Below are positions 1 through 64,000 of a stretch of 64,000 nucleotides of DNA, one piece after another. A program made the position numbers and the translations under genes. The notes under the pieces were generated by a model, which searched no databases, had not been told where the DNA came from, and worked only from the letters and a program-made list of their open reading frames with translations. The DNA is from Malacoraja senta (taxonomy: Eukaryota). The first letter of the stretch is position 1; the number at the start of each line of letters is the position of its first letter. The stretch lies in contig CM075985.1 of assembly GCA_038087875.1 (NCBI GenBank), positions 25,544,001 through 25,608,000 of the forward strand, in the 5' to 3' direction.

Positions 1-519
1 CAGAAGGCTACCAAGGAGATGTGGTTTGTAGAATGATATATCCATGAGCCATTCTCAAAAGTGTTGGTCAAATATAAGACAACGGGCCTATTAATTGGTC
101 TACATCAAACTAGGCATCATATGGTTTCAGCTAAGATACTTTGCATAATTGTGAAAGAGATCAAGGGAAAGTTCCTCTGGTTATTTGTCACTTAGAACAA
201 CATGGTCAGAGACATATTTGTTCCATCAATCAATAATTGGGATATTTTTGTACCCAGAAAGTCAGCCCTCAAAATACTAATTTTAGATGCTTGAGGTTTC
301 TGTCCTTTGAAGCTTTTAGACAATAACTAGACTAAGTGGGACCCGTTGGGTCCCAGCATCACACGGGAGGGCTGGTCATCTAACGCAATATTCCACCTCT
401 CCACCAATTCCAATATTGCTCGCCAGTGGGGGCGGGGGGGGGGCTTTCTGTTGTGCTAGTATGGATGTTATGGGCCGAAGGTATGGTTTCCAGAGGGCTA
501 GTATAGACATTGTGGGCCA

Positions 520-790
520 AATGGATTCTTGGGCTGGCAGCTCAGTCACTGAGGCCTGGCAGTACAGTCACTCGGACCTGGCAGGCTGGCAGCTGAGAAA
601 CTGCCAGAAATTCTGCCCAAAACAGGAGACAGACTGTGAGAGAGAAGGGGGAGAGGGTGGACTGAATGGATTATTGAGCTGGCAGTTCAGTCACTTACGG
701 CTGGTGGGCTGGCAGTTCACTTACTCACGGCTTGTGGGCTGGCAGTGCAGTCATTCAAGCCTAGTATGCTGGCAGTTCACTCAGTCACCC
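520..790. repeat. Degenerate ~30-bp minisatellite (GGCTGGCAGTTCAGTCACT core) inside the Helitron
   Basis: Repeated ggctggcag...tcact units. Confidence 0.6.
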
Positions 791-825
791 ATCCTCACTT
801 CACCCCCCACTCTTCTCCTTGTCAT

Positions 826-1026
826 TCACACACACACACACACACACACACAGATTCATTCACACACACACAGACTCATTCACACACACACATACACACA
901 CACAGACTCACTCAAACAGACACACACACACACAGACTCACTCTCACACACACAGACTCATTCACGCACAGACACAGACTCATTCACACACACACACATA
1001 CACATACACACAGACTCATTCACACA
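826..1026. repeat. Compound (CA)n / CAGACTCATT microsatellite
   Basis: Directly visible; explains the His/Thr-rich spurious ORFs. Confidence 0.95.
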
Positions 1027-1634
1027 NNNNNNNNNNNNNNNNNNNNNNNNNNNNNNNNNNNNNNNNNNNNNNNNNNNNNNNNNNNNNNNNNNNNNNNNNN
1101 NNNNNNNNNNNNNNNNNNNNNNNNNNNNNNNNNNNNNNNNNNNNNNNNNNNNNNNNNNNNNNNNNNNNNNNNNNNNNNNNNNNNNNNNNNNNNNNNNNNN
1201 NNNNNNNNNNNNNNNNNNNNNNNNNNNNNNNNNNNNNNNNNNNNNNNNNNNNNNNNNNNNNNNNNNNNNNNNNNNNNNNNNNNNNNNNNNNNNNNNNNNN
1301 NNNNNNNNNNNNNNNNNNNNNNNNNNNNNNNNNNNNNNNNNNNNNNNNNNNNNNNNNNNNNNNNNNNNNNNNNNNNNNNNNNNNNNNNNNNNNNNNNNNN
1401 NNNNNNNNNNNNNNNNNNNNNNNNNNNNNNNNNNNNNNNNNNNNNNNNNNNNNNNNNNNNNNNNNNNNNNNNNNNNNNNNNNNNNNNNNNNNNNNNNNNN
1501 NNNNNNNNNNNNNNNNNNNNNNNNNNNNNNNNNNNNNNNNNNNNNNNNNNNNNNNNNNNNNNNNNNNNNNNNNNNNNNNNNNNNNNNNNNNNNNNNNNNN
1601 NNNNNNNNNNNNNNNNNNNNNNNNNNNNNNNNNN
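1027..1634. other. Assembly gap
   Basis: Run of N. Confidence 1.
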
Positions 1635-2507
1635 CAATATTAAAATGACAAGTAACTTCAGAACGTGTTGAATATACAGTGTGTAAAACAAATGTTTAAA
1701 GCCTCCTGTAGAGGCTGCTGGTGCTGAAGCAAAAACGTGCTTTAAATAACATCCAACAAACACACTCACCATAGACAGAGCAGCTCTCCTGAATTATTCA
1801 ACGGCACCTGCACTCGGCACCATCTTGACGTCACCCTCTGAGTGAGCCACCACACTTCCGGGTTCTATAGTCCCTCCGCCCTGCCGCCAGCGAGGGTAGG
1901 AGAGAGAATGGTGAAATTTTTTAAAACATTAATATCTCTCTGACTTTTCACCGATGGGAAAAAAGACTCCAGTGCAGTCCGGCGGGGCTCTGAGCGAGGT
2001 GGCCAAAAATGACGGCCGTAAGTGGCGCCGTTCTGTCGGAAATCACATTGCAGTGATTCAAAAGCAGTCAAGTTCTTACTTTTAGTAATATAGATGTGTG
2101 CTCCTTTCTCTTAACAGGTACGTGGTCTTGCCAGTAAAGATGTTCTTCCTTTGCAAAGACATAATTTGATGGAACCTATGTAATCTGTTAGGTGTAAATA
2201 TTGAATTTGTATTCAATCATTGGCTGCTAAGTTTGCTCTTAAAACGTATCAAACCTTAATATGCTTTGAATTCTACTGGGAAATTCTTCCAGGAGAGAGG
2301 GTTCCATGAGATCTCCTCTTGAATGTGGTGAATAAAGACTTATTACAGTTGCATCTCTAATCTCTGTGTCACGCATATCCAATTCTAAACATTCAACCTC
2401 CCCACAACAGCCCTCTCATGCCTCTTACAATTCCTTTCCAGCTTTTAGTTGTTAAAAAGAACTTTGTATTTGAAAATAACTCATTGTTTCATGGAGGTGG
2501 TTGGTTG

Positions 2508-2778
2508 GAACAATGGTGCAGTGGCAGACTTTCTGCCTTACAGCACCAAGACCCGGGTTCAACCCTAACTACGGGCACTGTCTGTATGGTCTCCTGTGAC
2601 CGCGTGGCTTTCCTCCGGATGCTCTGGTTTCCTCCCACACCCCCAAAACACACAAGCTTGCAGGTTGCTTCAGAAAAATATTAAAATTTTCTCTAGTGTT
2701 AGTGCATGGGGTGATTACTGGTCAGGCAGACTCGGTGGGCCGAAGGGCCTATTTCCGCATTGCACTTCTGAAGTCTAA
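2508..2778 (+). mobile_element. tRNA-derived SINE (V-SINE/HE1-like)
   Basis: A-box TGGTGCAGTGG, B-box GGTTCAACC, core ccgcgtggctttcctccggatgctctggtttcctcccaca, CR1-like tail gggccgaagggcct. Confidence 0.75.
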
Positions 2779-3523
2779 AGATTATTCCACCTTGTCTCTG
2801 AGCAATTGTTAGACACTCAGTAACCTATTAAAATCCATGTGATCTCATTTATCAATCTATAATGGTATGTGCAGATATGGTTAGTGTGACTTATGCACAG
2901 TCACCATCCCTGTAGATTGTTCAGAAAACAATGTGTCCCTTATGTTTCAAATCATAGAAATCTATACATTACTTATAATTTTGAAGTAGTTTAGAACTTT
3001 CCTGATCCTCCATTTGAAGTATGCTGAGTGATAGTTTTCTTCCACGCCTGACCTTTGAGTCCAGTCTAAATCTGTCCCGGTGGAGTAAAAACTGACCAAG
3101 TTTACAGAACAACAAAGCCCAGTGCCCCCTTAAAAATGTATTGAGACAGTAATATAATAGATACATTAAATACATGTACAAAACAGATGTTTATGAATTA
3201 CTGAAGATAATACAATGAAAAGTACTATAAATTGTTGTACAGATAACCCTTTGTACATATAGCCCATTGAAGGTGAATGGTGACTGTTATTGCCAATTTA
3301 CCGAGTGAGGAATTTGCTTGAACCAGTTGTTTTTAAATACGAAGTTCTTTTTAACAGCTACAAATGTATTTTTGTCATTGTGAGCTAAAAGTATCAAAGG
3401 TTGTTTGTTACATTATTTAATAGAGTATCATTGCACAAGTGTTGATCGAAGCAATTGCTAGTCCAGCATTGTACCTAGCAGCCCGTATGCTCAAAGGAAC
3501 AGTAAAGAGATGGAACATAGACT

Positions 3524-4503
3524 CCGGGGGCGCTGTTCAGGCAGCAGCCATGTCAGCAGTGCGTCAGTTTTTTCAACTTTTTATTTTATTTTTTAGTATG
3601 TTTTAAAATGTGTATTTAATGTTTCTTTGGGTGTCTTGTGTGGGGGGGTGGTGTGGGGGGGGGGGTAAGGGGGAAACCGCTTCGGTCGCCTCCTCCATGG
3701 AGAGGCGACTTTTTCCAGGTCGCCACCCCCGTGGCCTAACATCGCGGCCTTTCCCGGAGACGTGCCCGGGGCTTCAGCGGCGGGCGCAGCGTGGACTCTC
3801 GGCGTGGAGCGGGTGAACCCTCGCTGGGGCTCGCTGGAGGGGAGCGCTCCGTTTCGCCGGCCCGGGGCAGCCGGCAGCCTGAAGTCGCAGCCTGAAGCCG
3901 CGGTCTGCAGAGCTCCAGCTGGTGCGGCGTCTACAGCCCGGGATCCCTCGTGGGGGACCCGGGGGAAGAAGAAGCCATCATTGCCGGCCCGCGGCCAACT
4001 TCTACCGCGGGGCCGGCATGAACTTACCATCACCCCTGGAGGGGAGCTTCAACCGCCGGCCCTGCAGTCTACGGTGCTTCTGGCTGCGGCGGGGACTTTA
4101 AATCTTGACCGCCGGCCTGCGGCCTACAACAATCTAAAGCCGCGGTCTCCGGTGAGGAAGAGCCGATCCTGGACTGACTTGGACTCTGGTCCTGTCCACA
4201 GGGGGAAATGGAGGAGGACTGGCCAAATTTTTGTGCCTTCCACCACAGTGATGAATGCTGTGGTGGATGTTTGTGTTACATTTTGTGTGTTCTTTATTAT
4301 TGTATCGCTGCTGACAACCCAATCCTTGCCGGGTCACTGCTCGTGCGGTCGACCGGTCGGTGCAGTGAGTAGCTTTGAATGTTTGTCTTTTCGTTACGTT
4401 GGTTGTGTCCCTTTCTTTTTTTTAAAAAGCTACTGTAATGCGCCCTTTTAAATTGCCCCTTGGGGATGAATAAAGTGCTTGTTTGATTGATTGATTGATT
4501 GAT
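3524..4503 (+). mobile_element. CpG-rich interspersed repeat ending in a LINE-type (Rex1/L2-like) 3' tail
   Basis: Abrupt GC/CpG-rich block ending aattgccccttggggatgaataaagt followed by (TTGA)n; the ORFs are low-complexity. Confidence 0.5.
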
Positions 4504-4749
4504 GTCTGATTACAAGAGCCAGGATGTTTAGGCACTAAAATACTCTGAAATAGGCGGACAAAACGGCATAATAAAATTACAAAAAAGACACGAAAAAGGC
4601 ATTTATTGACCAAAAAAGTAATAAAAAGGCATGTATTTCTACAACCAAAATATGGTTTAAAATGATAATATAAAGTTATACTACATTAAATGACCAAAGT
4701 TGCCTGGTCGCACATAATTACTAGTATTTTTTTTTAATTATCTGGTGTT

Positions 4750-5945
4750 AAACTATGCTGTCTGTCAGACAGAATATGCTTCAGTTGTGAAAAACTTATT
4801 CTACCTCAGCTGAGGTCACTGTTGCATACCTGAAATGACCTACAGACTCTATATTCATGTCGATATCTTGTGCATTACAATTACCTTTGAGAACTTTAGC
4901 TATGTTTTGTATTTCTTCAAGGTCTTTGTTACCTAAAATCACTCTCTCGCATTTTCCTTGTATGTCTTTACCTACATCGCCAGGAATTTTACGAATATTG
5001 TCAGTTACTTTGTTGAAAACCTGCAAGTTATTCATTAATGTTTCACCACGTTTCTCAAGGAAAGTGATAGCTTGTGGGAAGTTTTTAAAATTGGAAGCAT
5101 TAAACACAAGAAGGGACATTTTCTGCATGATTTCACTGACGATCCTGATTACAGCAGATTCTTCTTCTTCAAAACAGTTGATGATTTCTTTTATCTTTTC
5201 AAAATGTGCTGCATAGTAGAGTACAGCAGAGAGCCATGTACCCCACCTAGTCAAAAAGGTTTGAGGAGGTAGCGGAATCTCGGGTGCTATTTCCTTGAAC
5301 AACTGCACAAGTAACGGTTCTTTGAGGAAGATTTTCTTGACATTGGAAACTATCGATCAACATTTGGAAACAAGCTACGTATTGCTTGGCAATTCTACGA
5401 AGTCCTTGAGCTAAGCTTGTCAAATGCAACATTTTGGGGAATAAAACTTTAAGAGCACGACCAGCTTTTTTCATGTATGGAGCTGCATCAGTCACAAACA
5501 GAACATTCTCGGGTTTTATACCTTCATGTACAGCAAATGAAGATGTAAACAACTGAGCAATAGTTGAGCTGTTTGACTTCTCCAATACTTCCGATGTCAA
5601 CAAATACTCCTTTGATGGTTGACCTGCCTCCAGTGTACCGATGACCACATTGGCGACATATCTCCCCACAGCATCGGTTGTCTCGTCTATTGAGATCCAT
5701 ATTTTGTTGCATGCAACTTCATCTCTATTTTTCTGCCCACAATGTTGAAGTTGCTGTCAACATAATTTTTCCATAATGATGACATGCTTGGTATAAGTTC
5801 CTCTGTATATTTCTCTAAAAAATCTCTGAGTGATTAGTTTTCCAATTTTCACAGTGGAATTCCAGCATCAATGAATGCCTTGCACAGATCACTTGAAAAC
5901 TCAGATTTGCGACTGGAGCCAGCAGTAAATGTAGTGAGACAAGCT
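4750..5945 (-). pseudogene. Frameshifted hAT transposase
   Basis: Motifs SIDETTDA, VTDAAPYMKKAG, TRWGTWLSAVLYY and VTSAEVE are spread over several frames with a premature stop. Confidence 0.85.
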
Positions 5946-5964
5946 TGGGTATTTCGCTTGGGTA

Positions 5965-6245
5965 ATCTACACCCCAGCGGTATCAACATTGACTTCTCTA
6001 CTTTTAGATAGGCCTTGCCTTCTCCCTCCTTCCCTCCCCCTTCCCAGCTCTCCTTCTAGTCCCACTGTCTCTGACTCTTCCTTTCTTTCTCTCCGCCCCT
6101 CCCCACCCACATCAGTCTGAAGAAGTGTCTCGACCCAAAACGTTGCCTATTCCTTCTCTCCATAGATGCTGCCTCACTCGCCGAGTTTCTCCAGCATTTT
6201 TTGTCTACCTTCGATTTTTCCAGCATCAGTTCTTTCTTAAATAGA
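5965..6245 (+). mobile_element. Penelope-derived terminal fragment nested in the hAT element
   Basis: cccagcggtatcaacattgacttctcta (GIY-YIG C-terminus-like), polypyrimidine tract, ctgaagaagtgtctcgacccaaaacg, gatgctgcctcactcgccgagtttctccagcatttt. Confidence 0.7.
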
Positions 6246-7289
6246 TCTTGGAGAAGACTGAACCAGCGGGCAGTGGCACGAACGAATAAACGGCCAACAG
6301 TGGCGCCCACGGTTGTGGAAATTTTCTTGTAAGTTATACTATGTTAACACGTTAATAATAACATTAATATTAACACGTTAATATAGAAAACGTCATTGTA
6401 ATCATGGTACAACTAGAGAAAATAGTATGACCTTTTAGCAAAACGGTTTAAAAAAAGGCTGATTTAGGCACACGATCATGAAAAAGGCGTTATCCTGGTG
6501 AAATCATCAAAAAAAGGCAAGAAAAGGCACATGGCATTTAAGTCAAAATCTTGGCTCTACTGATTACTGTGCGGATGCTTCGTCCACTATAACCAAAATT
6601 AATTATTAAGAGGTCCACTATAACGAGTGTAGACTGTACTCTAATTGGAGGCCTGCTCCTGCTTTAACTATTGTGCAATTATAATATCCACTCATCTTTC
6701 TGATTCCACAGTGTGTCCACTCCATTGATAAGCATCTTTGAAGTCTTTTGGTTACAGTGGAATTCCAGCATGTTAAAACCTCGAATTTCTGCTCAATTTC
6801 CACTTCTTGTCCATTTCAAACAGCAGCTTATTTGTAAAATGGTAATAGAATCTGATGAAATTTAAAAGTAATTTAAGGGCAGCAAATAAACCACTGATTT
6901 GAACCACAGTTTGAGTGCTTTAACTATGACCCTTCCTTAAAGGGACCACTGCAGAACACTTTTAGATTTATTTAAAATTATATTTATGTGAAGTTTGACC
7001 GAATTTAGCAATGGATTGTGTATACCATATAAAATGTGGCACTAAACATTAGTATTTATTTTGTGCATGTTTTCCTGTTTATTTGGCCATGACATCGTAT
7101 AACAAAGTAGCATGGGAAAGATTAGGGTTAATGATTTGTGTAAGTTAACATGTTTGATCCTGAAAAACCTGATAGATTTATTTCAAGTCTGCTCCTTTGT
7201 TCTTTTAATTTCCCTCCGTTAAGATATTCACATTACTCAGAAGTATTGTTAAATACAAACTTTTTGTTATTAAAATACTGGGTGGTATT

Positions 7290-8250
7290 GTCGATAACAA
7301 ATATAGTTATCAGAAATTACAGCAGGATGTTGATCAGTTTGGCAAGTGAGCTGAGGAATGGTTAATGGAGTTTAATGCAGATAAGTGCAAGACATTACAT
7401 TTCGGAAAGTCAAACCAGGGCAGGATGTTCACTGTGAATGGGCAATGTTGTAGAGCAGAGGGATCTATGAACATAGAACACAGAGCAGTACAGCACAGGA
7501 ACAGGCCCTTCTGCCCACAATGTGTGTGCCATGCATGATACCTAGTTAAAATGATCTCATCTACCGGTACATAATCCGTATCCCTTTATTTCCCTTCAGT
7601 TCTATATGCCTATCTAAAAGCCTCTTAAAAGCCACTATCGTATCTACCTCCACCACCACCCTTGGCAATGTGTTCACCCGCCACTATTTGTTTAAAAATC
7701 TTGGCCCGCACATCTCCATTAAACTCTCCTCCTGTTGATGGGACTGGTAATCATACTTCAAGTCTCCCCTCAACATCTGACATTCCAGAGAAAACAATCC
7801 AAGTCTATTCAACTTCTTTCTGCAGCTGAAACCATCTAATCCATGCAACATTCTGGTAAACCTCCAATGCACCCTCCCAAAGCTTCCACATCTTTCCTGT
7901 AATGGGGTGGTGACCTGAACTGCATGCAATAATCAAAATCTTATAGAGCTACATTATGACTTCCAGACTCTTATATTCAATGCCCCAAGCAATGAAGGCA
8001 AGCACACCATACTATAAGCAGTTCCTTGAAAGTGGCATCACAGGTAGATAGGGTGTACAATAGGCTTCATCAGTCAGGGTACTGAGTATACAAGTTGAAA
8101 TGTACAAGATGTTGGTGAGGCCACATTTTCAGTATTGGGTACATTTTTGGGTCACTCTACTATAGTAAAGATATTGTTAAGCTTAATAGAATGCAGAGAA
8201 GATTGATGAGGATGTTGCCAGGACTTGAGGGCCTGAGCTCCCACACTTGA
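7290..8250. mobile_element. Nested CR1 LINE fragments (a plus-strand copy interrupted by a minus-strand 3' fragment at ~7470-8010)
   Basis: CR1 ORF2 peptides such as RFTRMLHGLDGFS..KLNRLGLFSLE..LRGDL (minus) and LQQDVDQ (plus). Confidence 0.75.
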
Positions 8251-8584
8251 GGGCCCGAGTTCCCGCACTGAGGTCCTGGTTGTACTCACTGGGTTCTATT
8301 GGCCAGGTTATGTTTCACATGGATATGCAAGGAATGGATGGATATTGATCTGTGCAGGTAGATGAGATTATTTTATTTTAGCATCATGTTTGGCACAGAC
8401 ATTGTGGGCCAAAGGGCCAGTTCCTGACCTGTACTTATCTATTTTCTATATTGCTTACATGGCCACTTCAGAACTCCCAGAACAGATCTCCATTTCTGAT
8501 TTTGTCATGTGAGGAGACTACTAAGTGGACAAAGGAAAATATTCAAGTATAAGCTCAAAATCTGCTTGAAAGCAACTGACCCTT

Positions 8585-9230
8585 GAGAATAAAAAACACA
8601 CAAATGTTTGGAGTAACTCAATGGGCCAGGCAGCATCTCTGGATAACTGTAGGTGATGTTTTGAGTCAGAACTCTTCTTCAGATTGATTATGTTGGTGGA
8701 GGGTAGAGAGGAGGGGCAGGACAATCCCAAGTAATAGGTGAGGGAGGTTTTAATAGACAAAGGCCAGAGGTGAAAAGAAAGAAAGTGCGAGACAAAATGA
8801 TTGCAGAGTTGCGAATTGTGATGCTAGAGAAAGAAATGTAAGTGGACGGAGAGGGAAAGGGGAGAGATGGGTGTGTTCAGTTTGGGCACAGGGGAGAGAG
8901 GGGACAAATGGGGAGGACGATGGGGTCAGGGTTGGATTACCTACCTAAAATTGGAGAATTCAGTGTTCATACCATTGGGTTGTAAGCTACCCAAGCAGAA
9001 TATGAGATGCTGTTCCTCCAAGTTGCGTATGGCCTCATTGGCAATGGAGGAGGTCCAGGAGTCAAAGGTGAGTGTAGGAATAGGAGGAGTTCAAAAAGTT
9101 TTCAACCAAGAGATCCAGCAAGCGCAAATGTTCGGCGAAATGGTCACCAAATCTATGCCTAGTCTTGCCGATTTACAGGAGGCTGTGTTGTGATCACTGG
9201 ATGCAGTATATGAGGTTAGAGGAGGTGCAC
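8585..9230 (-). mobile_element. Penelope-like element 3' remnant (GIY-YIG C-terminus plus terminal repeat)
   Basis: The minus strand encodes LEEQHLIFCLGSLQPNGMNTEFSNF; terminal-repeat motif ggcagcatctctgga...ttcttcaga. Confidence 0.75.
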
Positions 9231-10263
9231 ATAAACATACATATATGTGGGGATGCTCCCTCCACTAGAACTAAAATCTGTTACAAAAGTGGTCTCTAAT
9301 TATGAGGGTTGACTGTAATACCCTTGAGGATGTTTCCAAGGCTGAAAAATTACAAATATGAGCAATTCTGTTCAGACTGTTTGATTTTAGTTGTTCATTT
9401 TGTGAGATGAATTTACTGGCAAAGCCAGCAGTTCTTGCCCATCGCTAACTGCCTTTGATCAGTTGTGAGTCACCTTCTTATACTGCTGCAGTCTTTCTCT
9501 TGAATAAATCCTGTTGTGTTGGCATTTCCAGGATTTAAACATGCCAGATTCTAATTATTGCTGGAAATATGAACTGATGGAGGGTTATTCTTCATGCCCA
9601 TTTTATTACTCTTTTAATTGAACTCTTTCTTCTTTTTGTGCTTCTTAATTGCAAACAGAACTTGTTTGCTAACTGTTATTTTTCGCTTTGTCTCCACTAT
9701 AACATTCTCTCCTGGACTGTATTTTTTATTCTTTCAGTCGTTTCTGCGACAGGAGTTCAAATAACACTAGCCATCTCCATATAGAGAATGTAACCCATAC
9801 GTATTATAGTGCAGAAGAGATGTGTTTGTGTTATCTGGATGTCCATGAATTTTAAACCCAAATCATCTAAGATGTGTAAAGCCTAATGGTGAAAACAAAT
9901 ATCAGATACACGGAGACATCTATACATTTAGCATCTTTAAAATGCACACAGTTTTAGATATAAAAATCCTCAGGAATTTCTCAGAGGAGTTCTTCCCTGC
10001 CAATGAAAGGAACATCCTTTAGTTTTCCTTCAGTCTTCAATTAAATAATATGAATGGATACTGAAGTAGTGTATTTGAGAAGCTTGAGTAAACTTTCTGG
10101 TCTGTTAAATTCAATGGAGTGACCCAATTGAATGTAATTAACTGGAGATTTGGCACTGTTATTGGGACATGGAGTAGATGTACATTATCTCCTCAATGTA
10201 CATATGAATTAAAAATAAACAGATATTCATGACAAAAGCAGTGAATCATATGCAGAATTTTTT

Positions 10264-10269
10264 TTTATT
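10264..10269 (-). promoter_or_regulatory. Polyadenylation signal AATAAA of the mucin gene
   Basis: TTTATT on the plus strand, ~185 nt past the stop codon. Confidence 0.65.
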
Positions 10270-10452
10270 TTTTAGTTTTGCTTGAATGATCATTTGGAGG
10301 AGAAATAAACTTGAAAGATATATTGTGAAAAGCCATGTAGTTAGGAATAAAAGACACTTCGGATTTTTCAAACATCACTAAGTAATGTTTGCTTAAAATA
10401 AATCAAACAGAGGTTAACAAGTAAAAATTGGCATTCAGTTTTAAATTCCATT

Positions 10453-10621
10453 TCACGGTGCACTACTTTCACAAATAGAGCACTGACATGTTTTTGCAGA
10501 AATATATGAGTACAGTTTACTCAATCCATTTCCACACGCCAATGTTACTTCCTTTGTTTCAGTTGTCTGTTCTTCGCAGCACTCACAGTTGTGTTTCATT
10601 TGATCTATTGTGTAGTCAAAC
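10453..10621 (-). CDS. Mucin terminal exon, second half of the cystine knot (CTCK)
   Basis: FDYTIDQMKHNCECCEEQTTETKEVTLACGNGLSKLYSYISAKTCQCSICESSAP*; acceptor ttttag. Confidence 0.95.
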
Positions 10622-11225
10622 CTAAAATGTAAGAAGATCACAATGAAAATCAATCAATATCATATGGCATCTCATGCATTTTAATTATGAGACAAAATGC
10701 CGCAATTTGCAATGGTATCATGCTGCTGTGGGCCATAGCCTTCATGCATTGCCATAAAGATGTAAGAACAAAGTAATTTTAACAAACTAATGATTTATTT
10801 TAACAAAAAGTTCTGGACTCTTAAAGAAAAAGTATGAAAATAATCTAATCAGTATTAAGTTAGCATTATATCTATTATTCAAATAATATGGGTTTACACC
10901 ATCACTGAGCCATTACTAAGCTCACAAACAATTTTTCATGACCTCTCTATCATTAATACAGGAGGGGTCACCACGGCCTTTTCTCTTGCTAATTGATCGG
11001 TGGTTGATATGTGGCCAGATTGGTGAGTTTTGCCAGCTTCCTGGTTCTTGCTCCACCCTACCCCATCATGATTATGTTTTCTTCAGGAAGTGGTTGTGTG
11101 GAGCAATGTAAAATGGGGAAACGCAAATTTTGTAGTAAACACCATCCCCGACCTTTCTCCGAGGTCGTATTATCTCAGTATTTTTTTGCTCTTTGATGCA
11201 TCACAAGATTCTTAAATTTACTTAC

Positions 11226-11331
11226 ATGGAAAATGAGTTGCATTTTCCTTCACATGAATTAAGTTCAACTGTTGCGGTACAGTTATCCTTAATGATTGTA
11301 AGTGATTTTGGTTGAACTTTACATAGTGTCA
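11226..11331 (-). CDS. Mucin exon, first half of CTCK
   Basis: (V)TLCKVQPKSLTIIKDNCTATVELNSCEGKCNSFS(M); 106 nt; cag/gtaag. Confidence 0.93.
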
Positions 11332-12289
11332 CTGTTGGGGAAAAACATGGAAATTAGAAAATTCCACCATTTTATGTTATAAAGACATGTAATTAGAACA
11401 AGATTATCTATTTGATATTTATCTGATGACAGACAGACAAACAGATGAGCTAACGGACAGAAGAGGTGAAAGAGACACAGGTTTACCTTCTCAAATAACA
11501 TATTAAAGTTATTGTCATGCGATACAGTAGATGAAGGCATAATGTTTACCTTTACTACTATTAATCGAGCTTAGAGCAGAACTGAACAATGAAAGGCCTG
11601 TTCATAGATATTGATATGCAAAACAATTTTTCATTGTTAGAATAGGATTCTTTGTTAAAAATCTAGTAGGAATGTGCAAAGGTCTGACTGTAGTAGAACT
11701 TCAGACAAATAATGTGTGCCTCGAGCCCTGCTGCAACTCAGTGAAATTAAATGTGAATCAGCTGCATCAGATTTTTGTAAAATTGATGTCAATATTAACT
11801 GAGCGTTTAACCACCATGCAATTGCGCACTGAGACCTTTGAAAATATTCATTCACAAACTAAAAAAGTAAACTGCAGACGAGGCAACAGAATATCCCAGT
11901 GCATTGACTTTCAAAGCTGCCATTACCCTTGGGTTGGTTGTGGGATGTTAAAAACATATCACTGTCCCCTTTAAATGCTACTCTGCATTCTGGAAAGCTT
12001 AATATTATTGGGTCATAAAACAAAACCATTTAGTTAATGTGTGTAGCCTGAGGAAGTTTGAAATCCCCTGCTCTGGTAAACTTTCATACCCTGGCAGCTT
12101 TATCATCTAACATCTTAGTAGGCAAAAAAATCTGAGCAGTTCACAGCTTCAGGTACTTTTGAAGTTTGGTCCCTGCTGTGAAATCAGAAACACCTAACAT
12201 AAGTATGAAGAGATTTAAGCAGGATAAACATTCTGCAGGAGAAATATATTTTTCATATAAATTGCAGTGCCCAAAATGTGACTTCTTAC

Positions 12290-12341
12290 CTGGCTCAGGG
12301 CAGTAATAGCAACAGTGACGGTCATCCCATACTTTCTCAAC
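12290..12341 (-). CDS. Mucin exon, end of VWC
   Basis: VEKVWDDRHCCYYCPEP; 52 nt; tag/gtaag. Confidence 0.9.
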
Positions 12342-12403
12342 CTAAACGTACAGGAAAAATAAATTGTTATTACCCATATTATTTAACTATCAATTTTGTG
12401 CAG

Positions 12404-12696
12404 GACCAATGGACATAGGTTTAAGGCGAAGGGGAGAAGATTTAATAGGAATCTGAGGGTTAACTTTTTCACACAAAGGGGGGTGGATGTATTGAAGAAG
12501 CGGTCAGAGGAGGTAGTTGAGGCAGGGACTATCCCAACATTTAAGAAGCAGTTGGACAAGTACATGGATAGGACAGGTTTGGAGGGATATGGACCAAATG
12601 CTGGCAGTTGGGACGAGTGTAGCTGGGACATTTTGGCCGGTGTGGGCAGGTTGGGCCGAAGGGCCTGTTTTCACACTGTATCACTCTATGACTCTA
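12404..12696 (+). mobile_element. CR1 LINE 3' end
   Basis: TNGHRFKAKGRRFNRNLRVNFFTQR..FKKQLDKYM; tail gggccgaagggcctgtt...ctctatgactcta. Confidence 0.9.
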
Positions 12697-14548
12697 ATTA
12701 CACACAATATCCAACCTTAGGCAATAATAATGCCACTCTAACCATAATTGTTTTAACATTTGTTTTAGAAGATAGCTATATGAATATTTATTCCAGTTAG
12801 AAACGCCAGAAATAGAAGCAAGGAATTGTTATTGGAACAATTTCACTTGGATAGCTAAATACTGGTTAGGCTGAATTTGTATGTCCCAACTTTTAGACAT
12901 TTAACAACACTTAATTCTGTACTTCTTTTAGTTGGATCTTGGATTCTGCTGCCTAACTTAATTAATCAACATGAAATTCTGATTATCTTTTAGAATTTCA
13001 CTTCAGGTTTTTTTCCTTTGCATGGCATGTCATTTATCATATGCTCAGTAATTTTAAGTAGATATTATGACTGATTTTCACATTAAAACAAGGTTGTAGA
13101 ATTAAGTATTTTTTTTCTAACTAGTGTCAGTAGTAAATCTTCCCAAAAGAGGATTAATACAGAATATAACTGTGTTTCCAATCTCGCCAATGCAATTTTG
13201 CTCTAGTTTCAATTAGCAGCCCATTCTGAACTTGAATGGCAGTTAGCAACTTGACATGAATTGGCATATGGTAGAATTTACATGAATTGCTGTGACAGGG
13301 GCTATATTACATACAAAATAGGCTTGCATTTGAAGGAGTTTTTTTAATCAAATATAGGTAGGGATTATGTTCACCCTATTCTGACCCCATAAACTGTTGT
13401 AATTCCAATAAATAAAAAACAATCTTTAATGGGTCTGATAGTTTGTTTTTTCACATTGAAAGCATGTCAGATTTAGTTTCAATTCATGTCAAATTAAGTA
13501 TTTTGGTTTCACTGTTGGCTAAATTGAGATTGGCCAATACTATTTTATGTGTAACATAGCAAGCAGAAAGTATTTATAACATTGGGCTAGTTAAAACCTT
13601 GGTCACTGAGGTGAAAAAAACTGCATGGTAATTCTTATAAAGTAGTGGCTTAGAATTCTCATATAGACGTGATTTAGCATTTCTTAGCCCCCTGCAAAGG
13701 CATGTTAAATGGTGGCTGTGTGGCTGGCCAATGACTGTCTTAACCCCAGGGCCTTGTTTTGGTATTTATTGGTGCCAAGGGCCACTGGTGAAACATGCCA
13801 CTCAATTAAAGGTAGCTGCCTTACATGATAAGATTTTTCCCTTGCCCACTGAAGGAAGCAGTTGGGTCTCACATCACTGTTGGGTCCTTTGGATTGTGGG
13901 AAAAGGAAAGTGTGAGAGTGGGAGCTATTTACGGAAATGGTTAGCTGCCAGTTGTGTGATCGATGATGAGGGCTGAGGTACAGGACCCTGGGATCATTGA
14001 TCATCTATAGATGCCAGCAAGCCATAGGACTCTGATTGCCAATTGGTGGGGTAGGTTTGGTCAGGAGAAGATAGCAAACATGAAGGGTGGAGCCAATAGG
14101 TTATTATTAATTTAGGGTAGTGAGGGGGAGGGGGGCTGTGGGGAAGAGGTGTAGTTGAAGGAGTGTGGAAAATACATTTAATGGGGTTTTATAGGCAGAC
14201 AAATCTTTAATTCATGCCATAGCAGGCTCCATAGGTCCATTGAAGCCTGCATCTGCTGGAGTGAACTCGTGCTATACACTGCAGAAGCATGCAGGAAAAT
14301 TGAAGGAAATCTCCAGAAATGTATTCAAAATGTATTTTTTAGAGGAATTGGGTCATGTAGTGCAAATGAGCCATGGTGCTTTGTTGAATAATTTTTAGTC
14401 AAATGTGATAACCCACCCAGAACCCAATCATTGTTTAGAATGATTTTCATGTTGTTCAATTAATTAATTATGAAAATAACAAATCAATATTGCAATGTGA
14501 ATGTACATCATGATACATGGAAGCAGCTACAGTATAATTTGTACAAAC

Positions 14549-14659
14549 CTCATCACAGATTTGATTATAAAAGCATGTTAATTCTGTCTCTATCACCGTG
14601 CCTCCTGAACATCTGTAGTAATTACATGTATTATTGGGATCAGACCATTCATCACCATC
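14549..14659 (-). CDS. Mucin exon, VWC-like
   Basis: DGDEWSDPNNTCNYYRCSGGTVIETELTCFYNQICDE; 111 nt; phase 0-0; cag/gtttg. Confidence 0.9.
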
Positions 14660-16549
14660 CTGAAAAACAAAAGCAGAAATATCAGCAATTGTCAAACTGA
14701 GTAGCGAAGAGCTCTCTCAAAGATGTTATGTGGGTTGTGGCTGTAAATATTCATGTGGTAAACACAGCTCCACTGATTGCCAAGGAAGCCAACCTCAGCT
14801 GAAGTATTAGTAAGATAAGTACAATTATTTGCTGAGGGTTGCAGTGGCAAAATCAGTTAAGTTATTCTGTTCCAAAGTAATAAGTGTGGATGTCAAATAA
14901 AAAATTGATAACTCTGTTGTAATTCTCCACATCTTGTAACCATCATTGTCAAACTTCAGATATGAATATTGGTCTTTATCGGAAGATGCTGCAGGCTTTA
15001 AATTAATGCCCCTGCATAAATGAAAGTATTGTGAAAACAATGATTGCAGATTGATAACTGCAAAAAAAACTGGAAAATATATTTGGAAAAAATTGTGAGA
15101 AATTCATTAAAGTTTGGATTTCAGATGAAAAGTGATATTATGCTTTGAAAATCAGTTCATGTTTGAAAGTAATCATTGGCAGGGCATAGCATATGCTATA
15201 ACTTATATCTTACTTAGAGAATGCTTTCTTTGCCCAAATGTTCAGCAATACTTCCAGGAGTGTACTGAAGGAAGTGATTATTCTTAATTTACGAACCGAG
15301 CTATTCACCCTCAGAACTCCTCTGCAGCCAGGTCTGGATCTGCCTCTATGTATATATCCACAATGTTGCCCTTCCGCCACAGATTGTACAATAATAATTG
15401 GTAAAGCAAACCCTGGTTGATTTATGAAAAGCAGTTAACTCAAGAAATTAATAATGGATTTTCTCGTGCAGTGAAACTCCATGGTTCAACTTAAGCTGAA
15501 GGGATTCACACAATCTCAATTGTGGTTGGACAGATTGACACTGAAGTGAAAGCTGAAGCAACAGCATCAAGCACACTTAGAAGATTATTCAGTGAAAACA
15601 GATACTGTACATTATGCGAGGATCATCTACATATCCATCTGGAAAATGAAAGCAGTTTTGTGACTGATGTTAAATATAGGATTCTAAAAGCAAGAGATAC
15701 AAAATGTAATTGGATATGGTGCAGAGTTTTGCGATAATACTGAGGACACAGGCCCCTTGATTTAAAGGAGTGCAGAAGAGAGAGATCCTGTGCGTCTAAG
15801 GACATCATGTGAGAGGGTGCTCCATGGGTTAAAGGGGAGACATAATGGCAAATAAACTTACAATCAGTAGATTTATAGTGTAAGCTGCAGAAGACAAAAA
15901 GAAAGGAAGAACATGTCAAGTGAGAAGCTGTAGAGGTTGGGGTGATGGTGTGTGAAGGATGGAAGGAGATAGTTAGGAAGCAGGGGAAGAAGTGAAGGTC
16001 AATAGATCCACGAGCAATACATGAACTACTAGAGGAACTCAGTGGGTCAGGCAGCATCTGTGGAGACAAAGGGGTGGTTAACTTGACATTTGCTCCTTTT
16101 TTCGAGAAGAGATCCAGCGACTCAGCCAAAGGGAAGATGAAGGAGGAAACATAGGGCAAAGGCTTCTATACATCACTCCACTCCTGTGTATATTGAGTGC
16201 ATATGTCTTGACAGGCACCTGGTTCTTGTCCACACAAATGTATGTCTTAACATTCATGTATCAGGCTTGGTCCCTGTCACTTTGTACCCCCTCCTCCTAC
16301 CACTGTATCAAAACATTACTCTGTAAGTCCACGTGGTAGCTGGGATGCATTGGTTATCCCAAGTTAAAATAATCACAGATTGACAACTTCCATCCCTCAA
16401 TGTGATGTTGAGGACCTGGACATTCTCAACAGAATACACTTTGCTATCATTGTCCGAGAATTCAGATACCTGGTACTGACATCACTGCTCTGCGGGTGTC
16501 ATGACATGGACCCCATGAAGAATGAGGGAGTAGGTACATCACCATAGCC

Positions 16550-17920
16550 ATAGCCATAAAGCATGGAAACAGGTCCTTCGACCCAACTGGTCAATGCCGA
16601 ACAAGATGCCCATCCAAGCTAGTCTCATTTACCTGCGCCTGGCCAATATTTCCCTAAAGCTTTCCTATCCATGTAATTGTCCAGATGTCTTTTTAATGAT
16701 GCCATCATACCTGCCTTAGGAACTTTATCTGGAAGCTTCTTCCACATACCCACTATCCCCTCTGTGTTTCCATTTAGCCTCATGCACTCCAAGTGCGAGA
16801 CTGTCCAAGCGTTCTCTATTCCAATCATGTACCCAATTAACCAGTTCTCCCTGGATTCCATGAAATCGAATCTTGCAGAGCATCCTACCATGTGGAACAG
16901 GCTATGTCGATGGCCCTGTCATCAACAACTTTTTTGGTTACATCTTCCAAAACCTCAATCAAATATTTGAGACACAATTTCTCACATACAAAACCACGCT
17001 GACTATCCTGAATCAACCCCAGTCTTTCCAAATGCTTCTTCAGAATCGTCCCCAGTAACTTTCCTACCACATATGTTAAGCTTAAGGGCCTGTCCCACTT
17101 AGGCAATTTTTTAGGCAACTGCTGGCGTCTGTCATAATCTTAGCATGTCGCCGAAAAACTGGCGACTGGACACCCCTACGACAATGTCTACGACAAGCTA
17201 CAACAACCTACCACCTGGTCAACGTCCAGCTACGGCAAGCTACCAACAACCGGCGACCCATTAGGACGTTCACCTACGACCACACCTACGTCAACCTACA
17301 TCCACCTGCGACAAGCTACAATCCTGTCAGCGACAACTGAAGACAACAGAAGACAATTCAGTCGCCGGTACCTTTCGCCGGTTGACATAGGTTGACGTAG
17401 GTAGTCGGCAATAGAATTCACCAAAGTCAGCACTGGCGACAATCTACATCACCTGGCGACAACTTACGACATCCTGGCGACAACCTATGTCATCCTGGCG
17501 ACAATGTACGACAGCACCTACATCAGGAGAAGTCAAGCTATGCTCATTGGCATCAAGCCCATGGTCACCGAAATTTTTTGAACATGTTGAAAATCCAGTG
17601 GCGACCAGAAAGACGCTACGACTCTTTCGGCGACTGAGGAGACTACGACCATACAAGCGACACCCCGGCGACCATGTGGCGACAGCCTAGTCACTTGCAG
17701 TCGCCTAAAAAGTAGACTAAATGGGACAGGCCCTTTATAGGTCTATTGTTCTCAGGTTTTCTTTGTAATCCTTCATTAGAGTCAAAATATAATCTACCCT
17801 CAAATCTTCCAGCACCCTACCTGTGCCATAAGAAATGATTCATATATCTCAGTGAGGAGGACTGCAATTTCTTCCCACAATGTTCCTGGATAAATCTGAT
17901 CAGGCCCAGAGATTTATGTA
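16550..17920 (-). mobile_element. CR1 LINE fragments, split by a MITE
   Basis: RPLSLTYVVGKLLGTILK..IQDSQRGFVCEKLCLKYLIEVLEDVTKKV RT-adjacent motifs; 3' tail near 16550. Confidence 0.75.
17085..17734. mobile_element. PIF/Harbinger-type MITE
   Basis: TIRs AGGGCCTGTCCCACTTAG ... CTAAATGGGACAGGCCCT, TTA target duplication on both sides, internal CGACAA-rich repeats. Confidence 0.85.
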
Positions 17921-18628
17921 CCTTTTAGATCAGTAAGCTGGAAAATGAACACTGTTTTAATAGGTTAAGCTATGTTATCAAGAATTAGCTTGTCTGGTGG
18001 CTCGTGGACTTCACCTCTGAAACAAACCTTTGGTAAAGTTCGTTTGGCAAGTGAGTAGAAAAACTAACTCTGACCGAGTCCTTCTCCTGACAAAATACCT
18101 GCAGCACAGAGTTGCCATTACCATGTTTTGACAAGAGCCAAACACAAGACCTCATGGCAATATCCCTGATCCAGATACTAACACATATTAGATAAAATAA
18201 TCATATGCATGAGAGACCACAAGAACGTCTGCATAACTGTCTTTGAGTTCCAATTCAATTAGTAATTTTCAGAGATAATTTTAACAAGTCTGAGAATCCA
18301 GAGCCTTCAAAAAGCCAGTTGAACATAATGAGCCAAATTAACATTTTGTGCAGGAGAACTCAAAGTTATGTGACATAATTATAATAGTGCAATTTTACTA
18401 AATGACTATGTGACACCAGAGTTCATTATTGAGGATTTAAAAGTTTACTCTGACCTCCAAGTAATGAATCTACAAACTGAAATTAAAATTAAGATGTTTA
18501 ATCAGTTTCAACTATCTTAATATGTTCACCATTCCCTTTTGAAGTTTTGCCCTGATATTTGCCCACACAAAATAAATTTACTTAAAATAAAAGTATCAGA
18601 AAATACGAAATAACTTTCATGCACTCAC

Positions 18629-18660
18629 ATTTTTTAGGTTTCCTGAGTAGTCTGTGCATC
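18629..18660 (-). CDS. Mucin exon, start of VWC
   Basis: (R)CTDYSGNLKN; 32 nt; phase 1-0; cag/gtgag. Confidence 0.85.
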
Positions 18661-18771
18661 CTGTAGGAAAGAGAGATGTGGAATTAATAAATTTGTGTTA
18701 CCTTTTCGAGGAGGGCTTTATCTGTATTATAGTTTATAATTTTTGCACCGTTTTATGGAAATATAACTTAC

Positions 18772-18878
18772 TACTACATGAAGGAACACATTGTGTCGCA
18801 TCTTCAGATAGCATCAATCCCTCTGGACAGAAGCAACCTTCAGTAGGTTCAGAGAACATTTCTCCAGTTCTCATAAAA
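18772..18878 (-). CDS. Mucin exon, TIL second half (module 1)
   Basis: FMRTGEMFSEPTEGCFCPEGLMLSEDATQCVPSCS; 107 nt. Confidence 0.93.
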
Positions 18879-19036
18879 CTGTAAATAGATATAGTTATCT
18901 GTTATGCTACTGAATATTATAGCAATGAAGGAATCTAATATTACAAAAAAAAATGATCAATAGTTATATTTCAGACTAGTCAGACAATTAGTATGAAAAC
19001 ATTTTGAATAACAGAAAATATTAACAAAATACTTAC

Positions 19037-19106
19037 TTGTCAGTACAATAATTGTGATTGTTGGTGGCACAGGGTCTATAGATGAAACTATGTGGACAGG
19101 TGTAGC
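19037..19106 (-). CDS. Mucin exon, TIL first half (module 1)
   Basis: YTCPHSFIYRPCATNNHNYCTD; 70 nt. Confidence 0.92.
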
Positions 19107-20306
19107 CTGAAAAGAAATAAATAAATAATGTTAGGCACAAAGACACAAGCCTTAATCCATATATCTACATGTCTTTAGTGCCGGCCTGGGTGATTTAATA
19201 TAAGTTCAGTGTGAAATAAAACGATTACCACAGAATATTGGTGTTACAACTGAAAACACATTGGGGAAACATTTGGATTTGATTATCAGACCTTAATGGA
19301 TGCAGGAGTATCAGGCAATGTCCCATCTCTGTTCATTCAGTTCCACTGATATCCATTAGGCATGGGCAAGGACAATTAGTGGACAGTGGCTGGATTCTCA
19401 TTTATCACAGGTGATCAAAATATATTTCCCCTGATTACTAGATTGAAAGCTGTGCAGCTTTTTTATCACAATAGAGGAGCAAAACAAAAAAAACGTCCAT
19501 TCTTCAGGTAAGTCATTGTCTGATTTACTGCATATGATTGGTCTGGTTGTCACAGATCTCTATTTCCTGTGAGTAAGATTATATATCTCTGCATTAATTC
19601 TCCAACGCTAACATTTTTTTTCATAGTGCTAATGTAACACAGCACAAATAACATAATACTCTTTATTCCTAATTATATAGATTTTTTAGGGCAAATTTTC
19701 CTCCTTATTATAGAAAAATAATGCCGTACTTGCATAACATAGAGGTGAAAGATAGAAAGAAATGCAGTGAGAGGGGGGGGGGGTAGAAACAATACAAGTT
19801 CAATCCTGTATTTTCCTTTCTCCACTTGGCAATTGAAGGATTTGCCAACCACCTCCTAAACTCCTCTAATTTTTGTTGTGTGGATAGGCCATCAGGAGTT
19901 TGCTGTGATCTCGCCACTCTCCATGATTTGGTTTTGGATAAGCCCATAAGATCTCATAAGGCCCCACAGATGATGTGTACCAATTGTATGGGTTAAGCAC
20001 TGAACAGAATTCCTAAGTTTTTCCAAATTTGGAACCCCTTATGGAAAACCAATGTGTCAAGGCAAAATTTTGGCATAAAATGAGTAAGAGGGTGAGAGAA
20101 AATCAAATAATTGTCTATGGAATTCGCTCATGTAGAAATTATTTGGAACCATGCTTATTTTTTTGGCAACTGAAATAATTCTGACAGTTTGTATAGAAAG
20201 AATTGATTTAAACCCACCAGTTCTGAGCTTTGTATATTAGTCTGAAATTATTTTTACATTGATAATTTAATCCTTACGTGTAACTCCACAGTTCCACAAT
20301 ACTCAC

Positions 20307-20482
20307 TGCATGATCCATTTGTAGATTGCCTCCAGTCAACACATAATCCAAGTGCATTACATCTCAAGGCAGCTGCTTCCAGGCTGGAACATTCCTCATT
20401 TGTTGCGTTCCAACAGTTGTCATCCCGACATGCCTCAAAATAGTGAGAAAGTGAATTGAGGCTTCTGCAACTTTTGAATGAA
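20307..20482 (-). CDS. Mucin exon, C8 domain (module 1)
   Basis: SFKSCRSLNSLSHYFEACRDDNCWNATNEECSSLEAAALRCNALGLCVDWRQSTNGSC; 176 nt. Confidence 0.95.
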
Positions 20483-21655
20483 CTGCATAATACAGACATA
20501 AAATAAGTTGTTAGTTACACAAAAGCAAAATCATTTTCTGTTGAATAAAAATCCGCAGTGTTGAAAAATGTATTGTGTGAGGAACTGGTGTAAAATAGAT
20601 CTTGTAGCTATTTTTTCCAAGCATAAGGTTATATTTAAAAGGATTAATGTTTGTTGTAAAAATTATGAACAATTGTAAAATGATTTAAAATCACAAGTAT
20701 TGTTTCATTCGTATCAGGTATAGCTCATTTGTTAATATTCCTACTCAAAAGCCAAATTGGAGTTGCTCAAATCTATCCCAGAAACTCAAGGTTTGAACAG
20801 CTCTTCATTACTGAGGGTTACTGGACTATTGTTGGTGGTTCTTTTTGAATGAAATAGTATGCTATTTCAAATGGAAAAAAATAACGGGATTATACTAGTT
20901 TCAGGGAAGGCTGCTAAATTTTTCCCTATGCCCATATTATTTCTTTATCCAACATCGCAGTGTAAAAACTTGGCTGATAAAGCTTTTAATAGCTAATAGA
21001 GCTTTTAAACTTACAATTTCCCATTGCAAATTCTCCTCAATTACCTACAAAGTAATCTTATGAGTTTTAATATTGGTAGGCTAAATTTGAAATTATTTGG
21101 TATATGTTTATCAAAGGTACTGTAGGGTCATCACCCAACCTTTCAATTACAGCCAATAAACATAACAGATTAAAAACAATTTAAGATTAAACATTTTCTT
21201 TCAAATGCACTGTGATTGGTGCTGTATTAAATATGACAACAGCACAACAGAACAAAAATATTTCATTTTGTTGTGCTTTGCAACAGTAGAGTTTAAGTAA
21301 ATATTTTGCAGATGTACATTGTATCAGTTATAATATTAAAATCTTTAAGTTTTCTTCAGCCTATCTTTTCAGGAATCCTGAGCTATTTTGTATAATTTTC
21401 TTATATGAAACTTTGCCACATGAAAATTGGATGGCTGGCACATTTTGACCTTATCCAAGCAGGACAGTAATGATTGATGGATAATTTATGCAGAAAATCA
21501 GAAACCAGGCCAGTTGATAAAATGTAAAGTTGCCCATCACAAATGAATTTGATGAAGAGTTAAGTTAGAAAATATTTACTATATATTTTAAAACATGAAA
21601 TAAATAATTTTTAAAATAAATCTTTGATTTAAAGGTATGACAAAATATTACATAC

Positions 21656-21866
21656 TTTCCAAATATAGCATTACACATAGGTGTCTCATATTCACATGTT
21701 GGAGGAGGAGTTGGTGGACTGCAAGGCAGATATGTAGGTAGATCTGTGCAATGTATTTTATTTGTATAAGAAGTTTTCCACTCATGAGCTGTTTCAGAAC
21801 AACAGTCAGTAGGCTCTATTTCCCCATTCTTTCTCTTGCAGTCATCGTTGTTTGTAGAAATAGAAC
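21656..21866 (-). CDS. Mucin exon, VWD end and linker (module 1)
   Basis: SISTNNDDCKRKNGEIEPTDCCSETAHEWK...PCSPPTPPPTCEYETPMCNAIFG; 211 nt. Confidence 0.93.
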
Positions 21867-23070
21867 CTATGAAATGGAAATAATTTGCATTAATTAAAAC
21901 AAATCCTTTGACTTATTAAAAAAATTAAGTGATGATTATTTTTGACAAATGAATGATTCAATCATTCAATAAATCAATAATTCAATGATTTCTTGAAACT
22001 TTATTGTCACGTACCGAGGTGCTGTGAAATGCTTTGTTTTGCATGCAACCTTGTGTCGTCACATTTGGCATGAGGCAGCAGGTCTCTCCTCCCCACCGGG
22101 TACCCCTTCTCGGCAGCCCCCTCCCTCCCTACCGGGCCCCCCCCTTTTTTATCCCCCAATCACCCCCCTCCCCCCTCGCCAGGTAGCTCTCGATGGTCCC
22201 CTTGCTTTCCGATGACCTTCCTCACTTTATGGCAGAGCCTTAGGGAACTGATGGCATTTTCATTTGTAAATGTGAAGACGTGCCATATATCCAAATATGC
22301 AAGTCCCAAACTTCCTGACAGATTCTTGACAGTATGCATACATTTTGTGCTCTTACGCTAAGAAATTAAACTGCACTTATGCAATGGAATTTGCTCTTGG
22401 ATCATGCAACAGATTAAAGTTGTGTTGCAGGGAATAAAAAGTTAGCTACCATTCTATAAATTATATATAGATTTGTTATTATAGCAATATTTAGAAGTGC
22501 TTTTTAACTTTTTAAAAATTCAGTCCTTTTTTCATTTTTATAAAAATGTTTTTAGAAGCCAATATTTGACTGTTTCGATAGACAGCAAAGATGGAGGCAT
22601 AGCAATCTCATCTATCAAAAGTTTCTGCAGCAGTTTCATTGATTGGCCTCATGCTAACCCACCATCAGACAAGGTAACATTGGGTCTCACTGATGCAAAA
22701 CCCTTGAATGGCCTTACAGATTCAAACTACCTTGGTGTATCTTGGCGCTAATGGGTTGTTGGCCCTCACTTAGCAAAATGTAAGCTAATATTTTACATCT
22801 TGATCTTTGTTTACAATGGCCATGCATATCTACAAAAATATTAAGGTTTATGAAGCTCTAAGGAATATAGGGAAGAAAGTAAAAACATAAAGTACACCAT
22901 GCTTATGTTAGCTTATACGTATGTGTCATAAATAGGCCATTGTATCACTTCTTTGCTAGAGCAATACAAAAATGAGTGTATTACCCTGTACTCTCACCAA
23001 GCTTAACCAGTTAAAATGGTACTCTCATTGATTATGTTTATATTCTTATTAACAACATCCTATCTCATAC

Positions 23071-23254
23071 CACATTGTCCTTGTAGTTTATCCTTGAAAA
23101 AGAATTCTGATAATTTAATTCTGAACTGTTTTCGGTTTGCTGTAATGACGGTTCGAAGGGCAGGAATATGAACACGTATATGGGAACACCGTTTTGAAAT
23201 GGTAAATCCTTCTGCAGAAAAAGGTAGACTGACAGATTCTCCATTGACTTTCAC
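23071..23254 (-). CDS. Mucin exon, VWD middle (module 1)
   Basis: VKVNGESVSLPFSAEGF...FKDKLQGQC; 184 nt. Confidence 0.95.
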
Positions 23255-23744
23255 CTGCCAAGAATAGATGGAAACATGTTGAAAATCATTTGAAACCTCT
23301 ACATGAGAAAATTATTATCACATTATGTCAAATAAATTATAATTATAACTTTATAGTCCGTATTCTGGAAGAAAATATGACGGCCTCAGTAATACATGGG
23401 GCCAGTTTTTGTTGAGTACAGTTTGGAAGAAGTTTAAGCCAAACTTGCAGCAGCAAAAATAAAGCCCTCTAAGTTTAACTTATGGACCTGATTTTAAAGT
23501 TGCAAGCAGACATTTCTGTAGGAATTCATTATAACTGTTCTAAAATAATGTATGGCTGACAATTTGTCATTTGTGAGTCAGTTTGACTCAGACCTCTGCA
23601 CATGCTCTGCTAAGTGTACAAGTGCATGTCAAGTGGAAGGAAAGGTGCTAGCGGATCTTATCTCTTACTCGGTCAATGGATTTCCGAAAAGGTTGAGCAA
23701 AATAGTGTTATTGTGCTGTAAGGTGAGACTCAATACACTTTGCA

Positions 23745-25865
23745 GTAGAACAGTAGAGTACAGGGACAGACCCTTCAGCTCACAATGACTGGGCTGAACA
23801 TTGTGCCAAGTTAAACTAATCTGCACGTGATCCATATCCCTCTATTGCCTGCATATTCATGTGCCTATCCAAATCCTCTTAAACAACACTAACATATCTG
23901 CCTTCATCACCATCCCTGGCAGCTGGTCTCAGGTACCCATCACTCTCATTGTAATAAAACTTGTCCCGCTAATCTCCTTTAAACTTCACTCCTCTCGTCT
24001 TAAAGCTATGCCCTTAAGTCTTGGAAATTTTCATCCTTAGGGAAAGAAGATTTTGACTGACTACCACATCTACGCCTCTCATAATTTTACATGCTTTAAA
24101 ATCTCTTTTCAGCTCTGTCCCTCCAGAGAAAACAATCCGTTTGTCCAATCTCGCTTTATGGCTAATACCTTCTAATCAAGGCAGCATTTTGGTAAACCTT
24201 TTCAAAGCCTCACGTCCGTCCTGTATGTGCAGACCAGAGATGCACACAATACTCCAAATGCGGTCCAACCAAAATCCTGTAAAACTGTAACATGACTTCA
24301 CAACTCTTAAACTCAGTGCCCCAACTGATGAAGGCAAATATACCGTATGCCTTCTTTACCACTCTATCTACTTGTGTTACAAATTTCAGGAAGCTATGGG
24401 CTTGTACCCCAAGATCTGTTGAGATCTTTCCATTAATTAATATTTTTCCCTTACATGCGACATTCCAAAGTGAAACACTTCACATTTGCTCAGATTAAAC
24501 ACCGTCTGTCATTTCTATGCCCATTTCTGTAGCTGACCAATATTCTGCCGTATACTTTGACTGCCTTCCTCACCGTCCGAGACTCCAGAAACACTGGTGT
24601 CTTCTGCAAACCTGCTCATTAATCTGTCTACATTAACTTTCAAGTCATTTATCTATCCCAGCCTACCAGCCTGTCCTTATAACTCAAACCCAAGTTTATT
24701 GAGGAGTTAACAATGATCAAAGAGGGTAGGGTTATGAATGTTGTCTACATGGATTTTAGTAAAGCCTTTGATAAAGTCTCCCACAATTATTGATTTAGAA
24801 GATTAAGATTAATGTGCTTCATAATGACTGATTTAGAAGATTAAAGTGACTGGCTTCATCTTGACTTGGTTATATGGATTCAGGAATGGCTGATGAATAG
24901 AAGAGAGAGGATTTTGGTAGAAGGACTAGATGTCTTTGACGAGGGAAGATTTGCAGGGATCCTTACTGAGACCTTTGTTGTTTGTGATATATACCAATGA
25001 CTTGGACAAAAATGTCGATGGCTTAGTTTGTAAGTGAGCAGGCAACATCAAGAATGCTGGAGTTGCAAACTGAGGAAAGCTGTCAAAGTATATGGTGGAA
25101 TATCGATCAGCTACAGAAATGGCAGAGAAATAGTAAATGCAGTTTACTGTGAGCATGTGTGAGATGTTGCTCTTTGGGATGTCGAATGTATCGGGGTATA
25201 TGGTTGATGGCAAAAACTTTAACAATATGATGTGCAGAGGGTTCCTGGAGTCCGAGACCATAGCTCGATAGTGTGGCAAAGAAGGCATATGGTGTGCTTG
25301 CCTTCATTGGTAGGGATTTTGAGTGTAAGAGTCAGGAAGTCATGATGCACCTTTATAGGACTATGGTTGGGCCCCATTTGGAGCATTGTGTACAATTCTG
25401 ATTGCGACATTACTTGAAAGTTGTGGATGCTTTTGAGAGGAAGCAGAGGACGTTTACGAGAAAGTTGTGTGGATTGGAGAGTAATAGTTATAAGCAGGGG
25501 TTGGATAAACTTGGATTGTTTTATCTGCAGCATTAGAAGCTGAGGGGAGACCTGAAACAAATATATAAAATTATGACAGGGATAGATGTGGTAGACAGTC
25601 AGAACTTTTAACCCAGTGTGGGAATGCCAAAGACTAGGTGGCATAGTTTTAATGTGAAAGGGGCAAAGATTAAAGAAGATGTGCAGGAGATGTATTTTCA
25701 TATAGAAGGTGCTGGATGACTAGAGTGTGCTGCCAAGGGTGATGTGGAGATAGACATGAAGCTTTTAGATAGTTAAATTGATAAGCAGGGAATGGAGGGG
25801 TATGGATTATGTGCAGAGGATGTTACTTTAGATTGGCATCATGTTCAGCACAGATGTTGTGGGTC
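23745..25865. mobile_element. Two CR1 LINE 3' fragments in opposite orientation (minus ~23745-24690, plus ~24695-25865)
   Basis: VVYMDFSKAFDKVSH motif (plus strand, 24741); CR1 3' tails at both outer ends. Confidence 0.8.
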
Positions 25866-26171
25866 GAATTGTATTTGGATGATTGCAACTTGATGGGGAT
25901 AGGGTAGGGGTGTGATCCAGTTGAGGAATGCGAACGACAGGAAAATAATTAGCAAAACATTGGATGGCTGAAAAGACCAAGACGTCTGGAGAGAAGTGTG
26001 GAAGGAAAATTCAGGTAGCAAATGCAAACAGAAGTTCAGGGAACGTATTTGATGATATTGTTAAGGAGATTTTAGAGTACTGAGGAAAGATTTCAGCGCG
26101 GAGCTTAATCGATTGATGGGATCAGGCAGGTAATATTCATAGTGAATGTACATACATATATTAGTACTTAC

Positions 26172-26401
26172 ATCATTTTGCCATGGTGATACATGTATGG
26201 TGGTTCCATTGTAAATAATTATTATTGATTTCTCACAGGATTTATATGCTGATGGAGGACAATTCTGATTATCAAGGATCACAGAAAAATTGTATGTTGG
26301 GTTAATTTCTTCCACAAGAACGTATGAACAATCTTCAATGAACTTGTAGAATACACCGTCGAAGGTACGATAATGTTTTCTTCCCCATACTTGGCATACA
26401 G
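26172..26401 (-). CDS. Mucin exon, VWD start (module 1)
   Basis: (S)VCQVWGRKHYRTFDGVFYKFIEDCSYVLVEEINPTYNF...VSPWQND; 230 nt. Confidence 0.95.
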
Positions 26402-26526
26402 CTAAAATTTAAAACAGATATTGATTTTTAAATTCCAATTGAAAAAGCAATGGAATTGCTGGTAAATAACATTTTCTATTTGAAATTTAATGAGAAAGTA
26501 AGATGAATAGATAAAAATATAGCTAC

Positions 26527-26698
26527 ATTGACAATCCCATTCTGAACAGCAGCCATCTTCAGTTTCGACTCTGGTAGGTTTTAACCCACTGTAACATTGT
26601 GGCTTTGGAGTTAGTTCACAGGAAACATGTTCAATTTTGTATGTTTCTGCATAAACGCAAGTGTGGGTCGCACAATTTTCCATCCATGTTTCGTTGCA
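26527..26698 (-). CDS. Mucin exon, D4N/VWC-like (module 1)
   Basis: CNETWMENCATHTCVY...CYSGLKPTRVETEDGCCSEWDCQ; 172 nt; donor gtagct. Confidence 0.92.
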
Positions 26699-27524
26699 CT
26701 AGAAAATAATGTAAAACAAATGAATGCATCTTTAAATTTGTAATTTAGTTTGACTGTTTTGAAATAGTATTCATGTAAATGTGTTTGAGGGATATATTTT
26801 TTGCTTGGTTGAATTAAATTGCTCTAATACAACAATTCAAAGAAGTTGAAGTAGTTATGTTTCTGTAAGGTTCTGTTTAATAATGTAATTAGTGGAAACC
26901 AGCATTTTAATATTTCGATTTAAATGAATGTAATAATCAGAGGGCCAATTTTCAAACCCATAAACATAATCTATTGTAATCCTGTTTTTATTTGTGTCCA
27001 CTATTGGATGAATGGGGCATAAAAGTGAATTCATCAAATGCAATCCATTGAATAGCACCATTATTATAATTGATGATGTGTGGGATCAAAAACTGACGAG
27101 TGATTTCCAGAACAAATGTGCCTGGCCCACGGTGAACCTTTGGAATGTCTTCCTTTGGAGCTGTGGAGGAGCATTATTGACTAAAACAGAGTTCATATTA
27201 TTAATTTAGCCTTTGGTGTCTTTTGGCAACCAAATCAAAATAAGCACAATTAATAATTTAGGTTTTATATTTATTTCAACACACTCATGAATTACATATA
27301 AGGAAGCAATGGACCATGCTTTGCTCCAAATATCATTGCAGAAAAGAAGATTACTTGTATCTTTAGTCACTAAAGGGTATGTTGATAAAATCTTTGTTGG
27401 CTCTGGCCAAACCAAAAGACAAGAACTTTGAGAAGTTGTATAGAGATTTTGTCAGCAATTGAGCTAATACAGGTAGATGATTCAGATCATAAATAGCAGA
27501 CTAACTTTGAAGCTAGCAGTTTTT

Positions 27525-27835
27525 AGTTTAGTTTAGTTTAGTGATAGCTCGGAAACAGGCCCTTTGGCCCACTGGGTCTGCACCGACCAGCGATCCCCGC
27601 ATATTAACAATATCCTACACCCATTAGGCACAATTTTTACTTTTACCGAGCCAATTAATCTGCAAACCTATACGTCTTTGGAGTGTGGGAGGAAACTGAA
27701 GATCTCGGAGAAAGCCCATGCAGGTCATGGGGAGAACGTGTAAACTCCGTACTGACAGCACCCGTAGTCTGGATCGAACCCGGGTCTTTGGCGCTGGATT
27801 TGCTGTAAGGCAGCAACTCTACCGCTGCGCCACCT
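27525..27835 (-). mobile_element. tRNA-derived SINE (V-SINE/HE1-like)
   Basis: Minus-strand head GGTGGCGCAGCGGTAGAGTTGCTGCCTTACAGC..GGTTCGATCC; (CTAAA)n tail. Confidence 0.85.
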
Positions 27836-27974
27836 TGTCTAAAAACAGGAATGCTGTGGTATGAAATTTAGTTCAGTGATAAGTAGCATGCTGAGATACA
27901 AACAGTTCTAGAGAGCATGAGACCATTTAGCTTTTTCATTAAGCTAATTCATTTAGTTTTTTCACCCTGGTTAT

Positions 27975-28300
27975 TCCATCTTTTTCCCTCTCCTGTCAGG
28001 CAGAAGATAGAATAGCTTGAAAGCATGTACCACCAGGCTCAGGACAAGCTTCTTCCCCTCTGTTATCAGACTACTGAACGGTCCTCCCATAAGATAGGGT
28101 GTAGTCCTGATCTTCCAACCTATCTCGTAGTGGACATTGGACCTTTTACTTTGGAACTGTATTGCTACAAAGCTGTACAACTATATGCTGCCCTCTGATA
28201 ATTTTCCCTTTGGTGTGCCTGTGTATAGCTTGATTGTAATCATATGTGATATGATCTGATTTAATTGAATAGCATGCAAGCAAAAGCTTTTCACCGTATC
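27975..28300 (+). mobile_element. Rex1/Babar-like LINE 3' fragment
   Basis: Degenerate LSGRR..SLKACTTRLRTSFFPSVIRLLN. Confidence 0.6.
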
Positions 28301-28431
28301 ATGGATCAAGATTAGGCAACATATTAGCATATTTTTGTTTAACCTTGTGAAGTATCATTTGAATAACATAAGAATAATATTTGTAGTGTAAGCTTACGAA
28401 AAATCAAAATTTCATAATGAAATATATTTAC

Positions 28432-28805
28432 CTTTCGTGGTGGATTTGAATCACAGTAACATTCTTCTGGTGGAATGGAGGTGGAGACAGTTGTAGTCAT
28501 GGTTGTCACTTCGGTTGGCTCACAGCAAACTCTGATCTCATAGTCATTACAAATCTGTCCCGCTGCATCCTCAGAAACGGTACAAATCAGCCCTATGTCT
28601 TTATCACACACCACTATATCTGCTGATAAACTTGAAGGCCAATAAGTATCATTGGCGAGTTGACACTGAATGTTACTGATCTTATCAGAAGGATAGGAAC
28701 ATATTCCTTCACGTATTGGAGCCAGCAATTCCTTATCATTTGGGCTCTGTGCTGATGGTGTATTATCATTATACCAGGAAGACCATACACCAGAACAGTG
28801 GGCCT
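28432..28805 (-). CDS. Mucin exon, CysD (Mucin2_WxxW) domain plus short PTS
   Basis: EAHCSGVWSSWYNDNTP...IQCQ...VVCDKDIGLIC...ICNDYEIRVCCEP...ECYCDSNPPRK; 374 nt; phase 1-0. Confidence 0.95.
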
Positions 28806-29449
28806 CTGCAATGGAAAAAGAGGACAGCATTAGAATCACGTTCGAAGAGGAGAATGATAAATATAGTTGTATCAAGCTGCATTGATGAATTTTAGATAAT
28901 GTCTCATTAGATGCACGCTAAATGGACAAAAGAAGGTGATTAACAGTTGTGTTGTTTCCAGAGAATGGGCGGTGTAGGATTCATTACAAGGAAGACCAAT
29001 GCAAGAAAAAAATTAACAATGCTGATTTATAACAATAAGCCTCAAGATGGCAGTGGTGGAAGGTCCAAAGGAAAGTCGGTGGCTGTGAATATTCTGCCAG
29101 CTCATCTCCCGACCCTCAGAAAGCATCCAAAAGCTCTGTGGGCATTTCAGGAAGCAGGACATGGTGACCTTGGTGCATGGATGATATGGCCGTGGTGGTC
29201 ATGGATCATAGTGTTAGTGGAGGCAGCCACAGGAAGCCCTACAGCCAGGTGAGCCAGCAGTTCGCGAACGACATGGAATGGCACTAAAAGGAACCAATGG
29301 CATGGCGTGGGTCGGACTGACCACTACATCATCAATCCAATGACGTTCGGATACTGTGCCTTAAAATGTACAAATAAGAAATTGCAAGTCTCCTTATTGC
29401 AAAATAGTCATTTCTGAAATGTGAGACTTGAAAAGTTGCAATAACGTTA

Positions 29450-29742
29450 AAGACTAGAGGGCATAGTTTTAAGGTGAAAGGGACAATGTATAAATGAGAT
29501 GCGCATGGCAAGTTTTTTTACACAGGGTTATGGTTGCCTGGAATATACTGCCAGGAGTTGTGGTGGTGACAGATTTGATAATGTTGTTTAAGTAGGTTTT
29601 AGATAGGTACATGGATATGCAGGGATGGGAGCGTTATAGATAATGTGCATGGAGATGAGATTAGTTAATCTTTCCATTATTTTTGGTGCAGATATTATGG
29701 GCCAAAGGGCTTTTTCCTGTGCTACATGTATCTATGTTCTAT
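29450..29742 (+). mobile_element. CR1 LINE 3' end
   Basis: aagactagagggcatagttttaaggtgaaaggg...gggccaaagggc..ctatgttctatg. Confidence 0.8.
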
Positions 29743-30090
29743 GGTGTGATTTCACTTAACAGCACACAGACAAGCTTTTCACTGTATCTTCGTACACCTA
29801 ACAATAATAAACTGAAATTGAACTAGACCAAGGAAGAGGAGATTTGTATGGTTGAGCGACATATAACTAAAAATAAATTCGGCTAATTGGGTCAAGGAAA
29901 GAGCGTTCATGTCGTCGCCCTGTTTCCACCAATCTTTCCACCAATCTTCCCACCACCATACACAAGAAGCACAAGAAGCGCAAGGCACACACCATTGTGC
30001 AGATGCTGAGAAGTGTGTTCAGCTCTGGCTGAACAACTTGTAATCTTGTATGTGTACTCGATAAGAAGAAGAACTCGGCTAATTTTGATT

Positions 30091-30609
30091 ATTCTTCAAA
30101 GCAGCGGTGTGAAATCACAAACAACAAGAACGAAGTAATATAGTAACATAATAAAACGAGTAATTTAAGAACTTCCATCTGACCTTTATGATAGAGGGTT
30201 GGGCCGTGGTGGGCATGTAATCACGAACGTAGCTCATAAAATAAAGATCAAACTTCAAACTGGTAAGTTCTCATTTAATCTTACTATTTTACTTCGGAGT
30301 CACGTGAGTGACTACGTGAAGATTTTAAAGCTTTGTGATTTCATGCCGCAGATACAAATCCCGGCTTCTCACTGCATTGATTGACTCGCAACGAGAAATC
30401 ATCAATATTGCATTAATAACAACATTTGTACCACAAGTGCAGTAATTCATTTATTTTAATAATGAAATTAATAAGATCCCCTTTAAACCAGAGGAATTTA
30501 TACAGAACTTAAAATAGTTTCTGCAAACAGTCCCGCATTAACAATAGGCCGATGGTAAAACTTTGAAACATCAGCTCATTGGACCACTCACGTGACTCCG
30601 AAGTAAAAT
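30091..30609 (-). mobile_element. DIRS-like (tyrosine recombinase retrotransposon) terminal remnant
   Basis: Minus strand reads WSNELMFQ-(frameshift)-FYHRPIVNAGLFAETILSSV*, resembling a YR C-terminus; perfect 25-bp inverted repeat at 30286-30310 and 30585-30609. Confidence 0.6.
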
Positions 30610-31503
30610 CTTGTATGTGAACTCGATAAGAAGAAGAACTCGGCTAATTTTGATTTCTGTCCACAGTAACAATTTGAATGTAGAGGCTGAATTAAGAATG
30701 TGAAGAATAGAAGCAGAGGAAGGCCACAAGGCCCCTTGTGCTTGCATCACCTTTCATTAAAATCACAAATGAGAGATGACTCAGTTCATTCATTCATTCA
30801 TTCATTCTACAATTTCAATTTCCAGTCTTCTTCAAGAATGAATTCCAATAATTTACTACTCTCTGGTCTTGTGTTCAATCCTGGTGGTCCAATCCCTTAA
30901 ACTAAGAAAGCAACTGGTGAATCAATTATACATATCGAATCTCTCCACTGTCACACTTCAGGTAATATGTAGTGGCTGTGAGTGCACTTTTCTCTCAAGT
31001 GACTAATCATGTTTTTCAATGACTATTAGCTACATTCTCAGCCTGTGTACTCCCTTAATTTCCTCTCTCAAGATTATTTCCCCTTAAAGATACTTGCCAA
31101 CTTTCTAACAAATGCATATGTGTGCAAATGAAGTTGCAACACAGGTTGGGAATGTTGCTAATCGTCATTGAAAAACATAATCAGTCACTTGAGGGAGAAG
31201 TGCATTCACAACCACTACATGCTACCTGAGGTGTGACTGTGGGGAGATTCAACATGTGTAATTATATTCAACAAAACTGTGAAAACCTACCATGTTTGTT
31301 AATAAAGCAAGAAAATATGCTGGAAAAACTAAGTTATGATGTTAGAAATGTCCAATCAGAAAAATTGCTAAAACTTATCATGTGTTTACAACATGTATCT
31401 TCAAAAAGTAGTACTGGAAAAAATAAAATTCTGGAGCTTAAGACGTTTAAAATGTCCACTCATTGTCTTAAGGTCTGCCATTACTAAAAGGCATTTGACT
31501 CAC

Positions 31504-31563
31504 CTGTTGTGGAACTAACGGTAGACTCAGTCGTGACAGTTGTCGCTGTTGTTGGTGTTGTTT
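31504..31563 (-). CDS. Mucin PTS micro-exon (60 nt)
   Basis: ETTPTTATTVTTESTVSSTT; cag/gtgagt; phase 1-1. Confidence 0.9.
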
Positions 31564-31999
31564 CTGGTGAAAGAGTACAAATGAGTTTACAACCACATTA
31601 TACAACTTGAGCAGAAATTGAATTATGTAAGAATCAGCATTTATTAAGGAGCCAGGCCCAAATTCTTTTGACCTTGATCACATATACCTAATCTGAATTT
31701 ACCTAGAATGTTTGTTTGGTCAATCACAATGACAGCCCCACGATAAATGCACCCTGTTTACTAAGCAGATGATCCATGCGACAATTATTTTTTTTTCAGA
31801 ATTTCTGTATCCAAATCTGCAGTGAAATTTATTATATGCACAAAAGTGTAATTGGAAAAAGACACTTTTGCAAAGACATGCAATGACTGAGTCTCACAAG
31901 ATTGAGGTGCATAAGTTAGAGCACGGAATGTTGAAACTAATCATCCTTGATTTCACTAAAATACACATGCAAACATACTTGAAAGATACTATAACTAAC

Positions 32000-32035
32000 C
32001 TGATGTGGTACTTGTACTCGTCTCAGTTGTTGTTT
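32000..32035 (-). CDS. Mucin PTS micro-exon (36 nt)
   Basis: ETTTETSTSTTS; tag/gttagt; phase 1-1. Confidence 0.85.
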
Positions 32036-32213
32036 CTAGTGAAAGAAAAGAATAACATACTCAACAAAGGCAACCAAGTTGAATTGAAACCCATTTGAGA
32101 AACGTTTAACAATACTTGAGAATAATTGAGTAGCTGGCACATTCCATTAAAACATTGTACCATATGTATTATTTTCCTAATCATAAGATTATTGCAGGGC
32201 AAATTGTGTATAG

Positions 32214-32917
32214 ACAATCCTGTTTATATCAATGGGACAATGGTGGAGAGAGTCAAAAACTTCAAATCCCTGGGGGTGCATATTTCCGACGATCTTTCCT
32301 GGACCCAGCACACTGATGCAATTATAAAGGAAGCACATCAGCGCCTCTACTTCCTGAGAAGATTACGGAGATTCGGTATGTCAAAGAGGATTCTATTGAA
32401 TTTCTACAGGTGCACAATAGAAAGCAAATTGACTGGTTGCATCATGGCCTGGTTCGGCAACTTGAACGTCCAGGAGCGGAAAAGACTGCAAAAAGTTGTG
32501 AACACTGCCCAGCCCATCACCGGGTCTGACCTCCCTACCATCGAAGGGATTTATCGGAGTTGCTGTCTCAAAAAGGCAGCCAACATCATCAGAGACTCAC
32601 ACCATCCTGGCCACACACGCATCTCACCACTGCCATCGGGAAGAAGGTATAGGAGCCTGAGAACTGTAACTTCCAGATTCAGGAACAGCTTCTTCCCAAC
32701 AGCCATCAGGCTATTACACACTACAAACTCATAAGCTCTGATTTACAATAGACTATTATTATTATTATTATTATTGCACTGTTATTGTTTGTTTATTTCA
32801 GTATGTGTGTGTCTCATTTATCATATTATTTATTATGATTACATATTCTGTTGTGCTGCAGCAAGTAAGAAGTTCATTGTTCTATCTGGGACATATGACA
32901 ATAAAACACTCTTGACT
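32214..32917 (+). mobile_element. 5'-truncated Rex1/Babar-type LINE (DUF1891-like C-terminus)
   Basis: PVYINGTMVERVKNFKSLGVHISDDLSWTQH..AHQRLYFLRRLRRFG..RFRNSFFPTAIRLL; 3' UTR with (TTA)n and gacaataaaacactcttgact tail. Confidence 0.9.
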
Positions 32918-33984
32918 ACTACAGTTCTTTGTCTTTGTAATTCAACAGATGAGTATTTCAGCGTCAACAGGAAAAAATATTGCTGTGACAAAGTATTCCA
33001 GAAACCTCAGGCTGTATGGTCAACTTTGACTGTATGTTAATCAGAACTGTCTAACCTTGCACATCCACACCACCACTAGTATCAATGGACTTGGTTATTG
33101 GCAAAGAAAGAAGTGGTCCTTTTCTCAGAAAGATTAGACATTAAATATAAATTCTTGTTTACTCAAATTAAAATAATGACATTGCATGAGGGATATGCAT
33201 CATGTGCAGGCAGCTAAGATTAATTTATCTTTTGAAATGTTCAGCAGTAACATTGCGGGCTGAAGAGCCTGTTCCTGTGCTATGTGTTCAATGTGTTATG
33301 TATACTTAATGGATGCCACATATTTATTTAATATGTCTGATTTGTTCAGAATCATAAGTTATTAAAGGCCATTTAATTAAAGGATGATTGGCTTAAATAA
33401 TTTGTATATTATCCTGACATATGTTCAATAATATCACTATTCTTAAATGCCACTAAGCTTGGTATACACAGTTTAAAATGGACTCACAGACCCTAGCTGT
33501 GCAATATTGACCCATTGTCTTATTTCAGTGCTGCCGTTGACAATGTTTTGCTCTTAATGCACCAATTGTAGATTTCATGGAAGTTCAACCGTGTTTTCCA
33601 AAGACTGCATGGTCTACTTTGTTATCTATCTGTCTGTCTGTCTGTCTGTCTGTCTATTTATCTAGTGTTCTGGAAACTCTGCCAAAACAGTACACAATAG
33701 AGCGACAATTTTGGCCCACCTTACTCACCATTGTCCTGCGGTGTGCATTAGCCAAGTTTAGTTCTGATTAATGTTATATTTTACAAGTTATTGACATTTT
33801 AAACTTTACAAAAAACACTTTTCCACTTGCCCTTCCCATCAGCCGTGTTTGACATCACAACAACGTCACAATGGGACTTTAAACTTAAAAAAATCACATT
33901 TCCACTTGCCCTGCCCGTCACCTGCATGACCGCGCGTGCGCAGTGGGCCCGGTATCCGCGTGTGCGGCATTTGAAATAACCGTG

Positions 33985-34217
33985 ATGCTGAGGCTGAGGC
34001 TAGGTCTGTGCGTGGCGGCGCTGCTGCTCTGGCCCTTCGGGGAAGGAGAGGAGTGGGACCCAGGTCAAGGACTGGGCCGCAGCCTCGGCCTCCCCCTCCC
34101 CCAGCTCCAGGCTGCTCAGCCCATCCCTCCCGTTTGCCCCCACCTCAAGTACAACTACATCGCTGATGTGGTGGAGAAAACGGAGCCGGCGGTGGTTTAC
34201 ATCGAGATCCTGGGGAA
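33985..34217 (+). pseudogene. HTRA2: Captured HTRA2/Omi exon-1 fragment
   Basis: [48 protein letters not shown] versus human HTRA2 (from memory) [49 protein letters not shown]. Confidence 0.85.
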
Positions 34218-34341
34218 GTGGGAGGGAGAAGAGGGGGTAGGGTTAGAGAGGAGGGGGGGAGGTATGGAGTGGGCGATAGAGGGAGAGGAGGGCAGTGGGG
34301 GAGGTGAGGAGGGTGATTTGGAGGGGTGGGATAGGAGGGAG

Positions 34342-34428
34342 AGTTCAAGTTCAAGTTCAAGTTCAAGTTCAAGTGAGTTTATTGTCATGTGCCTTGATAG
34401 GACAATGAAATTCTTGCTTTGCTTCAAC
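34342..34428 (-). mobile_element. Short LINE 3' tail with (CTTGAA)n, inserted only in Helitron copy 1
   Basis: Reverse complement aagcaagaatttcattgtcctatc..gacaataaactcacttgaacttgaa resembles the Rex1-type tail at 32860-32917; absent from copy 2. Confidence 0.75.
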
Positions 34429-35540
34429 GGCGAAGAGGAGAGGGGAAAGAAGAGAGATGGTGAAGAGGAGGGTGAGGGAGTGGTGGGGAAGAGGGGGAAT
34501 GGAAGAGCATAGAGGTAGGAAGAGGGATGGTGAGGTAATGGAGGAGGGGAGGGGGAAGAGATAGGAGGGGAGGGGGGATGAGTGGAGGCAGAGGAGGTTT
34601 GATTGAGATTGGGGAGAGGGAGGATAATGGAGGTGGGGAATAGAGGACTGAAGAGGGAGAGTGAGATGCGTTCACATTGATCTTATATTTTACATTATTG
34701 ACATTTAAAAAATTTTAAATGTCGCAGACGCGCTCCCACTTGCCGGCCGCGCCTGCGCAGTTGGGTGAGGGTTGCCGTGACTCACGTCACAATGGGGATC
34801 TCTGGTGTCAAAACGGGAACCTGTCAGCCGCGCCTGTGCAGTTGGGGGCTATGGGTGAGTGGTGGAATATTGTGTCGGAGGAACGAGCCCAACAGGTCCA
34901 CACTTGGTCTAGTTATTACAAATGGTGTGTGATGTGTTTGCACACAATCAGCATTTGTGTTCCAATTTTCCAAATGTACCAGAACCTCACTTGTGCAAAA
35001 TGTGCTGATTCTAATCATGCTTTAACTGGGTATTGCTGAATATCCGAAGAAACTGAGAAAACGAAGACAACAACTCAGTTGGACACAAAGTGCTGAATAA
35101 GGAACTGCAGATGCTGGGTTACACAAAATGACCCAAAGTGCTGAAGAAATCAGCACATCAGGCAGCATCACTGGAGAAAGTGGATAGGTGATGTTGCGGG
35201 TCACGATCCTTCTACAGCTTGGAGACGGAGCTGATCCTAAATAATACATATCCATGTTCTCCCTAGAGGCAGCCTGCCTCGCTGATTACCTCATCACTTT
35301 GTGTCATTTTGTGTAATCTAGCATTTGCGGTTCCTTGCTTCTGTTCCTCCACAATCACTAAGCTTTTTGAAGATTACTTTATAACTTGGTATAATTGGAT
35401 TGAGCCAAACATTGAAATCTTGACGTATATTTTCACCTTGTACATCAATAATGTAAGCAAAGAAGCAAGAAGAGGAAAGAGCTGCTGTTGACCCTGTTGT
35501 CATAAGATTTGCACTGTTTACAGTGAGTGGTTTGACTCAC

Positions 35541-35594
35541 CTGTTGTGGTGGACTCCGTTGTGCCAGTTGTTGAAGATGTTGTTGGTGTTGTTC
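35541..35594 (-). CDS. Mucin PTS micro-exon (54 nt)
   Basis: GTTPTTSSTTGTTESTTT; cag/gtgagt. Confidence 0.9.
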
Positions 35595-36243
35595 CTGGTG
35601 AGAGAGTAAAATGTGTTTACAACTTGAGAGTAGGCTGAATTTTATAAATATTCCATGATGAAATTTATATTTCAATTTAGAAATTTAGCCAAATTCTGCT
35701 TTGTCTGCTTTGCTCATCATTTTTGTTAGGATGGGATCCATTAAATTCTGAACTTTTCAGTGCATTTTTATCCACCTCCACAGTGATATACAGTATATCA
35801 AATAGACTGGTGTGAACAAGAAAATATACATTTCTGAAGACAAATATTGGCTCCTGCTCTTTCAAATGTTCACAGTGCTAATGCACAACACATTGCAAAT
35901 CATCACTATTTTACTAACTAGTATGTATCCTGGAACATAGACTAACCTATCCATGTGCAAATGCTCTTAGACTTTTACTCTAAGTCTGCTGGGCAAAGGG
36001 AAGAGTCTTTTCTCTGAAAAGGCATTGCTGCTGAAATTCTTATCCATGTCTATTGAATGCAAAATGCACCTTAAAAAAATACTGCTGACAGTCAGAACCA
36101 CAGACTCTCACATATTTTCAGTGAGAAACATTAAATTTTAGGAGCAAAACTAATAGGGAAGAATGAAGTATAGAGCTTTATTTTAACAGATCATACAGGT
36201 ACAGAAGGATAAGATAATGTGATTAATAGGTGATGTTACTAAC

Positions 36244-36285
36244 CTGATGTAGTGCTGGTAGTGGTCTCAGTTGTTGGTGTTGTTT
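36244..36285 (-). CDS. Mucin PTS micro-exon (42 nt)
   Basis: ETTPTTETTTSTTS; tag/gttagt. Confidence 0.88.
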
Positions 36286-36615
36286 CTAGAGAAAGTAAAA
36301 AGCTTATATTTAACCAATGCAGGCAAGATGAATGTCAAAATGAATTGGTATGCAGTTGAGAAACCTTTAATAGGAATTCATGTGCTGGCACATTTTATTA
36401 AAATGTTGTACCAAGTGTTGTTTTCTTAATCATAAATGCAGTTGGTGGGCATACTATACTACTACATGTCTTTCCCTTTGTAGATAGCTGGTAGAGCTGT
36501 AGCCGCATAGACCAGAGACTCTGGTTCCACCTTGACCGCGGGTGCTGTCTGCGTGCACATTCTCCCTTTTACAGCGTGGATGGCCTCCAGGTATTTGATA
36601 GATGTTGTTACTAAC

Positions 36616-36663
36616 CTGTTGTAGTGCTGGTAGTGGTCCCAGTTGTTAATGTAGTTGTTGTTT
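36616..36663 (-). CDS. Mucin PTS micro-exon (48 nt)
   Basis: ETTTTLTTGTTTSTTT; cag/gttagt. Confidence 0.88.
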
Positions 36664-37153
36664 CTGGTGAAAGAAAATAATGCTATGGTCAACTAAGGCA
36701 GCCAAGAGAAATAGGTATGCAGTATTGAATCTTCAACAGGAATTCCTGAACTGGATCATTTGATGAAAACGATTTTGAGTTGACATTGTATTAGTGTGTG
36801 ATGTTTCTGAAAACAATGTGCATTTATGTTTGCATATCCAAAAGTGACATGATCCACAACCTGCACAAAATTTGGAGGTTATAATTACGCTTTTGCTTGT
36901 TCCTGCTGAGTATACGTGGAAATGAGAAGCAATAAACTCATGTTCTTCCACATTTCCTAAGTTTTTCTAAGATTACATCATAACTTGATATAATTGATTT
37001 GAGGCAAACATTGACATCTTGACATGTATGTTCACATCATCTATCTCAATAATGTAAGCAAAGATGCAAGAAGTAAGCCAGGGACCTGATCTTAGGAGTG
37101 TTGACCCATTGGCTTAAAATGTGTCACTGCTTACTGAAAGTGGTTTGACTCAC

Positions 37154-37216
37154 CTGTTGTGGAACTGGTGGTGGGCTCAGTTGTGCCAGTTGTCGAAGAT
37201 GTTGTTGGGGTTGTTC
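37154..37216 (-). CDS. Mucin PTS micro-exon (63 nt)
   Basis: GTTPTTSSTTGTTEPTTSSTT; cag/gtgagt. Confidence 0.9.
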
Positions 37217-37387
37217 CTGGAGAGAGAGTACAAACATGTTTACGATTTTAATTGCAAGAGCTGCAGCCACATAATGCCAGAGACCCGCGTTCTATCCTGG
37301 TTTCTCGTGCTGTCTGTGTGGTGTTTGCACGTTCTCCCTTTTACCGTGTGGGTTCCCTCCAGGTGTTTGGTAGATGTTGTTACTAAC

Positions 37388-37435
37388 CTGATGTAGTGCT
37401 TGTAGTGGTCCCTGTTGTTGATGTTGGTGTTGTTT
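37388..37435 (-). CDS. Mucin PTS micro-exon (48 nt)
   Basis: ETTPTSTTGTTTSTTS; tag/gttagt. Confidence 0.88.
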
Positions 37436-37787
37436 CTAGTGAAAGAAAAGAATGCTATGTTCAACTAAAGAAACCTCCAACAGGAATTCATCAGCTGGCA
37501 CATTTTAATAAATTGTTTTACGGTGGTTATTTCCTTCATCGTAGCTTGTGGGAGGGTCTACTTTGCTGCTACATTTCTTCATCTCTGTCAATCAGCAGTT
37601 GACTATTTTGCTCCCATCTCGAACAATCCTACACTCTTGACACTTTGATTGTGGATTTCATGAAGAATTACAAGGCCCTTTTTATTTCAGAAGGTGTTCT
37701 CCTATTTTCCGAGTGAGAATTATTAAATGTTTGCGGCAACACCATGAACAGGCAAGAGGGATATATAGAGCTTAACTTTGACGTTAC

Positions 37788-37838
37788 CTGATGTAGTGCT
37801 GGTTGTGGTCTCAGTTGTTGATGTGGTTGGCTTTGTTT
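37788..37838 (-). CDS. Mucin PTS micro-exon (51 nt)
   Basis: ETKPTTSTTETTTSTTS; cag/gtaacg. Confidence 0.88.
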
Positions 37839-39311
37839 CTGGAGAAGAAAATATTATATTCAATCAAGACAGCTAGGTCAATTGGTACACATTTTAGAAA
37901 CCTTGAACAGACGCACATGAGCTGGTACATTTTATTAAAACATTTATTCAGGTGTTATTTTCTTCATCGTATAACAAAGTTGGACTACCTCATTTCTTTC
38001 TCATTGTCAATCAGCAGCTGATCATTTTAGTGCCATTATAAACAATTATGTTCTCTTATGTTCTGATGTCAGATATCATTGAGGCTCAAACATGTCTTCC
38101 AGAAACTGCAGGTGATCAGACATGCCTATTGAAAGGTGTCAAGCTCAGTGCATCTTTTAATATTACTGTGGGCAATTAGAACCATAACGTCTTTCCATAT
38201 TCAGTGCCATCACAAACAATCATGCATTCTTAATGCATTACACTTGACATTTCCCTCATCGTAGAAAAAAGTGGGAGGACTTAGTATGCTGCTAAATTTC
38301 TTTATCTCTGTCAACTAGCATATTAATACTTTTCTGACATCTCAAACATTCCTGCGTTCTTGACACATCAATTGTGGATTTCCTGGGTATTGAACCATGT
38401 CTTGCAGTATGGACTTCATTATGCCATTCTTACTAACAGTATAGTTGCACAATTCATGACAATAATGTAAGCGAAGATGCAAGAATGGAGCCACAGAGCT
38501 GATATTAGAAATGTTGACCCATTGTCCAAAGATTAGCCAATGTTGGGGTCAAGGAAAGAGCGTTCACGTCGCGGCCCTGTTTCCACCAATCTTTCCACCA
38601 CCGCGCACAAGAAGCACAAGAAGTGACAAGTCAGACACCATTGTATGCAGATGCCGGGAAGTGTGTTCAGCTCTGGCTGAACAACTTCTAATCTTGTGTG
38701 TGGGCTCGATAAGAAGATAAGACGATATACTAAATGGAGGCCACATACTTATATGGGGGAGAAAACTGCAAATGCTGGTTTAAATCAAAGGTTGACACAA
38801 AATGCTGGAGTAACTCAACGGGTCAGGAAGCATCTCTGGTGAGATTTCCTTCATATTTATTTAATGTGTCTGATTTGTGAAGGATGATAGGCTTAAACAA
38901 TTTGAATATCATCATGAGCTGTGTTTAATAATATTACTGTTCTTAAATGCCACTAAGCTTGGTATACACAGTTTCAAATGGACCCACAGACCCCAGCAGT
39001 GAAATATTGACCCATTGTCTTATTTCAGTGCCACTGCTAAACAATCTTTTGCTCTTAATGTACCAATTGCGGATTGTATGGAAGTTCATCCGTGTTTTCC
39101 ATAGACTGTATGGTCTACTTTATACCATTATTACTAATAGTGTGTGATGTGTTTGCACACAATGAGCATTTGTGTTCCATTTGTCCAAATGTGCCAGAAC
39201 CTGAAATTGTGTAAAATGTGCTGATTCTAATCATGCTTTAGCTTGTTATTGCTGAATATCAGAAGAAAATGAGAAACAGAAGCCAACAACTCATTTCGAC
39301 ACAAAGTGCTG

Positions 39312-39556
39312 AACAAGGAACTGCAGATGCTGGATTACACAAAATGATCCAAAGTGCTGAAAAAATCAGCATGTCAGGCAGAATCATTGGAGAACATGGA
39401 TAGGTGACGTTTCGGGTCAGGACCCTTCTACAGTTTGAAGAAGAGAGCCGATCCTAAACAACACTTATCCATGTTCTCCAGAGATGCTGCCTGACTCGCT
39501 GATTACTTCAGCATTTTGTGTCATTTTGTGTAATCCAGCATTTGCGGTGCCTTGTT
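39312..39556. mobile_element. Fold-back Penelope terminal-repeat remnant (paralogs near 35095-35340, 43935-44180, 48545-48790, 52700-52945)
   Basis: ~95-bp inverted arms around a spacer containing gacgtttcgggtcaggacccttctacag. Confidence 0.75.
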
Positions 39557-39775
39557 TTCCCCAACTCGGTTACTCCACAATTCCTAAGCTTTTTGAAGAT
39601 TACTTTATAACTTGGTATAATTGGATTGAGCCAAACATTGATATCTTGACGTGTATATTTTCACCTTGTACATCAATAATGTAAGCAAAGAAGCAAGAGG
39701 TAAGTGCTGCTGTTTGAAATGTTGACCCGGTTGTCTTAAGATTTGCCACTGTTTACAGTGAGAGGTTTGACTCAC

Positions 39776-39829
39776 CTGTTGTGGTGGACTCAGTTGTGCC
39801 AGTTGTTGAAGATGTTGTTGGTGTTGTTC
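39776..39829 (-). CDS. Mucin PTS micro-exon (54 nt)
   Basis: GTTPTTSSTTGTTESTTT; cag/gtgagt. Confidence 0.9.
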
Positions 39830-40248
39830 CTGGTGACAGAGTAAAATGCATTTACATCTTGAATTGTAAGAGTCCGTAATCAGCTTCTGTATGACTCATC
39901 ACATTTTCATGAGAGTCGGCTGAATTTTATAAATATTTCATGATGAAATTTAGATTTAAATTGAGAACTTTTGCCAAATTCTGCTTTGTGTGCTTTGGTC
40001 ATCATTTTGTTAGGATGGGATCCATTAAATTCTGAACTTTTCAGTGCATTTTTATCCACCTCCACAGTGATATACAGTATATCAAATAGACTGGTGTGAA
40101 CAAGAAAGATACATTTCTGAAGACAAATATTGACTCCTGCTCTTTCAAAAGTTCACAGTGCTAATGCACAACACATTGCAACTCATCACAATTTTACTAA
40201 CTAGTATGTATCCTGGAACCTATCCATGAGCAAATGCTCTCAGAGTAA

Positions 40249-40566
40249 ATGCTCTCTCCCACTTTCCCGAGTTACTCACGAACTGTGCCGAGTTTTCCCC
40301 TTGATTCGAACTCGGAGAATTACGATAATAGCCATTCGTAGGTACTCGGGGCTATTTTTTAAACTCGTGGACATTTTTCAACATGTTGAAAAAAGTCCCG
40401 ACTTACCTGATGCCCCGAGTTCCTACGGCTGGCATTACGAGCCGCTATGAAACATGTACGGCCTCCTACCAGCTCGCTACCACTATTCCCCGTCATTCCC
40501 CGAGTTTGAATCAAGGGGAAAACTCGGGAGAGTTCGTGAGTAACTCGGGAAATTGGGATAGTGTCT
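40249..40566. mobile_element. Harbinger-type MITE (unit 2)
   Basis: ~75-bp imperfect TIRs (tcccactttcccgagttactcacgaact ... agttcgtgagtaactcgggaaattggga), flanked by TAA/TTA. Confidence 0.8.
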
Positions 40567-40837
40567 TTAGAGTAAAAGTCTGCGGGGCAAAGGGAAGAGT
40601 CTTATCTCTGAAAAGGCACTGCTGCTGAAATTCTTATCCATGTCTATTGAATGCACAATGCACCTTAAAAAAATACTGCTGACAGTCAGAACCACAGACA
40701 CTCACATATTTTCAGTGAGAAACATTAAATTTTAGGAGCAAAACTAATAGGGAAGAATGAAGTATAGAGCTTTATTTTAACAGATCATACAGGTACAGAA
40801 GGATAAGCTAATGTGATTAATAGGTGATGTTACTAAC

Positions 40838-40879
40838 CTGATGTAGTGCTGGTAGTGGTCTCAGTTGTTGGTGTTGTTT
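40838..40879 (-). CDS. Mucin PTS micro-exon (42 nt)
   Basis: ETTPTTETTTSTTS. Confidence 0.88.
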
Positions 40880-41209
40880 CTAGAGAAAGTAAAAAGATTA
40901 TATTTAACCAATGCAGGCAAGATGAATGTCAAAATGAATTGGTATGCAGTTGAGAAACCTTTAATAGGAATTCATGTGCTGGCACATTTTATTAAAATGT
41001 TGTACCAAGTGTTGTTTTCTTAATCATAAATGCAGTTGGTGGGCATACTATACTACTACATGTCTTTCCCTTTGTAGATAGCTGGTAGAGCTGTAGCCGC
41101 ATAGACCAGAGACTCTGGTTCCACCTTGACCGCGGGTGCTGTCTGCGTGCACATTCTCCCTTTTACAGCGTGGATGGCCTCCAGGTATTTGATAGATGTT
41201 GTTACTAAC

Positions 41210-41257
41210 CTGTTGTAGTGCTGGTAGTGGTCCCAGTTGTTAATGTAGTTGTTGTTT
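41210..41257 (-). CDS. Mucin PTS micro-exon (48 nt)
   Basis: ETTTTLTTGTTTSTTT. Confidence 0.88.
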
Positions 41258-41747
41258 CTGGTGAAAGAAAATAATGCTATGGTCAACTAAGGCAGCCAAG
41301 AGAAATAGTTATGCAGTATTGAATCTTCAACAGGAATTCCTGAACTCGATCATTTGATGAAAACGATTTTGAGTTGACATTGTATTAGTGTGTGATGTTT
41401 CTGAAAACAATGTGCATTTATGTTTGCATATCCAAAAGTGACATGATCCACAACCTGCACAAAATTTGGAGGTTATAATTACGTTTTTGCTTGTTCCTGC
41501 TGAGTATACGTGGAAATGAGAAGCAATAAACTCATGTTCTTCCACATTTCCTAAGTTTTTCTAAGATTACATCATAACTTGATATAATTGATTTGAGGCA
41601 AACATTGAAATCTTGACATGTATGTTTGCATCATCTATCTCAATAATGTTAGAAAAGATGCAAGAAGTAAGCCAGGAACCTGCTCTTAGAAGTGTTGACC
41701 CATTGGCTTAAAATTTGTCACTGCTTACTGAAAGTGGTTTGACTCAC

Positions 41748-41810
41748 CTGTTGTGGAACTGGTGGTGGGCTCAGTTGTGCCAGTTGTTGAAGTTGTTGTT
41801 GGGGTTGTTC
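41748..41810 (-). CDS. Mucin PTS micro-exon (63 nt)
   Basis: GTTPTTTSTTGTTEPTTSSTT. Confidence 0.9.
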
Positions 41811-41981
41811 CTGGAGAGAGAGTACAAACATGTTTACGATTTTAATTGCAAGAGCTGCAGCCACATAATGCCAGAGACCCGCGTTCTATCCTGGTTTGTC
41901 TTGCTGTCTGTGTGGTGTTTGCATGTTCTCCCTTTTACCGTGTGGGTTCCCTCCAGGTGTTTGGTAGATGTTGTTACTAAC

Positions 41982-42029
41982 CTGATGTAGTGCTTGTAGT
42001 GGTCCCAGTTGTTGATGTTGGTGTTGTTT
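41982..42029 (-). CDS. Mucin PTS micro-exon (48 nt)
   Basis: ETTPTSTTGTTTSTTS. Confidence 0.88.
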
Positions 42030-42409
42030 CTAGTGAAAGAAAAGAATGCTATGTTCAACCAAGGAAACCAAGAGGAATAGGTACCAAGTAAAGAAACCTC
42101 CAACAGGAATTCATCATCTGCCACATTTTAATAAATTGTTTTACTGTGGTTATTTCCTTCATCGTAGCTTGTGGGAGGGTCTACTTTGCTGCTAATTTCT
42201 TCATCTCTGTCAATCAGCAGTTGACTATTTTGCTCCCATCTCGAACAATCCTACACTCTTGACACTTTGATTGTGGATTTCATGAAGAATTACAAGGCCC
42301 TTTTTATTTCAGAAGGTGTTCTCCTATTTTCCGAGTGAGAATTATGAAATGTTTGCGGCAACACCATGAACAGGCAAGATGGAAATATAGAGCTTCACTT
42401 TGACGTTAC

Positions 42410-42460
42410 CTGATGTAGTGCTGGTTGTGGTCTCAGTTGTTGATGTGGTTGGCTTTGTTT
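42410..42460 (-). CDS. Mucin PTS micro-exon (51 nt)
   Basis: ETKPTTSTTETTTSTTS. Confidence 0.88.
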
Positions 42461-44399
42461 CTGGAGAAGAAAATATTATATTCAATCAAGACAGCTAGGT
42501 CAATTGGTACACATTTTAGAAACCTTGAACAGAAGCACATGAGCTGGTACATTTTATTAAAACATTTATTCAGGTGTTATTTTCTTCATCGTATAACAAA
42601 GTTGGACTGCCTCATTTCTTTCTCATTGTCAACCAGCAGCTGATCATTTTAGTGCCATTATAAACAATTATGTTCTCTTATGTTCTGATGTCAGATATCA
42701 TTGAGGCTCAAACATGTCTTCCAGAAACTGCAGGTGATCAGACATGCCTATTGAAAGGTGTCATGCTCAGTGCATCTTTTAATATTACTGTGGGCAATTA
42801 GAACCATAAAGTCTTTCCATATTCAGTGCCATCACAAACAATCATGCATTCTTAATGCATTACACTTGACATTTCCCTCATCGTAGAAAAAAGTGGGAGG
42901 ACGTAGTATGCTGCTAAATTTCTTTATCTCTGTCAACTAGCATATTAATACTTTTCTGCCATCTCAAACATTCCTGCGTTCTTGACACATCAATTGTGGA
43001 TTTCCTGGGTATTGAACCATGTCTTGCAGTATGGACTTCATTATGCCATTATTACTAACAGTATAGTTGCACAATTCATGACAATAATGTAATCCAAGAT
43101 GCAAGAATGGAGCCACAGAGCTGATATTAGAAATGTTGACCCATTGTCCAAAGATTAGCCAATGTTGGGGTCAAGGAAAGAGCATTCACGTCGCGGCCCT
43201 GTTTCCACCAATCTTTCCACCACCACGCACAAGAAGCACAAGAAGTGACAAGTCAGACACCATTGTATGCAGATGCCGGGAAGTGTGTTCAGCTCTGGCT
43301 GAACAATTTCTAATCTTGTGTGTGGACTCGATAAGAAGATAAGACGATATACTAAATGGAGGCCACATACATATTTGGGGGAGAAAACTTCAGATGCTGG
43401 TTTAAATCAAAGGTTGACACAAAATGCTGGAGTAACTCAACAGGTCAGGAAGCATCTCTGGTGAGATTTCCTTCATATTTATTTAATGTGTCTGATTTGT
43501 GAAGGATGATAGGCTTAAACAATTTGAATATCATCATGAGCTGTGTTTAATAATATTACTGTTCTTAAATGCCACTAAGGTTGGTATACACCGTTTCAAA
43601 TGGACCCACAGACCCCAGCAGTGAAATATTGACCCATTGTCTTATTTCAGTGCCACTCCTAAACAATCATTTGCTCTTAATGCGCCTATTGCGGATTGTA
43701 TGGAAGTTCTTCCGTGTTTTCCATAGACTGTATGGTCTACTTTATACCATTATTACTAATAGTGTGCGATGTGTTTGCACACAATGAGCATTCGTGTTCC
43801 ATTTGTCCAAATGTGCCAGAACCTGAAATAGTGTAAAATGTGCTGATTCTAATCATTCTTTAGCTTGTTATTGCAGAATATCAGAAGAAAATGAGAAACA
43901 GAAGCCAACAACTCAGTTGGACACAAAGTGCTGAACAAGGAACTGCAGATGCTGGATTACACAAAATGACCCAAAGTGCTGAAAAAATCAGCATGTCAGG
44001 CAGAATCATTGGAGAACATGGATAGGTGACGTTTCGGGTCACGACCCTTCTACAGTTTGAAGAAGAGAGCCGATCCTAAACAACACTTATCCATGTTCTC
44101 CAGAGATGCTGCCTGACTCGCTGATTACTTCAGCATTTTGTGTCATTTTGTGTAATCCAGCATTTGCGGTGCCTTGTTTCTGTTCCAACTCGGTTACTCC
44201 ACAATTCCTAAGCTTTTTGAAGATTACTTTATAACTTGGTATAATTGGATTGAGCCAAACATTGAAATCTTGACATGTACATTTTCAACTTGTATATCAA
44301 TAATGTACGCAAAGAAGCAAGAGGTAAGAACTGCTGTTAGAAATGTTGACCCTGTTGTCTTAAGGTTTGCCACTGTTTACAGTGAGTGGTTTGACTCAC

Positions 44400-44453
44400 C
44401 TGTTGTGGTGGACTCAGTTGTGCCAGTTGTTGAAGATGTTGTTGGTGTTGTTC
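44400..44453 (-). CDS. Mucin PTS micro-exon (54 nt)
   Basis: GTTPTTSSTTGTTESTTT. Confidence 0.9.
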
Positions 44454-44873
44454 CTGGTGAGAGATTAAAATGCGTTTACAACATGAATTGTAAGAGTCCG
44501 TAATCAGCTTCTGTATGACTCATCACATTTTCATGAGAGTCGGCTGAATTTTATAAATATTTCATGATGAAATTTAGATTTAAATTTAGAACTTTTGCCA
44601 AATTCTGCTTTGTGTGCTTTGGTCATCATTTTGTTAGGATGGGATCCATTAAATTCTGAACTTTTCAGTTCATTTTAATCCACCTCCACAGTGATATACA
44701 CTATATCAAATAGACTGGTGTGAACAAGAAAAGATACATTTCTGAAGACAAATATTGATTCCTGCTCTTTCAAAAGTTCACAGTGCTAATGCACAACACA
44801 TTGCAACTCATCTCAATTTTATTAACTAGTATGTATCCTGGAACCTATCCATGAGCAAATGCTCTCAGAGTAA

Positions 44874-45192
44874 AGGCCCTCTCCCACTTTCCCGAGTTAC
44901 TCACGAACTGTGCCGAGTTTTCCCCTTGATTCGAACTCGGAGAATTACGATAATAGCCATTCGTAGGTACTCGGCGCTATTATTTAAACTCGTGGACATT
45001 TTTCAACATGTTGAAAAAACGTCCCGACTTACCTGATGCCCCGAGTTCCTACGGCTGGCATTACGAGCCGCTATGAAACATGTACGGCCTCCTACGAGCT
45101 CGCTACCACTATTCCCCGTCATTCCCCGAGTTTTAATCAAAGGGAAAACTCGGGAGAGTTCGTGAGTAACTCGGGAAATTGGGATAGTGTCT
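44874..45192. mobile_element. Harbinger-type MITE (unit 3)
   Basis: TAA|AGGCCCTCTCCCACT ... GGGATAGTGTCT|TTA; same element as at 40249. Confidence 0.8.
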
Positions 45193-45464
45193 TTAGAGTA
45201 AAAGTCTGCTGGGCAAAGGGAAGAGTCTTATCTCTGAAAAGGCACTGCTGCTGAAATTCTTATCCATGTCTATTGAATGCACAATGCACCTTAAAAAAAA
45301 TACTGCTGACAATCAGAACCACAGACTCTCACATATTTTCAGTGAGAAACATTAAATTTTAGGAGCAAAACTAATAGGGAAGAATGAAGTATAGAGCTTT
45401 ATTTTAACAGATCATACAGGTACAGAAGGATAAGCTAATGTGATTAATAGGTGATGTTACTAAC

Positions 45465-45506
45465 CTGATGTAGTGCTGGTAGTGGTCTCAGTTGTTGGTG
45501 TTGTTT
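45465..45506 (-). CDS. Mucin PTS micro-exon (42 nt)
   Basis: ETTPTTETTTSTTS. Confidence 0.88.
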
Positions 45507-45831
45507 CTAGAGAAAGTAAAAAGATTATATTTAACCAATGCAGGCAAGATGAATGTCAAAATGAATTTGGTATGCAGTTGAGAAACCTTTAATAGGAATT
45601 CATGTGCTGGCACATTTTATTAAAATGTTGTACCAAGTGTTGTTTTCTTAATCATAAATGCAGTTGGTGGGCATACTATACATGTCTTTCCCTTTGTAGA
45701 TAGCTGGTAGAGCTGTAGCCGCATAGACCAGAGACTCTGGTTCCACCTTGACCGTGGGTGCTGTCTGCGTGCACATTCTCCCTTTTACAGCGTGGATGGC
45801 CTCCAGGTATTTGATAGATGTTGTTACTAAC

Positions 45832-45879
45832 CTGTTGTAGTGCTGGTAGTGGTCCCAGTTGTTAATGTAGTTGTTGTTT
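45832..45879 (-). CDS. Mucin PTS micro-exon (48 nt)
   Basis: ETTTTLTTGTTTSTTT. Confidence 0.88.
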
Positions 45880-46369
45880 CTGGTGAAAGAAAATAATGCT
45901 ATGGTCAACTAAGGCAGCCAAGAGAAATAGTTATGCAGTATTGAATCTTCAACAGGAATTCCTGAACTGGATCATTTGATGAAAACGATTTTGAGTTGAC
46001 ATTGTATTAGTGTGTGATGTTTCTGAAAACAATGTGCATTTATGTTTGCATATCCAAAAGTGACATGATCCACAACCTGCACAAAATTTGGAGGTTATAA
46101 TTACGCTTTTGCTTGTTCCTGCTGAGTATATGTGGAAATGAGAAGCAATAAACTCATGTTCTTCCACATTTCCTAAGTTTTTCTAAGATTACATCATAAC
46201 TTGATCTAATTGATTTGAGGCAAACATTGAAATCTTGACATGTATGTTTGCATCATCTATCTCAATAATGTTAGAAAAGATGCAAGAAGTAAGCCAGGGA
46301 CCTGATCTTAGAAGTGTTGACCCATTGGCTTAAAATTTGTCACTGCTTACTGAAAGTGGTTTGACTCAC

Positions 46370-46432
46370 CTGTTGTGGAACTGGTGGTGGGCTCAGTTGT
46401 GCCAGTTGTTGAAGTTGTTGTTGGGGTTGTTC
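46370..46432 (-). CDS. Mucin PTS micro-exon (63 nt)
   Basis: GTTPTTTSTTGTTEPTTSSTT. Confidence 0.9.
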
Positions 46433-46603
46433 CTGGAGAGAGAGTACAAACATGTTTACGATTTTAATTGCAAGAGCTGCAGCCACATAATGCCAGAGAC
46501 CCGCGTTCTATCCTGGTTTGTCTTGCTGTCTGTGTGGTGTTTGCACGTTCTCCCTTTAACCGTGTGGGTTCCCTCCAGGTGTTTGGTAGATGTTGTTACT
46601 AAC

Positions 46604-46651
46604 CTGATGTAGTGCTTGTAGTGGTCCCTGTTGTTGATGTTGGTGTTGTTT
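46604..46651 (-). CDS. Mucin PTS micro-exon (48 nt)
   Basis: ETTPTSTTGTTTSTTS. Confidence 0.88.
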
Positions 46652-47032
46652 CTAGTGAAAGAAAAGAATGCTATGTTCAACCAAGGAAACCAAGAGGAAT
46701 AGGTACCAAGTAAAGAAACCTCCAACAGGAATTCATCATCTGCCACATTTTAATAAATTGTTTTACTGTGGTTATTTCCTTCATCGTAGCTTGTGGGAGG
46801 GTCTACTTTGCTGCTACATTTCTTCATCTCTGTCAATCAGCAGTTGACTATTTTGCTCCCATCTCGAACAATCCTACACTCTTGACACTTTGATTGTGGA
46901 TTTCATGAAGAATTACAAGGCCCTTTTTATTTCAGAAGGTGTTCTCCTATTTTCCGAGTGAGAATTATTAAATGTTTGCGGCAACACCATGAACAGGCAA
47001 GACGGAAATATAGAGCTTAACTTTGACGTTAC

Positions 47033-47083
47033 CTGATGTAGTGCTGGTTGTGGTCTCAGTTGTTGATGTGGTTGGCTTTGTTT
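47033..47083 (-). CDS. Mucin PTS micro-exon (51 nt)
   Basis: ETKPTTSTTETTTSTTS. Confidence 0.88.
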
Positions 47084-49008
47084 CTGGAGAAGAAAATATT
47101 ATATTCAATCAAGACAGCTAGGTCAATTGGTACACATTTTAGAAACCTTGAACAGAAGCACATGAGCTGGTACATTTTATTAAAACATTTATTCACGTGT
47201 TATTTTCTTCATTGTATAACAAAGTTGGACTGCCTCATTTCTTTCTCATTGTCAATCAGCAGCTGATCATTTTAGTGCCATTATAAACAATTATGTTCTC
47301 TTATGTTCTGATGTCAGATATCATTGAGGCTCAAACATGTCTTCCAGAAACTGCAGGTGATCAGACATGCCTATTGAAAGGTGTCATGCTCAGTGCATCT
47401 TTTAATATTACTGTGGGCAATTAGAACCATAAAGTCTTTCCATATTCAGTGCCATCACAAACAATCATGCATTCTTAATGCATTACACTTGACATTTCCC
47501 TCATCGTAGAAAAAAGTGGGAGGACGTAGTATGCTGCTAAATTTCTTTATCTCTGTCAACTAGCATTTTAATACTTTTCTGCCATCTCAAACATTCCTGC
47601 GTTCTTGACACATCAATTGTGGATTTCCTGGGTATTGAACCATGTCTTGCAGTATGGACTTCATTATGCCATTATTACTAACAGTATAGTTGCACAATTC
47701 ATGACAATAATGTAATCCAAGATGCAAGAATGGAGCCACAGAGCTGATATTAGAAATGTTGACCCATTGTCCAAAGATTAGCCAATGTTGGGGTCAAGGA
47801 AAGAGCGTTCACGTCGCGGCCCTGTTTCCACCAATCTTTCCACCACCACGCACAAGAAGCACAAGAAGTGACAAGTCAGACACCATTGTATGCAGATGCC
47901 AAGAAGTGTGTTCAGCTCTGGCTGAACAACTTCTAATCTTGTGTGTAGATTCAATAAGATGATAAGACTCGATAAATTAAATGGATGCCACATACTTATT
48001 TGGGGAAAGAACTGCAGATGCTGGTTTAAATCAAAGGTTGACACAAAATGTTGGAGTAACTCAATGGGTCAGGCAGCATCTCTGGAGAAATTTACTTCAT
48101 ATGTATTTTAAGGTGTTTGATTTGTGAATAGGCTTAAACAATTTGAATATCAACATGAGCTGTGTTCAATAATATTATTATTATTAAATGCCACTAAGCT
48201 TGGTATACACAGTTTCAAATGGACACACAGACCCCAGCAGTGAAATATTGACCCATTGTCTTATGTCAGTGCCACTGCTAAACAATCTTTTGCTCTTAAT
48301 GCACCAATTGCGGATTGTATGTAAGTTCAACTGTGTTTTCCATAGACTGTATGGTCTACTTTATACCATTATTACTAATAGTGTGTGATGTGTTTGCCCA
48401 CAATGAGCATTTGTGTTCCATTTGTCCAAATGTGCCAGAACCTGAAATTGCATAAAATGTGCTGATTCTAATCATGCTTTAGCTTGTTATTGCAGAATAT
48501 CAGAAGAAAACGAGAAGCCAACATTTCATTTGGACACAAAGTGCTGAACAAGAAACTGCAGATGCTGGATTACACAAAATGACCCAAAGTGCTGGAAAAA
48601 TCAGAATGTCAGGCAGCATCACTGGAGAAAGTGGATAGGTGATGTTTCGGGTCAGGACCCTTCTACAGTTTGAAGAAGAGAGCCGATCCTAAACAACACT
48701 TATCCATGTCACCCCGAGATGCTGCCTGACTCGATGATTACTTTAGCACTTTGTGTAATTTTGTGTAATCCAGCATCTGCGGTTCCTTGTTTCTGTTCCA
48801 TTTCAGTTCCTCCGCAATTCCTAAGCATTTTGAAGATTACATCATAACTTGGTATAATTGTATTGTGCCAAACATTTAAATCTTGACATGTATATTTTCA
48901 CCTCGTACGTCAATAGTGTAAGCAGAGAAGCAAGAAGAGGTGCTGTTAGAAATGTTGACCCTGTTGTCTTAAGGTTTGTCATTATTTACAATAAGTGTTT
49001 TGACTCAC

Positions 49009-49062
49009 CTGTTGTGGTGGACTCAGTTGTGCCAGTTGTTGAAGATGTTGTTGGTGTTGTTC
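49009..49062 (-). CDS. Mucin PTS micro-exon (54 nt)
   Basis: GTTPTTSSTTGTTESTTT. Confidence 0.9.
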
Positions 49063-49708
49063 CTGGTGAGAAAGTAAAATGGAATTGTAAGAGTCCATAA
49101 TCAGCTTCTGTATGACAGCACATTTCATGAGGATAGGCTGAATTTTAGAAATATTCAATGGTGAAATTTAGCCAAATTCTGCTGTCTCCTTTGCTCATCA
49201 TTTTGTTAGGATGTGATCCATTAGATTCTGAACTTTTCAGTGCATTTTTATCCACCTCAACAGTGATATACAGTATATAAAATAGACTGAAGTGTGAACA
49301 AGCAAATATACTTTTCTGAAGAAAAATATTGACTCCTGATCTTCCAAAAGTTCACAGTCCTAATGCACAGTACTTTGCAACTCATCTCAATTTTTCTAAC
49401 TAGTGTGTATCTTGGAACATAGACTGTTTACTAACCTATCCATGAGCAAATGCTCTTAGATTTAGTAAAAGTCTGCTGGGCAAAGGGAAGAGTCTTTTCT
49501 CTGAAAAGGCACTGCTGCTGAAATTCTTATCCATGTCTATTGAATGCTCAATGCTCTTTTAAAAAATACTGCTGACAGTCAGAACCACATAGACTCTCGC
49601 ATAATTTCACAATGAGAAACTTGTAGAGCTGTCGCCGCATAGACCAGAGACTCTGGTTCCACCTTGACCTCGGGTGCTGTCTGCGTGCACGTTCTCACTT
49701 TTACTAAC

Positions 49709-49759
49709 CTGATGTAGTACTGGTCGTGGTTTCCGTTGTTGTTGTAGTGGCCGTTGTTT
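49709..49759 (-). CDS. Mucin PTS micro-exon (51 nt)
   Basis: ETTATTTTTETTTSTTS; tag/gttagt. Confidence 0.87.
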
Positions 49760-50567
49760 CTAGTGAAAGAAAATAATTATATATTCAAACAAGACAGCCA
49801 TCAGGAAGGAATCAGTTAGAAAACCATCTACAGGAATTAATCAGCTGGCACATTTTATTAAAACATTTTCCATGGTTTAATAACATGTTCTTCCTTCACA
49901 TTAACTTCATCTTAGAAAAAAAGTGAGAGGGCGTACTATGCTGCTAAATTTTTTATCTCTATTATCTATTGGCATATCAATATTTTGCTGCCATCTCAAA
50001 TAATCCTGTGCTCTTGACACATCGATTGCGGATATCCCTGCGCATCGAAACACGTCTTCCATACAATTTATGTTCTTCTTTATGCCATTATTACTAACAG
50101 TATAGTTGCACGATTCATGACAATAATGTAAGCGAAGGTAAAAGAATGGAGCCACAGAGCTGATGTTAGAAATGTTGCCCCATTGTCCAAAGATTAGCTA
50201 ATGTTTACTAAAAGTAGCAATGTTACAAAATTTTGAGATTTTAAAAATCAAGTCTGTAATTTATCCCATCAGATAAAGCATAAAAAGACATTTAATTTGA
50301 CACCTAATTCACTTTCATATCTTCAGTATTAAAAAAGTTATGGCCATTTTCATACTTGTAAATTAGCATCTTGTTCCCTATTGCTTTTCCATTGACTCAA
50401 CACAAAAGCTGTGATCGAGGACAGTCAAAAGCCCATAACTTTCTTAAAAATTAAGAGAACTGAAAGAAATGTTCAGTTATTATAGATTGAGCCACAGAGC
50501 TGATGTTAGAAATGTTGACCCATTATCTAAAGATTAGCCAATGTTTACTGTAAGTGTTTTGACTCAC

Positions 50568-50630
50568 CTGTTGTGGAACTGGTGGTGGACTCAGTTGTAC
50601 CAGTTGTCGAAGATGTTGTTGGTGTTGTTA
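50568..50630 (-). CDS. Mucin PTS micro-exon (63 nt)
   Basis: (I)TTPTTSSTTGTTESTTSSTT; cag/gtgagt. Confidence 0.88.
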
Positions 50631-51089
50631 CTGGAGAGAGAGTACAAACATGTTTACGATTTTAATTGCAAGAGCTGCAGCCACAAAGCGCTCAGCTAAG
50701 GAAGCCAAGAGGAATTGATATGCAGTTTTGAATCTTCAACAGGAATTCCTCAACTGGAACATTTGATGAAAACGATTTGGAGTTGACATGGTAGAATGTG
50801 TGTATGTGTGTGTGTCTCATTTATCATATTATATATTATGATTACATATTCTGTTGTACTGTAGCAAGTAAGAATTTCATTGTTCTATCTGGGACATATG
50901 ACAATAAAACACTCTTGACTCTTGACTGCTACAGTTCTTTGTCTTTGTAATTCAACAGATGAGTATTTCAGCGTCAATTGACCCATTGTCTCATTTCAGT
51001 GCCGCCGTTGACAATCCTTTGCTCTTAATGCACCAATTGTAGATTTCATGGAAGTTCAACCGTGTTTTCCAAAGACTGCATGGTCTACT

Positions 51090-51259
51090 NNNNNNNNNNN
51101 NNNNNNNNNNNNNNNNNNNNNNNNNNNNNNNNNNNNNNNNNNNNNNNNNNNNNNNNNNNNNNNNNNNNNNNNNNNNNNNNNNNNNNNNNNNNNNNNNNNN
51201 NNNNNNNNNNNNNNNNNNNNNNNNNNNNNNNNNNNNNNNNNNNNNNNNNNNNNNNNNNN
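51090..51259. other. Assembly gap
   Basis: Run of N; hides the 5' end of Helitron copy 2. Confidence 1.
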
Positions 51260-52523
51260 AACTCTCATCTTGCTTGTTTGTTTGTTTGTAAGCGTGCGTG
51301 CATGTTCTGGAAACTCCGCCAAAACAGTACAAGATAGAGCTACAAGTTTGGCCCACCTTACTCACCATTGTCCTGCGGTGTGCACTAGCCAAGTTTAGTT
51401 CTGATTAATGTTATATTTTACAAGTTATTGACATTTTTAACGTTTAAAAAATCACTTTTCCGCTTGCCCTGCCCATCAGCCGTGTTCGACATCACAATAA
51501 TGTCACAATGGGATCTTTAAACTTTAAAAATTAACTTTTCCACTTGCGTTGCCCATCAGCTGCATGACTGCGCGTGCTCAGTGGGCCAGGAATCCGTGCG
51601 TGTGGATTTAAAAATAACTGAAAGTCTCCCCGCGCGTCAGCAGTGGGCCCGGTATCCGCGTGTGCGGGATTTGAAATAACCGCGGTGCTGAGGCTGAGGC
51701 TAGGTCTGTGCGTGGCGGCGCTGCTGCTCTGGCCCCTCGGGGAGGGAGAGGAGCGAGACCCAGGTCAAGGACTGGGCCGCAGCCTCGGCCTCCGCCTCCC
51801 CCTCCCCCTCCCCCTGCTGCAAGCTGCTCGGCCCGTCCCCCCGTCAGCCCCCACCTTGAGTACAACTATATCGATGATGTGGTGGAGAAAACAGAGCCGG
51901 CGGTGATTTACATCGAGATCCTAGGGAGGTGAGGAGGGAGAAGAGGGGGTAGGGATGGAGAGGTAGGGAATGGGCGATAGAGGGAGAGGAGGGCAGTGTG
52001 GAAGGTGAGGAGGGTGATTGGGAGGGGTGGGATAGGAGGGAGAGGAGAGGGGAAAGAAGAGAGATGGTGAAGAGGAGGGGGAGGGAGTGGTGGGGAAGAG
52101 GGGGAATGGAAGAGAATAGGGGTAGGAAGAGGGATGGTGAGGTAATGGAGGAGGGGAGGGGGAAGAGAGAGGAGGGGAGGGGGGTGAGTGGAGGAAGCAG
52201 AGGAGATTTGTTTGAATGTGGGGAGAGGGACGATGATGGAGGAGGGGAATAGGGGACTGAAGAGGGAGAGTGAGATGCGTTCACATTGATCTTATATTTT
52301 ACATTATTGACATTTAAAACTTTTAAAATGTCGCAGTCGCGGCCTCCCACTTGCCGGCTGCGCCGGCGCAGTTGGGTGAGGGTTGCCGTGACTCGCGTCA
52401 CAAAGGGGATCTCTGGCGTCAAAACGGGAACATGTCAGCCACGTCTGTGCAGTTGGGGGCTATGGGTGAGTGGTGGAATATTGTGTCGGGGGAACGGGCT
52501 CAACGGGTCCACACTTGGTCTAG
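51260..52523 (+). mobile_element. Non-autonomous Helitron carrying an HTRA2 fragment (copy 2; 5' end in the gap)
   Basis: Ends gggctcaacgggtccacacttggtCTAG|T; collinear with 33625-34912. Confidence 0.85.
51685..51928 (+). pseudogene. HTRA2: Captured HTRA2 exon-1 fragment, frameshifted, donor retained
   Basis: [11 protein letters not shown]...LQAARPVPP / [28 protein letters not shown] followed by gtgagg. Confidence 0.85.
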
Positions 52524-53146
52524 TTATTACAAATAGTGTGTGATGTGTTTGCACACAATCAGCATTTGTGTTCCATTTGTCCAAATGTACCACAACCTCA
52601 CTTGTGCAAAATATGCTGATTCTAATCATGCTTTAACTTGGTATTGCTGAATATCCGAAGAAACTGAGAAACAGAAGATAACAGTTGGACACAAAGGGCT
52701 GAACAAGGAACTGCAAATGCTGGGTTACACAAAATGACCCAAAGTGCTGAAGAAATCAGCACGTCAGGCAGCATCACTGGAGAAAGTGGATAGGTGATGT
52801 TGCAGGTCAGGAATCTTCTACAGCTTGGAGAAGGAGCCGATCCTAAATAATATATATCCATGTTCTCCCTAGAGGCAGCCTGACTCGCTGATTACCTCAG
52901 CACTTTGTGTCATTTTGTGTCAGCTAGCATTTGCGGTTCCTTGCCTCTGTTACTCCACAATTCCTAAGCTTTTTGAAGATTACTTTATAACTTGGTATAA
53001 ATGGATTGAGCCAAACATTGAAATCTTGACATATATATTTTCACCTTGTACATCAATAATGTAAGCAAAGAAGCAAGAAGTGGAAAGAGCTGCTGTTAGA
53101 AATGTTGACCGTGTTGTTTTTACTCTTTCGTGGAAATATAACTTAC

Positions 53147-53253
53147 TACTACATGAAGGAACACATTGTGACGCATCTTCAGATAGCATCAATCCCTCTG
53201 GACAGAAGCAACCTTCAGTAGGTTCAGAGAACACTTCTCCAGTTCTCATAAAA
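53147..53253 (-). CDS. Mucin exon, TIL second half (module 2)
   Basis: FMRTGEVFSEPTEGCFCPEGLMLSEDASQCVPSCS; 107 nt; ends in phase 1. Confidence 0.9.
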
Positions 53254-53411
53254 CTGTAAATACATATCGTTATCTGTTATGCTACTCAATATTATAGCAA
53301 CGAAGGACATCTAATATTACAAAAAAAATTATCAATACTTATATTTCAAACTAGGAAGACAATTAGTATGAAAACATTTTGAATAACAGAAAATATTATC
53401 AAAATACTTAC

Positions 53412-53481
53412 TTGTCTGTACAATAATTGTGATTGTTGGTGGCACAGGGTCTATAAATGAAACCATTTGGACAGGTGTAGC
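53412..53481 (-). CDS. Mucin exon, TIL first half (module 2)
   Basis: YTCPNGFIYRPCATNNHNYCTD; 70 nt. Confidence 0.9.
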
Positions 53482-54690
53482 CTGAAAAGAAAGAAAGAAA
53501 TAATGTTAGGCACAAAGACACAAATCTTAATCCAGATATCTACATGTCTGTAGTGCCGGCCTGGGTGATTTAATATAAGTTCAGTGTGAAATAACACAAT
53601 TACCACAGAATATTGGTGTTACAACTGAAAAAACATTGGGGATACATTTGGATTTGATTATCAGACCTTAATGGATGCAGGAGTATCAGGCAATGTCCCA
53701 TCTCTGTTCATTCAGTTCCACTGATATCCATTAGGCATGGGCAAGGACAATTAGTGGACAGTGGCTGGATTCTCATTTATCACAGGTGATCAAAATAAAT
53801 TTCCCTGATTACTGGATTCAAAGCTGTGCAGCTTTTTTTTTATCACACTAGAGGTGCAAAACAAAAAAAACTTCCATTCTTCAGGCAAGTCATTGTCTGA
53901 TTTATTGCTTATGATTGGTCTGGTTGTCACAGATCTCTATTTCCTGTAAGTAAGATTATATATCTCGGCATTAACTCTCCAACGCTAACATTTTTTTTTC
54001 ATAGTGTTAATGTAACACAGCACAAATAACATAATACTCTTTATTCCTAATTATAAAGATTTATTAGGGCAAATTTTCTTCCTTACTATAGAAAAATAAT
54101 GCCGTACTTGCTTAACATAGAGGTGAAAGATAGAAAGAAATGCAGTGAGAGGGGGAGGTAGAAACAATACAAGTTCAATCCTGTATTTTCCTCTCTCCAC
54201 TTGGCAATTGAAGGATTTGCCAACCACCTCCTTAATTCCTCAGATTTTTGTTGTGTGGATAGGCCATCAGGAGTTTGCTGTGATCTTGCCACTCTCCATT
54301 ATTTGGTTTTGGATACGCCCATAAGATCTCATAAGGCCCCACAGGTGGTGTGTACCAAATGTATGGGTTAAGCACTGAACTGAATTCCTACGTTTTCCAA
54401 ATTTGGAACGCATTATGGAAAACCAAAGTGTCAAGGCAAAATTTTGGCATAAAATGAGGAAGAGGGTGAGAGAAAATCAAATAATTGTCTATGGAATTCG
54501 CTCATGTAGAAATAATAGTAAATTATTTGGAACCATGCTTATTTTTTTGGCAACTGAAATAATTCTGACAATTTGTAAAGAAAGAATTGATTTAAACCCA
54601 CCAGTTCTGAACTTTGTATATTAGTCTGAAATTATTTTTACATTGATAATTTAATCCTTAAGTGTAACTCCACAGTTCCACAATACTCAC

Positions 54691-54866
54691 TGCATGATCC
54701 ATTTGTAGATTGCCTCCAGTCAACACATAATCCAAGTGCATTACATCTCAAGGCAGCTGCTTCCAGGCTGGAACATTCTTCATTTGTTGCGTTCCAACAG
54801 TTGTCATCCCGACATGCCTCGAAATAGTGAGAAAGTGAATTGAGGCTTCTGCAACTTTTGAATGAA
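54691..54866 (-). CDS. Mucin exon, C8 (module 2)
   Basis: SFKSCRSLNSLSHYFEACRDDNC...LCVDWRQSTNGSC; 176 nt. Confidence 0.92.
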
Positions 54867-56061
54867 CTGTATAATATAGACATAAAATAAGTTGTTAGTT
54901 ACACAAAAGCAAAATCATTTTCTGTTGAATAAAAATCCGCAGTGATGAAAAATGTATTGTGTGAGGAACTGGTGTAAAATAGATCTTGTGCCTTTTTTCA
55001 AGCACAAGGTTATATTTAAAAGGATTAATGTTTGTTGTAAAAATTCTGAACAAATGTAAAATGATTTAAAATCACAAGTATTGTTTCATTTGTTTCAGGT
55101 ATAGCTCATTTGTTAATATTCCTACTCAAAAGCCAAATTGGAGTTACTCAAATCTATCCCAGAAATTCAAGGTTTGAACTGCTCTTCGTTACTGAGGATT
55201 ACTGGGCTTTGTCGGTGGTACTTTTTGAATGAGATGAAATATTATGTTCATTTAAATGGAAAAAAAATAATGGGAATGATACTAGTTTCAGGGAAGGCTG
55301 CTACATTCTCCCCTATGTCCATATTATTTCTTTATCCAACATCGCAGTGTAAAACTTGGCTGATAAAGCTTTTAATAGCTAATAGAGCTTTTAAACTTAC
55401 AATTTCCCATTGCGAATTCTCATCAATTACCTACAAAGGAATCTTCTGAGTTTTAATAATGGTAGGCTAAATTTGAAATAATTTGGTATATGTTTATCAA
55501 AGGTACTGTAGGGTCATCACCCAACCTTTCAATTACAGCCAATTAAAAACACGTAACCTTTCAATTACAGCCAATTAAAAACAAATTAAGATTTTGATTA
55601 AACATTTTCTTTCAAATGCATTGTGACTGGTGCTGGATTAAATATGACAACAGCACAACAGAACAAAAATATTTCATTTTGTTGTGCTTTGCAACAGTAA
55701 AGCTTAAGTAAATATTTTGCAGATGAACTTTGTATCAGTTATAATATTAAAGTTTTCTTCAGCCTATCTTTTCAGGAATCCTGAGCCATTTTGTATAATT
55801 TTCTTATAGGAAACATTGCCACACGAAAATTGGGATGGCTGGCACATTTTGACCTTATCCAAGCAGGACAGTAATGATTGATGGATAATTTATGCAGAAA
55901 ATCAGAAACCAGGCCAGTTGATAAAATGTAAAGTTGCCCATCACAAATGAATTTGATGAAGAGTTAAGTTAGAAAATATTTGCTATATATTTTAAAACAT
56001 GAAATAAGTAATTTTAAAAATAAATCTTTGATGTCAAGGTATTACATAAAATATTACATAC

Positions 56062-56272
56062 TTTCCGAATATAGCTTCACACATAGGCGTCTCATATTCA
56101 CATGTTGGAGGAGTAGTTGGTGGACTGCAAGGCAGATATGTAGGTAGATCTGTGCAATGTATTTTATTTGTATAAGACGTTTTCCACTCATGAGCTGTTT
56201 CAGAACAACAGTCAGTGGGCTCTATTTCCCCATTCTTTCTCTTGCAGTCATCGTTGTTTGTAGAAATAGAAC
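56062..56272 (-). CDS. Mucin exon, VWD end and linker (module 2)
   Basis: SISTNNDDCKRKNGE...PCSPPTTPPTCEYETPMCEAIFG; 211 nt. Confidence 0.92.
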
Positions 56273-57484
56273 CTATGAAATGGAAATAATTTGCATTAAT
56301 TAAAACAAATCCTTTGACATTAAAAAAATTAAGTGTTTTTTTTGACAAATGAATGAATTAATCATTCAATAAATCAATAATTCAATGATTTATTGAAACG
56401 TTGTCACATCTACCGAGGTGCTGTGAAATGCTTTGTTTTGCATGCAACCTTGTGTCGTCACATTTTGGCATGAGGCAGCGGGTCTCCCCTCCCCACCGGG
56501 TACCCCTTCTCGGCAGCACCCTCCCTCCCTGCCGGGTCCCCCCTTTTTTATCCCCCATTACCCCCCTCCCCCCACCGCCAGGTAGCTCTCAATGGTCCCC
56601 TTGCTTTCCGATGACCTTCCTCGCTCTATGGCAGAGCCTTAGTGAACTGATGGCATTTACATTTGTAAATGTGAAGAAATGTGCCATATATCCAAATATG
56701 CAAGTCCCAAACTTCTTGACAGATTCTTGACTGTATGCATACATTTTGTGCTCTTACACTAAGAAATTAAACTGCACTTATGCTATGGAATTTGCTCTTT
56801 GATCATGCAACAGATTAAAGTTGTGTTGCAGGGAAGAAAAAGTTAGCTACCATTCTTAAATTATCAATGTATAGATTTGTTACTTTAGCAATATTTTGAA
56901 GTGCTTTTTGAACTTTTTAAAAATTCAGTCCTTTTTTCATTTTTAGAAAAATGTTTTTAGATTCCAATATTTGACTGTTTCGATAGACAGCAAAGATGGA
57001 CGCATAGCAATCTCATCTATCTGCAGCAGTTTCATCAATTTGCCTCGTCCTGACCCACCATAAGACAAGGTAACATTGGGTCTCACTGATCAGGTCTGAA
57101 AAATCCTTGAATGGCCTTACAGATTCAAACTATCTTGGTGCATCTTGGCGCCAATGACGGTTGTTGGCTCTCACTTAGCAAAATGTAAGCTAATATTTTA
57201 CATCTTGATCTTTGTTTACAATGGCCATGCAGGCCATATGTACAAAAATATCAAGGTTTATGAAGCTCTAAGGAAGGAATATAGGGAAAAAAGTAAAAAC
57301 ATAGAGTACACCATGTTTATGTTAGCTTATACGTATGTGTCATAAATAGGCCATTGTGTCACTTCTTTGCTAGAGCAATACAAAAATGAGTGCATTACCC
57401 TGTACTCTCGCCAAGCTTAACCAGTTAAAATGGTACTCTCATTGATTATGTTTATATTCTTATTAACAACATCCGATCTCATAC

Positions 57485-57668
57485 CACATTGTCCTTGTAG
57501 TTTATCCTTGAAAAAGAATTCTGATAATTTAATTCTGAACTGTTTTCGGTTTGCTGTAATGACGGTTCGAAGGGCAGGAATATGAACACGTATATGGGAA
57601 CACCGTTTTGAAATGGTAAATCCTTCTGCAGAAAAAGGTAGACTGACAGATTCTCCATTGACTTTCAC
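57485..57668 (-). CDS. Mucin exon, VWD middle (module 2)
   Basis: VKVNGESVSLPF...LQGQC; 184 nt. Confidence 0.92.
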
Positions 57669-58157
57669 CTGCCAAGAATAGATGGAAACATGTTGAAAAT
57701 CATTTGAAACCTCTACATGAGAAAATTATTATCACATTATGTCAAATAAATTATAATTATAACTTTATAGTCAGTATTCTGGAAGAAAATATGATGGCCT
57801 CAGTTATACATGGGGCCAGTTTTTGTTGAGTATAGTTTGGAAGAAGTTTAAGACAAACTTACTGCAGCAAAAATAAAACCCTCTAAGTTTAACTTATGGA
57901 CCTGATTTTAAAGTTGCAAGCAGACATTTCTGTAGGAATCCATTATAACTGTTCTTAAAAAATGAATGGCTGACAATTTGTCATTTGTGAGTCAGTTTGA
58001 CTCAGACCTCTGCACATGCTCTGCTAAGTGTACAAGTGCATGTCAAGTGGAAGGAAAGGTGCTAGCAGATCTTATCTCTTACTCAGTCAATGGACTTCCT
58101 AAAAGGTTGAGCAAAATAGTGTTGTTGTGCTGTAAGGAGGGACTCGATACACTTTGC

Positions 58158-60305
58158 AGTAGAACAGTAGAGTACAGGGACAGACCCTTCAGCTCACAAT
58201 GTCTGGGCTGAACATTGTGCCAAGTTAAACTAATCTGCACGTGATCCATATCCCTCTATTGCCTGCATATTCATGTGCCTATCCAAAGCCTCTTAAACAA
58301 CACTAACGTATCTGCCTTCATCACCATCCCTGGCAGCTGGTCTCAGGTACCCATCACTCTCATTGTAATAAAACTTGTCCCGCACATCTCCTTTAAACTT
58401 CAAACCTCTCGTCTTAAAGCTATGCCCTTAAGCCTTAAAATTTTCATCCTTAGGGAAAAAAGATTATGACTGTCTACCACATATACGCCTGTCATAATTT
58501 TACATGCTTTAAGATCTCTTTTCAGCTCTGTCCCTCCAGAGAAAACAATCTGTTTGTCCAACCTCGCTTTATGGCAAATACCTTCTAATCAAGGCAGCAT
58601 TTTGGTAAACCTCTTCAAAGCCTCACGTCCTTCCTCTATGTGCAGACCAGAGTTGCACACAATACTCCAAATGCAGTATAACCAAAATCCTGTAAAGTTG
58701 TAACATGACTTCACAACTCTTAAACTCAGTGCCCCAACTGATGAAGGCAAGAATACCGTATGCCTTCTTTACCACTCTATCTACTTGTGTTACCAATTTC
58801 AGGGATCTATGGGCTTGGACCCCAAGATCCCATGTATATCAATGCTGTTAAGATCTTTCCATTAATTAATATTTTTCCCTTACATGTGACATTCCAAAGT
58901 GCAACACTTCACATTTGCTCAGATTAAACACCATCTGTCATTTCTCTGCCCATTTCTGCAGCTGACCTATATCCTGCCGTATACTTTGACAGCCTTCCTC
59001 ACCGTCCGAGTCTCCAGAAACGCTGGTGTCGTCTGCAAACTTACTCATTAATCTGTCTACATTAACTTTCAAATCATTTATCTATCCCAGCCTAAGAGCC
59101 TGTCCTTATAACTCAAACCCAAGTTTTATGAGGAGGTAACAATGATCGAAGAGGGTAGGGTTATGAATGTTGTCTACATGGATTTTAGTAAAGCCTTTGA
59201 TAAAGTCTCCCACAATTATTGATTTAGAAGATTAAGATTAATGGGCTTCATAATGGTTGATTTAGAAGATTAAGATGACTGGCTTCATCTTGACTTGGTT
59301 ATATGGATTCAGAAATGGCATACGAATAGAAGAGAGAGGATTTTGGTAAAAGGACATAATTCAGGCTAGATGTCTTTGACTAGTGAAGATTTGCAGGGAT
59401 CCTTACTGAGACCTGTGTTGTTTGTGATATAAACAAATGACTTGGACATAGATGTCGATGGCTTAGTTTGTAAGTGAGCAGGCAACATCAAGAATGCTGG
59501 AGTTGCAAACTGTGAGGAAAGCTGTCAAAGTATATGGTGGAATATCAATCAGCTACAGAAATGGACAGAGAAATTGTAATTGCAGTTTAATCTCAGCATG
59601 TGTAAGATGTTGCTCTTTGGATGTCGAATGTATGGCGGTATATGGTTGATGGCAAAACCTTTAACAATATGATGTGCAGAGGGATCCTGGATTCCGAGAC
59701 CATAGCTCGAAAGTGTGGCAAAGAAGGCATATGGTGTGCTTGCCTTCATTGGTAGGGAATTTGAGTGTAAGAGTCAGGAAGTCATGATGCACCTTTATAG
59801 GACGTTGGTTAGGCCCCATTTGGAGCATTGTGTACAATTCTGATTGCGACATTACTTGAAAGATGTGGATGCTTTTGAGAGGAAGCAGAGGACTATTACC
59901 ATAAAGTTGTGCGGATTGGAGAATATTAGTTATAAACAGAGGTTGGATAAACTTGGATTGTTTTCTCTGCAGCATTAGAAGCTGAGGGGAGATCTGAAAC
60001 AAATATATAAAATTATGACAGGGATAGATGTGGTAGACAGTCAGAACTTTTAACCCAGTGTGGGAATGCCAAAGACTAGGTGGCATAGTTTTAATGTGAA
60101 AGGGGCAAAGATTAAAGAAGATGTGCAGGAGATGTATTTTCATATAGAAGGTGCTGGATGACTAGAATGTGCTGCCAAGGGTGGTGTGGTGAAAGATAAG
60201 AAGCTTTTAGATAGTTAAATTGATCAGCAGGGAATGGAGGGGTACGGATTATGTGCAGAGGAGGTTACTTTAGCTTGGCATCATGTTCAGCACAGATGTT
60301 ATGGG
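58158..60305. mobile_element. Duplicated opposite-orientation CR1 pair
   Basis: Paralog of 23745-25865. Confidence 0.8.
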
Positions 60306-60612
60306 TCGAATTGTATTTGGATGATTGCAAATTGATGGGGATAGGGTGGGGGTGTGATCCAGTTGACGGAATGCAGACGAGTGGAAAATAATTAGCAAAA
60401 CAATGGATGGCTGAAAAGACCAAGACGTCTGGAGAAGTCTGGAGGGAAAATTCAGGTCGGAAATACAAACAGAAGTTCAGGGAACGTATTTGATGATATT
60501 GTTAAGGAGATTTGAGAGTACTCAGGAAAAATTTCAGCGCGGAGCTTAAACGATTGATGGGATCAGGCAGGTAATATTCATAGTGAATGTACATACATAT
60601 ATTAGTACTTAC

Positions 60613-60842
60613 ATCATTTTGCCATGGTGATACATGTATGGTGGTTCCATTGTAAATAATAATTATTGATTTCTCACAGGATTTATATGCTGATGGAGGA
60701 CAATTCTGATTATCAAGGATCACAGAAAAATTGTATGTTGGGTTAATTTCTTCCACAAGAACGTATGAACAATCTTCAATGAACTTGTAGAATACACCGT
60801 TGAAGGTACGATAATGTTTTCTTCCCCATACTTGGCATTCAG
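60613..60842 (-). CDS. Mucin exon, VWD start (module 2)
   Basis: (S)ECQVWGRKHYRTFNGVFYKFIEDCSYVL...WQND; 230 nt. Confidence 0.92.
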
Positions 60843-60967
60843 CTAAAATTTAAAACAGATATTGATTTTTAGAATCCAATTGAAAAAGCAATGGAATTGC
60901 TTGTAATTAAATTTTTCTATTTGAAATTTAATGAGAAAGTAAGATGAATAGTTAAAAACATAGTTAC

Positions 60968-61139
60968 ATTGACAATCCCATTCTGAACAGCAGCCATCTT
61001 CAGTTTCGACTCTGGTAGGTTTTAACCCACTGTAACATTGTGGCTTTGGAGTTAGTTCACAGGAAACATGTTCAATTTTGTATGTTTCTGCATAAACGCA
61101 AGTGTGGGTCGCACAATTTTCAATCCATGTTTCGTTGCA
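60968..61139 (-). CDS. Mucin exon, D4N/VWC-like (module 2)
   Basis: CNETWIENCATHTC...GCCSEWDCQ; 172 nt; donor gtaact. Confidence 0.92.
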
Positions 61140-61962
61140 CTAGAAAATAATGTAAAACAAATGAATGCATCTTTAAATTTGTAATTTAGTTTGACTGTTT
61201 TGAAATAGTATTCATGTAAATGTGTTTGAGGGATATATTTTTTTGATTGGTTGAATTAAATTGCTCTAATACAACAATTCAAAGAAGTTGAAGTAGTTAT
61301 GTTTCTGTAAGGTTCTGTTTAATAATGTAATTAGTGGAAACCAGCATTTTAATATTTCGATTTAAATGAATGTAATAATCAGAGGGCCGATTTTCAGACC
61401 CATAAACATAATCTATTATAATCCTGTTTTTATTTGTGTCCACTATTGGATGAATGGGACATAAAAGTGAATTCATCAAATGCAATCCATTGAATAGCAC
61501 CATTATGATAACTGATGATGTGTGGGATCAAAAACTGACGAGTGATTTCTAGAACAAATGTGCCTGGCCCACGGTGAACCTTTGGATTGTCTTCCTTTGG
61601 AGCTGTGGAGGAGCATTATTGACTAAAACGGAGTTCATATTATTAATTTAGCCTTTGGTGTCTTTTGGCAACCAAATCAAAATAATCACAATTAATAATT
61701 TAGTTGTTATATTTATTTCAACACACTCATGAATTACATATAAGGAAGCAATGGACCATGCTTTGTTCCAAATATAATTGCAGAAAAGAAGATTACTTGT
61801 ATCTTTAGTCACTAAAAGGTATGTTGATAAAATCTTTGTTGGTTCTGGCCAAACCAAAAGACAAGAACTTTGAAAAGTTGTACAGAGGTTTTGTCAGCAA
61901 TTGAGCTAATACAGGCAGATGATTCAGATCATAAATAGCAGACTAACTTTGAAGCTAGCAGT

Positions 61963-62265
61963 TTTTAGTTTAGTTTAGTGATACAGCGCGGAAACAGGCC
62001 ATTTGGCCCACTGGGTCCGCACTGACCAGCGATCCCCGCATATTAACAATATCCTACACCCATTAGGGACAATTTTTACTTTTACCGAGCCAATTAACCT
62101 GCAAACCTTTGGAGTGTGGGAGGAAGCTGAAGATCTCGGAGAAAACCCATGCAGGTCACGGGGAGAACGTGTAAACTCCGTACTGAGAGCACCCGTAGTC
62201 TGGATCGAACCCGGGTCTTTGGCGCTGCATTTGCTGTAAGGCAGGAACTCTACTGCTGTGCCACC
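61963..62265 (-). mobile_element. tRNA-derived SINE (paralog of the one at 27525)
   Basis: Same head, core and tail. Confidence 0.82.
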
Positions 62266-62810
62266 TTGTCTAAAAACAGGAATGCTATGGTATGAAATTT
62301 AGTTCAGTGATAAGTAGCATGTTGAGATACAAACAGTTCTAGAGAGCATGAGACCATTTAGTATTTTCATTTAGCTAATTCATTTAGTTTTTTCACCCTG
62401 GTCATTCCATCTTTTTCCCTCTCCTGTCAGGCAGAAGATACAATAGCTTGAAAGCATGTACCACCAGGCTCAGGACAAGTTTCTTCCCCTCTGTTATCAG
62501 ACTACTGAACAGTCCTCCCATAAGATAGGGTGTAGTCCTGATCTTCCAACCTATCTCGTTGTGGACATTGGACCTTTTACTTTGGAACTGTATTGCTACA
62601 AAGCTGTACAACTATATGCTGCCCTCTGATAATTTTCCCTTTGCACTACCTGGTGTGCCTGTGTATAGCTTGATTGTAGTCATATGTTATATGGTCTGAT
62701 TTAATTGAATAGCATGCAAGCAAAAGCTTTTCACCATATCATGGATCAAGATTAGGCAACATATTAGCATATTTTTGTTTTACCTTGTGAAGAATCATTT
62801 GAACAACTTA

Positions 62811-63095
62811 AACCCCTGTCTCATGGTGCGAGTCCACCCATGAGAGATCCCGATTAAAACAAATCAAACTCGTGGTAATCACGTAGAATTAACGTACCGG
62901 GAACGTCGGAACTTGTAACGTTAACGGCAGGTATTCGGGAAACTTGTTAACTCGTGAAAATCTTTCAAAATGATGAAAGATTTCCACGAGTCAAATTTAC
63001 TCTTGAAGTAAAAATTTAAAACTTTTAAACTCGTTGTAAGTATGTAGTAGCCCGTGAGTTTACCGTAGTGACTCGTGAGTCTACCGTGGGCACTC
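62811..63095. mobile_element. Left part of a Harbinger-like MITE
   Basis: TTA|AACCCCTGTCTCA terminus, exactly where homology to copy 1 stops; CpG-rich. Confidence 0.55.
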
Positions 63096-63241
63096 TTTAA
63101 CTCAGCAGGACAGGCAGCATCTCTGGAGAGAAGGAATGGGTGACGGGATGACGTTTCCAAAATTCTGCTGCGTCTTTGTGTTACTCCAGCACTGTGTGTT
63201 CAATTTTTTGTCAACCAGCATCTGCCCTTTCTTGTGTATGA

Positions 63242-64000
63242 CATTATTTGTATCCGTGGCAGTTGATTGTCGCACCCTTCAGTTTCCCAGGGGGTCGGGA
63301 CCGGGGGGGGGGGGAGATGCTGTTATATCCGAGAACTGCTCCAGATGAACTCCTGGATTTGATTTTTTTTTCCTCCCGGGGGTAAAAGAAAAAACAAATG
63401 CACTTAAAGCACCAGGGGTGGGGTAGAGGCGTACGACCAACGAACGGGGCGATATTATCCAGAATTAGTAAAATAAAACAAAAATTGGAGTACTGAATAA
63501 TGGCACAGATTTGAGAGGTGCAGGAAGGAACTGCAAATGCTGGTTTAAACCGAAGATAGGCTCAAAAAGCTGGGGGTAACTCAGCGAGAAAGGCAGCATC
63601 TCTGGAGAAAAGGAATGGGCGAGATTTTGGGTCGAGACCCTTCTTCAAACTGCAGTCAGCAGTCGCCTAGTCCATTTCTCCAGAGATGCTGTCTGACCCG
63701 CTGAATTACTCCAGCTTTTCGTGTCTCTCTACGGATTTGAGAGAGTGAGATTCACTGCCTGACATTGTCGGTATATTAAATGTACAAGAGTCGTTTCACA
63801 TGACTGTAGTCAAGGATCAGCAGCATACCAATAGTCCGATTATTGTAGCGGTGTAGCAAAGACATCTCTGCTGTCCGATTTTGGTGTTTCATATATTTGT
63901 TCTTCCCCCCTCCCCCCTCCCCCCACCGTTCCCTCCCAACTCCAGTCCTGTCCCGACCCCCTGGGAAACTGAAGGGTGCGACAATCAACTGCCACGGATA
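63242..64000. mobile_element. Non-autonomous TIR element nested in Penelope remnants
   Basis: Perfect 51-bp inverted repeat at 63251-63301 and 63950-64000, running off the window edge. Confidence 0.75.

Follow-up and report, generated by a model that had tools for sequence, protein, structure and literature searches.

We analysed a 64,000-nt stretch of the Malacoraja senta genome (the window), which carries on its minus strand the 3′ half of a MUC2/MUC5-type gel-forming mucin gene, with PTS sequence, CysD, D4 and a C-terminal cystine knot (Pfam Cys_knot at 10456-10653) all present (Table 1). The PTS region is an array of micro-exons that includes three 4.6-kb tandem units. A segment containing the seven D4 exons occurs twice: once in the position expected from the skate ortholog (copy A), and once further upstream in the direction of transcription (copy B).

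Table 1. Features of the window, with the evidence for each where available.
Feature	Position	Strand	Remarks
C-terminal part downstream of copy A	10456..18660	-	
CTCK exons, then stop	11353-11225 and 10620-10456	-	
VWC pieces	near 14659-14549 and 12335	-	
32-nt exon, next after copy A	18660-18629	-	phase 1 to 0
Copy A of duplicated segment (in-context ortholog)	18756..28371	-	collinear with L. erinacea L001 on both sides
Copy A exons 1-4	26698-26527, 26401-26172, 23254-23071, 21866-21656	-	
Copy A exons 5-7	20482-20307, 19106-19037, 18878-18772	-	
CysD exon, 374 nt	28432..28805	-	phase 1 to 0; Pfam Mucin2_WxxW E 4.5e-14
23 PTS micro-exons, 36-63 nt, total 1182 nt (394 aa)	31504..50630	-	all phase 1-1
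X-B intron sequence, contains assembly gap	50807..53097	-	paralogous to X-A 32804-35489; orthologous to L001 69694-71528
Assembly gap (N), intronic	51090..51259	.	flanks collinear with paralog and ortholog
Novel right junction of copy B	53097..53131	-	alignments; DNA contig of run X6 spanning 53088-53233
Copy B of duplicated segment (extra copy)	53131..62811	-	94.2% identical to 18756-28371
B exon 7, 107 nt, TIL	53147..53253	-	ends phase 1; GTAAGT donor; exon chain, Pfam, related-species spliced contig
B exon 6, 70 nt, TIL start	53412..53481	-	exon chain, related-species spliced contig
B exon 5, 176 nt, C8	54691..54866	-	Pfam C8 E 8e-9; borders backed by related-species spliced contig
B exon 4, 211 nt, VWD end and C8 start	56062..56272	-	7 differences from A
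B exon 3, 184 nt, second half of VWD	57485..57668	-	identical to A exon 3
B exon 2, 230 nt, first half of VWD	60613..60842	-	Pfam VWD E 9e-17, PDB matches
B exon 1, 172 nt, D4N/VWCN module	60968..61139	-	phase 0 start; matches MUC2 C-terminal structures only
End of multi-copy transposon adjoining left edge of copy B	62802..63090	.	at TTAAG site

Two D4 assemblies on one strand

Self-BLAST aligned the two copies over 9737 columns at an offset of 34375, and in a MAFFT alignment the edges of the segment are sharp at both ends, with differing flanks. All seven exons have the same lengths in the two copies (blocks 26698-18772 in A and 61139-53147 in B); when we searched for AG/GT-bounded exons of these lengths in an open frame, a single chain satisfied the search in copy B, and the splice sites are intact in both copies (14/14 in B). 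The exons of A and B differ by 19 substitutions in 1150 nt, with no indels and no stops, as against 4.73% substitutions and 45 indel events in the introns. Nine residues change (M6I, V59E, D72N, P249T, N261E, H330N, S331G, M355V, T376S). An earlier sequence-only reading had listed exactly these substitutions, and its description of a seven-exon block repeated with identical exon lengths, free of stops and frameshifts and separated by indel-rich introns, agrees with our alignments, exon chain and counts.

The same reading took the block to encode D4N-VWD-C8-TIL, and Pfam, PDB and about 90 mucins all bear this out. PDB matches of exon 1, in which A and B differ by one residue, fall only on the D4N/VWCN module of MUC2 structures 7qcl, 7qcu and 7qcn (B exon 1 matches residues 15-70 of 7qcl, E 7e-10). 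Pfam scores are 62 bits (VWD, exon 2), 16.6 bits (VWD, exon 3) and 36 bits (C8, exon 5), with TIL in exon 7 at 20.7 bits, under the cut-off for a lone exon. Aligned over all 383 aa, the module scores 150-790 bits against the lone C-terminal D4 in about 90 MUC2/5-like proteins, compared with 20-80 bits against their D1-D3. Both copies thus have the D4N (VWCN) module and the order VWD, C8, TIL that define a D4 assembly; copy A stands directly upstream of VWC/CTCK, and copy B leads instead into PTS micro-exons. No VWC or CTCK exon was found following copy B in the window, the first exon-like element beyond B exon 7 being a phase 1-1 PTS micro-exon at 50630-50568. The earlier claims that copy B lacks these C-terminal exons and that its last, phase-1 exon fits the first micro-exon are therefore correct, as is that of two complete D4 assemblies with PTS and CysD between them: they lie on the same strand, in order, with one CysD exon.

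Origin, edges and constraint of copy B

Both copies map to the same interval of the Leucoraja erinacea locus (L001, 75439-86595), which has one CysD and one D4. The ortholog there (mucin-2-like, XP_055509503-XP_055509517, CM054028.1:13.00-13.10 Mb) shares the design of the M. senta gene, namely D1-D3, phase-1 micro-exon PTS, one CysD, a seven-exon D4, a short VWC and CTCK, at about 88% amino-acid identity, with introns 90-94% identical and collinear with copy A. It differs in having D4 and the 'X' intron only once each and no copy B, and all listed isoforms of the L. erinacea cluster (16 members) form one size class of 2234-2320 aa, which corresponds to a one-D4 model. Since the ortholog has a single CysD and a single D4, copy B is best placed as a product of the Malacoraja senta lineage, after its split from Leucoraja. 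The N-terminal D1-D2-D'D3 is present in the ortholog, and the M. senta equivalent would fall beyond window position 64000. The general (CysD-D4-PTS)n architecture put forward earlier is an over-generalisation: two D4 and one CysD are visible here, and one of each in the ortholog.

At the right junction D4 intron 7 (about +20 nt) is fused to an 'X' intron (about +37 nt past a micro-exon donor). The assembly gap sits nearby, in the intron that separates B exon 7 from the first micro-exon. In the paralogous intron, 33506-33618 and 33666-33980 are collinear with the sequences flanking the gap (50977-51089 and 51303-51618), as is L. erinacea L001 around 71528-71604; no exon was found at the equivalent spot in either. 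At the left edge copy B adjoins the end of a multi-copy transposon, at a site that is uninterrupted in copy A and in L. erinacea. An L. erinacea copy of this transposon has about 3.4 kb between its inverted ends, and the second terminal repeat was not found in the 1.2 kb remaining before 64000. Because homology stops at a repeat-element terminus whose other end is absent from the window, the left edge more likely reflects a later insertion than a duplication breakpoint. We found no coding sequence in 62812-64000, no second CysD exon in the window (that at 28805-28432 is unique) and no CysD-type or other phase-0-ending exon visible upstream of B in the window.

To measure constraint, substitutions were polarised with L. 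erinacea and expectations taken from the B intron rate. The B lineage shows 10 exon substitutions versus 26 expected (P ~0.0003-0.0016), 8 nonsynonymous changes versus 20.7 expected (P 0.0013), and no exon indels versus about 3.3 predicted from 24 B-specific intron indel events. By this comparison copy B has accumulated fewer changes than expected under neutrality, its neutral divergence being about 2.3%. Exon-centred gene conversion is argued against, because A-B intron divergence within 100 nt of exons (3.8-3.9%) is much closer to that of distal intron (4.1-5.1%) than to that of exons (1.65%). The ratio of nonsynonymous to synonymous changes is 8:2 on the B lineage and 2:5 on the A lineage (Fisher P 0.058), with four times as many amino-acid changes on B as on A. 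Copy B is therefore under relaxed constraint, less than the pairwise comparison implies, a pattern compatible with recent loss of function.

Copy B in DNA and its probable place in the transcript

The duplication is real at the DNA level. In two samples (runs X5 and X6), contigs of short DNA reads are identical to copy B across stretches with up to 66 A/B-differing positions, and one contig (run X6) crosses the right junction; copy B is therefore not a mis-join of allelic haplotypes, one of the outcomes that would have overturned the earlier reading. Word depth on B is 41-54 in X5 and 8-11 in X6, and that on the non-duplicated flank 49650-50108 is 41 and 10. A gap 2 kb from copy B and a repeat-rich region are the kind of setting in which an assembler might stack allelic haplotypes or wrongly expand a collapsed repeat. 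We nevertheless give such an artefact almost no weight, given 4.7% substitutions plus 45 indels (far beyond the allelic level), sharp ends with different flanks, B-specific sequence and a chimeric junction reproduced in two samples, and read depth equal to that of unique flank rather than half of it. At one site, T376S (53171), which is B-specific in the assembly, both DNA runs carry the A-type letter.

Joining the D4 of B, the PTS array, CysD and the D4 of A gives 1285 codons without a stop. B exon 7 ends in phase 1, compatible with the micro-exons. At the other end B exon 1 begins in phase 0 and every PTS micro-exon ends in phase 1; joined to a phase-1 exon, B exon 1 runs into a stop after 6 codons, so that copy B would need a CysD-type exon (phase 1 to 0) of its own. 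The module had been proposed to be skippable in frame as a whole, which holds for CysD plus D4 (1524 nt, a multiple of 3) and fails for the D4 block alone (1150 nt). The runs with matches were DNA runs or RNA of a related species, with no RNA run from M. senta; among the matches listed, none joins 53147 to 50630 or B exon 1 to an upstream exon. The sole spliced contig, in run X1 from a related species, supports the borders of B exons 5-7 and has the ancestral letter at four checkable A/B-diagnostic sites, so it is assignable to neither A nor B. Protein database searches returned no same-species protein model. We infer that copies A and B are spliced into one mRNA, and consider it probable (about 0.6) that one gene encodes two D4 in one mucin. 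The intact copy B, the phase fit at its 3′ end and the 1285-codon frame speak for this part of the earlier reading; that no exon ending in phase 0 is visible upstream of B in the window speaks against it.

Copy B might instead be a real duplicate that stays outside the mature protein, its exons lying in a functional intron and being skipped or leading to a premature stop, as a young copy in decay. The missing phase-0 partner fits this account, as do the 8 nonsynonymous against 2 synonymous changes on B, an ortholog that functions, with its 16 isoforms, on one D4, and the lack of transcript support for B among matching runs. We judge it unlikely though far from negligible, as B exons have changed far less than B introns (P ~0.001) and have gained no indel or stop and lost no splice site after about 2.3% neutral divergence. 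Keeping strong splice sites intact on unused exons would be costly, and the left edge resembles a transposon insertion rather than a breakpoint. Considerably less probable is a two-gene arrangement in which copy B forms the 3′ end of another mucin gene or transcript, located upstream and cut short after D4. Partial paralogs do exist in skates: in L. erinacea another gene lies 77 kb from the ortholog along the chromosome, with 93% identity to it over the N-terminal 1211 residues and a model that ends in PTS. Yet a terminal exon, VWC and CTCK are all absent after copy B, as are N-terminal exons between B and the PTS array; read-through of the exon 7 donor yields 55 unrelated residues and then a stop, and that donor is a consensus GTAAGT with the next acceptor intact. 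A gel-forming mucin without CTCK would, moreover, lack its dimerisation domain.

A possible mid-rod D4 and its relatives

Under the preferred reading of one gene with two D4, duplication inside the gene, after the split from Leucoraja, would have taken in sequence up to about 20 nt beyond the final D4 exon and fused the end of the duplicate to an intron within the PTS region. The gene order would then be D4(B), 23 PTS micro-exons, CysD, D4(A), short VWC and CTCK. Copy B would be preceded, past position 64000, by its own CysD-type exon, parted from it by the transposon, which would have inserted into the intron between CysD and D4N. The resulting protein would have, between two glycosylated rods, an internal non-cleaving D4 that may serve as an additional globular node of self-association, as CysD domains and the D4 pair at the terminus do. 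That the mucin carries a second, internal D4 made by duplicating a frame-neutral CysD+D4 cassette (phase 1 to phase 1) within the micro-exon PTS array, D4 then being a movable 'bead' to be added or spliced out with effects on mucus cross-linking, we regard as about as likely as not.

The role of D4 in mucins is poorly understood, and it is treated as a fixed, single C-terminal element. If the reading is right, an intact D4 mid-rod would show that D4 works away from the C-terminal dimer, and closely related skates with one and two D4 would offer a natural comparison. Micro-exon PTS arrays of uniform phase would let whole cysteine-rich modules enter without a frame break. If copy B is unused, it is merely a young internal duplicate of little interest.

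The D4 of human MUC2, MUC5AC, MUC5B and VWF (D4N/VWCN-VWD4-C8-4-TIL4) shares its four modules and their order with that of the skate. In these proteins D4 occurs once, immediately before the VWC/CTCK region (PMC4948705), whereas the second D4 of the skate would precede PTS. The skate module also has GRKH in exon 2 at the place of the cleavable GDPH of MUC2, and in D4N a Glu at the position of the extra interchain Cys4379 of MUC2 (PMC10082768). The earlier statement that canonical MUC2/MUC5 carry a single D4 is true for all but one of about 90 retrieved relatives. The exception, Discoglossus pictus KAM4618062.1 (an automatic model of 4939 aa), is MUC5-like and, as proposed for the skate, has multiple D4-type assemblies: behind D1-D3 come six D4N-VWD-C8-TIL modules, and there are two CysD. 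Its modules are split by VWC-like segments, not PTS, and the lineage is a different one. CTCK is missing from the model, which is unreviewed and may have fused tandem copies.

FCGBP, zonadhesin and otogelin likewise hold many VWD-C8-TIL assemblies through internal duplication. FCGBP repeats are contiguous and come without PTS rods or CTCK. In the PDB search the VWD exon gave good scores against FCGBP, and the D4N exon matched MUC2 C-terminal structures only, not the FCGBP structures there. An FCGBP-like multi-D protein was ruled out, as PTS, CysD and CTCK are all present.

Two D4 exon sets in one locus

In a self-BLAST, 18756-28371 matched 53131-62811 with sharp edges; the alignment has 9737 columns and 94.2% identity. 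Each interval carries a seven-exon D4 block, here called copy A (the block in its usual context) and copy B (the extra duplicate, at higher coordinates). Over the 1150 exon positions the copies show 19 differences, seven of them in exon 4 (56272-56062 in B), and no indels; their introns differ at 4.73% of positions and have 45 indel events, and all 14 splice sites are intact. The sequence-only reading was borne out in its exon lengths, its open frames and all nine residue differences; residues found only in B include E59, N72, T249, E261 and N330-G331. Exon 1 matched solely the D4N (VWCN) module of MUC2 C-terminal structures; exons 2-3 were assigned to VWD, exon 5 to C8 and exon 7 to TIL, and the 383-residue module aligned along its full length with the lone D4 at the C-terminus of about 90 MUC2/5-like proteins. 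Both copies depart from MUC2 in having GRKH at the site of its cleavable GDPH and Glu at the site of its extra interchain cysteine (PMC10082768). Mucin-like open frames were found on the minus strand only across the whole window.

Layout of the mucin locus in the window (window-based positions)
Feature	Position	Strand	Remark
Copy B, seven-exon block	61139-53147	-	
Intron holding the assembly gap, 2.5-kb	between copy B and micro-exons	-	
Assembly gap (N run)	51090-51259		intron between B exon 7 and first micro-exon
23 Thr/Ser/Pro micro-exons	50630-31504	-	
CysD exon (n=1)	28805-28432	-	
Copy A, seven-exon block	26698-18772	-	
32-nt exon	18660-18629	-	followed by VWC pieces
Cystine-knot exons (n=2)	last ends at 10456	-	3' of VWC pieces

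The duplication is genuine, and so are both intact sets of D4 exons. The possibility that the copies are allelic haplotypes mis-joined in assembly had been raised with the original observation, and the sequencing reads contradict it. In the public DNA runs X5 and X6, which come from two samples, contigs were identical to copy B over stretches with up to 66 positions that distinguish A from B, an X6 contig (53088-53233) spans the chimeric junction behind B exon 7, and the word depth of copy B equals that of the adjoining non-duplicated stretch. A divergence of about 5%, together with differing flanks at both ends, is far from allelic. We therefore rejected an assembly artefact. The flanks of the gap behind copy B are collinear with the paralogous intron (33506-33618, 33666-33980) and with the ortholog of the skate Leucoraja erinacea, and neither of these has an exon at the gap position, so the gap would have no bearing on the reading frame unless it hides an exon. 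Among the read joints listed for 49600-55599, those across 50.9-52.7 kb have sides of about 21 nt lying in repeats; they are meaningless, and nothing was inferred from them about the gap.

The Thr/Ser/Pro (PTS) region includes an array of three tandem 4.6-kb units (35982-49620) with six PTS micro-exons apiece; the units are 96-98% identical to one another, younger than the D4 duplication, and the array is orthologous to about 50.7-69.6 kb of the L. erinacea ortholog locus (L001, CM054028.1:13.00-13.10 Mb). A second assembly gap of 608 N at 1027-1634 lies beyond the 3' end of the gene and is unrelated to the D4 duplication.

Age of the duplication and constraint on the copies

The closest protein is the L. 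erinacea 'mucin-2-like' family (XP_055509503-17), about 88% identical, which marks the window as DNA of a related skate. The locus of that family carries a single CysD and a single D4. Copy A matches it collinearly on both sides, and copy B aligns to the interval that A also matches (L001 75439-86595); copy B therefore arose after the split of the two skate lineages. With clock-like scaling of intron branch counts, the duplication would date to an estimated 70% or so of the way back to that split.

Pairwise dN/dS between A and B was 0.29, with a synonymous divergence of 0.039 and an intron divergence of 0.047. When changes were polarised with L. erinacea as outgroup, the A lineage had 2 nonsynonymous and 5 synonymous changes and the B lineage 8 and 2, with 169 (A) and 188 (B) intron changes in 8254 sites. 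The exons of B thus carry 10 changes versus 26 expected from B's own intron rate, 8 nonsynonymous changes versus 20.7 expected (P 0.0013), and no indels versus about 3.3. These deficits and the branch counts show that copy B has been constrained, though less than A. Gene conversion was unsupported as the source of the exon similarity, because synonymous divergence is close to intron divergence, and intron sequence within 100 nt of exons is about as diverged as distal intron and far more so than the exons. Between the two skates the D4 of this gene evolves fast, almost neutrally (copy A against L001 77109-86562: dN 0.070, dS 0.090, ratio 0.78); exon 3 differs by 12%, with the cysteines kept.

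One B-specific change, T376S, lies at 53171 (B exon 7, codon 376), where the reference has the Ser letter but both DNA runs have the A-type, ancestral letter, even in a contig tied to B by its flanking sequence; either the position is polymorphic or the consensus is wrong there. Runs of A-type letters also occur at 53948-54079, 54998-55005 and 55414-55480 in DNA contigs aligned to copy B, and eight of the A-type letters in B-aligned contigs are A-derived states by the outgroup. The runs may come from A-locus contigs that were aligned to B, or copy B may be segregating for A-to-B gene-conversion tracts.

Junctions of copy B and the reading frame

At the right edge of copy B, D4 intron 7 breaks off about 20 nt past its donor and continues as a PTS-region intron (intron X) from about +37 nt; intron 7 of copy A measures just 111 nt. 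The window has two versions of intron X, X-B (50807-53097) and X-A (32804-35489), which are 93% identical; L. erinacea has one. A segment of intron X (33625-34912 in X-A, 51303-52500 in X-B) is also present in the L. erinacea ortholog (L001 70374-71528) and is thus older than the species split.

At the left edge, homology to copy A and to L. erinacea stops about 10 nt or less from the terminus of a repeated element (62802-63090), at a TTAAG that is uninterrupted in both. The element has subterminal CACGAGT-type hairpins and inverted ends of about 70 nt adjoining TTAA-containing flanks; an L. erinacea copy, at a second locus of that species (L002 398-700, 3732-3799), is about 3.4 kb long and bounded by inverted 70-nt ends, and the element may be a cut-and-paste DNA transposon of that size. 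Its second end is absent from the remaining 1.2 kb of the window. The left edge is most simply read as the trace of a transposon that inserted later. The actual left breakpoint of B, with the CysD exon that in copy A lies 61 nt away, may then lie beyond 64000; in 62812-64000 neither a second CysD exon nor a coding-like stretch was found, and an Rfam scan of the upstream flank gave merely chance miRNA-like hairpins. Two simple histories failed. Copy-and-insert into intron X would have left a micro-exon and 36 nt of X immediately upstream of 62811, where the transposon end is found instead. A two-unit tandem duplication of X, micro-exons, CysD and D4 fits the junction, yet does not explain why X-B and X-A both exist, one on each side of the array.

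The D4 block (1150 nt) begins in phase 0 and ends in phase 1, the micro-exons are all phase 1-1, and the CysD exon (374 nt) begins in phase 1 and ends in phase 0. B exon 7 is compatible with the micro-exon at 50630, as had been proposed from its phase, and the concatenated predicted exons of B-D4, 23 micro-exons, CysD and A-D4 form an open frame of 1285 codons. Joining a phase-1 exon directly to B exon 1 brings a stop after six codons, so copy B would be usable only behind a CysD-type exon. The earlier proposal that the module could be skipped in frame holds for CysD plus D4, which is frame-neutral (1524 nt), but not for the D4 block alone (1150 nt).

A probable single protein with two D4 assemblies, and its relatives

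The constraint on B, the phase fit on its 3' side and the transposon account of the missing upstream partner lead us to favour, as the best reading (probability about 0.6), one gene encoding one protein with two D4 assemblies. The main rival, in which copy B goes unused and slowly decays, seems less likely to us. No RNA of the same species was found among public runs. A 1646-nt contig from a run of a related species (X1) has exons 5, 6 and 7 spliced together at borders that agree with the prediction to within one base (both-fit ambiguity). At the four checkable diagnostic sites its letters are ancestral, and it is therefore not assignable to A or B.

Protein database searches returned no same-species models, the matches being orthologs and paralogs of other species. 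A survey of gel-forming mucin evolution gives a single 'fourth VWD' (PMC4948705). Several D4-type assemblies were present, among the relatives fetched, only in KAM4618062.1, an unreviewed model from the frog Discoglossus pictus in which D1-D3 and two CysD are accompanied by six tandem D4N-VWD-C8-TIL-VWC modules, each about 475 aa long and carrying GDPH. Its assemblies are spaced by VWC-like segments, whereas the copies in the window are spaced by PTS; the model could represent a true multi-D4 mucin or the merging of a tandem array. The L. erinacea mucin locus has a history of large duplications. A second gene there (XP_055509560, 1341 aa; L002, CM054028.1:13.17-13.23 Mb) lies 77 kb from the ortholog, and its N-terminal 1211 residues are 93% identical to it, the model ending inside PTS.

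What the first reader, a model, noticed from the sequence alone, without database searches (positions are those of the whole stretch)
31504..50630. Mucin PTS domain built from 23 interchangeable phase-1 micro-exons: a possible combinatorial length-tuning cassette system
Seen: 23 minus-strand exons of 36-63 nt. Each length is a multiple of 3, each is phase 1-1 with AG/GT borders, and none has a stop. Together they encode 394 aa of T/S-rich, Pro-poor, Glu-punctuated sequence. Each cassette begins with a junction codon (mostly G|AA Glu or G|GA Gly). Donors fall into two classes: strong GTGAGT (54/60/63-nt exons) and GTTAGT/GTAACG (36-51-nt exons). Established: mammalian MUC2, MUC5AC and MUC5B encode PTS mainly in one giant exon, whereas Xenopus integumentary mucin FIM-B.1 gains polydispersity by splicing repetitive cassettes. 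Inference: any subset here can be skipped in frame, so the spacer between cross-linking domains (and hence mucus mesh size and O-glycan load) could be set by splicing. The ORF track does not show this structure.
Basis: partly seen in the sequence, partly recalled or inferred. Interest (0 to 1): 0.85.

Follow-up and report, generated by a model that had tools for sequence, protein, structure and literature searches.

The report
Skate mucin core in 23 micro-exons
This 19-kb stretch is the sugar-carrying middle of a skate mucus-protein gene, written as 23 tiny in-frame exons; the exons are real and gene models in a sister skate drop some of them, but the design is already known and regulated length-tuning is not shown.

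Summary
Observation confirmed. All are 3n, phase 1-1, AG/GT-bordered, with two donor classes.

They are real coding exons. They are better conserved than their introns, and all their indels are multiples of three. The collinear locus of Leucoraja erinacea (88-94% nt identity) carries a RefSeq "mucin-2-like" model whose mucin domain uses the same cassettes and the same junctions into the CysD exon.

The array is a hierarchical tandem repeat: a 4.6-kb, six-exon unit present about 3.1 times, built from two old exon families. The upstream "TIL exon" is TIL-4 of an intact 9.7-kb duplicate of the whole D4 module, not the D3 end.

On splicing, all 13 alternative L. erinacea RefSeq isoforms equal isoform X1 minus whole micro-exons. 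Single skips hit only weak-donor exons. This is indirect support for variable inclusion. Regulation and any effect on mesh size remain untested.

The design is known from chicken and zebrafish Muc13 and from frog FIM mucins. It is annotated in sharks, a stingray and a sawfish. This scan already found it in other arrays of the same genome. Verdict: new member of a known kind.

The parts
53147..53253 (-). TIL-4a exon, last exon of the duplicated D4 module; ends in phase 1 with donor GTAAGT
   Evidence: weak Pfam TIL match
53131..62811 (-). D4a module: intact duplicate of the seven exons pre-D4/VWD4/C8-4/TIL-4
   Evidence: 94% identical to 18756-28371; exons open with AG/GT kept; dN/dS 0.29; VWD
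50798..53120 (-). partial copy of intron 21 (including the Helitron/HTRA2 piece) between TIL-4a and exon 1; contains the N run 51090-51259
50568..50630 (-). micro-exon 1, 63 nt, class A, donor GTGAGT
49709..49759 (-). micro-exon 2, 51 nt, class B, donor GTTAGT
49009..49062 (-). micro-exon 3, 54 nt, class A
47033..47083 (-). micro-exon 4, 51 nt, class B, donor GTAACG (unit 3)
46604..46651 (-). micro-exon 5, 48 nt, class B (unit 3)
46370..46432 (-). micro-exon 6, 63 nt, class A (unit 3)
45832..45879 (-). micro-exon 7, 48 nt, class B (unit 3)
45465..45506 (-). micro-exon 8, 42 nt, class B (unit 3)
44400..44453 (-). micro-exon 9, 54 nt, class A (unit 3)
42410..42460 (-). micro-exon 10, 51 nt, class B, GTAACG (unit 2)
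41982..42029 (-). micro-exon 11, 48 nt, class B (unit 2)
41748..41810 (-). micro-exon 12, 63 nt, class A (unit 2)
41210..41257 (-). micro-exon 13, 48 nt, class B (unit 2)
40838..40879 (-). micro-exon 14, 42 nt, class B (unit 2)
39776..39829 (-). micro-exon 15, 54 nt, class A (unit 2)
37788..37838 (-). micro-exon 16, 51 nt, class B, GTAACG (unit 1)
37388..37435 (-). micro-exon 17, 48 nt, class B (unit 1)
37154..37216 (-). micro-exon 18, 63 nt, class A (unit 1)
36616..36663 (-). micro-exon 19, 48 nt, class B (unit 1)
36244..36285 (-). micro-exon 20, 42 nt, class B (unit 1)
35541..35594 (-). micro-exon 21, 54 nt, class A; matches L. erinacea exon 53
32000..32035 (-). micro-exon 22, 36 nt, class B; matches L. 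erinacea exon 54
31504..31563 (-). micro-exon 23, 60 nt, class A; matches L. erinacea exon 55
35982..49460 (.). tandem genomic repeat, about 4.6-kb unit x 3.1, six micro-exons (102 aa) per unit
28432..28805 (-). CysD exon (phase 1 in, phase 0 out) with a short Thr-rich tail
   Evidence: Pfam Mucin2_WxxW E=1.7e-14
18756..28371 (-). D4b module, the downstream copy of the seven D4 exons
10453..18660 (-). C-terminal exons (32-nt linker, VWC-like, cystine knot, stop codon)
   Evidence: Cys_knot

Best explanation
The 23 segments are genuine coding exons. Together they encode the O-glycosylated mucin (PTS) domain of a skate gel-forming mucin, the counterpart of Leucoraja erinacea 'mucin-2-like' (XP_055509503 and its isoforms). 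The domain was built by repeated tandem duplication of exon-plus-intron modules. First, two exon families arose: class A (54-63 nt, consensus GTGAGT donor) and class B (36-51 nt, GTTAGT or GTAACG donor, off consensus at +3 or +5). Later a six-exon, 4.6-kb unit was copied about three times. Every exon is 3n and lies between phase-1 introns, and no junction codon can be a stop. So both germline gain or loss of units and exon skipping leave the reading frame intact. Domain length therefore probably varies in two ways. Between genomes it varies by unit copy number. Within an animal it probably varies through leaky skipping of weak-donor class B cassettes. Shown here: the exon structure, selection on the exons, orthology and the duplications. 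Inferred: expression in this species, and real rather than modelled skipping. Unknown: whether skipping is regulated.
For: All 23 exons were recovered by a mechanical scan, with none elsewhere in the window. Among the three units, 4 of 306 exon columns vary against 196 of 3893 intron columns (Fisher p = 0.0012); exons carry no gaps while introns carry 444 gapped columns. Across old paralogues, exon identity is 86-91% against about 64% in 120-nt flanks; every exon indel is 3, 9 or 15 nt; splice signals are kept. The window is collinear with L. erinacea CM054028.1 at 88-94% nt identity, introns included. An exact spliced alignment of RefSeq X1 on that locus gives 26 PTS micro-exons of 36-75 nt, all phase 1-1, with the same size and donor classes. 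Its last three cassettes and the junction into CysD match window exons 21-23. Isoforms X2-X14 are each exactly X1 minus 1-5 whole micro-exons. Ten of 18 class B exons are skipped in some isoform against 1 of 8 class A exons. Exon ends shared at the skip junctions are mostly 7 nt or fewer. A sawfish mucin model has the same phase 1-1 micro-exons of 51-60 nt. Catshark and smooth-hound models vary by Thr/Ser-rich segments. Unit number and unit size differ between the two skates.
Against: No transcript of this species was available. Its protein is absent from the protein collection. RefSeq isoforms are computed models and I could not inspect the reads behind them. Near-identical exons invite mapping errors: isoforms X5 and X6 have 11-13 nt of shared exon ends at the skip junction. 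RefSeq X1 leaves out 11 intact genomic micro-exons, which shows that the models are uncertain in the repeat. The class bias is only borderline significant. Lower exon divergence could partly reflect gene conversion.
Confidence: 0.62

Rival explanations
1. Regulated combinatorial cassette system: tissues or physiological states choose which micro-exons to include. This would set PTS length, O-glycan load and mucus mesh size, with weak-donor class B exons as the regulated elements.
For: Any subset is in frame. The weak donors are retained across paralogues whose flanks have drifted to about 64% identity, and across species. RefSeq isoforms skip class B exons singly and in non-adjacent combinations. 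Many such isoforms are modelled in catshark (at least 39) and smooth-hound (at least 48).
Against: There is no tissue-resolved data. The modelled skips remove only 13-86 of about 445 PTS residues, a small change for a polymer spacer. Isoform counts in repeats can be inflated by the annotation method. No conserved intronic regulatory element was sought or found. An earlier follow-up on another array of this genome saw no mixing and matching.
Confidence: 0.15
2. Constitutive micro-exons: all 23 are always spliced in. On this view the exon-skipping isoforms in sister-species annotation are artefacts of short reads mapped to near-identical repeated exons.
For: The units are 93-99% identical. RefSeq X1 itself jumps over 11 intact exons. 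Some skip junctions share 11-13 nt of exon end.
Against: Most skip junctions join exon types that are never neighbours in the full transcript and share only 0-7 nt at their ends. Exact mis-placement of read overhangs therefore cannot create them. The skips are concentrated on weak-donor exons, which mapping error does not predict.
Confidence: 0.2
3. Not a functional coding array: either a decaying macrosatellite derived from a mucin gene, or an assembly artefact that inflates the copy number.
For: The array has high internal similarity and lies in a rearranged region. An N run (51090-51259) sits just upstream of exon 1.
Against: None of the 23 exons has a stop or frameshift, and there is selection against exon change and exon indels. 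Units differ by 2.7-4.1% in their introns, too much for duplicated assembly of one copy. The sequence flanking the N run is collinear with the L. erinacea locus. The orthologous array is part of a RefSeq coding model.
Confidence: 0.03

Closest known systems
Leucoraja erinacea 'mucin-2-like' gene (RefSeq XP_055509503-XP_055509517; CM054028.1:13.01-13.09 Mb)
   Same: The locus is collinear at 88-94% nt identity. It has the same cassette peptides, the same two exon and donor classes, the same last three cassettes and the same CysD junction. The downstream order is also the same: D4, VWC, cystine knot.
   Different: L. erinacea has one D4 module; the window has two. Its array has 37 candidate exons in units of about 2.85 kb, against 23 exons in 4.6-kb units here. 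The arrays have expanded or been homogenised separately.
Chicken and zebrafish Muc13 (Lang, Hansson, Samuelsson 2006, PMC1552070)
   Same: The PTS domain is split into multiple exons with one repeat unit per exon. [quoted passage not shown]
   Different: Muc13 is a transmembrane SEA-domain mucin, not a VWD gel-former. The paper reports no hierarchy of units and no two donor classes.
Xenopus laevis integumentary mucins FIM-B.1 and FIM-C.1 (Hoffmann laboratory, 1990-1993)
   Same: These are secreted mucins whose size heterogeneity is attributed to alternative splicing of repetitive modules. [quoted passage not shown] FIM-B.1 has VWD domains.
   Different: They are frog skin mucins with TFF or SCR modules. 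I could not read the original papers, so their exon sizes and phases are not compared.
Mammalian MUC2, MUC5AC and MUC5B
   Same: The protein family and domain vocabulary are shared: VWD/C8/TIL, CysD, PTS and cystine knot.
   Different: Their PTS domains lie in one large exon (PMC1552070), so length varies only as a germline VNTR. They have a single D4.
Other elasmobranch gel-forming mucin models (Pristis pectinata, Hypanus sabinus, Scyliorhinus canicula, Mustelus asterias) and other arrays in this genome
   Same: The sawfish PTS is in 51-60-nt phase 1-1 exons, most beginning with Glu. Catshark and smooth-hound isoforms differ by Thr/Ser-rich segments. The scan recorded at least five more micro-exon arrays nearby.
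   Different: The cassette sequences, exon numbers and interleaving with CysD exons differ.

Membership tests
Gel-forming (VWD-type) mucin | VWD-C8-TIL assemblies | tested here: met
   Pfam matches to VWD (E 7e-18 and 9e-17) and C8 (8e-09), plus a partial TIL. Exon-by-exon match to D4 of the Hypanus and Leucoraja mucins. The N-terminal D1-D3 region lies outside the window.
Gel-forming (VWD-type) mucin | Thr/Ser-rich PTS domain | tested here: met
   394 aa with 78% T+S.
Gel-forming (VWD-type) mucin | CysD (Mucin2_WxxW) domain and C-terminal cystine knot | tested here: met
   PF13330 at E 1.7e-14 and PF00007 at E 2.6e-05, both above the curated cut-offs.
Multi-exon (cassette) PTS domain, as in chicken Muc13 | Each exon encodes one repeat unit of the PTS | tested here: met
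   There are 23 exons of 12-21 codons, each one Thr-rich repeat. The organisation is the same in the RefSeq model of the sister species.
Multi-exon (cassette) PTS domain, as in chicken Muc13 | Exons are spliced into mRNA | tested here: inconclusive
   No transcript of this species was reachable. Support is indirect: exon conservation and RefSeq models of the collinear L. erinacea gene.
Alternatively spliced mucin repeats (FIM-B.1/FIM-C.1 type polydispersity) | Transcripts that differ by whole repeat cassettes | tested here: inconclusive
   Thirteen RefSeq isoforms of the orthologue equal X1 minus whole micro-exons. These are computed models, and the reads were not inspected.
Alternatively spliced mucin repeats (FIM-B.1/FIM-C.1 type polydispersity) | Size heterogeneity of the protein | not testable with these tools
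   Needs gel or mass analysis of skate mucus.
Orthologue of L. erinacea mucin-2-like | Collinear locus with the same exon order | tested here: met
   88-94% nt identity over exons and introns from the array to the stop codon.
Orthologue of L. erinacea mucin-2-like | Same domain architecture (single D4 after the CysD) | tested here: not met
   The window has an extra intact D4 module upstream of the array.

The most novel reading that the evidence does not exclude
Cartilaginous-fish gel-forming mucins use weak-donor micro-exons as regulated cassettes, so that tissues set PTS length and glycan load by splicing. In this species the same gene has also acquired a second D4 cross-linking module. That would give a D4-PTS-CysD-D4 polymer whose spacer between two cross-linking nodes is splice-tunable.
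Probability: 0.12. Interest if true: 0.7.

Novelty: new member of a known kind. Interest (0 to 1): 0.38.

Why it matters
Textbook gel-forming mucins carry their glycosylated core in one giant exon, so its length changes only by germline repeat variation. Here the whole core is a string of frame-neutral micro-exons, as in other elasmobranch mucins. The gene can therefore change core length by unit duplication and, possibly, by splicing within one animal.

Lang et al. raised that possibility in 2006 and, as far as I could find, it has not been tested for a gel-forming mucin. The little skate is a laboratory species with a matching locus and 14 modelled isoforms, which makes it a direct system for the test.

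The practical lesson for annotation is that these 'macrosatellites' are coding. Short-read gene models in them are also unreliable: 11 intact exons are left out of the longest L. erinacea model.

Tried and rejected
1. I searched for this species' own protein or transcript fragments. A length-unrestricted HMMER search with the CysD exon gave only relatives at 59% identity or less. Two word-index searches seeded with Hypanus and Leucoraja proteins found no product of the window. A search for short CysD-containing fragments found nothing. Expression in this genome is therefore untested.

2. The Hypanus sabinus locus could not be fetched because the gene range exceeds 100 kb. The Amblyraja radiata isoform is not on record.

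3. Lang et al. 2007 (PMC2042186) is not held. The original FIM-B.1 and FIM-C.1 papers are not in the library, so I used only the secondary statement in PMC7177656.

4. Tandem Repeats Finder reports nothing for the array because its longest period is 500 nt. The repeat shows only in pairwise comparison.

5. I considered that the skip isoforms are overhang mis-mapping. For most junctions this is rejected, because shared exon ends are 7 nt or fewer. It remains open for isoforms X5 and X6.

6. I considered that the D4a copy is an assembly artefact or pseudogene. This is rejected: it is 6% diverged from D4b, all seven exons are intact and dN/dS is 0.29.

7. Other weak candidate 'exons' from the scan have poor GTTTTC or GTGCAG donors and no counterpart in the RefSeq model, so I treated them as chance. 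Examples are the 36-nt segments at 45987-46022 and 46083-46118 and their copies.
Full report
**1. The observation**

I scanned the minus strand for segments bordered by AG and GT, 27-99 nt long, a multiple of three, open when read from the third base, and at least 45% Thr+Ser.
Taking the consensus-like donor at each acceptor gives 23 exons.
- They sum to 1182 nt, or 394 aa. Composition is T 62.5%, S 15.7%, E 8.1%, P 5.3%, G 5.3%.
- Each exon ends with G as the first base of a split codon. The following exon starts with AA, GA or (exon 1) TA, giving Glu, Gly or Val/Ile.
- Donors fall into the two classes described. GTGAGT sits on the nine 54/60/63-nt exons. GTTAGT (eleven exons) or GTAACG (three exons) sits on the 36-51-nt exons.
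- The upstream exon 53147-53253 ends in phase 1 before GTAAGT. The CysD exon 28432-28805 begins in phase 1.
- All possible junction codons are sense codons, so 'any subset is in frame' is arithmetically true.
- A stricter scan of the whole window, on both strands and in three offsets, finds no such exon outside the array.

**2.

The array is a hierarchical tandem repeat.
- A unit of about 4.6 kb with six exons (54, 42, 48, 63, 48 and 51 nt, or 102 aa) is present about 3.1 times between 35982 and 49460, at 93-96% identity.
- Inside the unit, exon-plus-flank modules of 200-300 nt are 70-80% identical and form two families. Class A holds the long exons with GTGAGT donors. Class B holds the short exons with GTTAGT or GTAACG donors.
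- The two donor classes are therefore two old exon lineages, each copied together with its intron ends.
- Only about nine to eleven exon types are independent, not 23.

**3. Are they real exons?**

- Among the three units, 4 of 306 exon columns vary against 196 of 3893 ungapped intron columns (Fisher p = 0.0012). Exons have no gapped column while introns have 444.
- Among the older paralogues, exon identity is 86-91% against about 64% for 120-nt flanks. All exon length differences are 3, 9 or 15 nt. Polypyrimidine-AG and GT signals are kept.
- This is the signature of coding constraint, though gene conversion may contribute.

**4. Relatives**

- A full HMMER search with the CysD exon led to Hypanus sabinus mucin-2-like (P0025). 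From there I reached Leucoraja erinacea mucin-2-like isoforms, which are 86-92% identical to the window's non-PTS exons.
- The L. erinacea locus (L001) is collinear with the window at 88-94% nucleotide identity, introns included, from the array to the stop codon.
- No closer L. erinacea protein exists in the collection. The window is therefore most likely the orthologous locus of another skate.
- I aligned RefSeq isoform X1 exactly onto L001 with a spliced search requiring perfect translation. This gives 68 exons. Exons 30-55 are PTS micro-exons of 36-75 nt, all between phase-1 introns, with the same size and donor classes.
- The end of the L. erinacea PTS consists of a 54-nt, a 36-nt and a 60-nt cassette followed by the CysD exon. 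It matches window exons 21, 22 and 23 and the CysD exon almost residue for residue.
- The smalltooth sawfish mucin-2-like model has the same design: phase 1-1 exons of 51-60 nt, most starting with Glu, interleaved with CysD exons.

**5. Splicing variability**

- The L. erinacea gene has 14 RefSeq isoforms of 2320 to 2234 aa. Each of the 13 shorter ones is reproduced exactly by deleting one to five whole micro-exons from X1.
- The seven single-exon skips all remove class B exons with GTTAGT, GTAATG or GTTAGG donors.
- Isoforms X9, X10 and X12 combine non-adjacent class B skips while keeping the exons between them.
- The one class A exon that is ever missing (exon 41) is lost only as part of multi-exon deletions.
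- Ten of 18 class B exons are skipped in some isoform, against 1 of 8 class A exons. This is borderline (Fisher one-sided p = 0.049, two-sided p = 0.084).
- I asked whether the skip junctions could arise from read overhangs placed on the wrong copy. For most events the skipped exon and its neighbour share only 0-7 nt at the relevant end. For X5 and X6 they share 11-13 nt.
- Catshark and smooth-hound mucin models (at least 39 and 48 isoforms) also differ by Thr/Ser-rich segments.
- From general knowledge of NCBI's pipeline, alternative isoforms are built from transcript or RNA-seq alignments. I could not inspect that evidence.
- X1 omits 11 intact genomic micro-exons, which shows that models in this repeat are imperfect.
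- I therefore rate some real skipping of weak-donor cassettes as more likely than not. Regulated tuning is unproven.

**6. Context: a duplicated D4 module**

- Mapping the Hypanus and Leucoraja proteins onto the window shows that the 'TIL exon' at 53147-53253 is TIL-4, the last exon of the D4 assembly. It is not the end of D3.
- A 9.7-kb segment, 18756-28371, is duplicated at 53131-62811 with 94% identity.
- Both copies keep all seven exons open with AG/GT borders. Exon divergence is 1.7% against 5.9% overall, and dN/dS is 0.29.
- The order on the minus strand is D4a, 23 micro-exons, CysD, D4b, a 32-nt linker, VWC-like exons and the cystine knot.
- The L. erinacea gene has only one D4.
- The duplication ends 60 nt downstream of the CysD exon on one side.
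- On the other side, 27 nt after the TIL-4a donor, it joins a 2.3-kb copy of intron 21 (53120-50798, matching 35489-32804).
- The N run at 51090-51259 is flanked by sequence collinear with L001, so the join looks sound.
- Exon 57a needs a phase-0 donor upstream, which a micro-exon cannot supply. A CysD-type exon is therefore expected beyond the window's end.
- Whether D4a and D4b are in one transcript is unknown.

**7. Mechanism**

- The most likely account is that the array is the gene's mucin domain. It grew by unequal recombination of exon-plus-intron modules.
- The uniform phase 1-1 design makes any gain, loss or skip frame-neutral.
- Units within the window are more alike than any is to L. 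erinacea units: 96-97% in introns, against about 90-92% between species. The unit also differs in size and number between the species. The arrays have therefore turned over since the species split.
- This germline route to length change is at least as well supported as splicing.
- Class B donors depart from the vertebrate 5' splice-site consensus at +3 (T instead of a purine) or at +5. From general splicing knowledge, this predicts weaker U1 pairing and fits their preferential skipping.

**8. Comparison with what is known, and novelty**

- Lang, Hansson and Samuelsson (2006, PMC1552070) showed that chicken Muc13 (and, unpublished, zebrafish Muc13) encode the PTS domain in multiple exons, one repeat per exon. 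They proposed length control by alternative splicing and noted that all earlier mucins have a single PTS exon.
- Frog FIM-C.1 is described as highly polymorphic through alternative splicing (PMC7177656).
- I found no paper on elasmobranch mucin gene structure. RefSeq already carries such models.
- This scan has also followed up two other arrays of the same genome, with the same verdict: real, known design.
- What this report adds is the isoform dissection in the orthologue, with its weak-donor bias; the two-family hierarchy; and the D4 duplication.
- I class the finding as a new member of a known kind, of moderate interest.

Noticed in passing
window 53131-62811 versus 18756-28371: An intact 9.7-kb duplicate of the whole D4 (VWD4-C8-4-TIL-4) module lies upstream of the micro-exon array. 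It is 94% identical to the downstream copy, with exon dN/dS of 0.29. L. erinacea has a single copy. This implies either a mucin with two D4 modules or a partial upstream gene copy.
   Followed up: partly
The upstream copy forms the junction just after the TIL-4a exon, so the piece was duplicated together with the intron.
   Followed up: partly
window 62812-64000: Homology to both the D4b copy and L. erinacea stops abruptly at 62811. The remaining 1.2 kb carries dispersed-repeat matches and a 54-nt inverted repeat (64000-63947 versus 63251-63304). It is possibly a transposon insertion that hides the upstream CysD exon.
   Followed up: no
window 32126-32734 (+): A 202-aa open frame that looks like the C-terminal part of a LINE reverse transcriptase, inside intron 21 of the mucin gene.
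   Followed up: no
L001:55471-60734: Eleven intact, well-bordered micro-exons (two repeat units) of the L. erinacea array are absent from the longest RefSeq isoform. Either they are constitutively skipped or the model is incomplete in the repeat.
   Followed up: partly
L001:69602-69655: The L. erinacea counterpart of window exon 21 has a GC donor (GCGAGT) in the RefSeq-consistent alignment. The window has GTGAGT.
   Followed up: no
P0274 (XP_055509560, L. erinacea 'mucin-19-like', 1341 aa): A separate L. erinacea model holds only D1-D3 plus the first cassettes of a PTS built from the same micro-exon peptides. It sits in the same 90% cluster and is probably a truncated model of a paralogue or of the same gene family.
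   Followed up: no
L002 (Pristis pectinata CM019873.1:30756384-30851454): In the sawfish mucin-2-like model, phase 1-1 micro-exons of 51-60 nt, most starting with Glu, alternate with two CysD exons that also start in phase 1. The design is therefore shared across batoids.
   Followed up: partly

What the first reader, a model, noticed from the sequence alone, without database searches (positions are those of the whole stretch)
33625..34912. Helitron carrying exon 1 of the mitochondrial protease HTRA2/Omi, in a mucin intron
Seen: element bounded by A|TC and by a degenerate hairpin plus CTAG|T. Three empty paralogous sites within this window (ggtctactttatacca|ttattactaatagtgtg) show the insertion boundaries and the lack of a TSD. 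Inside lies a GC-rich fragment encoding a TM-like helix ([11 protein letters not shown]), a remnant of the AVPS-type IAP-binding motif (AQPI, or ARPV in copy 2) and [22 protein letters not shown]. It stops at a GT donor followed by purine-rich intron-like DNA, indicating genomic rather than retro capture. Established: Helitron gene-fragment capture is known in maize, bats and lepidopterans. Inference: this may be a gene-capturing Helitron family in a cartilaginous fish, spreading HTRA2 pieces. The fragment is antisense to the mucin transcript.
Basis: partly seen in the sequence, partly recalled or inferred. Interest (0 to 1): 0.8.

Follow-up and report, generated by a model that had tools for sequence, protein, structure and literature searches.

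The report
Dead Helitron carrying HTRA2 exon piece
This is one decayed copy of a rolling-circle transposon (Helitron) that picked up the end of the first exon and the start of the first intron of the host protease gene HTRA2, lying in an intron of a mucin-like gene of a skate-like fish. It is a known kind of event that this scan has already met elsewhere in the same genome.

Summary
A 1.29-kb insertion (33621-34912) is present in two of five paralogous 4.6-kb units and absent from three. It has no target-site duplication and no terminal inverted repeats.

Its 3' end (...GGTCTAG|T) recurs at two independent places: window 327-405 (minus strand) and 64 bp upstream of the HTRA2 start codon in Leucoraja erinacea. 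In the window copy at 327-405, an intact 8-bp hairpin sits 10 nt before CTAG. That is a canonical Helitron terminus; in the reported copy the hairpin has decayed.

The cargo is HTRA2 (PDB E 1.5e-7, against 1e-3 for HTRA1). It is only the last ~230 bp of exon 1, plus the splice donor and purine-rich intron-1 DNA, so capture was genomic. The ATG is specific to this copy.

Contigs from runs of three organisms show tens of distinct cargo variants and thousands of copies' worth of the Helitron modules.

- The two window copies are one insertion followed by duplication of the unit.
- The 5' end is uncertain.

Two other follow-ups of this scan reached the same reading on other DNA of this genome. I found no paper that describes it. 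Verdict: a new member of a known kind, of moderate-to-low interest.

The parts
33621..33665 (+). Left junction zone: 'gtta', then TC at 33625-6 (putative Helitron 5' end, preceded by A33624), then a (TCTG)n microsatellite and 'tatttatctag'. Not shared with copy 2.
   Evidence: Flank homology to the empty sites stops at 33620. Copy 1 and copy 2 align only from 33666 = 51303. Read laying skipped 33615-33667 as repeat.
33666..33984 (+). Left Helitron-type body made of repeated modules that recur in the right body: the 'ttatattttaca..ttgacatttaaa' module, 'ccacttgcc' twice, 'acgtcacaatggg' and 'gcgcgtgcgcagtggg'. 33685-33855 is very high copy.
   Evidence: Internal direct repeats D5, D7, D11, D13 and D18. 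Summed contig depth is 6,000-22,000 against about 60 for the flank in X1, with 46-78 distinct contigs per run.
33988..34217 (+). Captured 3' part of HTRA2 exon 1: the LGLG membrane-helix region, the position of the IAP-binding motif, and the start of the protease domain up to ...YIEILG(R). The ATG at 33985 is not ancestral.
   Evidence: PDB hits: HTRA2 E 1.5e-7 against HTRA1 1e-3. Skate HTRA2 P0007 is 72% identical. The DNA alignment to L001:10097-10375 starts at 33988. In organisms B and C other copies carry G at 33985.
34218..34343 (+). Splice donor (GT, weakened to AA|GTGGGA here; AG|GTGAGG in copy 2 and in the parent) and purine-rich start of HTRA2 intron 1.
   Evidence: 34136-34262 matches L001:10293-10419 at 84.5%, crossing the exon border at L001:10375/6. 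34252-34344 matches L001:11063-11154 at 77%. This stretch is low-complexity.
34344..34433 (.). Later secondary insertion, absent from copy 2: (AGTTCA)n plus about 55 bp of an extremely abundant repeat.
   Evidence: Copy 2 aligns 33930-34343 and 34434-35200 without it. Depth reaches 203,000 in X1. Relatives lie at 50866-50918 and 32863-32915.
34434..34660 (+). Further purine-rich DNA derived from HTRA2 intron 1.
   Evidence: 34429-34651 matches L001:11267-11491 at 73%, E 3e-34, collinear with the exon match. Low-complexity, so weaker evidence.
34661..34912 (+). Right Helitron body and 3' terminus: terminal module 34853-34912, decayed hairpin remnant 34885-34899, CTAG 34909-34912, followed by host T at 34913.
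   Evidence: the terminus is shared with window 327-405(-) and L001:9859-9937 (nhmmer E 7e-15 to 5e-25). Depth is 1,300-75,000 inside and falls to 58 beyond 34938.
51260..52523 (+). Paralogous copy of the same insertion (copy 2). Cargo lies at about 51685-51930 with a frameshift and no ATG. The left junction is hidden in the N gap 51090-51259.
   Evidence: Flanks are 94-96.5% identical to those of copy 1; the element is 88-94% identical.
39116..39134 (.). Empty paralogous site (tacttt atacca|ttattac). Two more lie at 43743/43750 and 48362/48369.
327..860 (-). Independent member of the same Helitron family. It has an intact 3' hairpin (355-337; 8-bp stem, 3-nt loop), CTAG at 330-327 and host T next. 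Its 5' side runs into a TG-rich satellite and the N gap.
   Evidence: hairpin z -3.46; 1 of 200 shuffles folds as well. 84.5% identical to L001:9736-9950.

Best explanation
The insertion at 33621-34912 is a dead, non-autonomous Helitron of a family that is very abundant in skates.

**Cargo.** It carries the last ~230 bp of exon 1 of the host gene HTRA2, the splice donor, and about 350 bp of purine-rich intron 1, in the same orientation as the element. The cargo lies between two partly duplicated stretches of Helitron body.

**History at this locus.** It inserted once, without a target-site duplication and 5' of a T, into an intron of a tandemly repeated mucin-like gene, antisense to that gene. 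The 4.6-kb unit that held it was then duplicated, which gave copy 2.

**Capture (inferred).** The cargo was copied as genomic DNA from the skate-lineage HTRA2 gene. In Leucoraja erinacea that gene has a 3' end of the same Helitron family 64 bp upstream of its start codon, in the same orientation. This points to capture by failure to stop at the Helitron terminator, followed by an internal deletion, or by template switching to neighbouring DNA during rolling-circle copying.

**Mobility (inferred).** Movement depended on a Rep/helicase supplied in trans.

**Present state.** The copy is inert. Its hairpin has decayed, the donor is weakened, copy 2 is frameshifted, and I found no sign of expression.
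For: **Insertion**
- Filled and empty sites, with no target-site duplication.
- No terminal inverted repeats.

**Helitron terminus**
- The 3' terminus ...GGTGGAATATTGTGT...CCCAACNGGTCC.ACTTNGTCTAG occurs at three independent insertions in two genomes, each followed by T.
- An intact 8-bp GC-rich hairpin lies 10 nt from CTAG in window 355-337 (z -3.46).

**Copy number**
- Depth rises 20- to over 1000-fold inside the element and drops at 34912.
- 38-48 distinct contigs cover the cargo at 34157 in each of four runs from three organisms. Most carry T there, as the parental gene does.

**Cargo identity**
- HTRA2 rather than HTRA1/3; nearest proteins are shark and skate HTRA2.
- Vertebrate exon 1 products end at ...EI[LV]GR, exactly where the cargo's coding similarity stops.
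- DNA similarity to L. erinacea crosses the exon/intron border. Similarity to whale shark stops at the exon end.

**Capture and history**
- A family terminus lies at L001:9859-9937, 64 bp upstream of the ATG at L001:10001.
- One insertion, then duplication: flanks are 94-96.5% identical between copies 1 and 2, but 88-89% identical to the empty units.
Against: - **5' end not demonstrated.** TC at 33625 sits in a microsatellite, the left flank differs from the empty sites by 4-6 nt, copy 2's junction is in an assembly gap, and family-level conservation starts only near 33670-33710.
- **No hairpin in this copy.** Copies 1 and 2 have no significant hairpin.
- **No autonomous partner examined.** No Rep/helicase element with these termini was looked at.
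- **Parental-locus element differs.** The Helitron at the parental locus belongs to a different body variant; only about 75 bp of terminus is shared.
- **Capture model needs an extra step.** The cargo starts at codon ~32, not right behind a terminus, so simple read-through needs a further deletion. The pre-cargo DNA shows no significant similarity to the 64-bp spacer.
- **Coincidence is possible.** Termini occur about once per 28 kb of the skate DNA seen here, so one within about 1 kb of a given gene by chance is a few-percent event, not negligible.
- **Depths are not true copy numbers.** The contig depths are assembler word depths summed over contigs.
Confidence: 0.82

Rival explanations
1. 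The carrier is a cut-and-paste element of the PIF/Harbinger or 'Pack' type. It makes a 3-bp TTA/TAA target duplication, and the HTRA2 piece is its cargo.
For: TTA stands on both sides of the insertion (tttgTTA|tcta ... ctag|TTAttac). The other two termini are followed by TTA and TAA. An earlier first-reader note (s1-203292) read another HTRA2 carrier as bounded by terminal inverted repeats.
Against: There are no terminal inverted repeats. The conserved end has the Helitron architecture of hairpin, 10 nt, then CTAG. The empty sites hold a single TTA only if a further 5-bp deletion is assumed at the left flank.
Confidence: 0.05
2. The insertion did not transpose as one unit. It is a patch of DNA, made of two Helitron remnants with an HTRA2 fragment between them, that was copied into the mucin intron by double-strand-break repair or segmental duplication. 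The cargo's multiplicity comes from segmental duplications.
For: The left edge is imprecise and has a microsatellite. The only two full copies I could read are paralogous. Few contigs (1-3 per run) share the exact left cargo junction at 33985.
Against: The right edge coincides to the base with the family terminus CTAG|T. Tens of distinct cargo-bearing contigs occur in each of three organisms. Earlier notes of this scan list at least 9 carriers on other pieces of this genome; two of them were followed up with the same reading, though these are leads and not independent proof.
Confidence: 0.08
3. The empty units arose by deletion. On this view the 1.29 kb is ancestral to the tandem unit and was lost in the lineage of the three 'empty' units.
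For: The three empty units are 97% identical to each other. A single loss followed by amplification would therefore suffice.
Against: A deletion would have to end exactly at a transposon terminus. The sequence inside is multi-copy transposon DNA plus a foreign gene fragment.
Confidence: 0.04

Closest known systems
HelibatN elements of vesper bats carrying the NUBPL promoter, first exon and part of intron 1 (Pritham and Feschotte 2007; Thomas et al. 2014; cited from my own knowledge, not read here)
   Same: A non-autonomous canonical Helitron (3' hairpin plus CTAG, no target-site duplication) that captured the 5' end of a host gene at the DNA level, including a splice donor and intron start, and amplified it to many copies.
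   Different: The host is a skate-like cartilaginous fish and the source gene is HTRA2. Only the 3' part of exon 1 is present, with no promoter or start codon. No chimeric transcripts were shown or tested here.
Maize Helitrons with gene-fragment cargo (Morgante 2005; Lai 2005; Du 2009; cited from my own knowledge)
   Same: Families are defined by short shared termini with interchangeable internal content. Cargo is genomic fragments that keep their introns. Proposed capture routes are terminator bypass or filler DNA.
   Different: There is a single fragment here rather than multi-gene chimeras. The genome is an animal's.
Other cargo-bearing Helitrons noted by this scan in the same genome (ALG13 exon 1, s1-174991; HTRA2, s1-206904 and s1-175011)
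   Same: The follow-up agents reached the same reading: decayed Helitron copies carrying a first-exon fragment with its donor, amplified in skate genomes.
   Different: This copy lies in a tandem mucin-like array, which supplies empty sites and a duplication history. I could not compare sequences with those loci.
Helentron / Helitron2 elements common in teleost fishes (from my own knowledge)
   Same: Rolling-circle transposons of fishes.
   Different: Those have short asymmetric terminal inverted repeats, insert between T and T, and lack the CTRR end. The family here has CTAG with a single 3' hairpin and no inverted repeats.

Membership tests
Canonical Helitron (Helitron1), non-autonomous | 3' end CTRR | tested here: met
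   CTAG at 34909-34912, 52520-52523, 330-327(-) and L001:9934-9937.
Canonical Helitron (Helitron1), non-autonomous | GC-rich hairpin about 10-12 nt upstream of the 3' end (family level) | tested here: met
   Window 355-337(-): TGGGACCC-aac-GGGTCCCA, 10 nt from the end, z -3.46, 1 of 200 shuffles folds as well. A 5-bp version is present in L001.
Canonical Helitron (Helitron1), non-autonomous | The same hairpin in the reported copy itself | tested here: not met
   34879-34912 and 52490-52523 fold no better than shuffles (z +1.06 and +0.52). The homologous positions are mutated, which marks a decayed copy.
Canonical Helitron (Helitron1), non-autonomous | 5' end TC | tested here: inconclusive
   TC at 33625-6 follows A33624, but it lies in a (TCTG)n tract. 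Copy 2's junction is in an N gap. No other 5' end of the family could be read.
Canonical Helitron (Helitron1), non-autonomous | Insertion between host A and T, without target-site duplication | tested here: met
   Three empty sites show no duplication. T follows CTAG at 3 of 3 independent termini. The A side rests on one imperfect junction.
Canonical Helitron (Helitron1), non-autonomous | No terminal inverted repeats | tested here: met
   the only inverted pairs are internal.
Canonical Helitron (Helitron1), non-autonomous | Autonomous partner encoding Rep/helicase with the same termini | not tested
   No genome-wide search tool was available. The only lead is an unchecked first-reader note of a Rep/helicase ORF elsewhere in this genome (s1-203309).
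Canonical Helitron (Helitron1), non-autonomous | Dispersed multi-copy family sharing the ends | tested here: met
   Depth and contig counts in four runs of three organisms. Independent termini in the window and in L. erinacea.
HTRA2-derived sequence (rather than HTRA1/3/4) | Best similarity to HTRA2; exon 1 boundary at ...EILGR; similarity continuing into HTRA2 intron 1 | tested here: met
Processed (retro) copy of HTRA2 | Intron-less, poly(A) tail, flanking target-site duplication | tested here: not met
   The cargo keeps the donor and intron 1 DNA. There is no poly(A) tail and no duplication.
PIF/Harbinger or Pack-type element with terminal inverted repeats | Terminal inverted repeats plus a 3-bp TWA duplication | tested here: not met
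   No terminal inverted repeats. TTA next to both ends is compatible with this family, but a Helitron's AT-rich target explains it too.

The most novel reading that the evidence does not exclude
Skates may harbour a recently active canonical Helitron family that repeatedly parks in promoters and picks up first exons with their splice donors (HTRA2 here; ALG13 and SAC3D1 by other notes of this scan). On this reading, the L. erinacea HTRA2 locus still shows the donor arrangement, with the terminator 64 bp before the ATG. Some of the hundreds of scattered exon-plus-donor cassettes would then drive chimeric transcripts or antisense regulation of their host genes.
Probability: 0.15. Interest if true: 0.65.

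Novelty: new member of a known kind. Interest (0 to 1): 0.35.

Why it matters
Helitron gene capture is well documented in maize, bats and insects. I found no paper linking Helitrons with HTRA2. Among the top-ranked hits of two searches, none described exon-capturing Helitrons in cartilaginous fishes.

This locus adds three useful pieces:
- **Empty and filled sites side by side** inside one tandem array. They fix the 3' boundary and show that no target-site duplication was made.
- **A relative time line:** the units diverged, the element inserted, and then the unit was duplicated.
- **A possible donor arrangement.** A terminus of the same family lies 64 bp upstream of the parental HTRA2 start codon in Leucoraja erinacea. 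A whole-genome analysis could test whether it records how the capture happened.

For this particular copy I expect no function.

Tried and rejected
1. **Other cargo copies through protein searches.** The search for homologous proteins returned only the bamboo-shark exon 1 product. The representatives search returned true HTRA2 genes, not transposon copies.
2. **Whale-shark 'HSPA12B-like' protein ending in HTRA2 exon 1 (P0002).** I suspected an exonised transposon copy. It is a gene-model fusion with the real HTRA2 exon 1, because the rest of HTRA2 follows 2 kb downstream.
3. **Pre-cargo DNA (33921-33987) as part of the 64-bp spacer between the L. erinacea Helitron end and the ATG.** The local alignment is no better than shuffles, so I rejected this.
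4. **Hairpin in the reported copy.** Not significant.
5. **More family termini by profile search.** None beyond the four in the window and L001, and none in 45.8 kb of whale shark.
6. **Rfam and Pfam on the element.** Nothing relevant.
8. **Retroposon reading on the minus strand with a (CAGA)n tail.** Rejected: there is no target-site duplication, and the conserved, precise end is the hairpin-CTAG end.
Full report
**What is in the sequence**

A self-comparison of the window shows that 33380-33620 and 34913-35200 are the two halves of a sequence that is contiguous in three other places: 39121/39128, 43743/43750 and 48362/48369. All of them belong to a tandem array of roughly 4.6-kb units.

The right edge of the insertion is exact (...cacttggtctag|ttattac). 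No host bases are duplicated.

The left edge is less clean:
- Homology to the empty sites ends at 33620.
- The six bases 'atacca' of the empty sites are replaced by 'gtta'.
- Then comes TCTATC(TGTC)n, a microsatellite.

A second filled site lies at 51.1-52.5 kb. It occupies the same position of a paralogous unit, and its left junction falls in the assembly gap 51090-51259.

Identities between the units:

| Comparison | Identity |
|---|---|
| Flanks, filled unit 1 vs filled unit 2 | 94-96.5% |
| Elements, copy 1 vs copy 2 | 88-94% |
| Filled units vs empty units | 88-89% |
| Empty units vs each other | 97% |

So there was one insertion, followed by duplication of the unit that carried it. 'Copy 2' is not a second transposition.

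Threonine/serine/proline-rich micro-ORFs occur 23 times in the window, all on the minus strand. This agrees with a mucin-like gene on that strand. The insertion lies between two such exons, with its cargo antisense to the gene.

**The cargo**

- Against solved structures it matches HTRA2 (E 1.5e-7), starting just behind the mature N-terminus AVPS and running to YIEIL. It matches HTRA1 and HTRA3 only at about 1e-3.
- An exhaustive profile-free search finds shark and skate HTRA2 first: Chiloscyllium, Heterodontus, and Leucoraja erinacea at 72% over residues 18-77.
- Many exon-1-only products of vertebrates end at ...EI[LV]GR. The coding similarity of the cargo therefore stops exactly at the natural end of exon 1.
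- The parental AG|GTGAGG donor is kept in copy 2 and weakened to AA|GTGGGA in copy 1.
- Real HTRA2 proteins have 30-120 more residues in front of the LGLGLG helix.
- The DNA alignment to the L. erinacea gene (locus L001, exon 1 = 10001-10375) begins at window 33988 = L001:10097, about codon 32.
- In contigs of two other organisms the base at 33985 is G, not A, and copy 2 has GTG. The ATG is therefore an accident of this copy.

The cargo is thus the 3' ~230 bp of exon 1, without the start codon or the mitochondrial presequence.

Similarity to L. erinacea continues across the exon border: 34136-34262 matches L001:10293-10419 at 84.5%. It is followed, in the same order, by weaker matches of the purine-rich DNA to intron 1 (73-77%). 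That DNA is low-complexity, so I give the intron matches less weight. Against whale-shark HTRA2 the similarity stops at the exon end.

Capture was therefore genomic, not through mRNA, and it happened in the skate lineage.

Copy 2 is frameshifted between the ARPV motif and the protease start. ARPV is the native shark form of the motif at the AVPS position (P0001-P0003). Nothing suggests that coding capacity has been preserved.

**The carrier**

The last 60-80 bases of the insertion recur at two independent places:
- In the window at 405-327 on the minus strand.
- In L. erinacea at L001:9859-9937.

A profile built from the termini scores these at E 5e-25. It scores the two copies of the finding at about 1e-14. 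It finds nothing else in the window, in L001, or in 45.8 kb of whale shark.

All the termini end in GTCTAG and all are followed by a T in AT-rich host DNA.

In the copy at 355-337 an 8-bp GC-rich hairpin with a 3-nt loop (TGGGACCC-aac-GGGTCCCA) ends 10 nt before the terminus. It folds better than 199 of 200 shuffles. In the reported copies the same positions are mutated and no hairpin forms.

The element has no terminal inverted repeats. Taken together, these features are the canonical Helitron 3' end.

The 5' end remains open. TC at 33625 preceded by A fits the rule. However, it sits in a microsatellite, copies 1 and 2 share sequence only from 33666, and family-level conservation in other genomes starts near 33670-33710.

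**Copy number**

I laid Logan contigs of four runs (two of organism A, one each of B and C; names are coded) on 33400-35100 at 85% likeness.

| Region | Summed word depth in X1 |
|---|---|
| Both flanks | about 60 |
| 33685-33855 | 6,000-22,000 |
| 5' part of the cargo | 50-90 |
| Exon end and donor | 400-500 |
| 34597-34824 | 1,300-3,000 |
| 34825-34881 | 75,000 |
| Beyond 34938 | 58 |

These sums are not copy numbers, but the contrast with the flanks is large, and it ends at the CTAG terminus.

Distinct contigs covering the cargo number 38-48 at 34157 in every run, and 5-29 further upstream. Most carry T at 34157, the parental TTC (Phe) codon, where this copy has TAC. The cargo therefore exists in tens of sequence variants or more in three organisms.

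Joints such as 33806 to 34716-34736 fit elements that lack the cargo, although the internal repeats make them ambiguous. The far greater depth of the body modules than of the cargo shows that most family members lack it.

First-stage notes of this scan list at least nine HTRA2-bearing Helitrons on other pieces of this genome. Two follow-up agents reached the same reading. I treat those notes as leads.

**How the capture may have happened**

The cargo lies between two stretches of Helitron body that repeat each other: the AT-rich 'ttatattttaca...ttgacatttaaa' module, 'ccacttgcc', 'acgtcacaatggg' and 'gcgcagt(t)ggg'. The left stretch lacks the hairpin and CTAG.

At the parental locus of L. erinacea a terminus of the same family lies 64 bp upstream of the start codon, in the orientation of the gene. 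This is the geometry expected for terminator bypass.

Caveats on this point:
- The element at the parental locus is a different body variant.
- The cargo starts 160 bp further in, so a deletion would also be needed.
- The pre-cargo DNA does not match the spacer.
- Termini occur about once per 28 kb in the 85 kb of skate DNA I saw. A chance terminus within 64 bp in the right orientation is about a 0.1% event. One 'somewhere suggestive' near the gene is a few-percent event.

Template switching during rolling-circle copying would also explain the duplicated body segments and remains equally possible. I put about 0.4-0.5 on terminator bypass from that arrangement.

**Comparison and verdict**

The element works like, and passes most membership tests of, a non-autonomous canonical Helitron. 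The closest published parallel is the NUBPL-carrying HelibatN of bats (cited from my own knowledge).

What the tests could not settle:
- The 5' end is inconclusive.
- The autonomous partner was not tested.
- The hairpin is 'not met' in this copy only because the copy has decayed.

No paper in the held library links Helitrons with HTRA2, and none of the papers listed by my two other searches described exon capture in cartilaginous fishes.

I found no evidence of expression and no preserved reading frame. This is a new member of a known kind. The scan had already found it on other DNA of the same genome.

Noticed in passing
window 327-1026 (minus strand): An independent member of the same Helitron family with an intact 3' hairpin. 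Its upstream side is a long TG-rich satellite (units like gaatgagtctgtgtgtg) that runs into the N gap 1027-1634. A similar satellite lies in L. erinacea HTRA2 intron 2 (L001:14000-14700).
   Followed up: partly
window 34344-34433; also 50866-50918 and 32863-32915: (AGTTCA)n plus about 55 bp of an extremely abundant repeat (summed depth 200,000 to 2.5 million in the four runs). It was inserted into copy 1 after the unit duplication, so it is absent from copy 2. The repeat was not identified.
   Followed up: no
window 34825-34881: The subterminal Helitron module is far more abundant than the rest of the element (depth 75,000 to 3.7 million). In organism B it shows many 'goes back about 31' joints, which suggests tandem arrays or a satellite derived from the Helitron 3' region.
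   Followed up: no
L002 (Rhincodon typus NC_063332.1) 39276-39779 and 41802 onward: The RefSeq model XP_048456612.1 'heat shock 70 kDa protein 12B-like' ends in the true exon 1 of HTRA2. The neighbouring model holds the rest of HTRA2. This is a likely annotation fusion, not a transposon copy.
   Followed up: yes
window 31496-50646 (minus strand): There are 23 short Thr/Ser/Pro-rich open segments, all on the minus strand, repeated with the 4.6-kb unit (mucin-like micro-exons). The units fall into two subfamilies: the filled pair, and the empty ones, which are 97% identical to each other.
   Followed up: partly
L001 9300-9560 (minus strand): Just upstream of the Helitron remnant at the L. erinacea HTRA2 promoter lies a repeated coding-looking stretch, visible on the plus strand as two near-identical copies of 'cttctt(g)ggccatcac...'. 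It may be another transposon fragment. I did not examine it.
   Followed up: no
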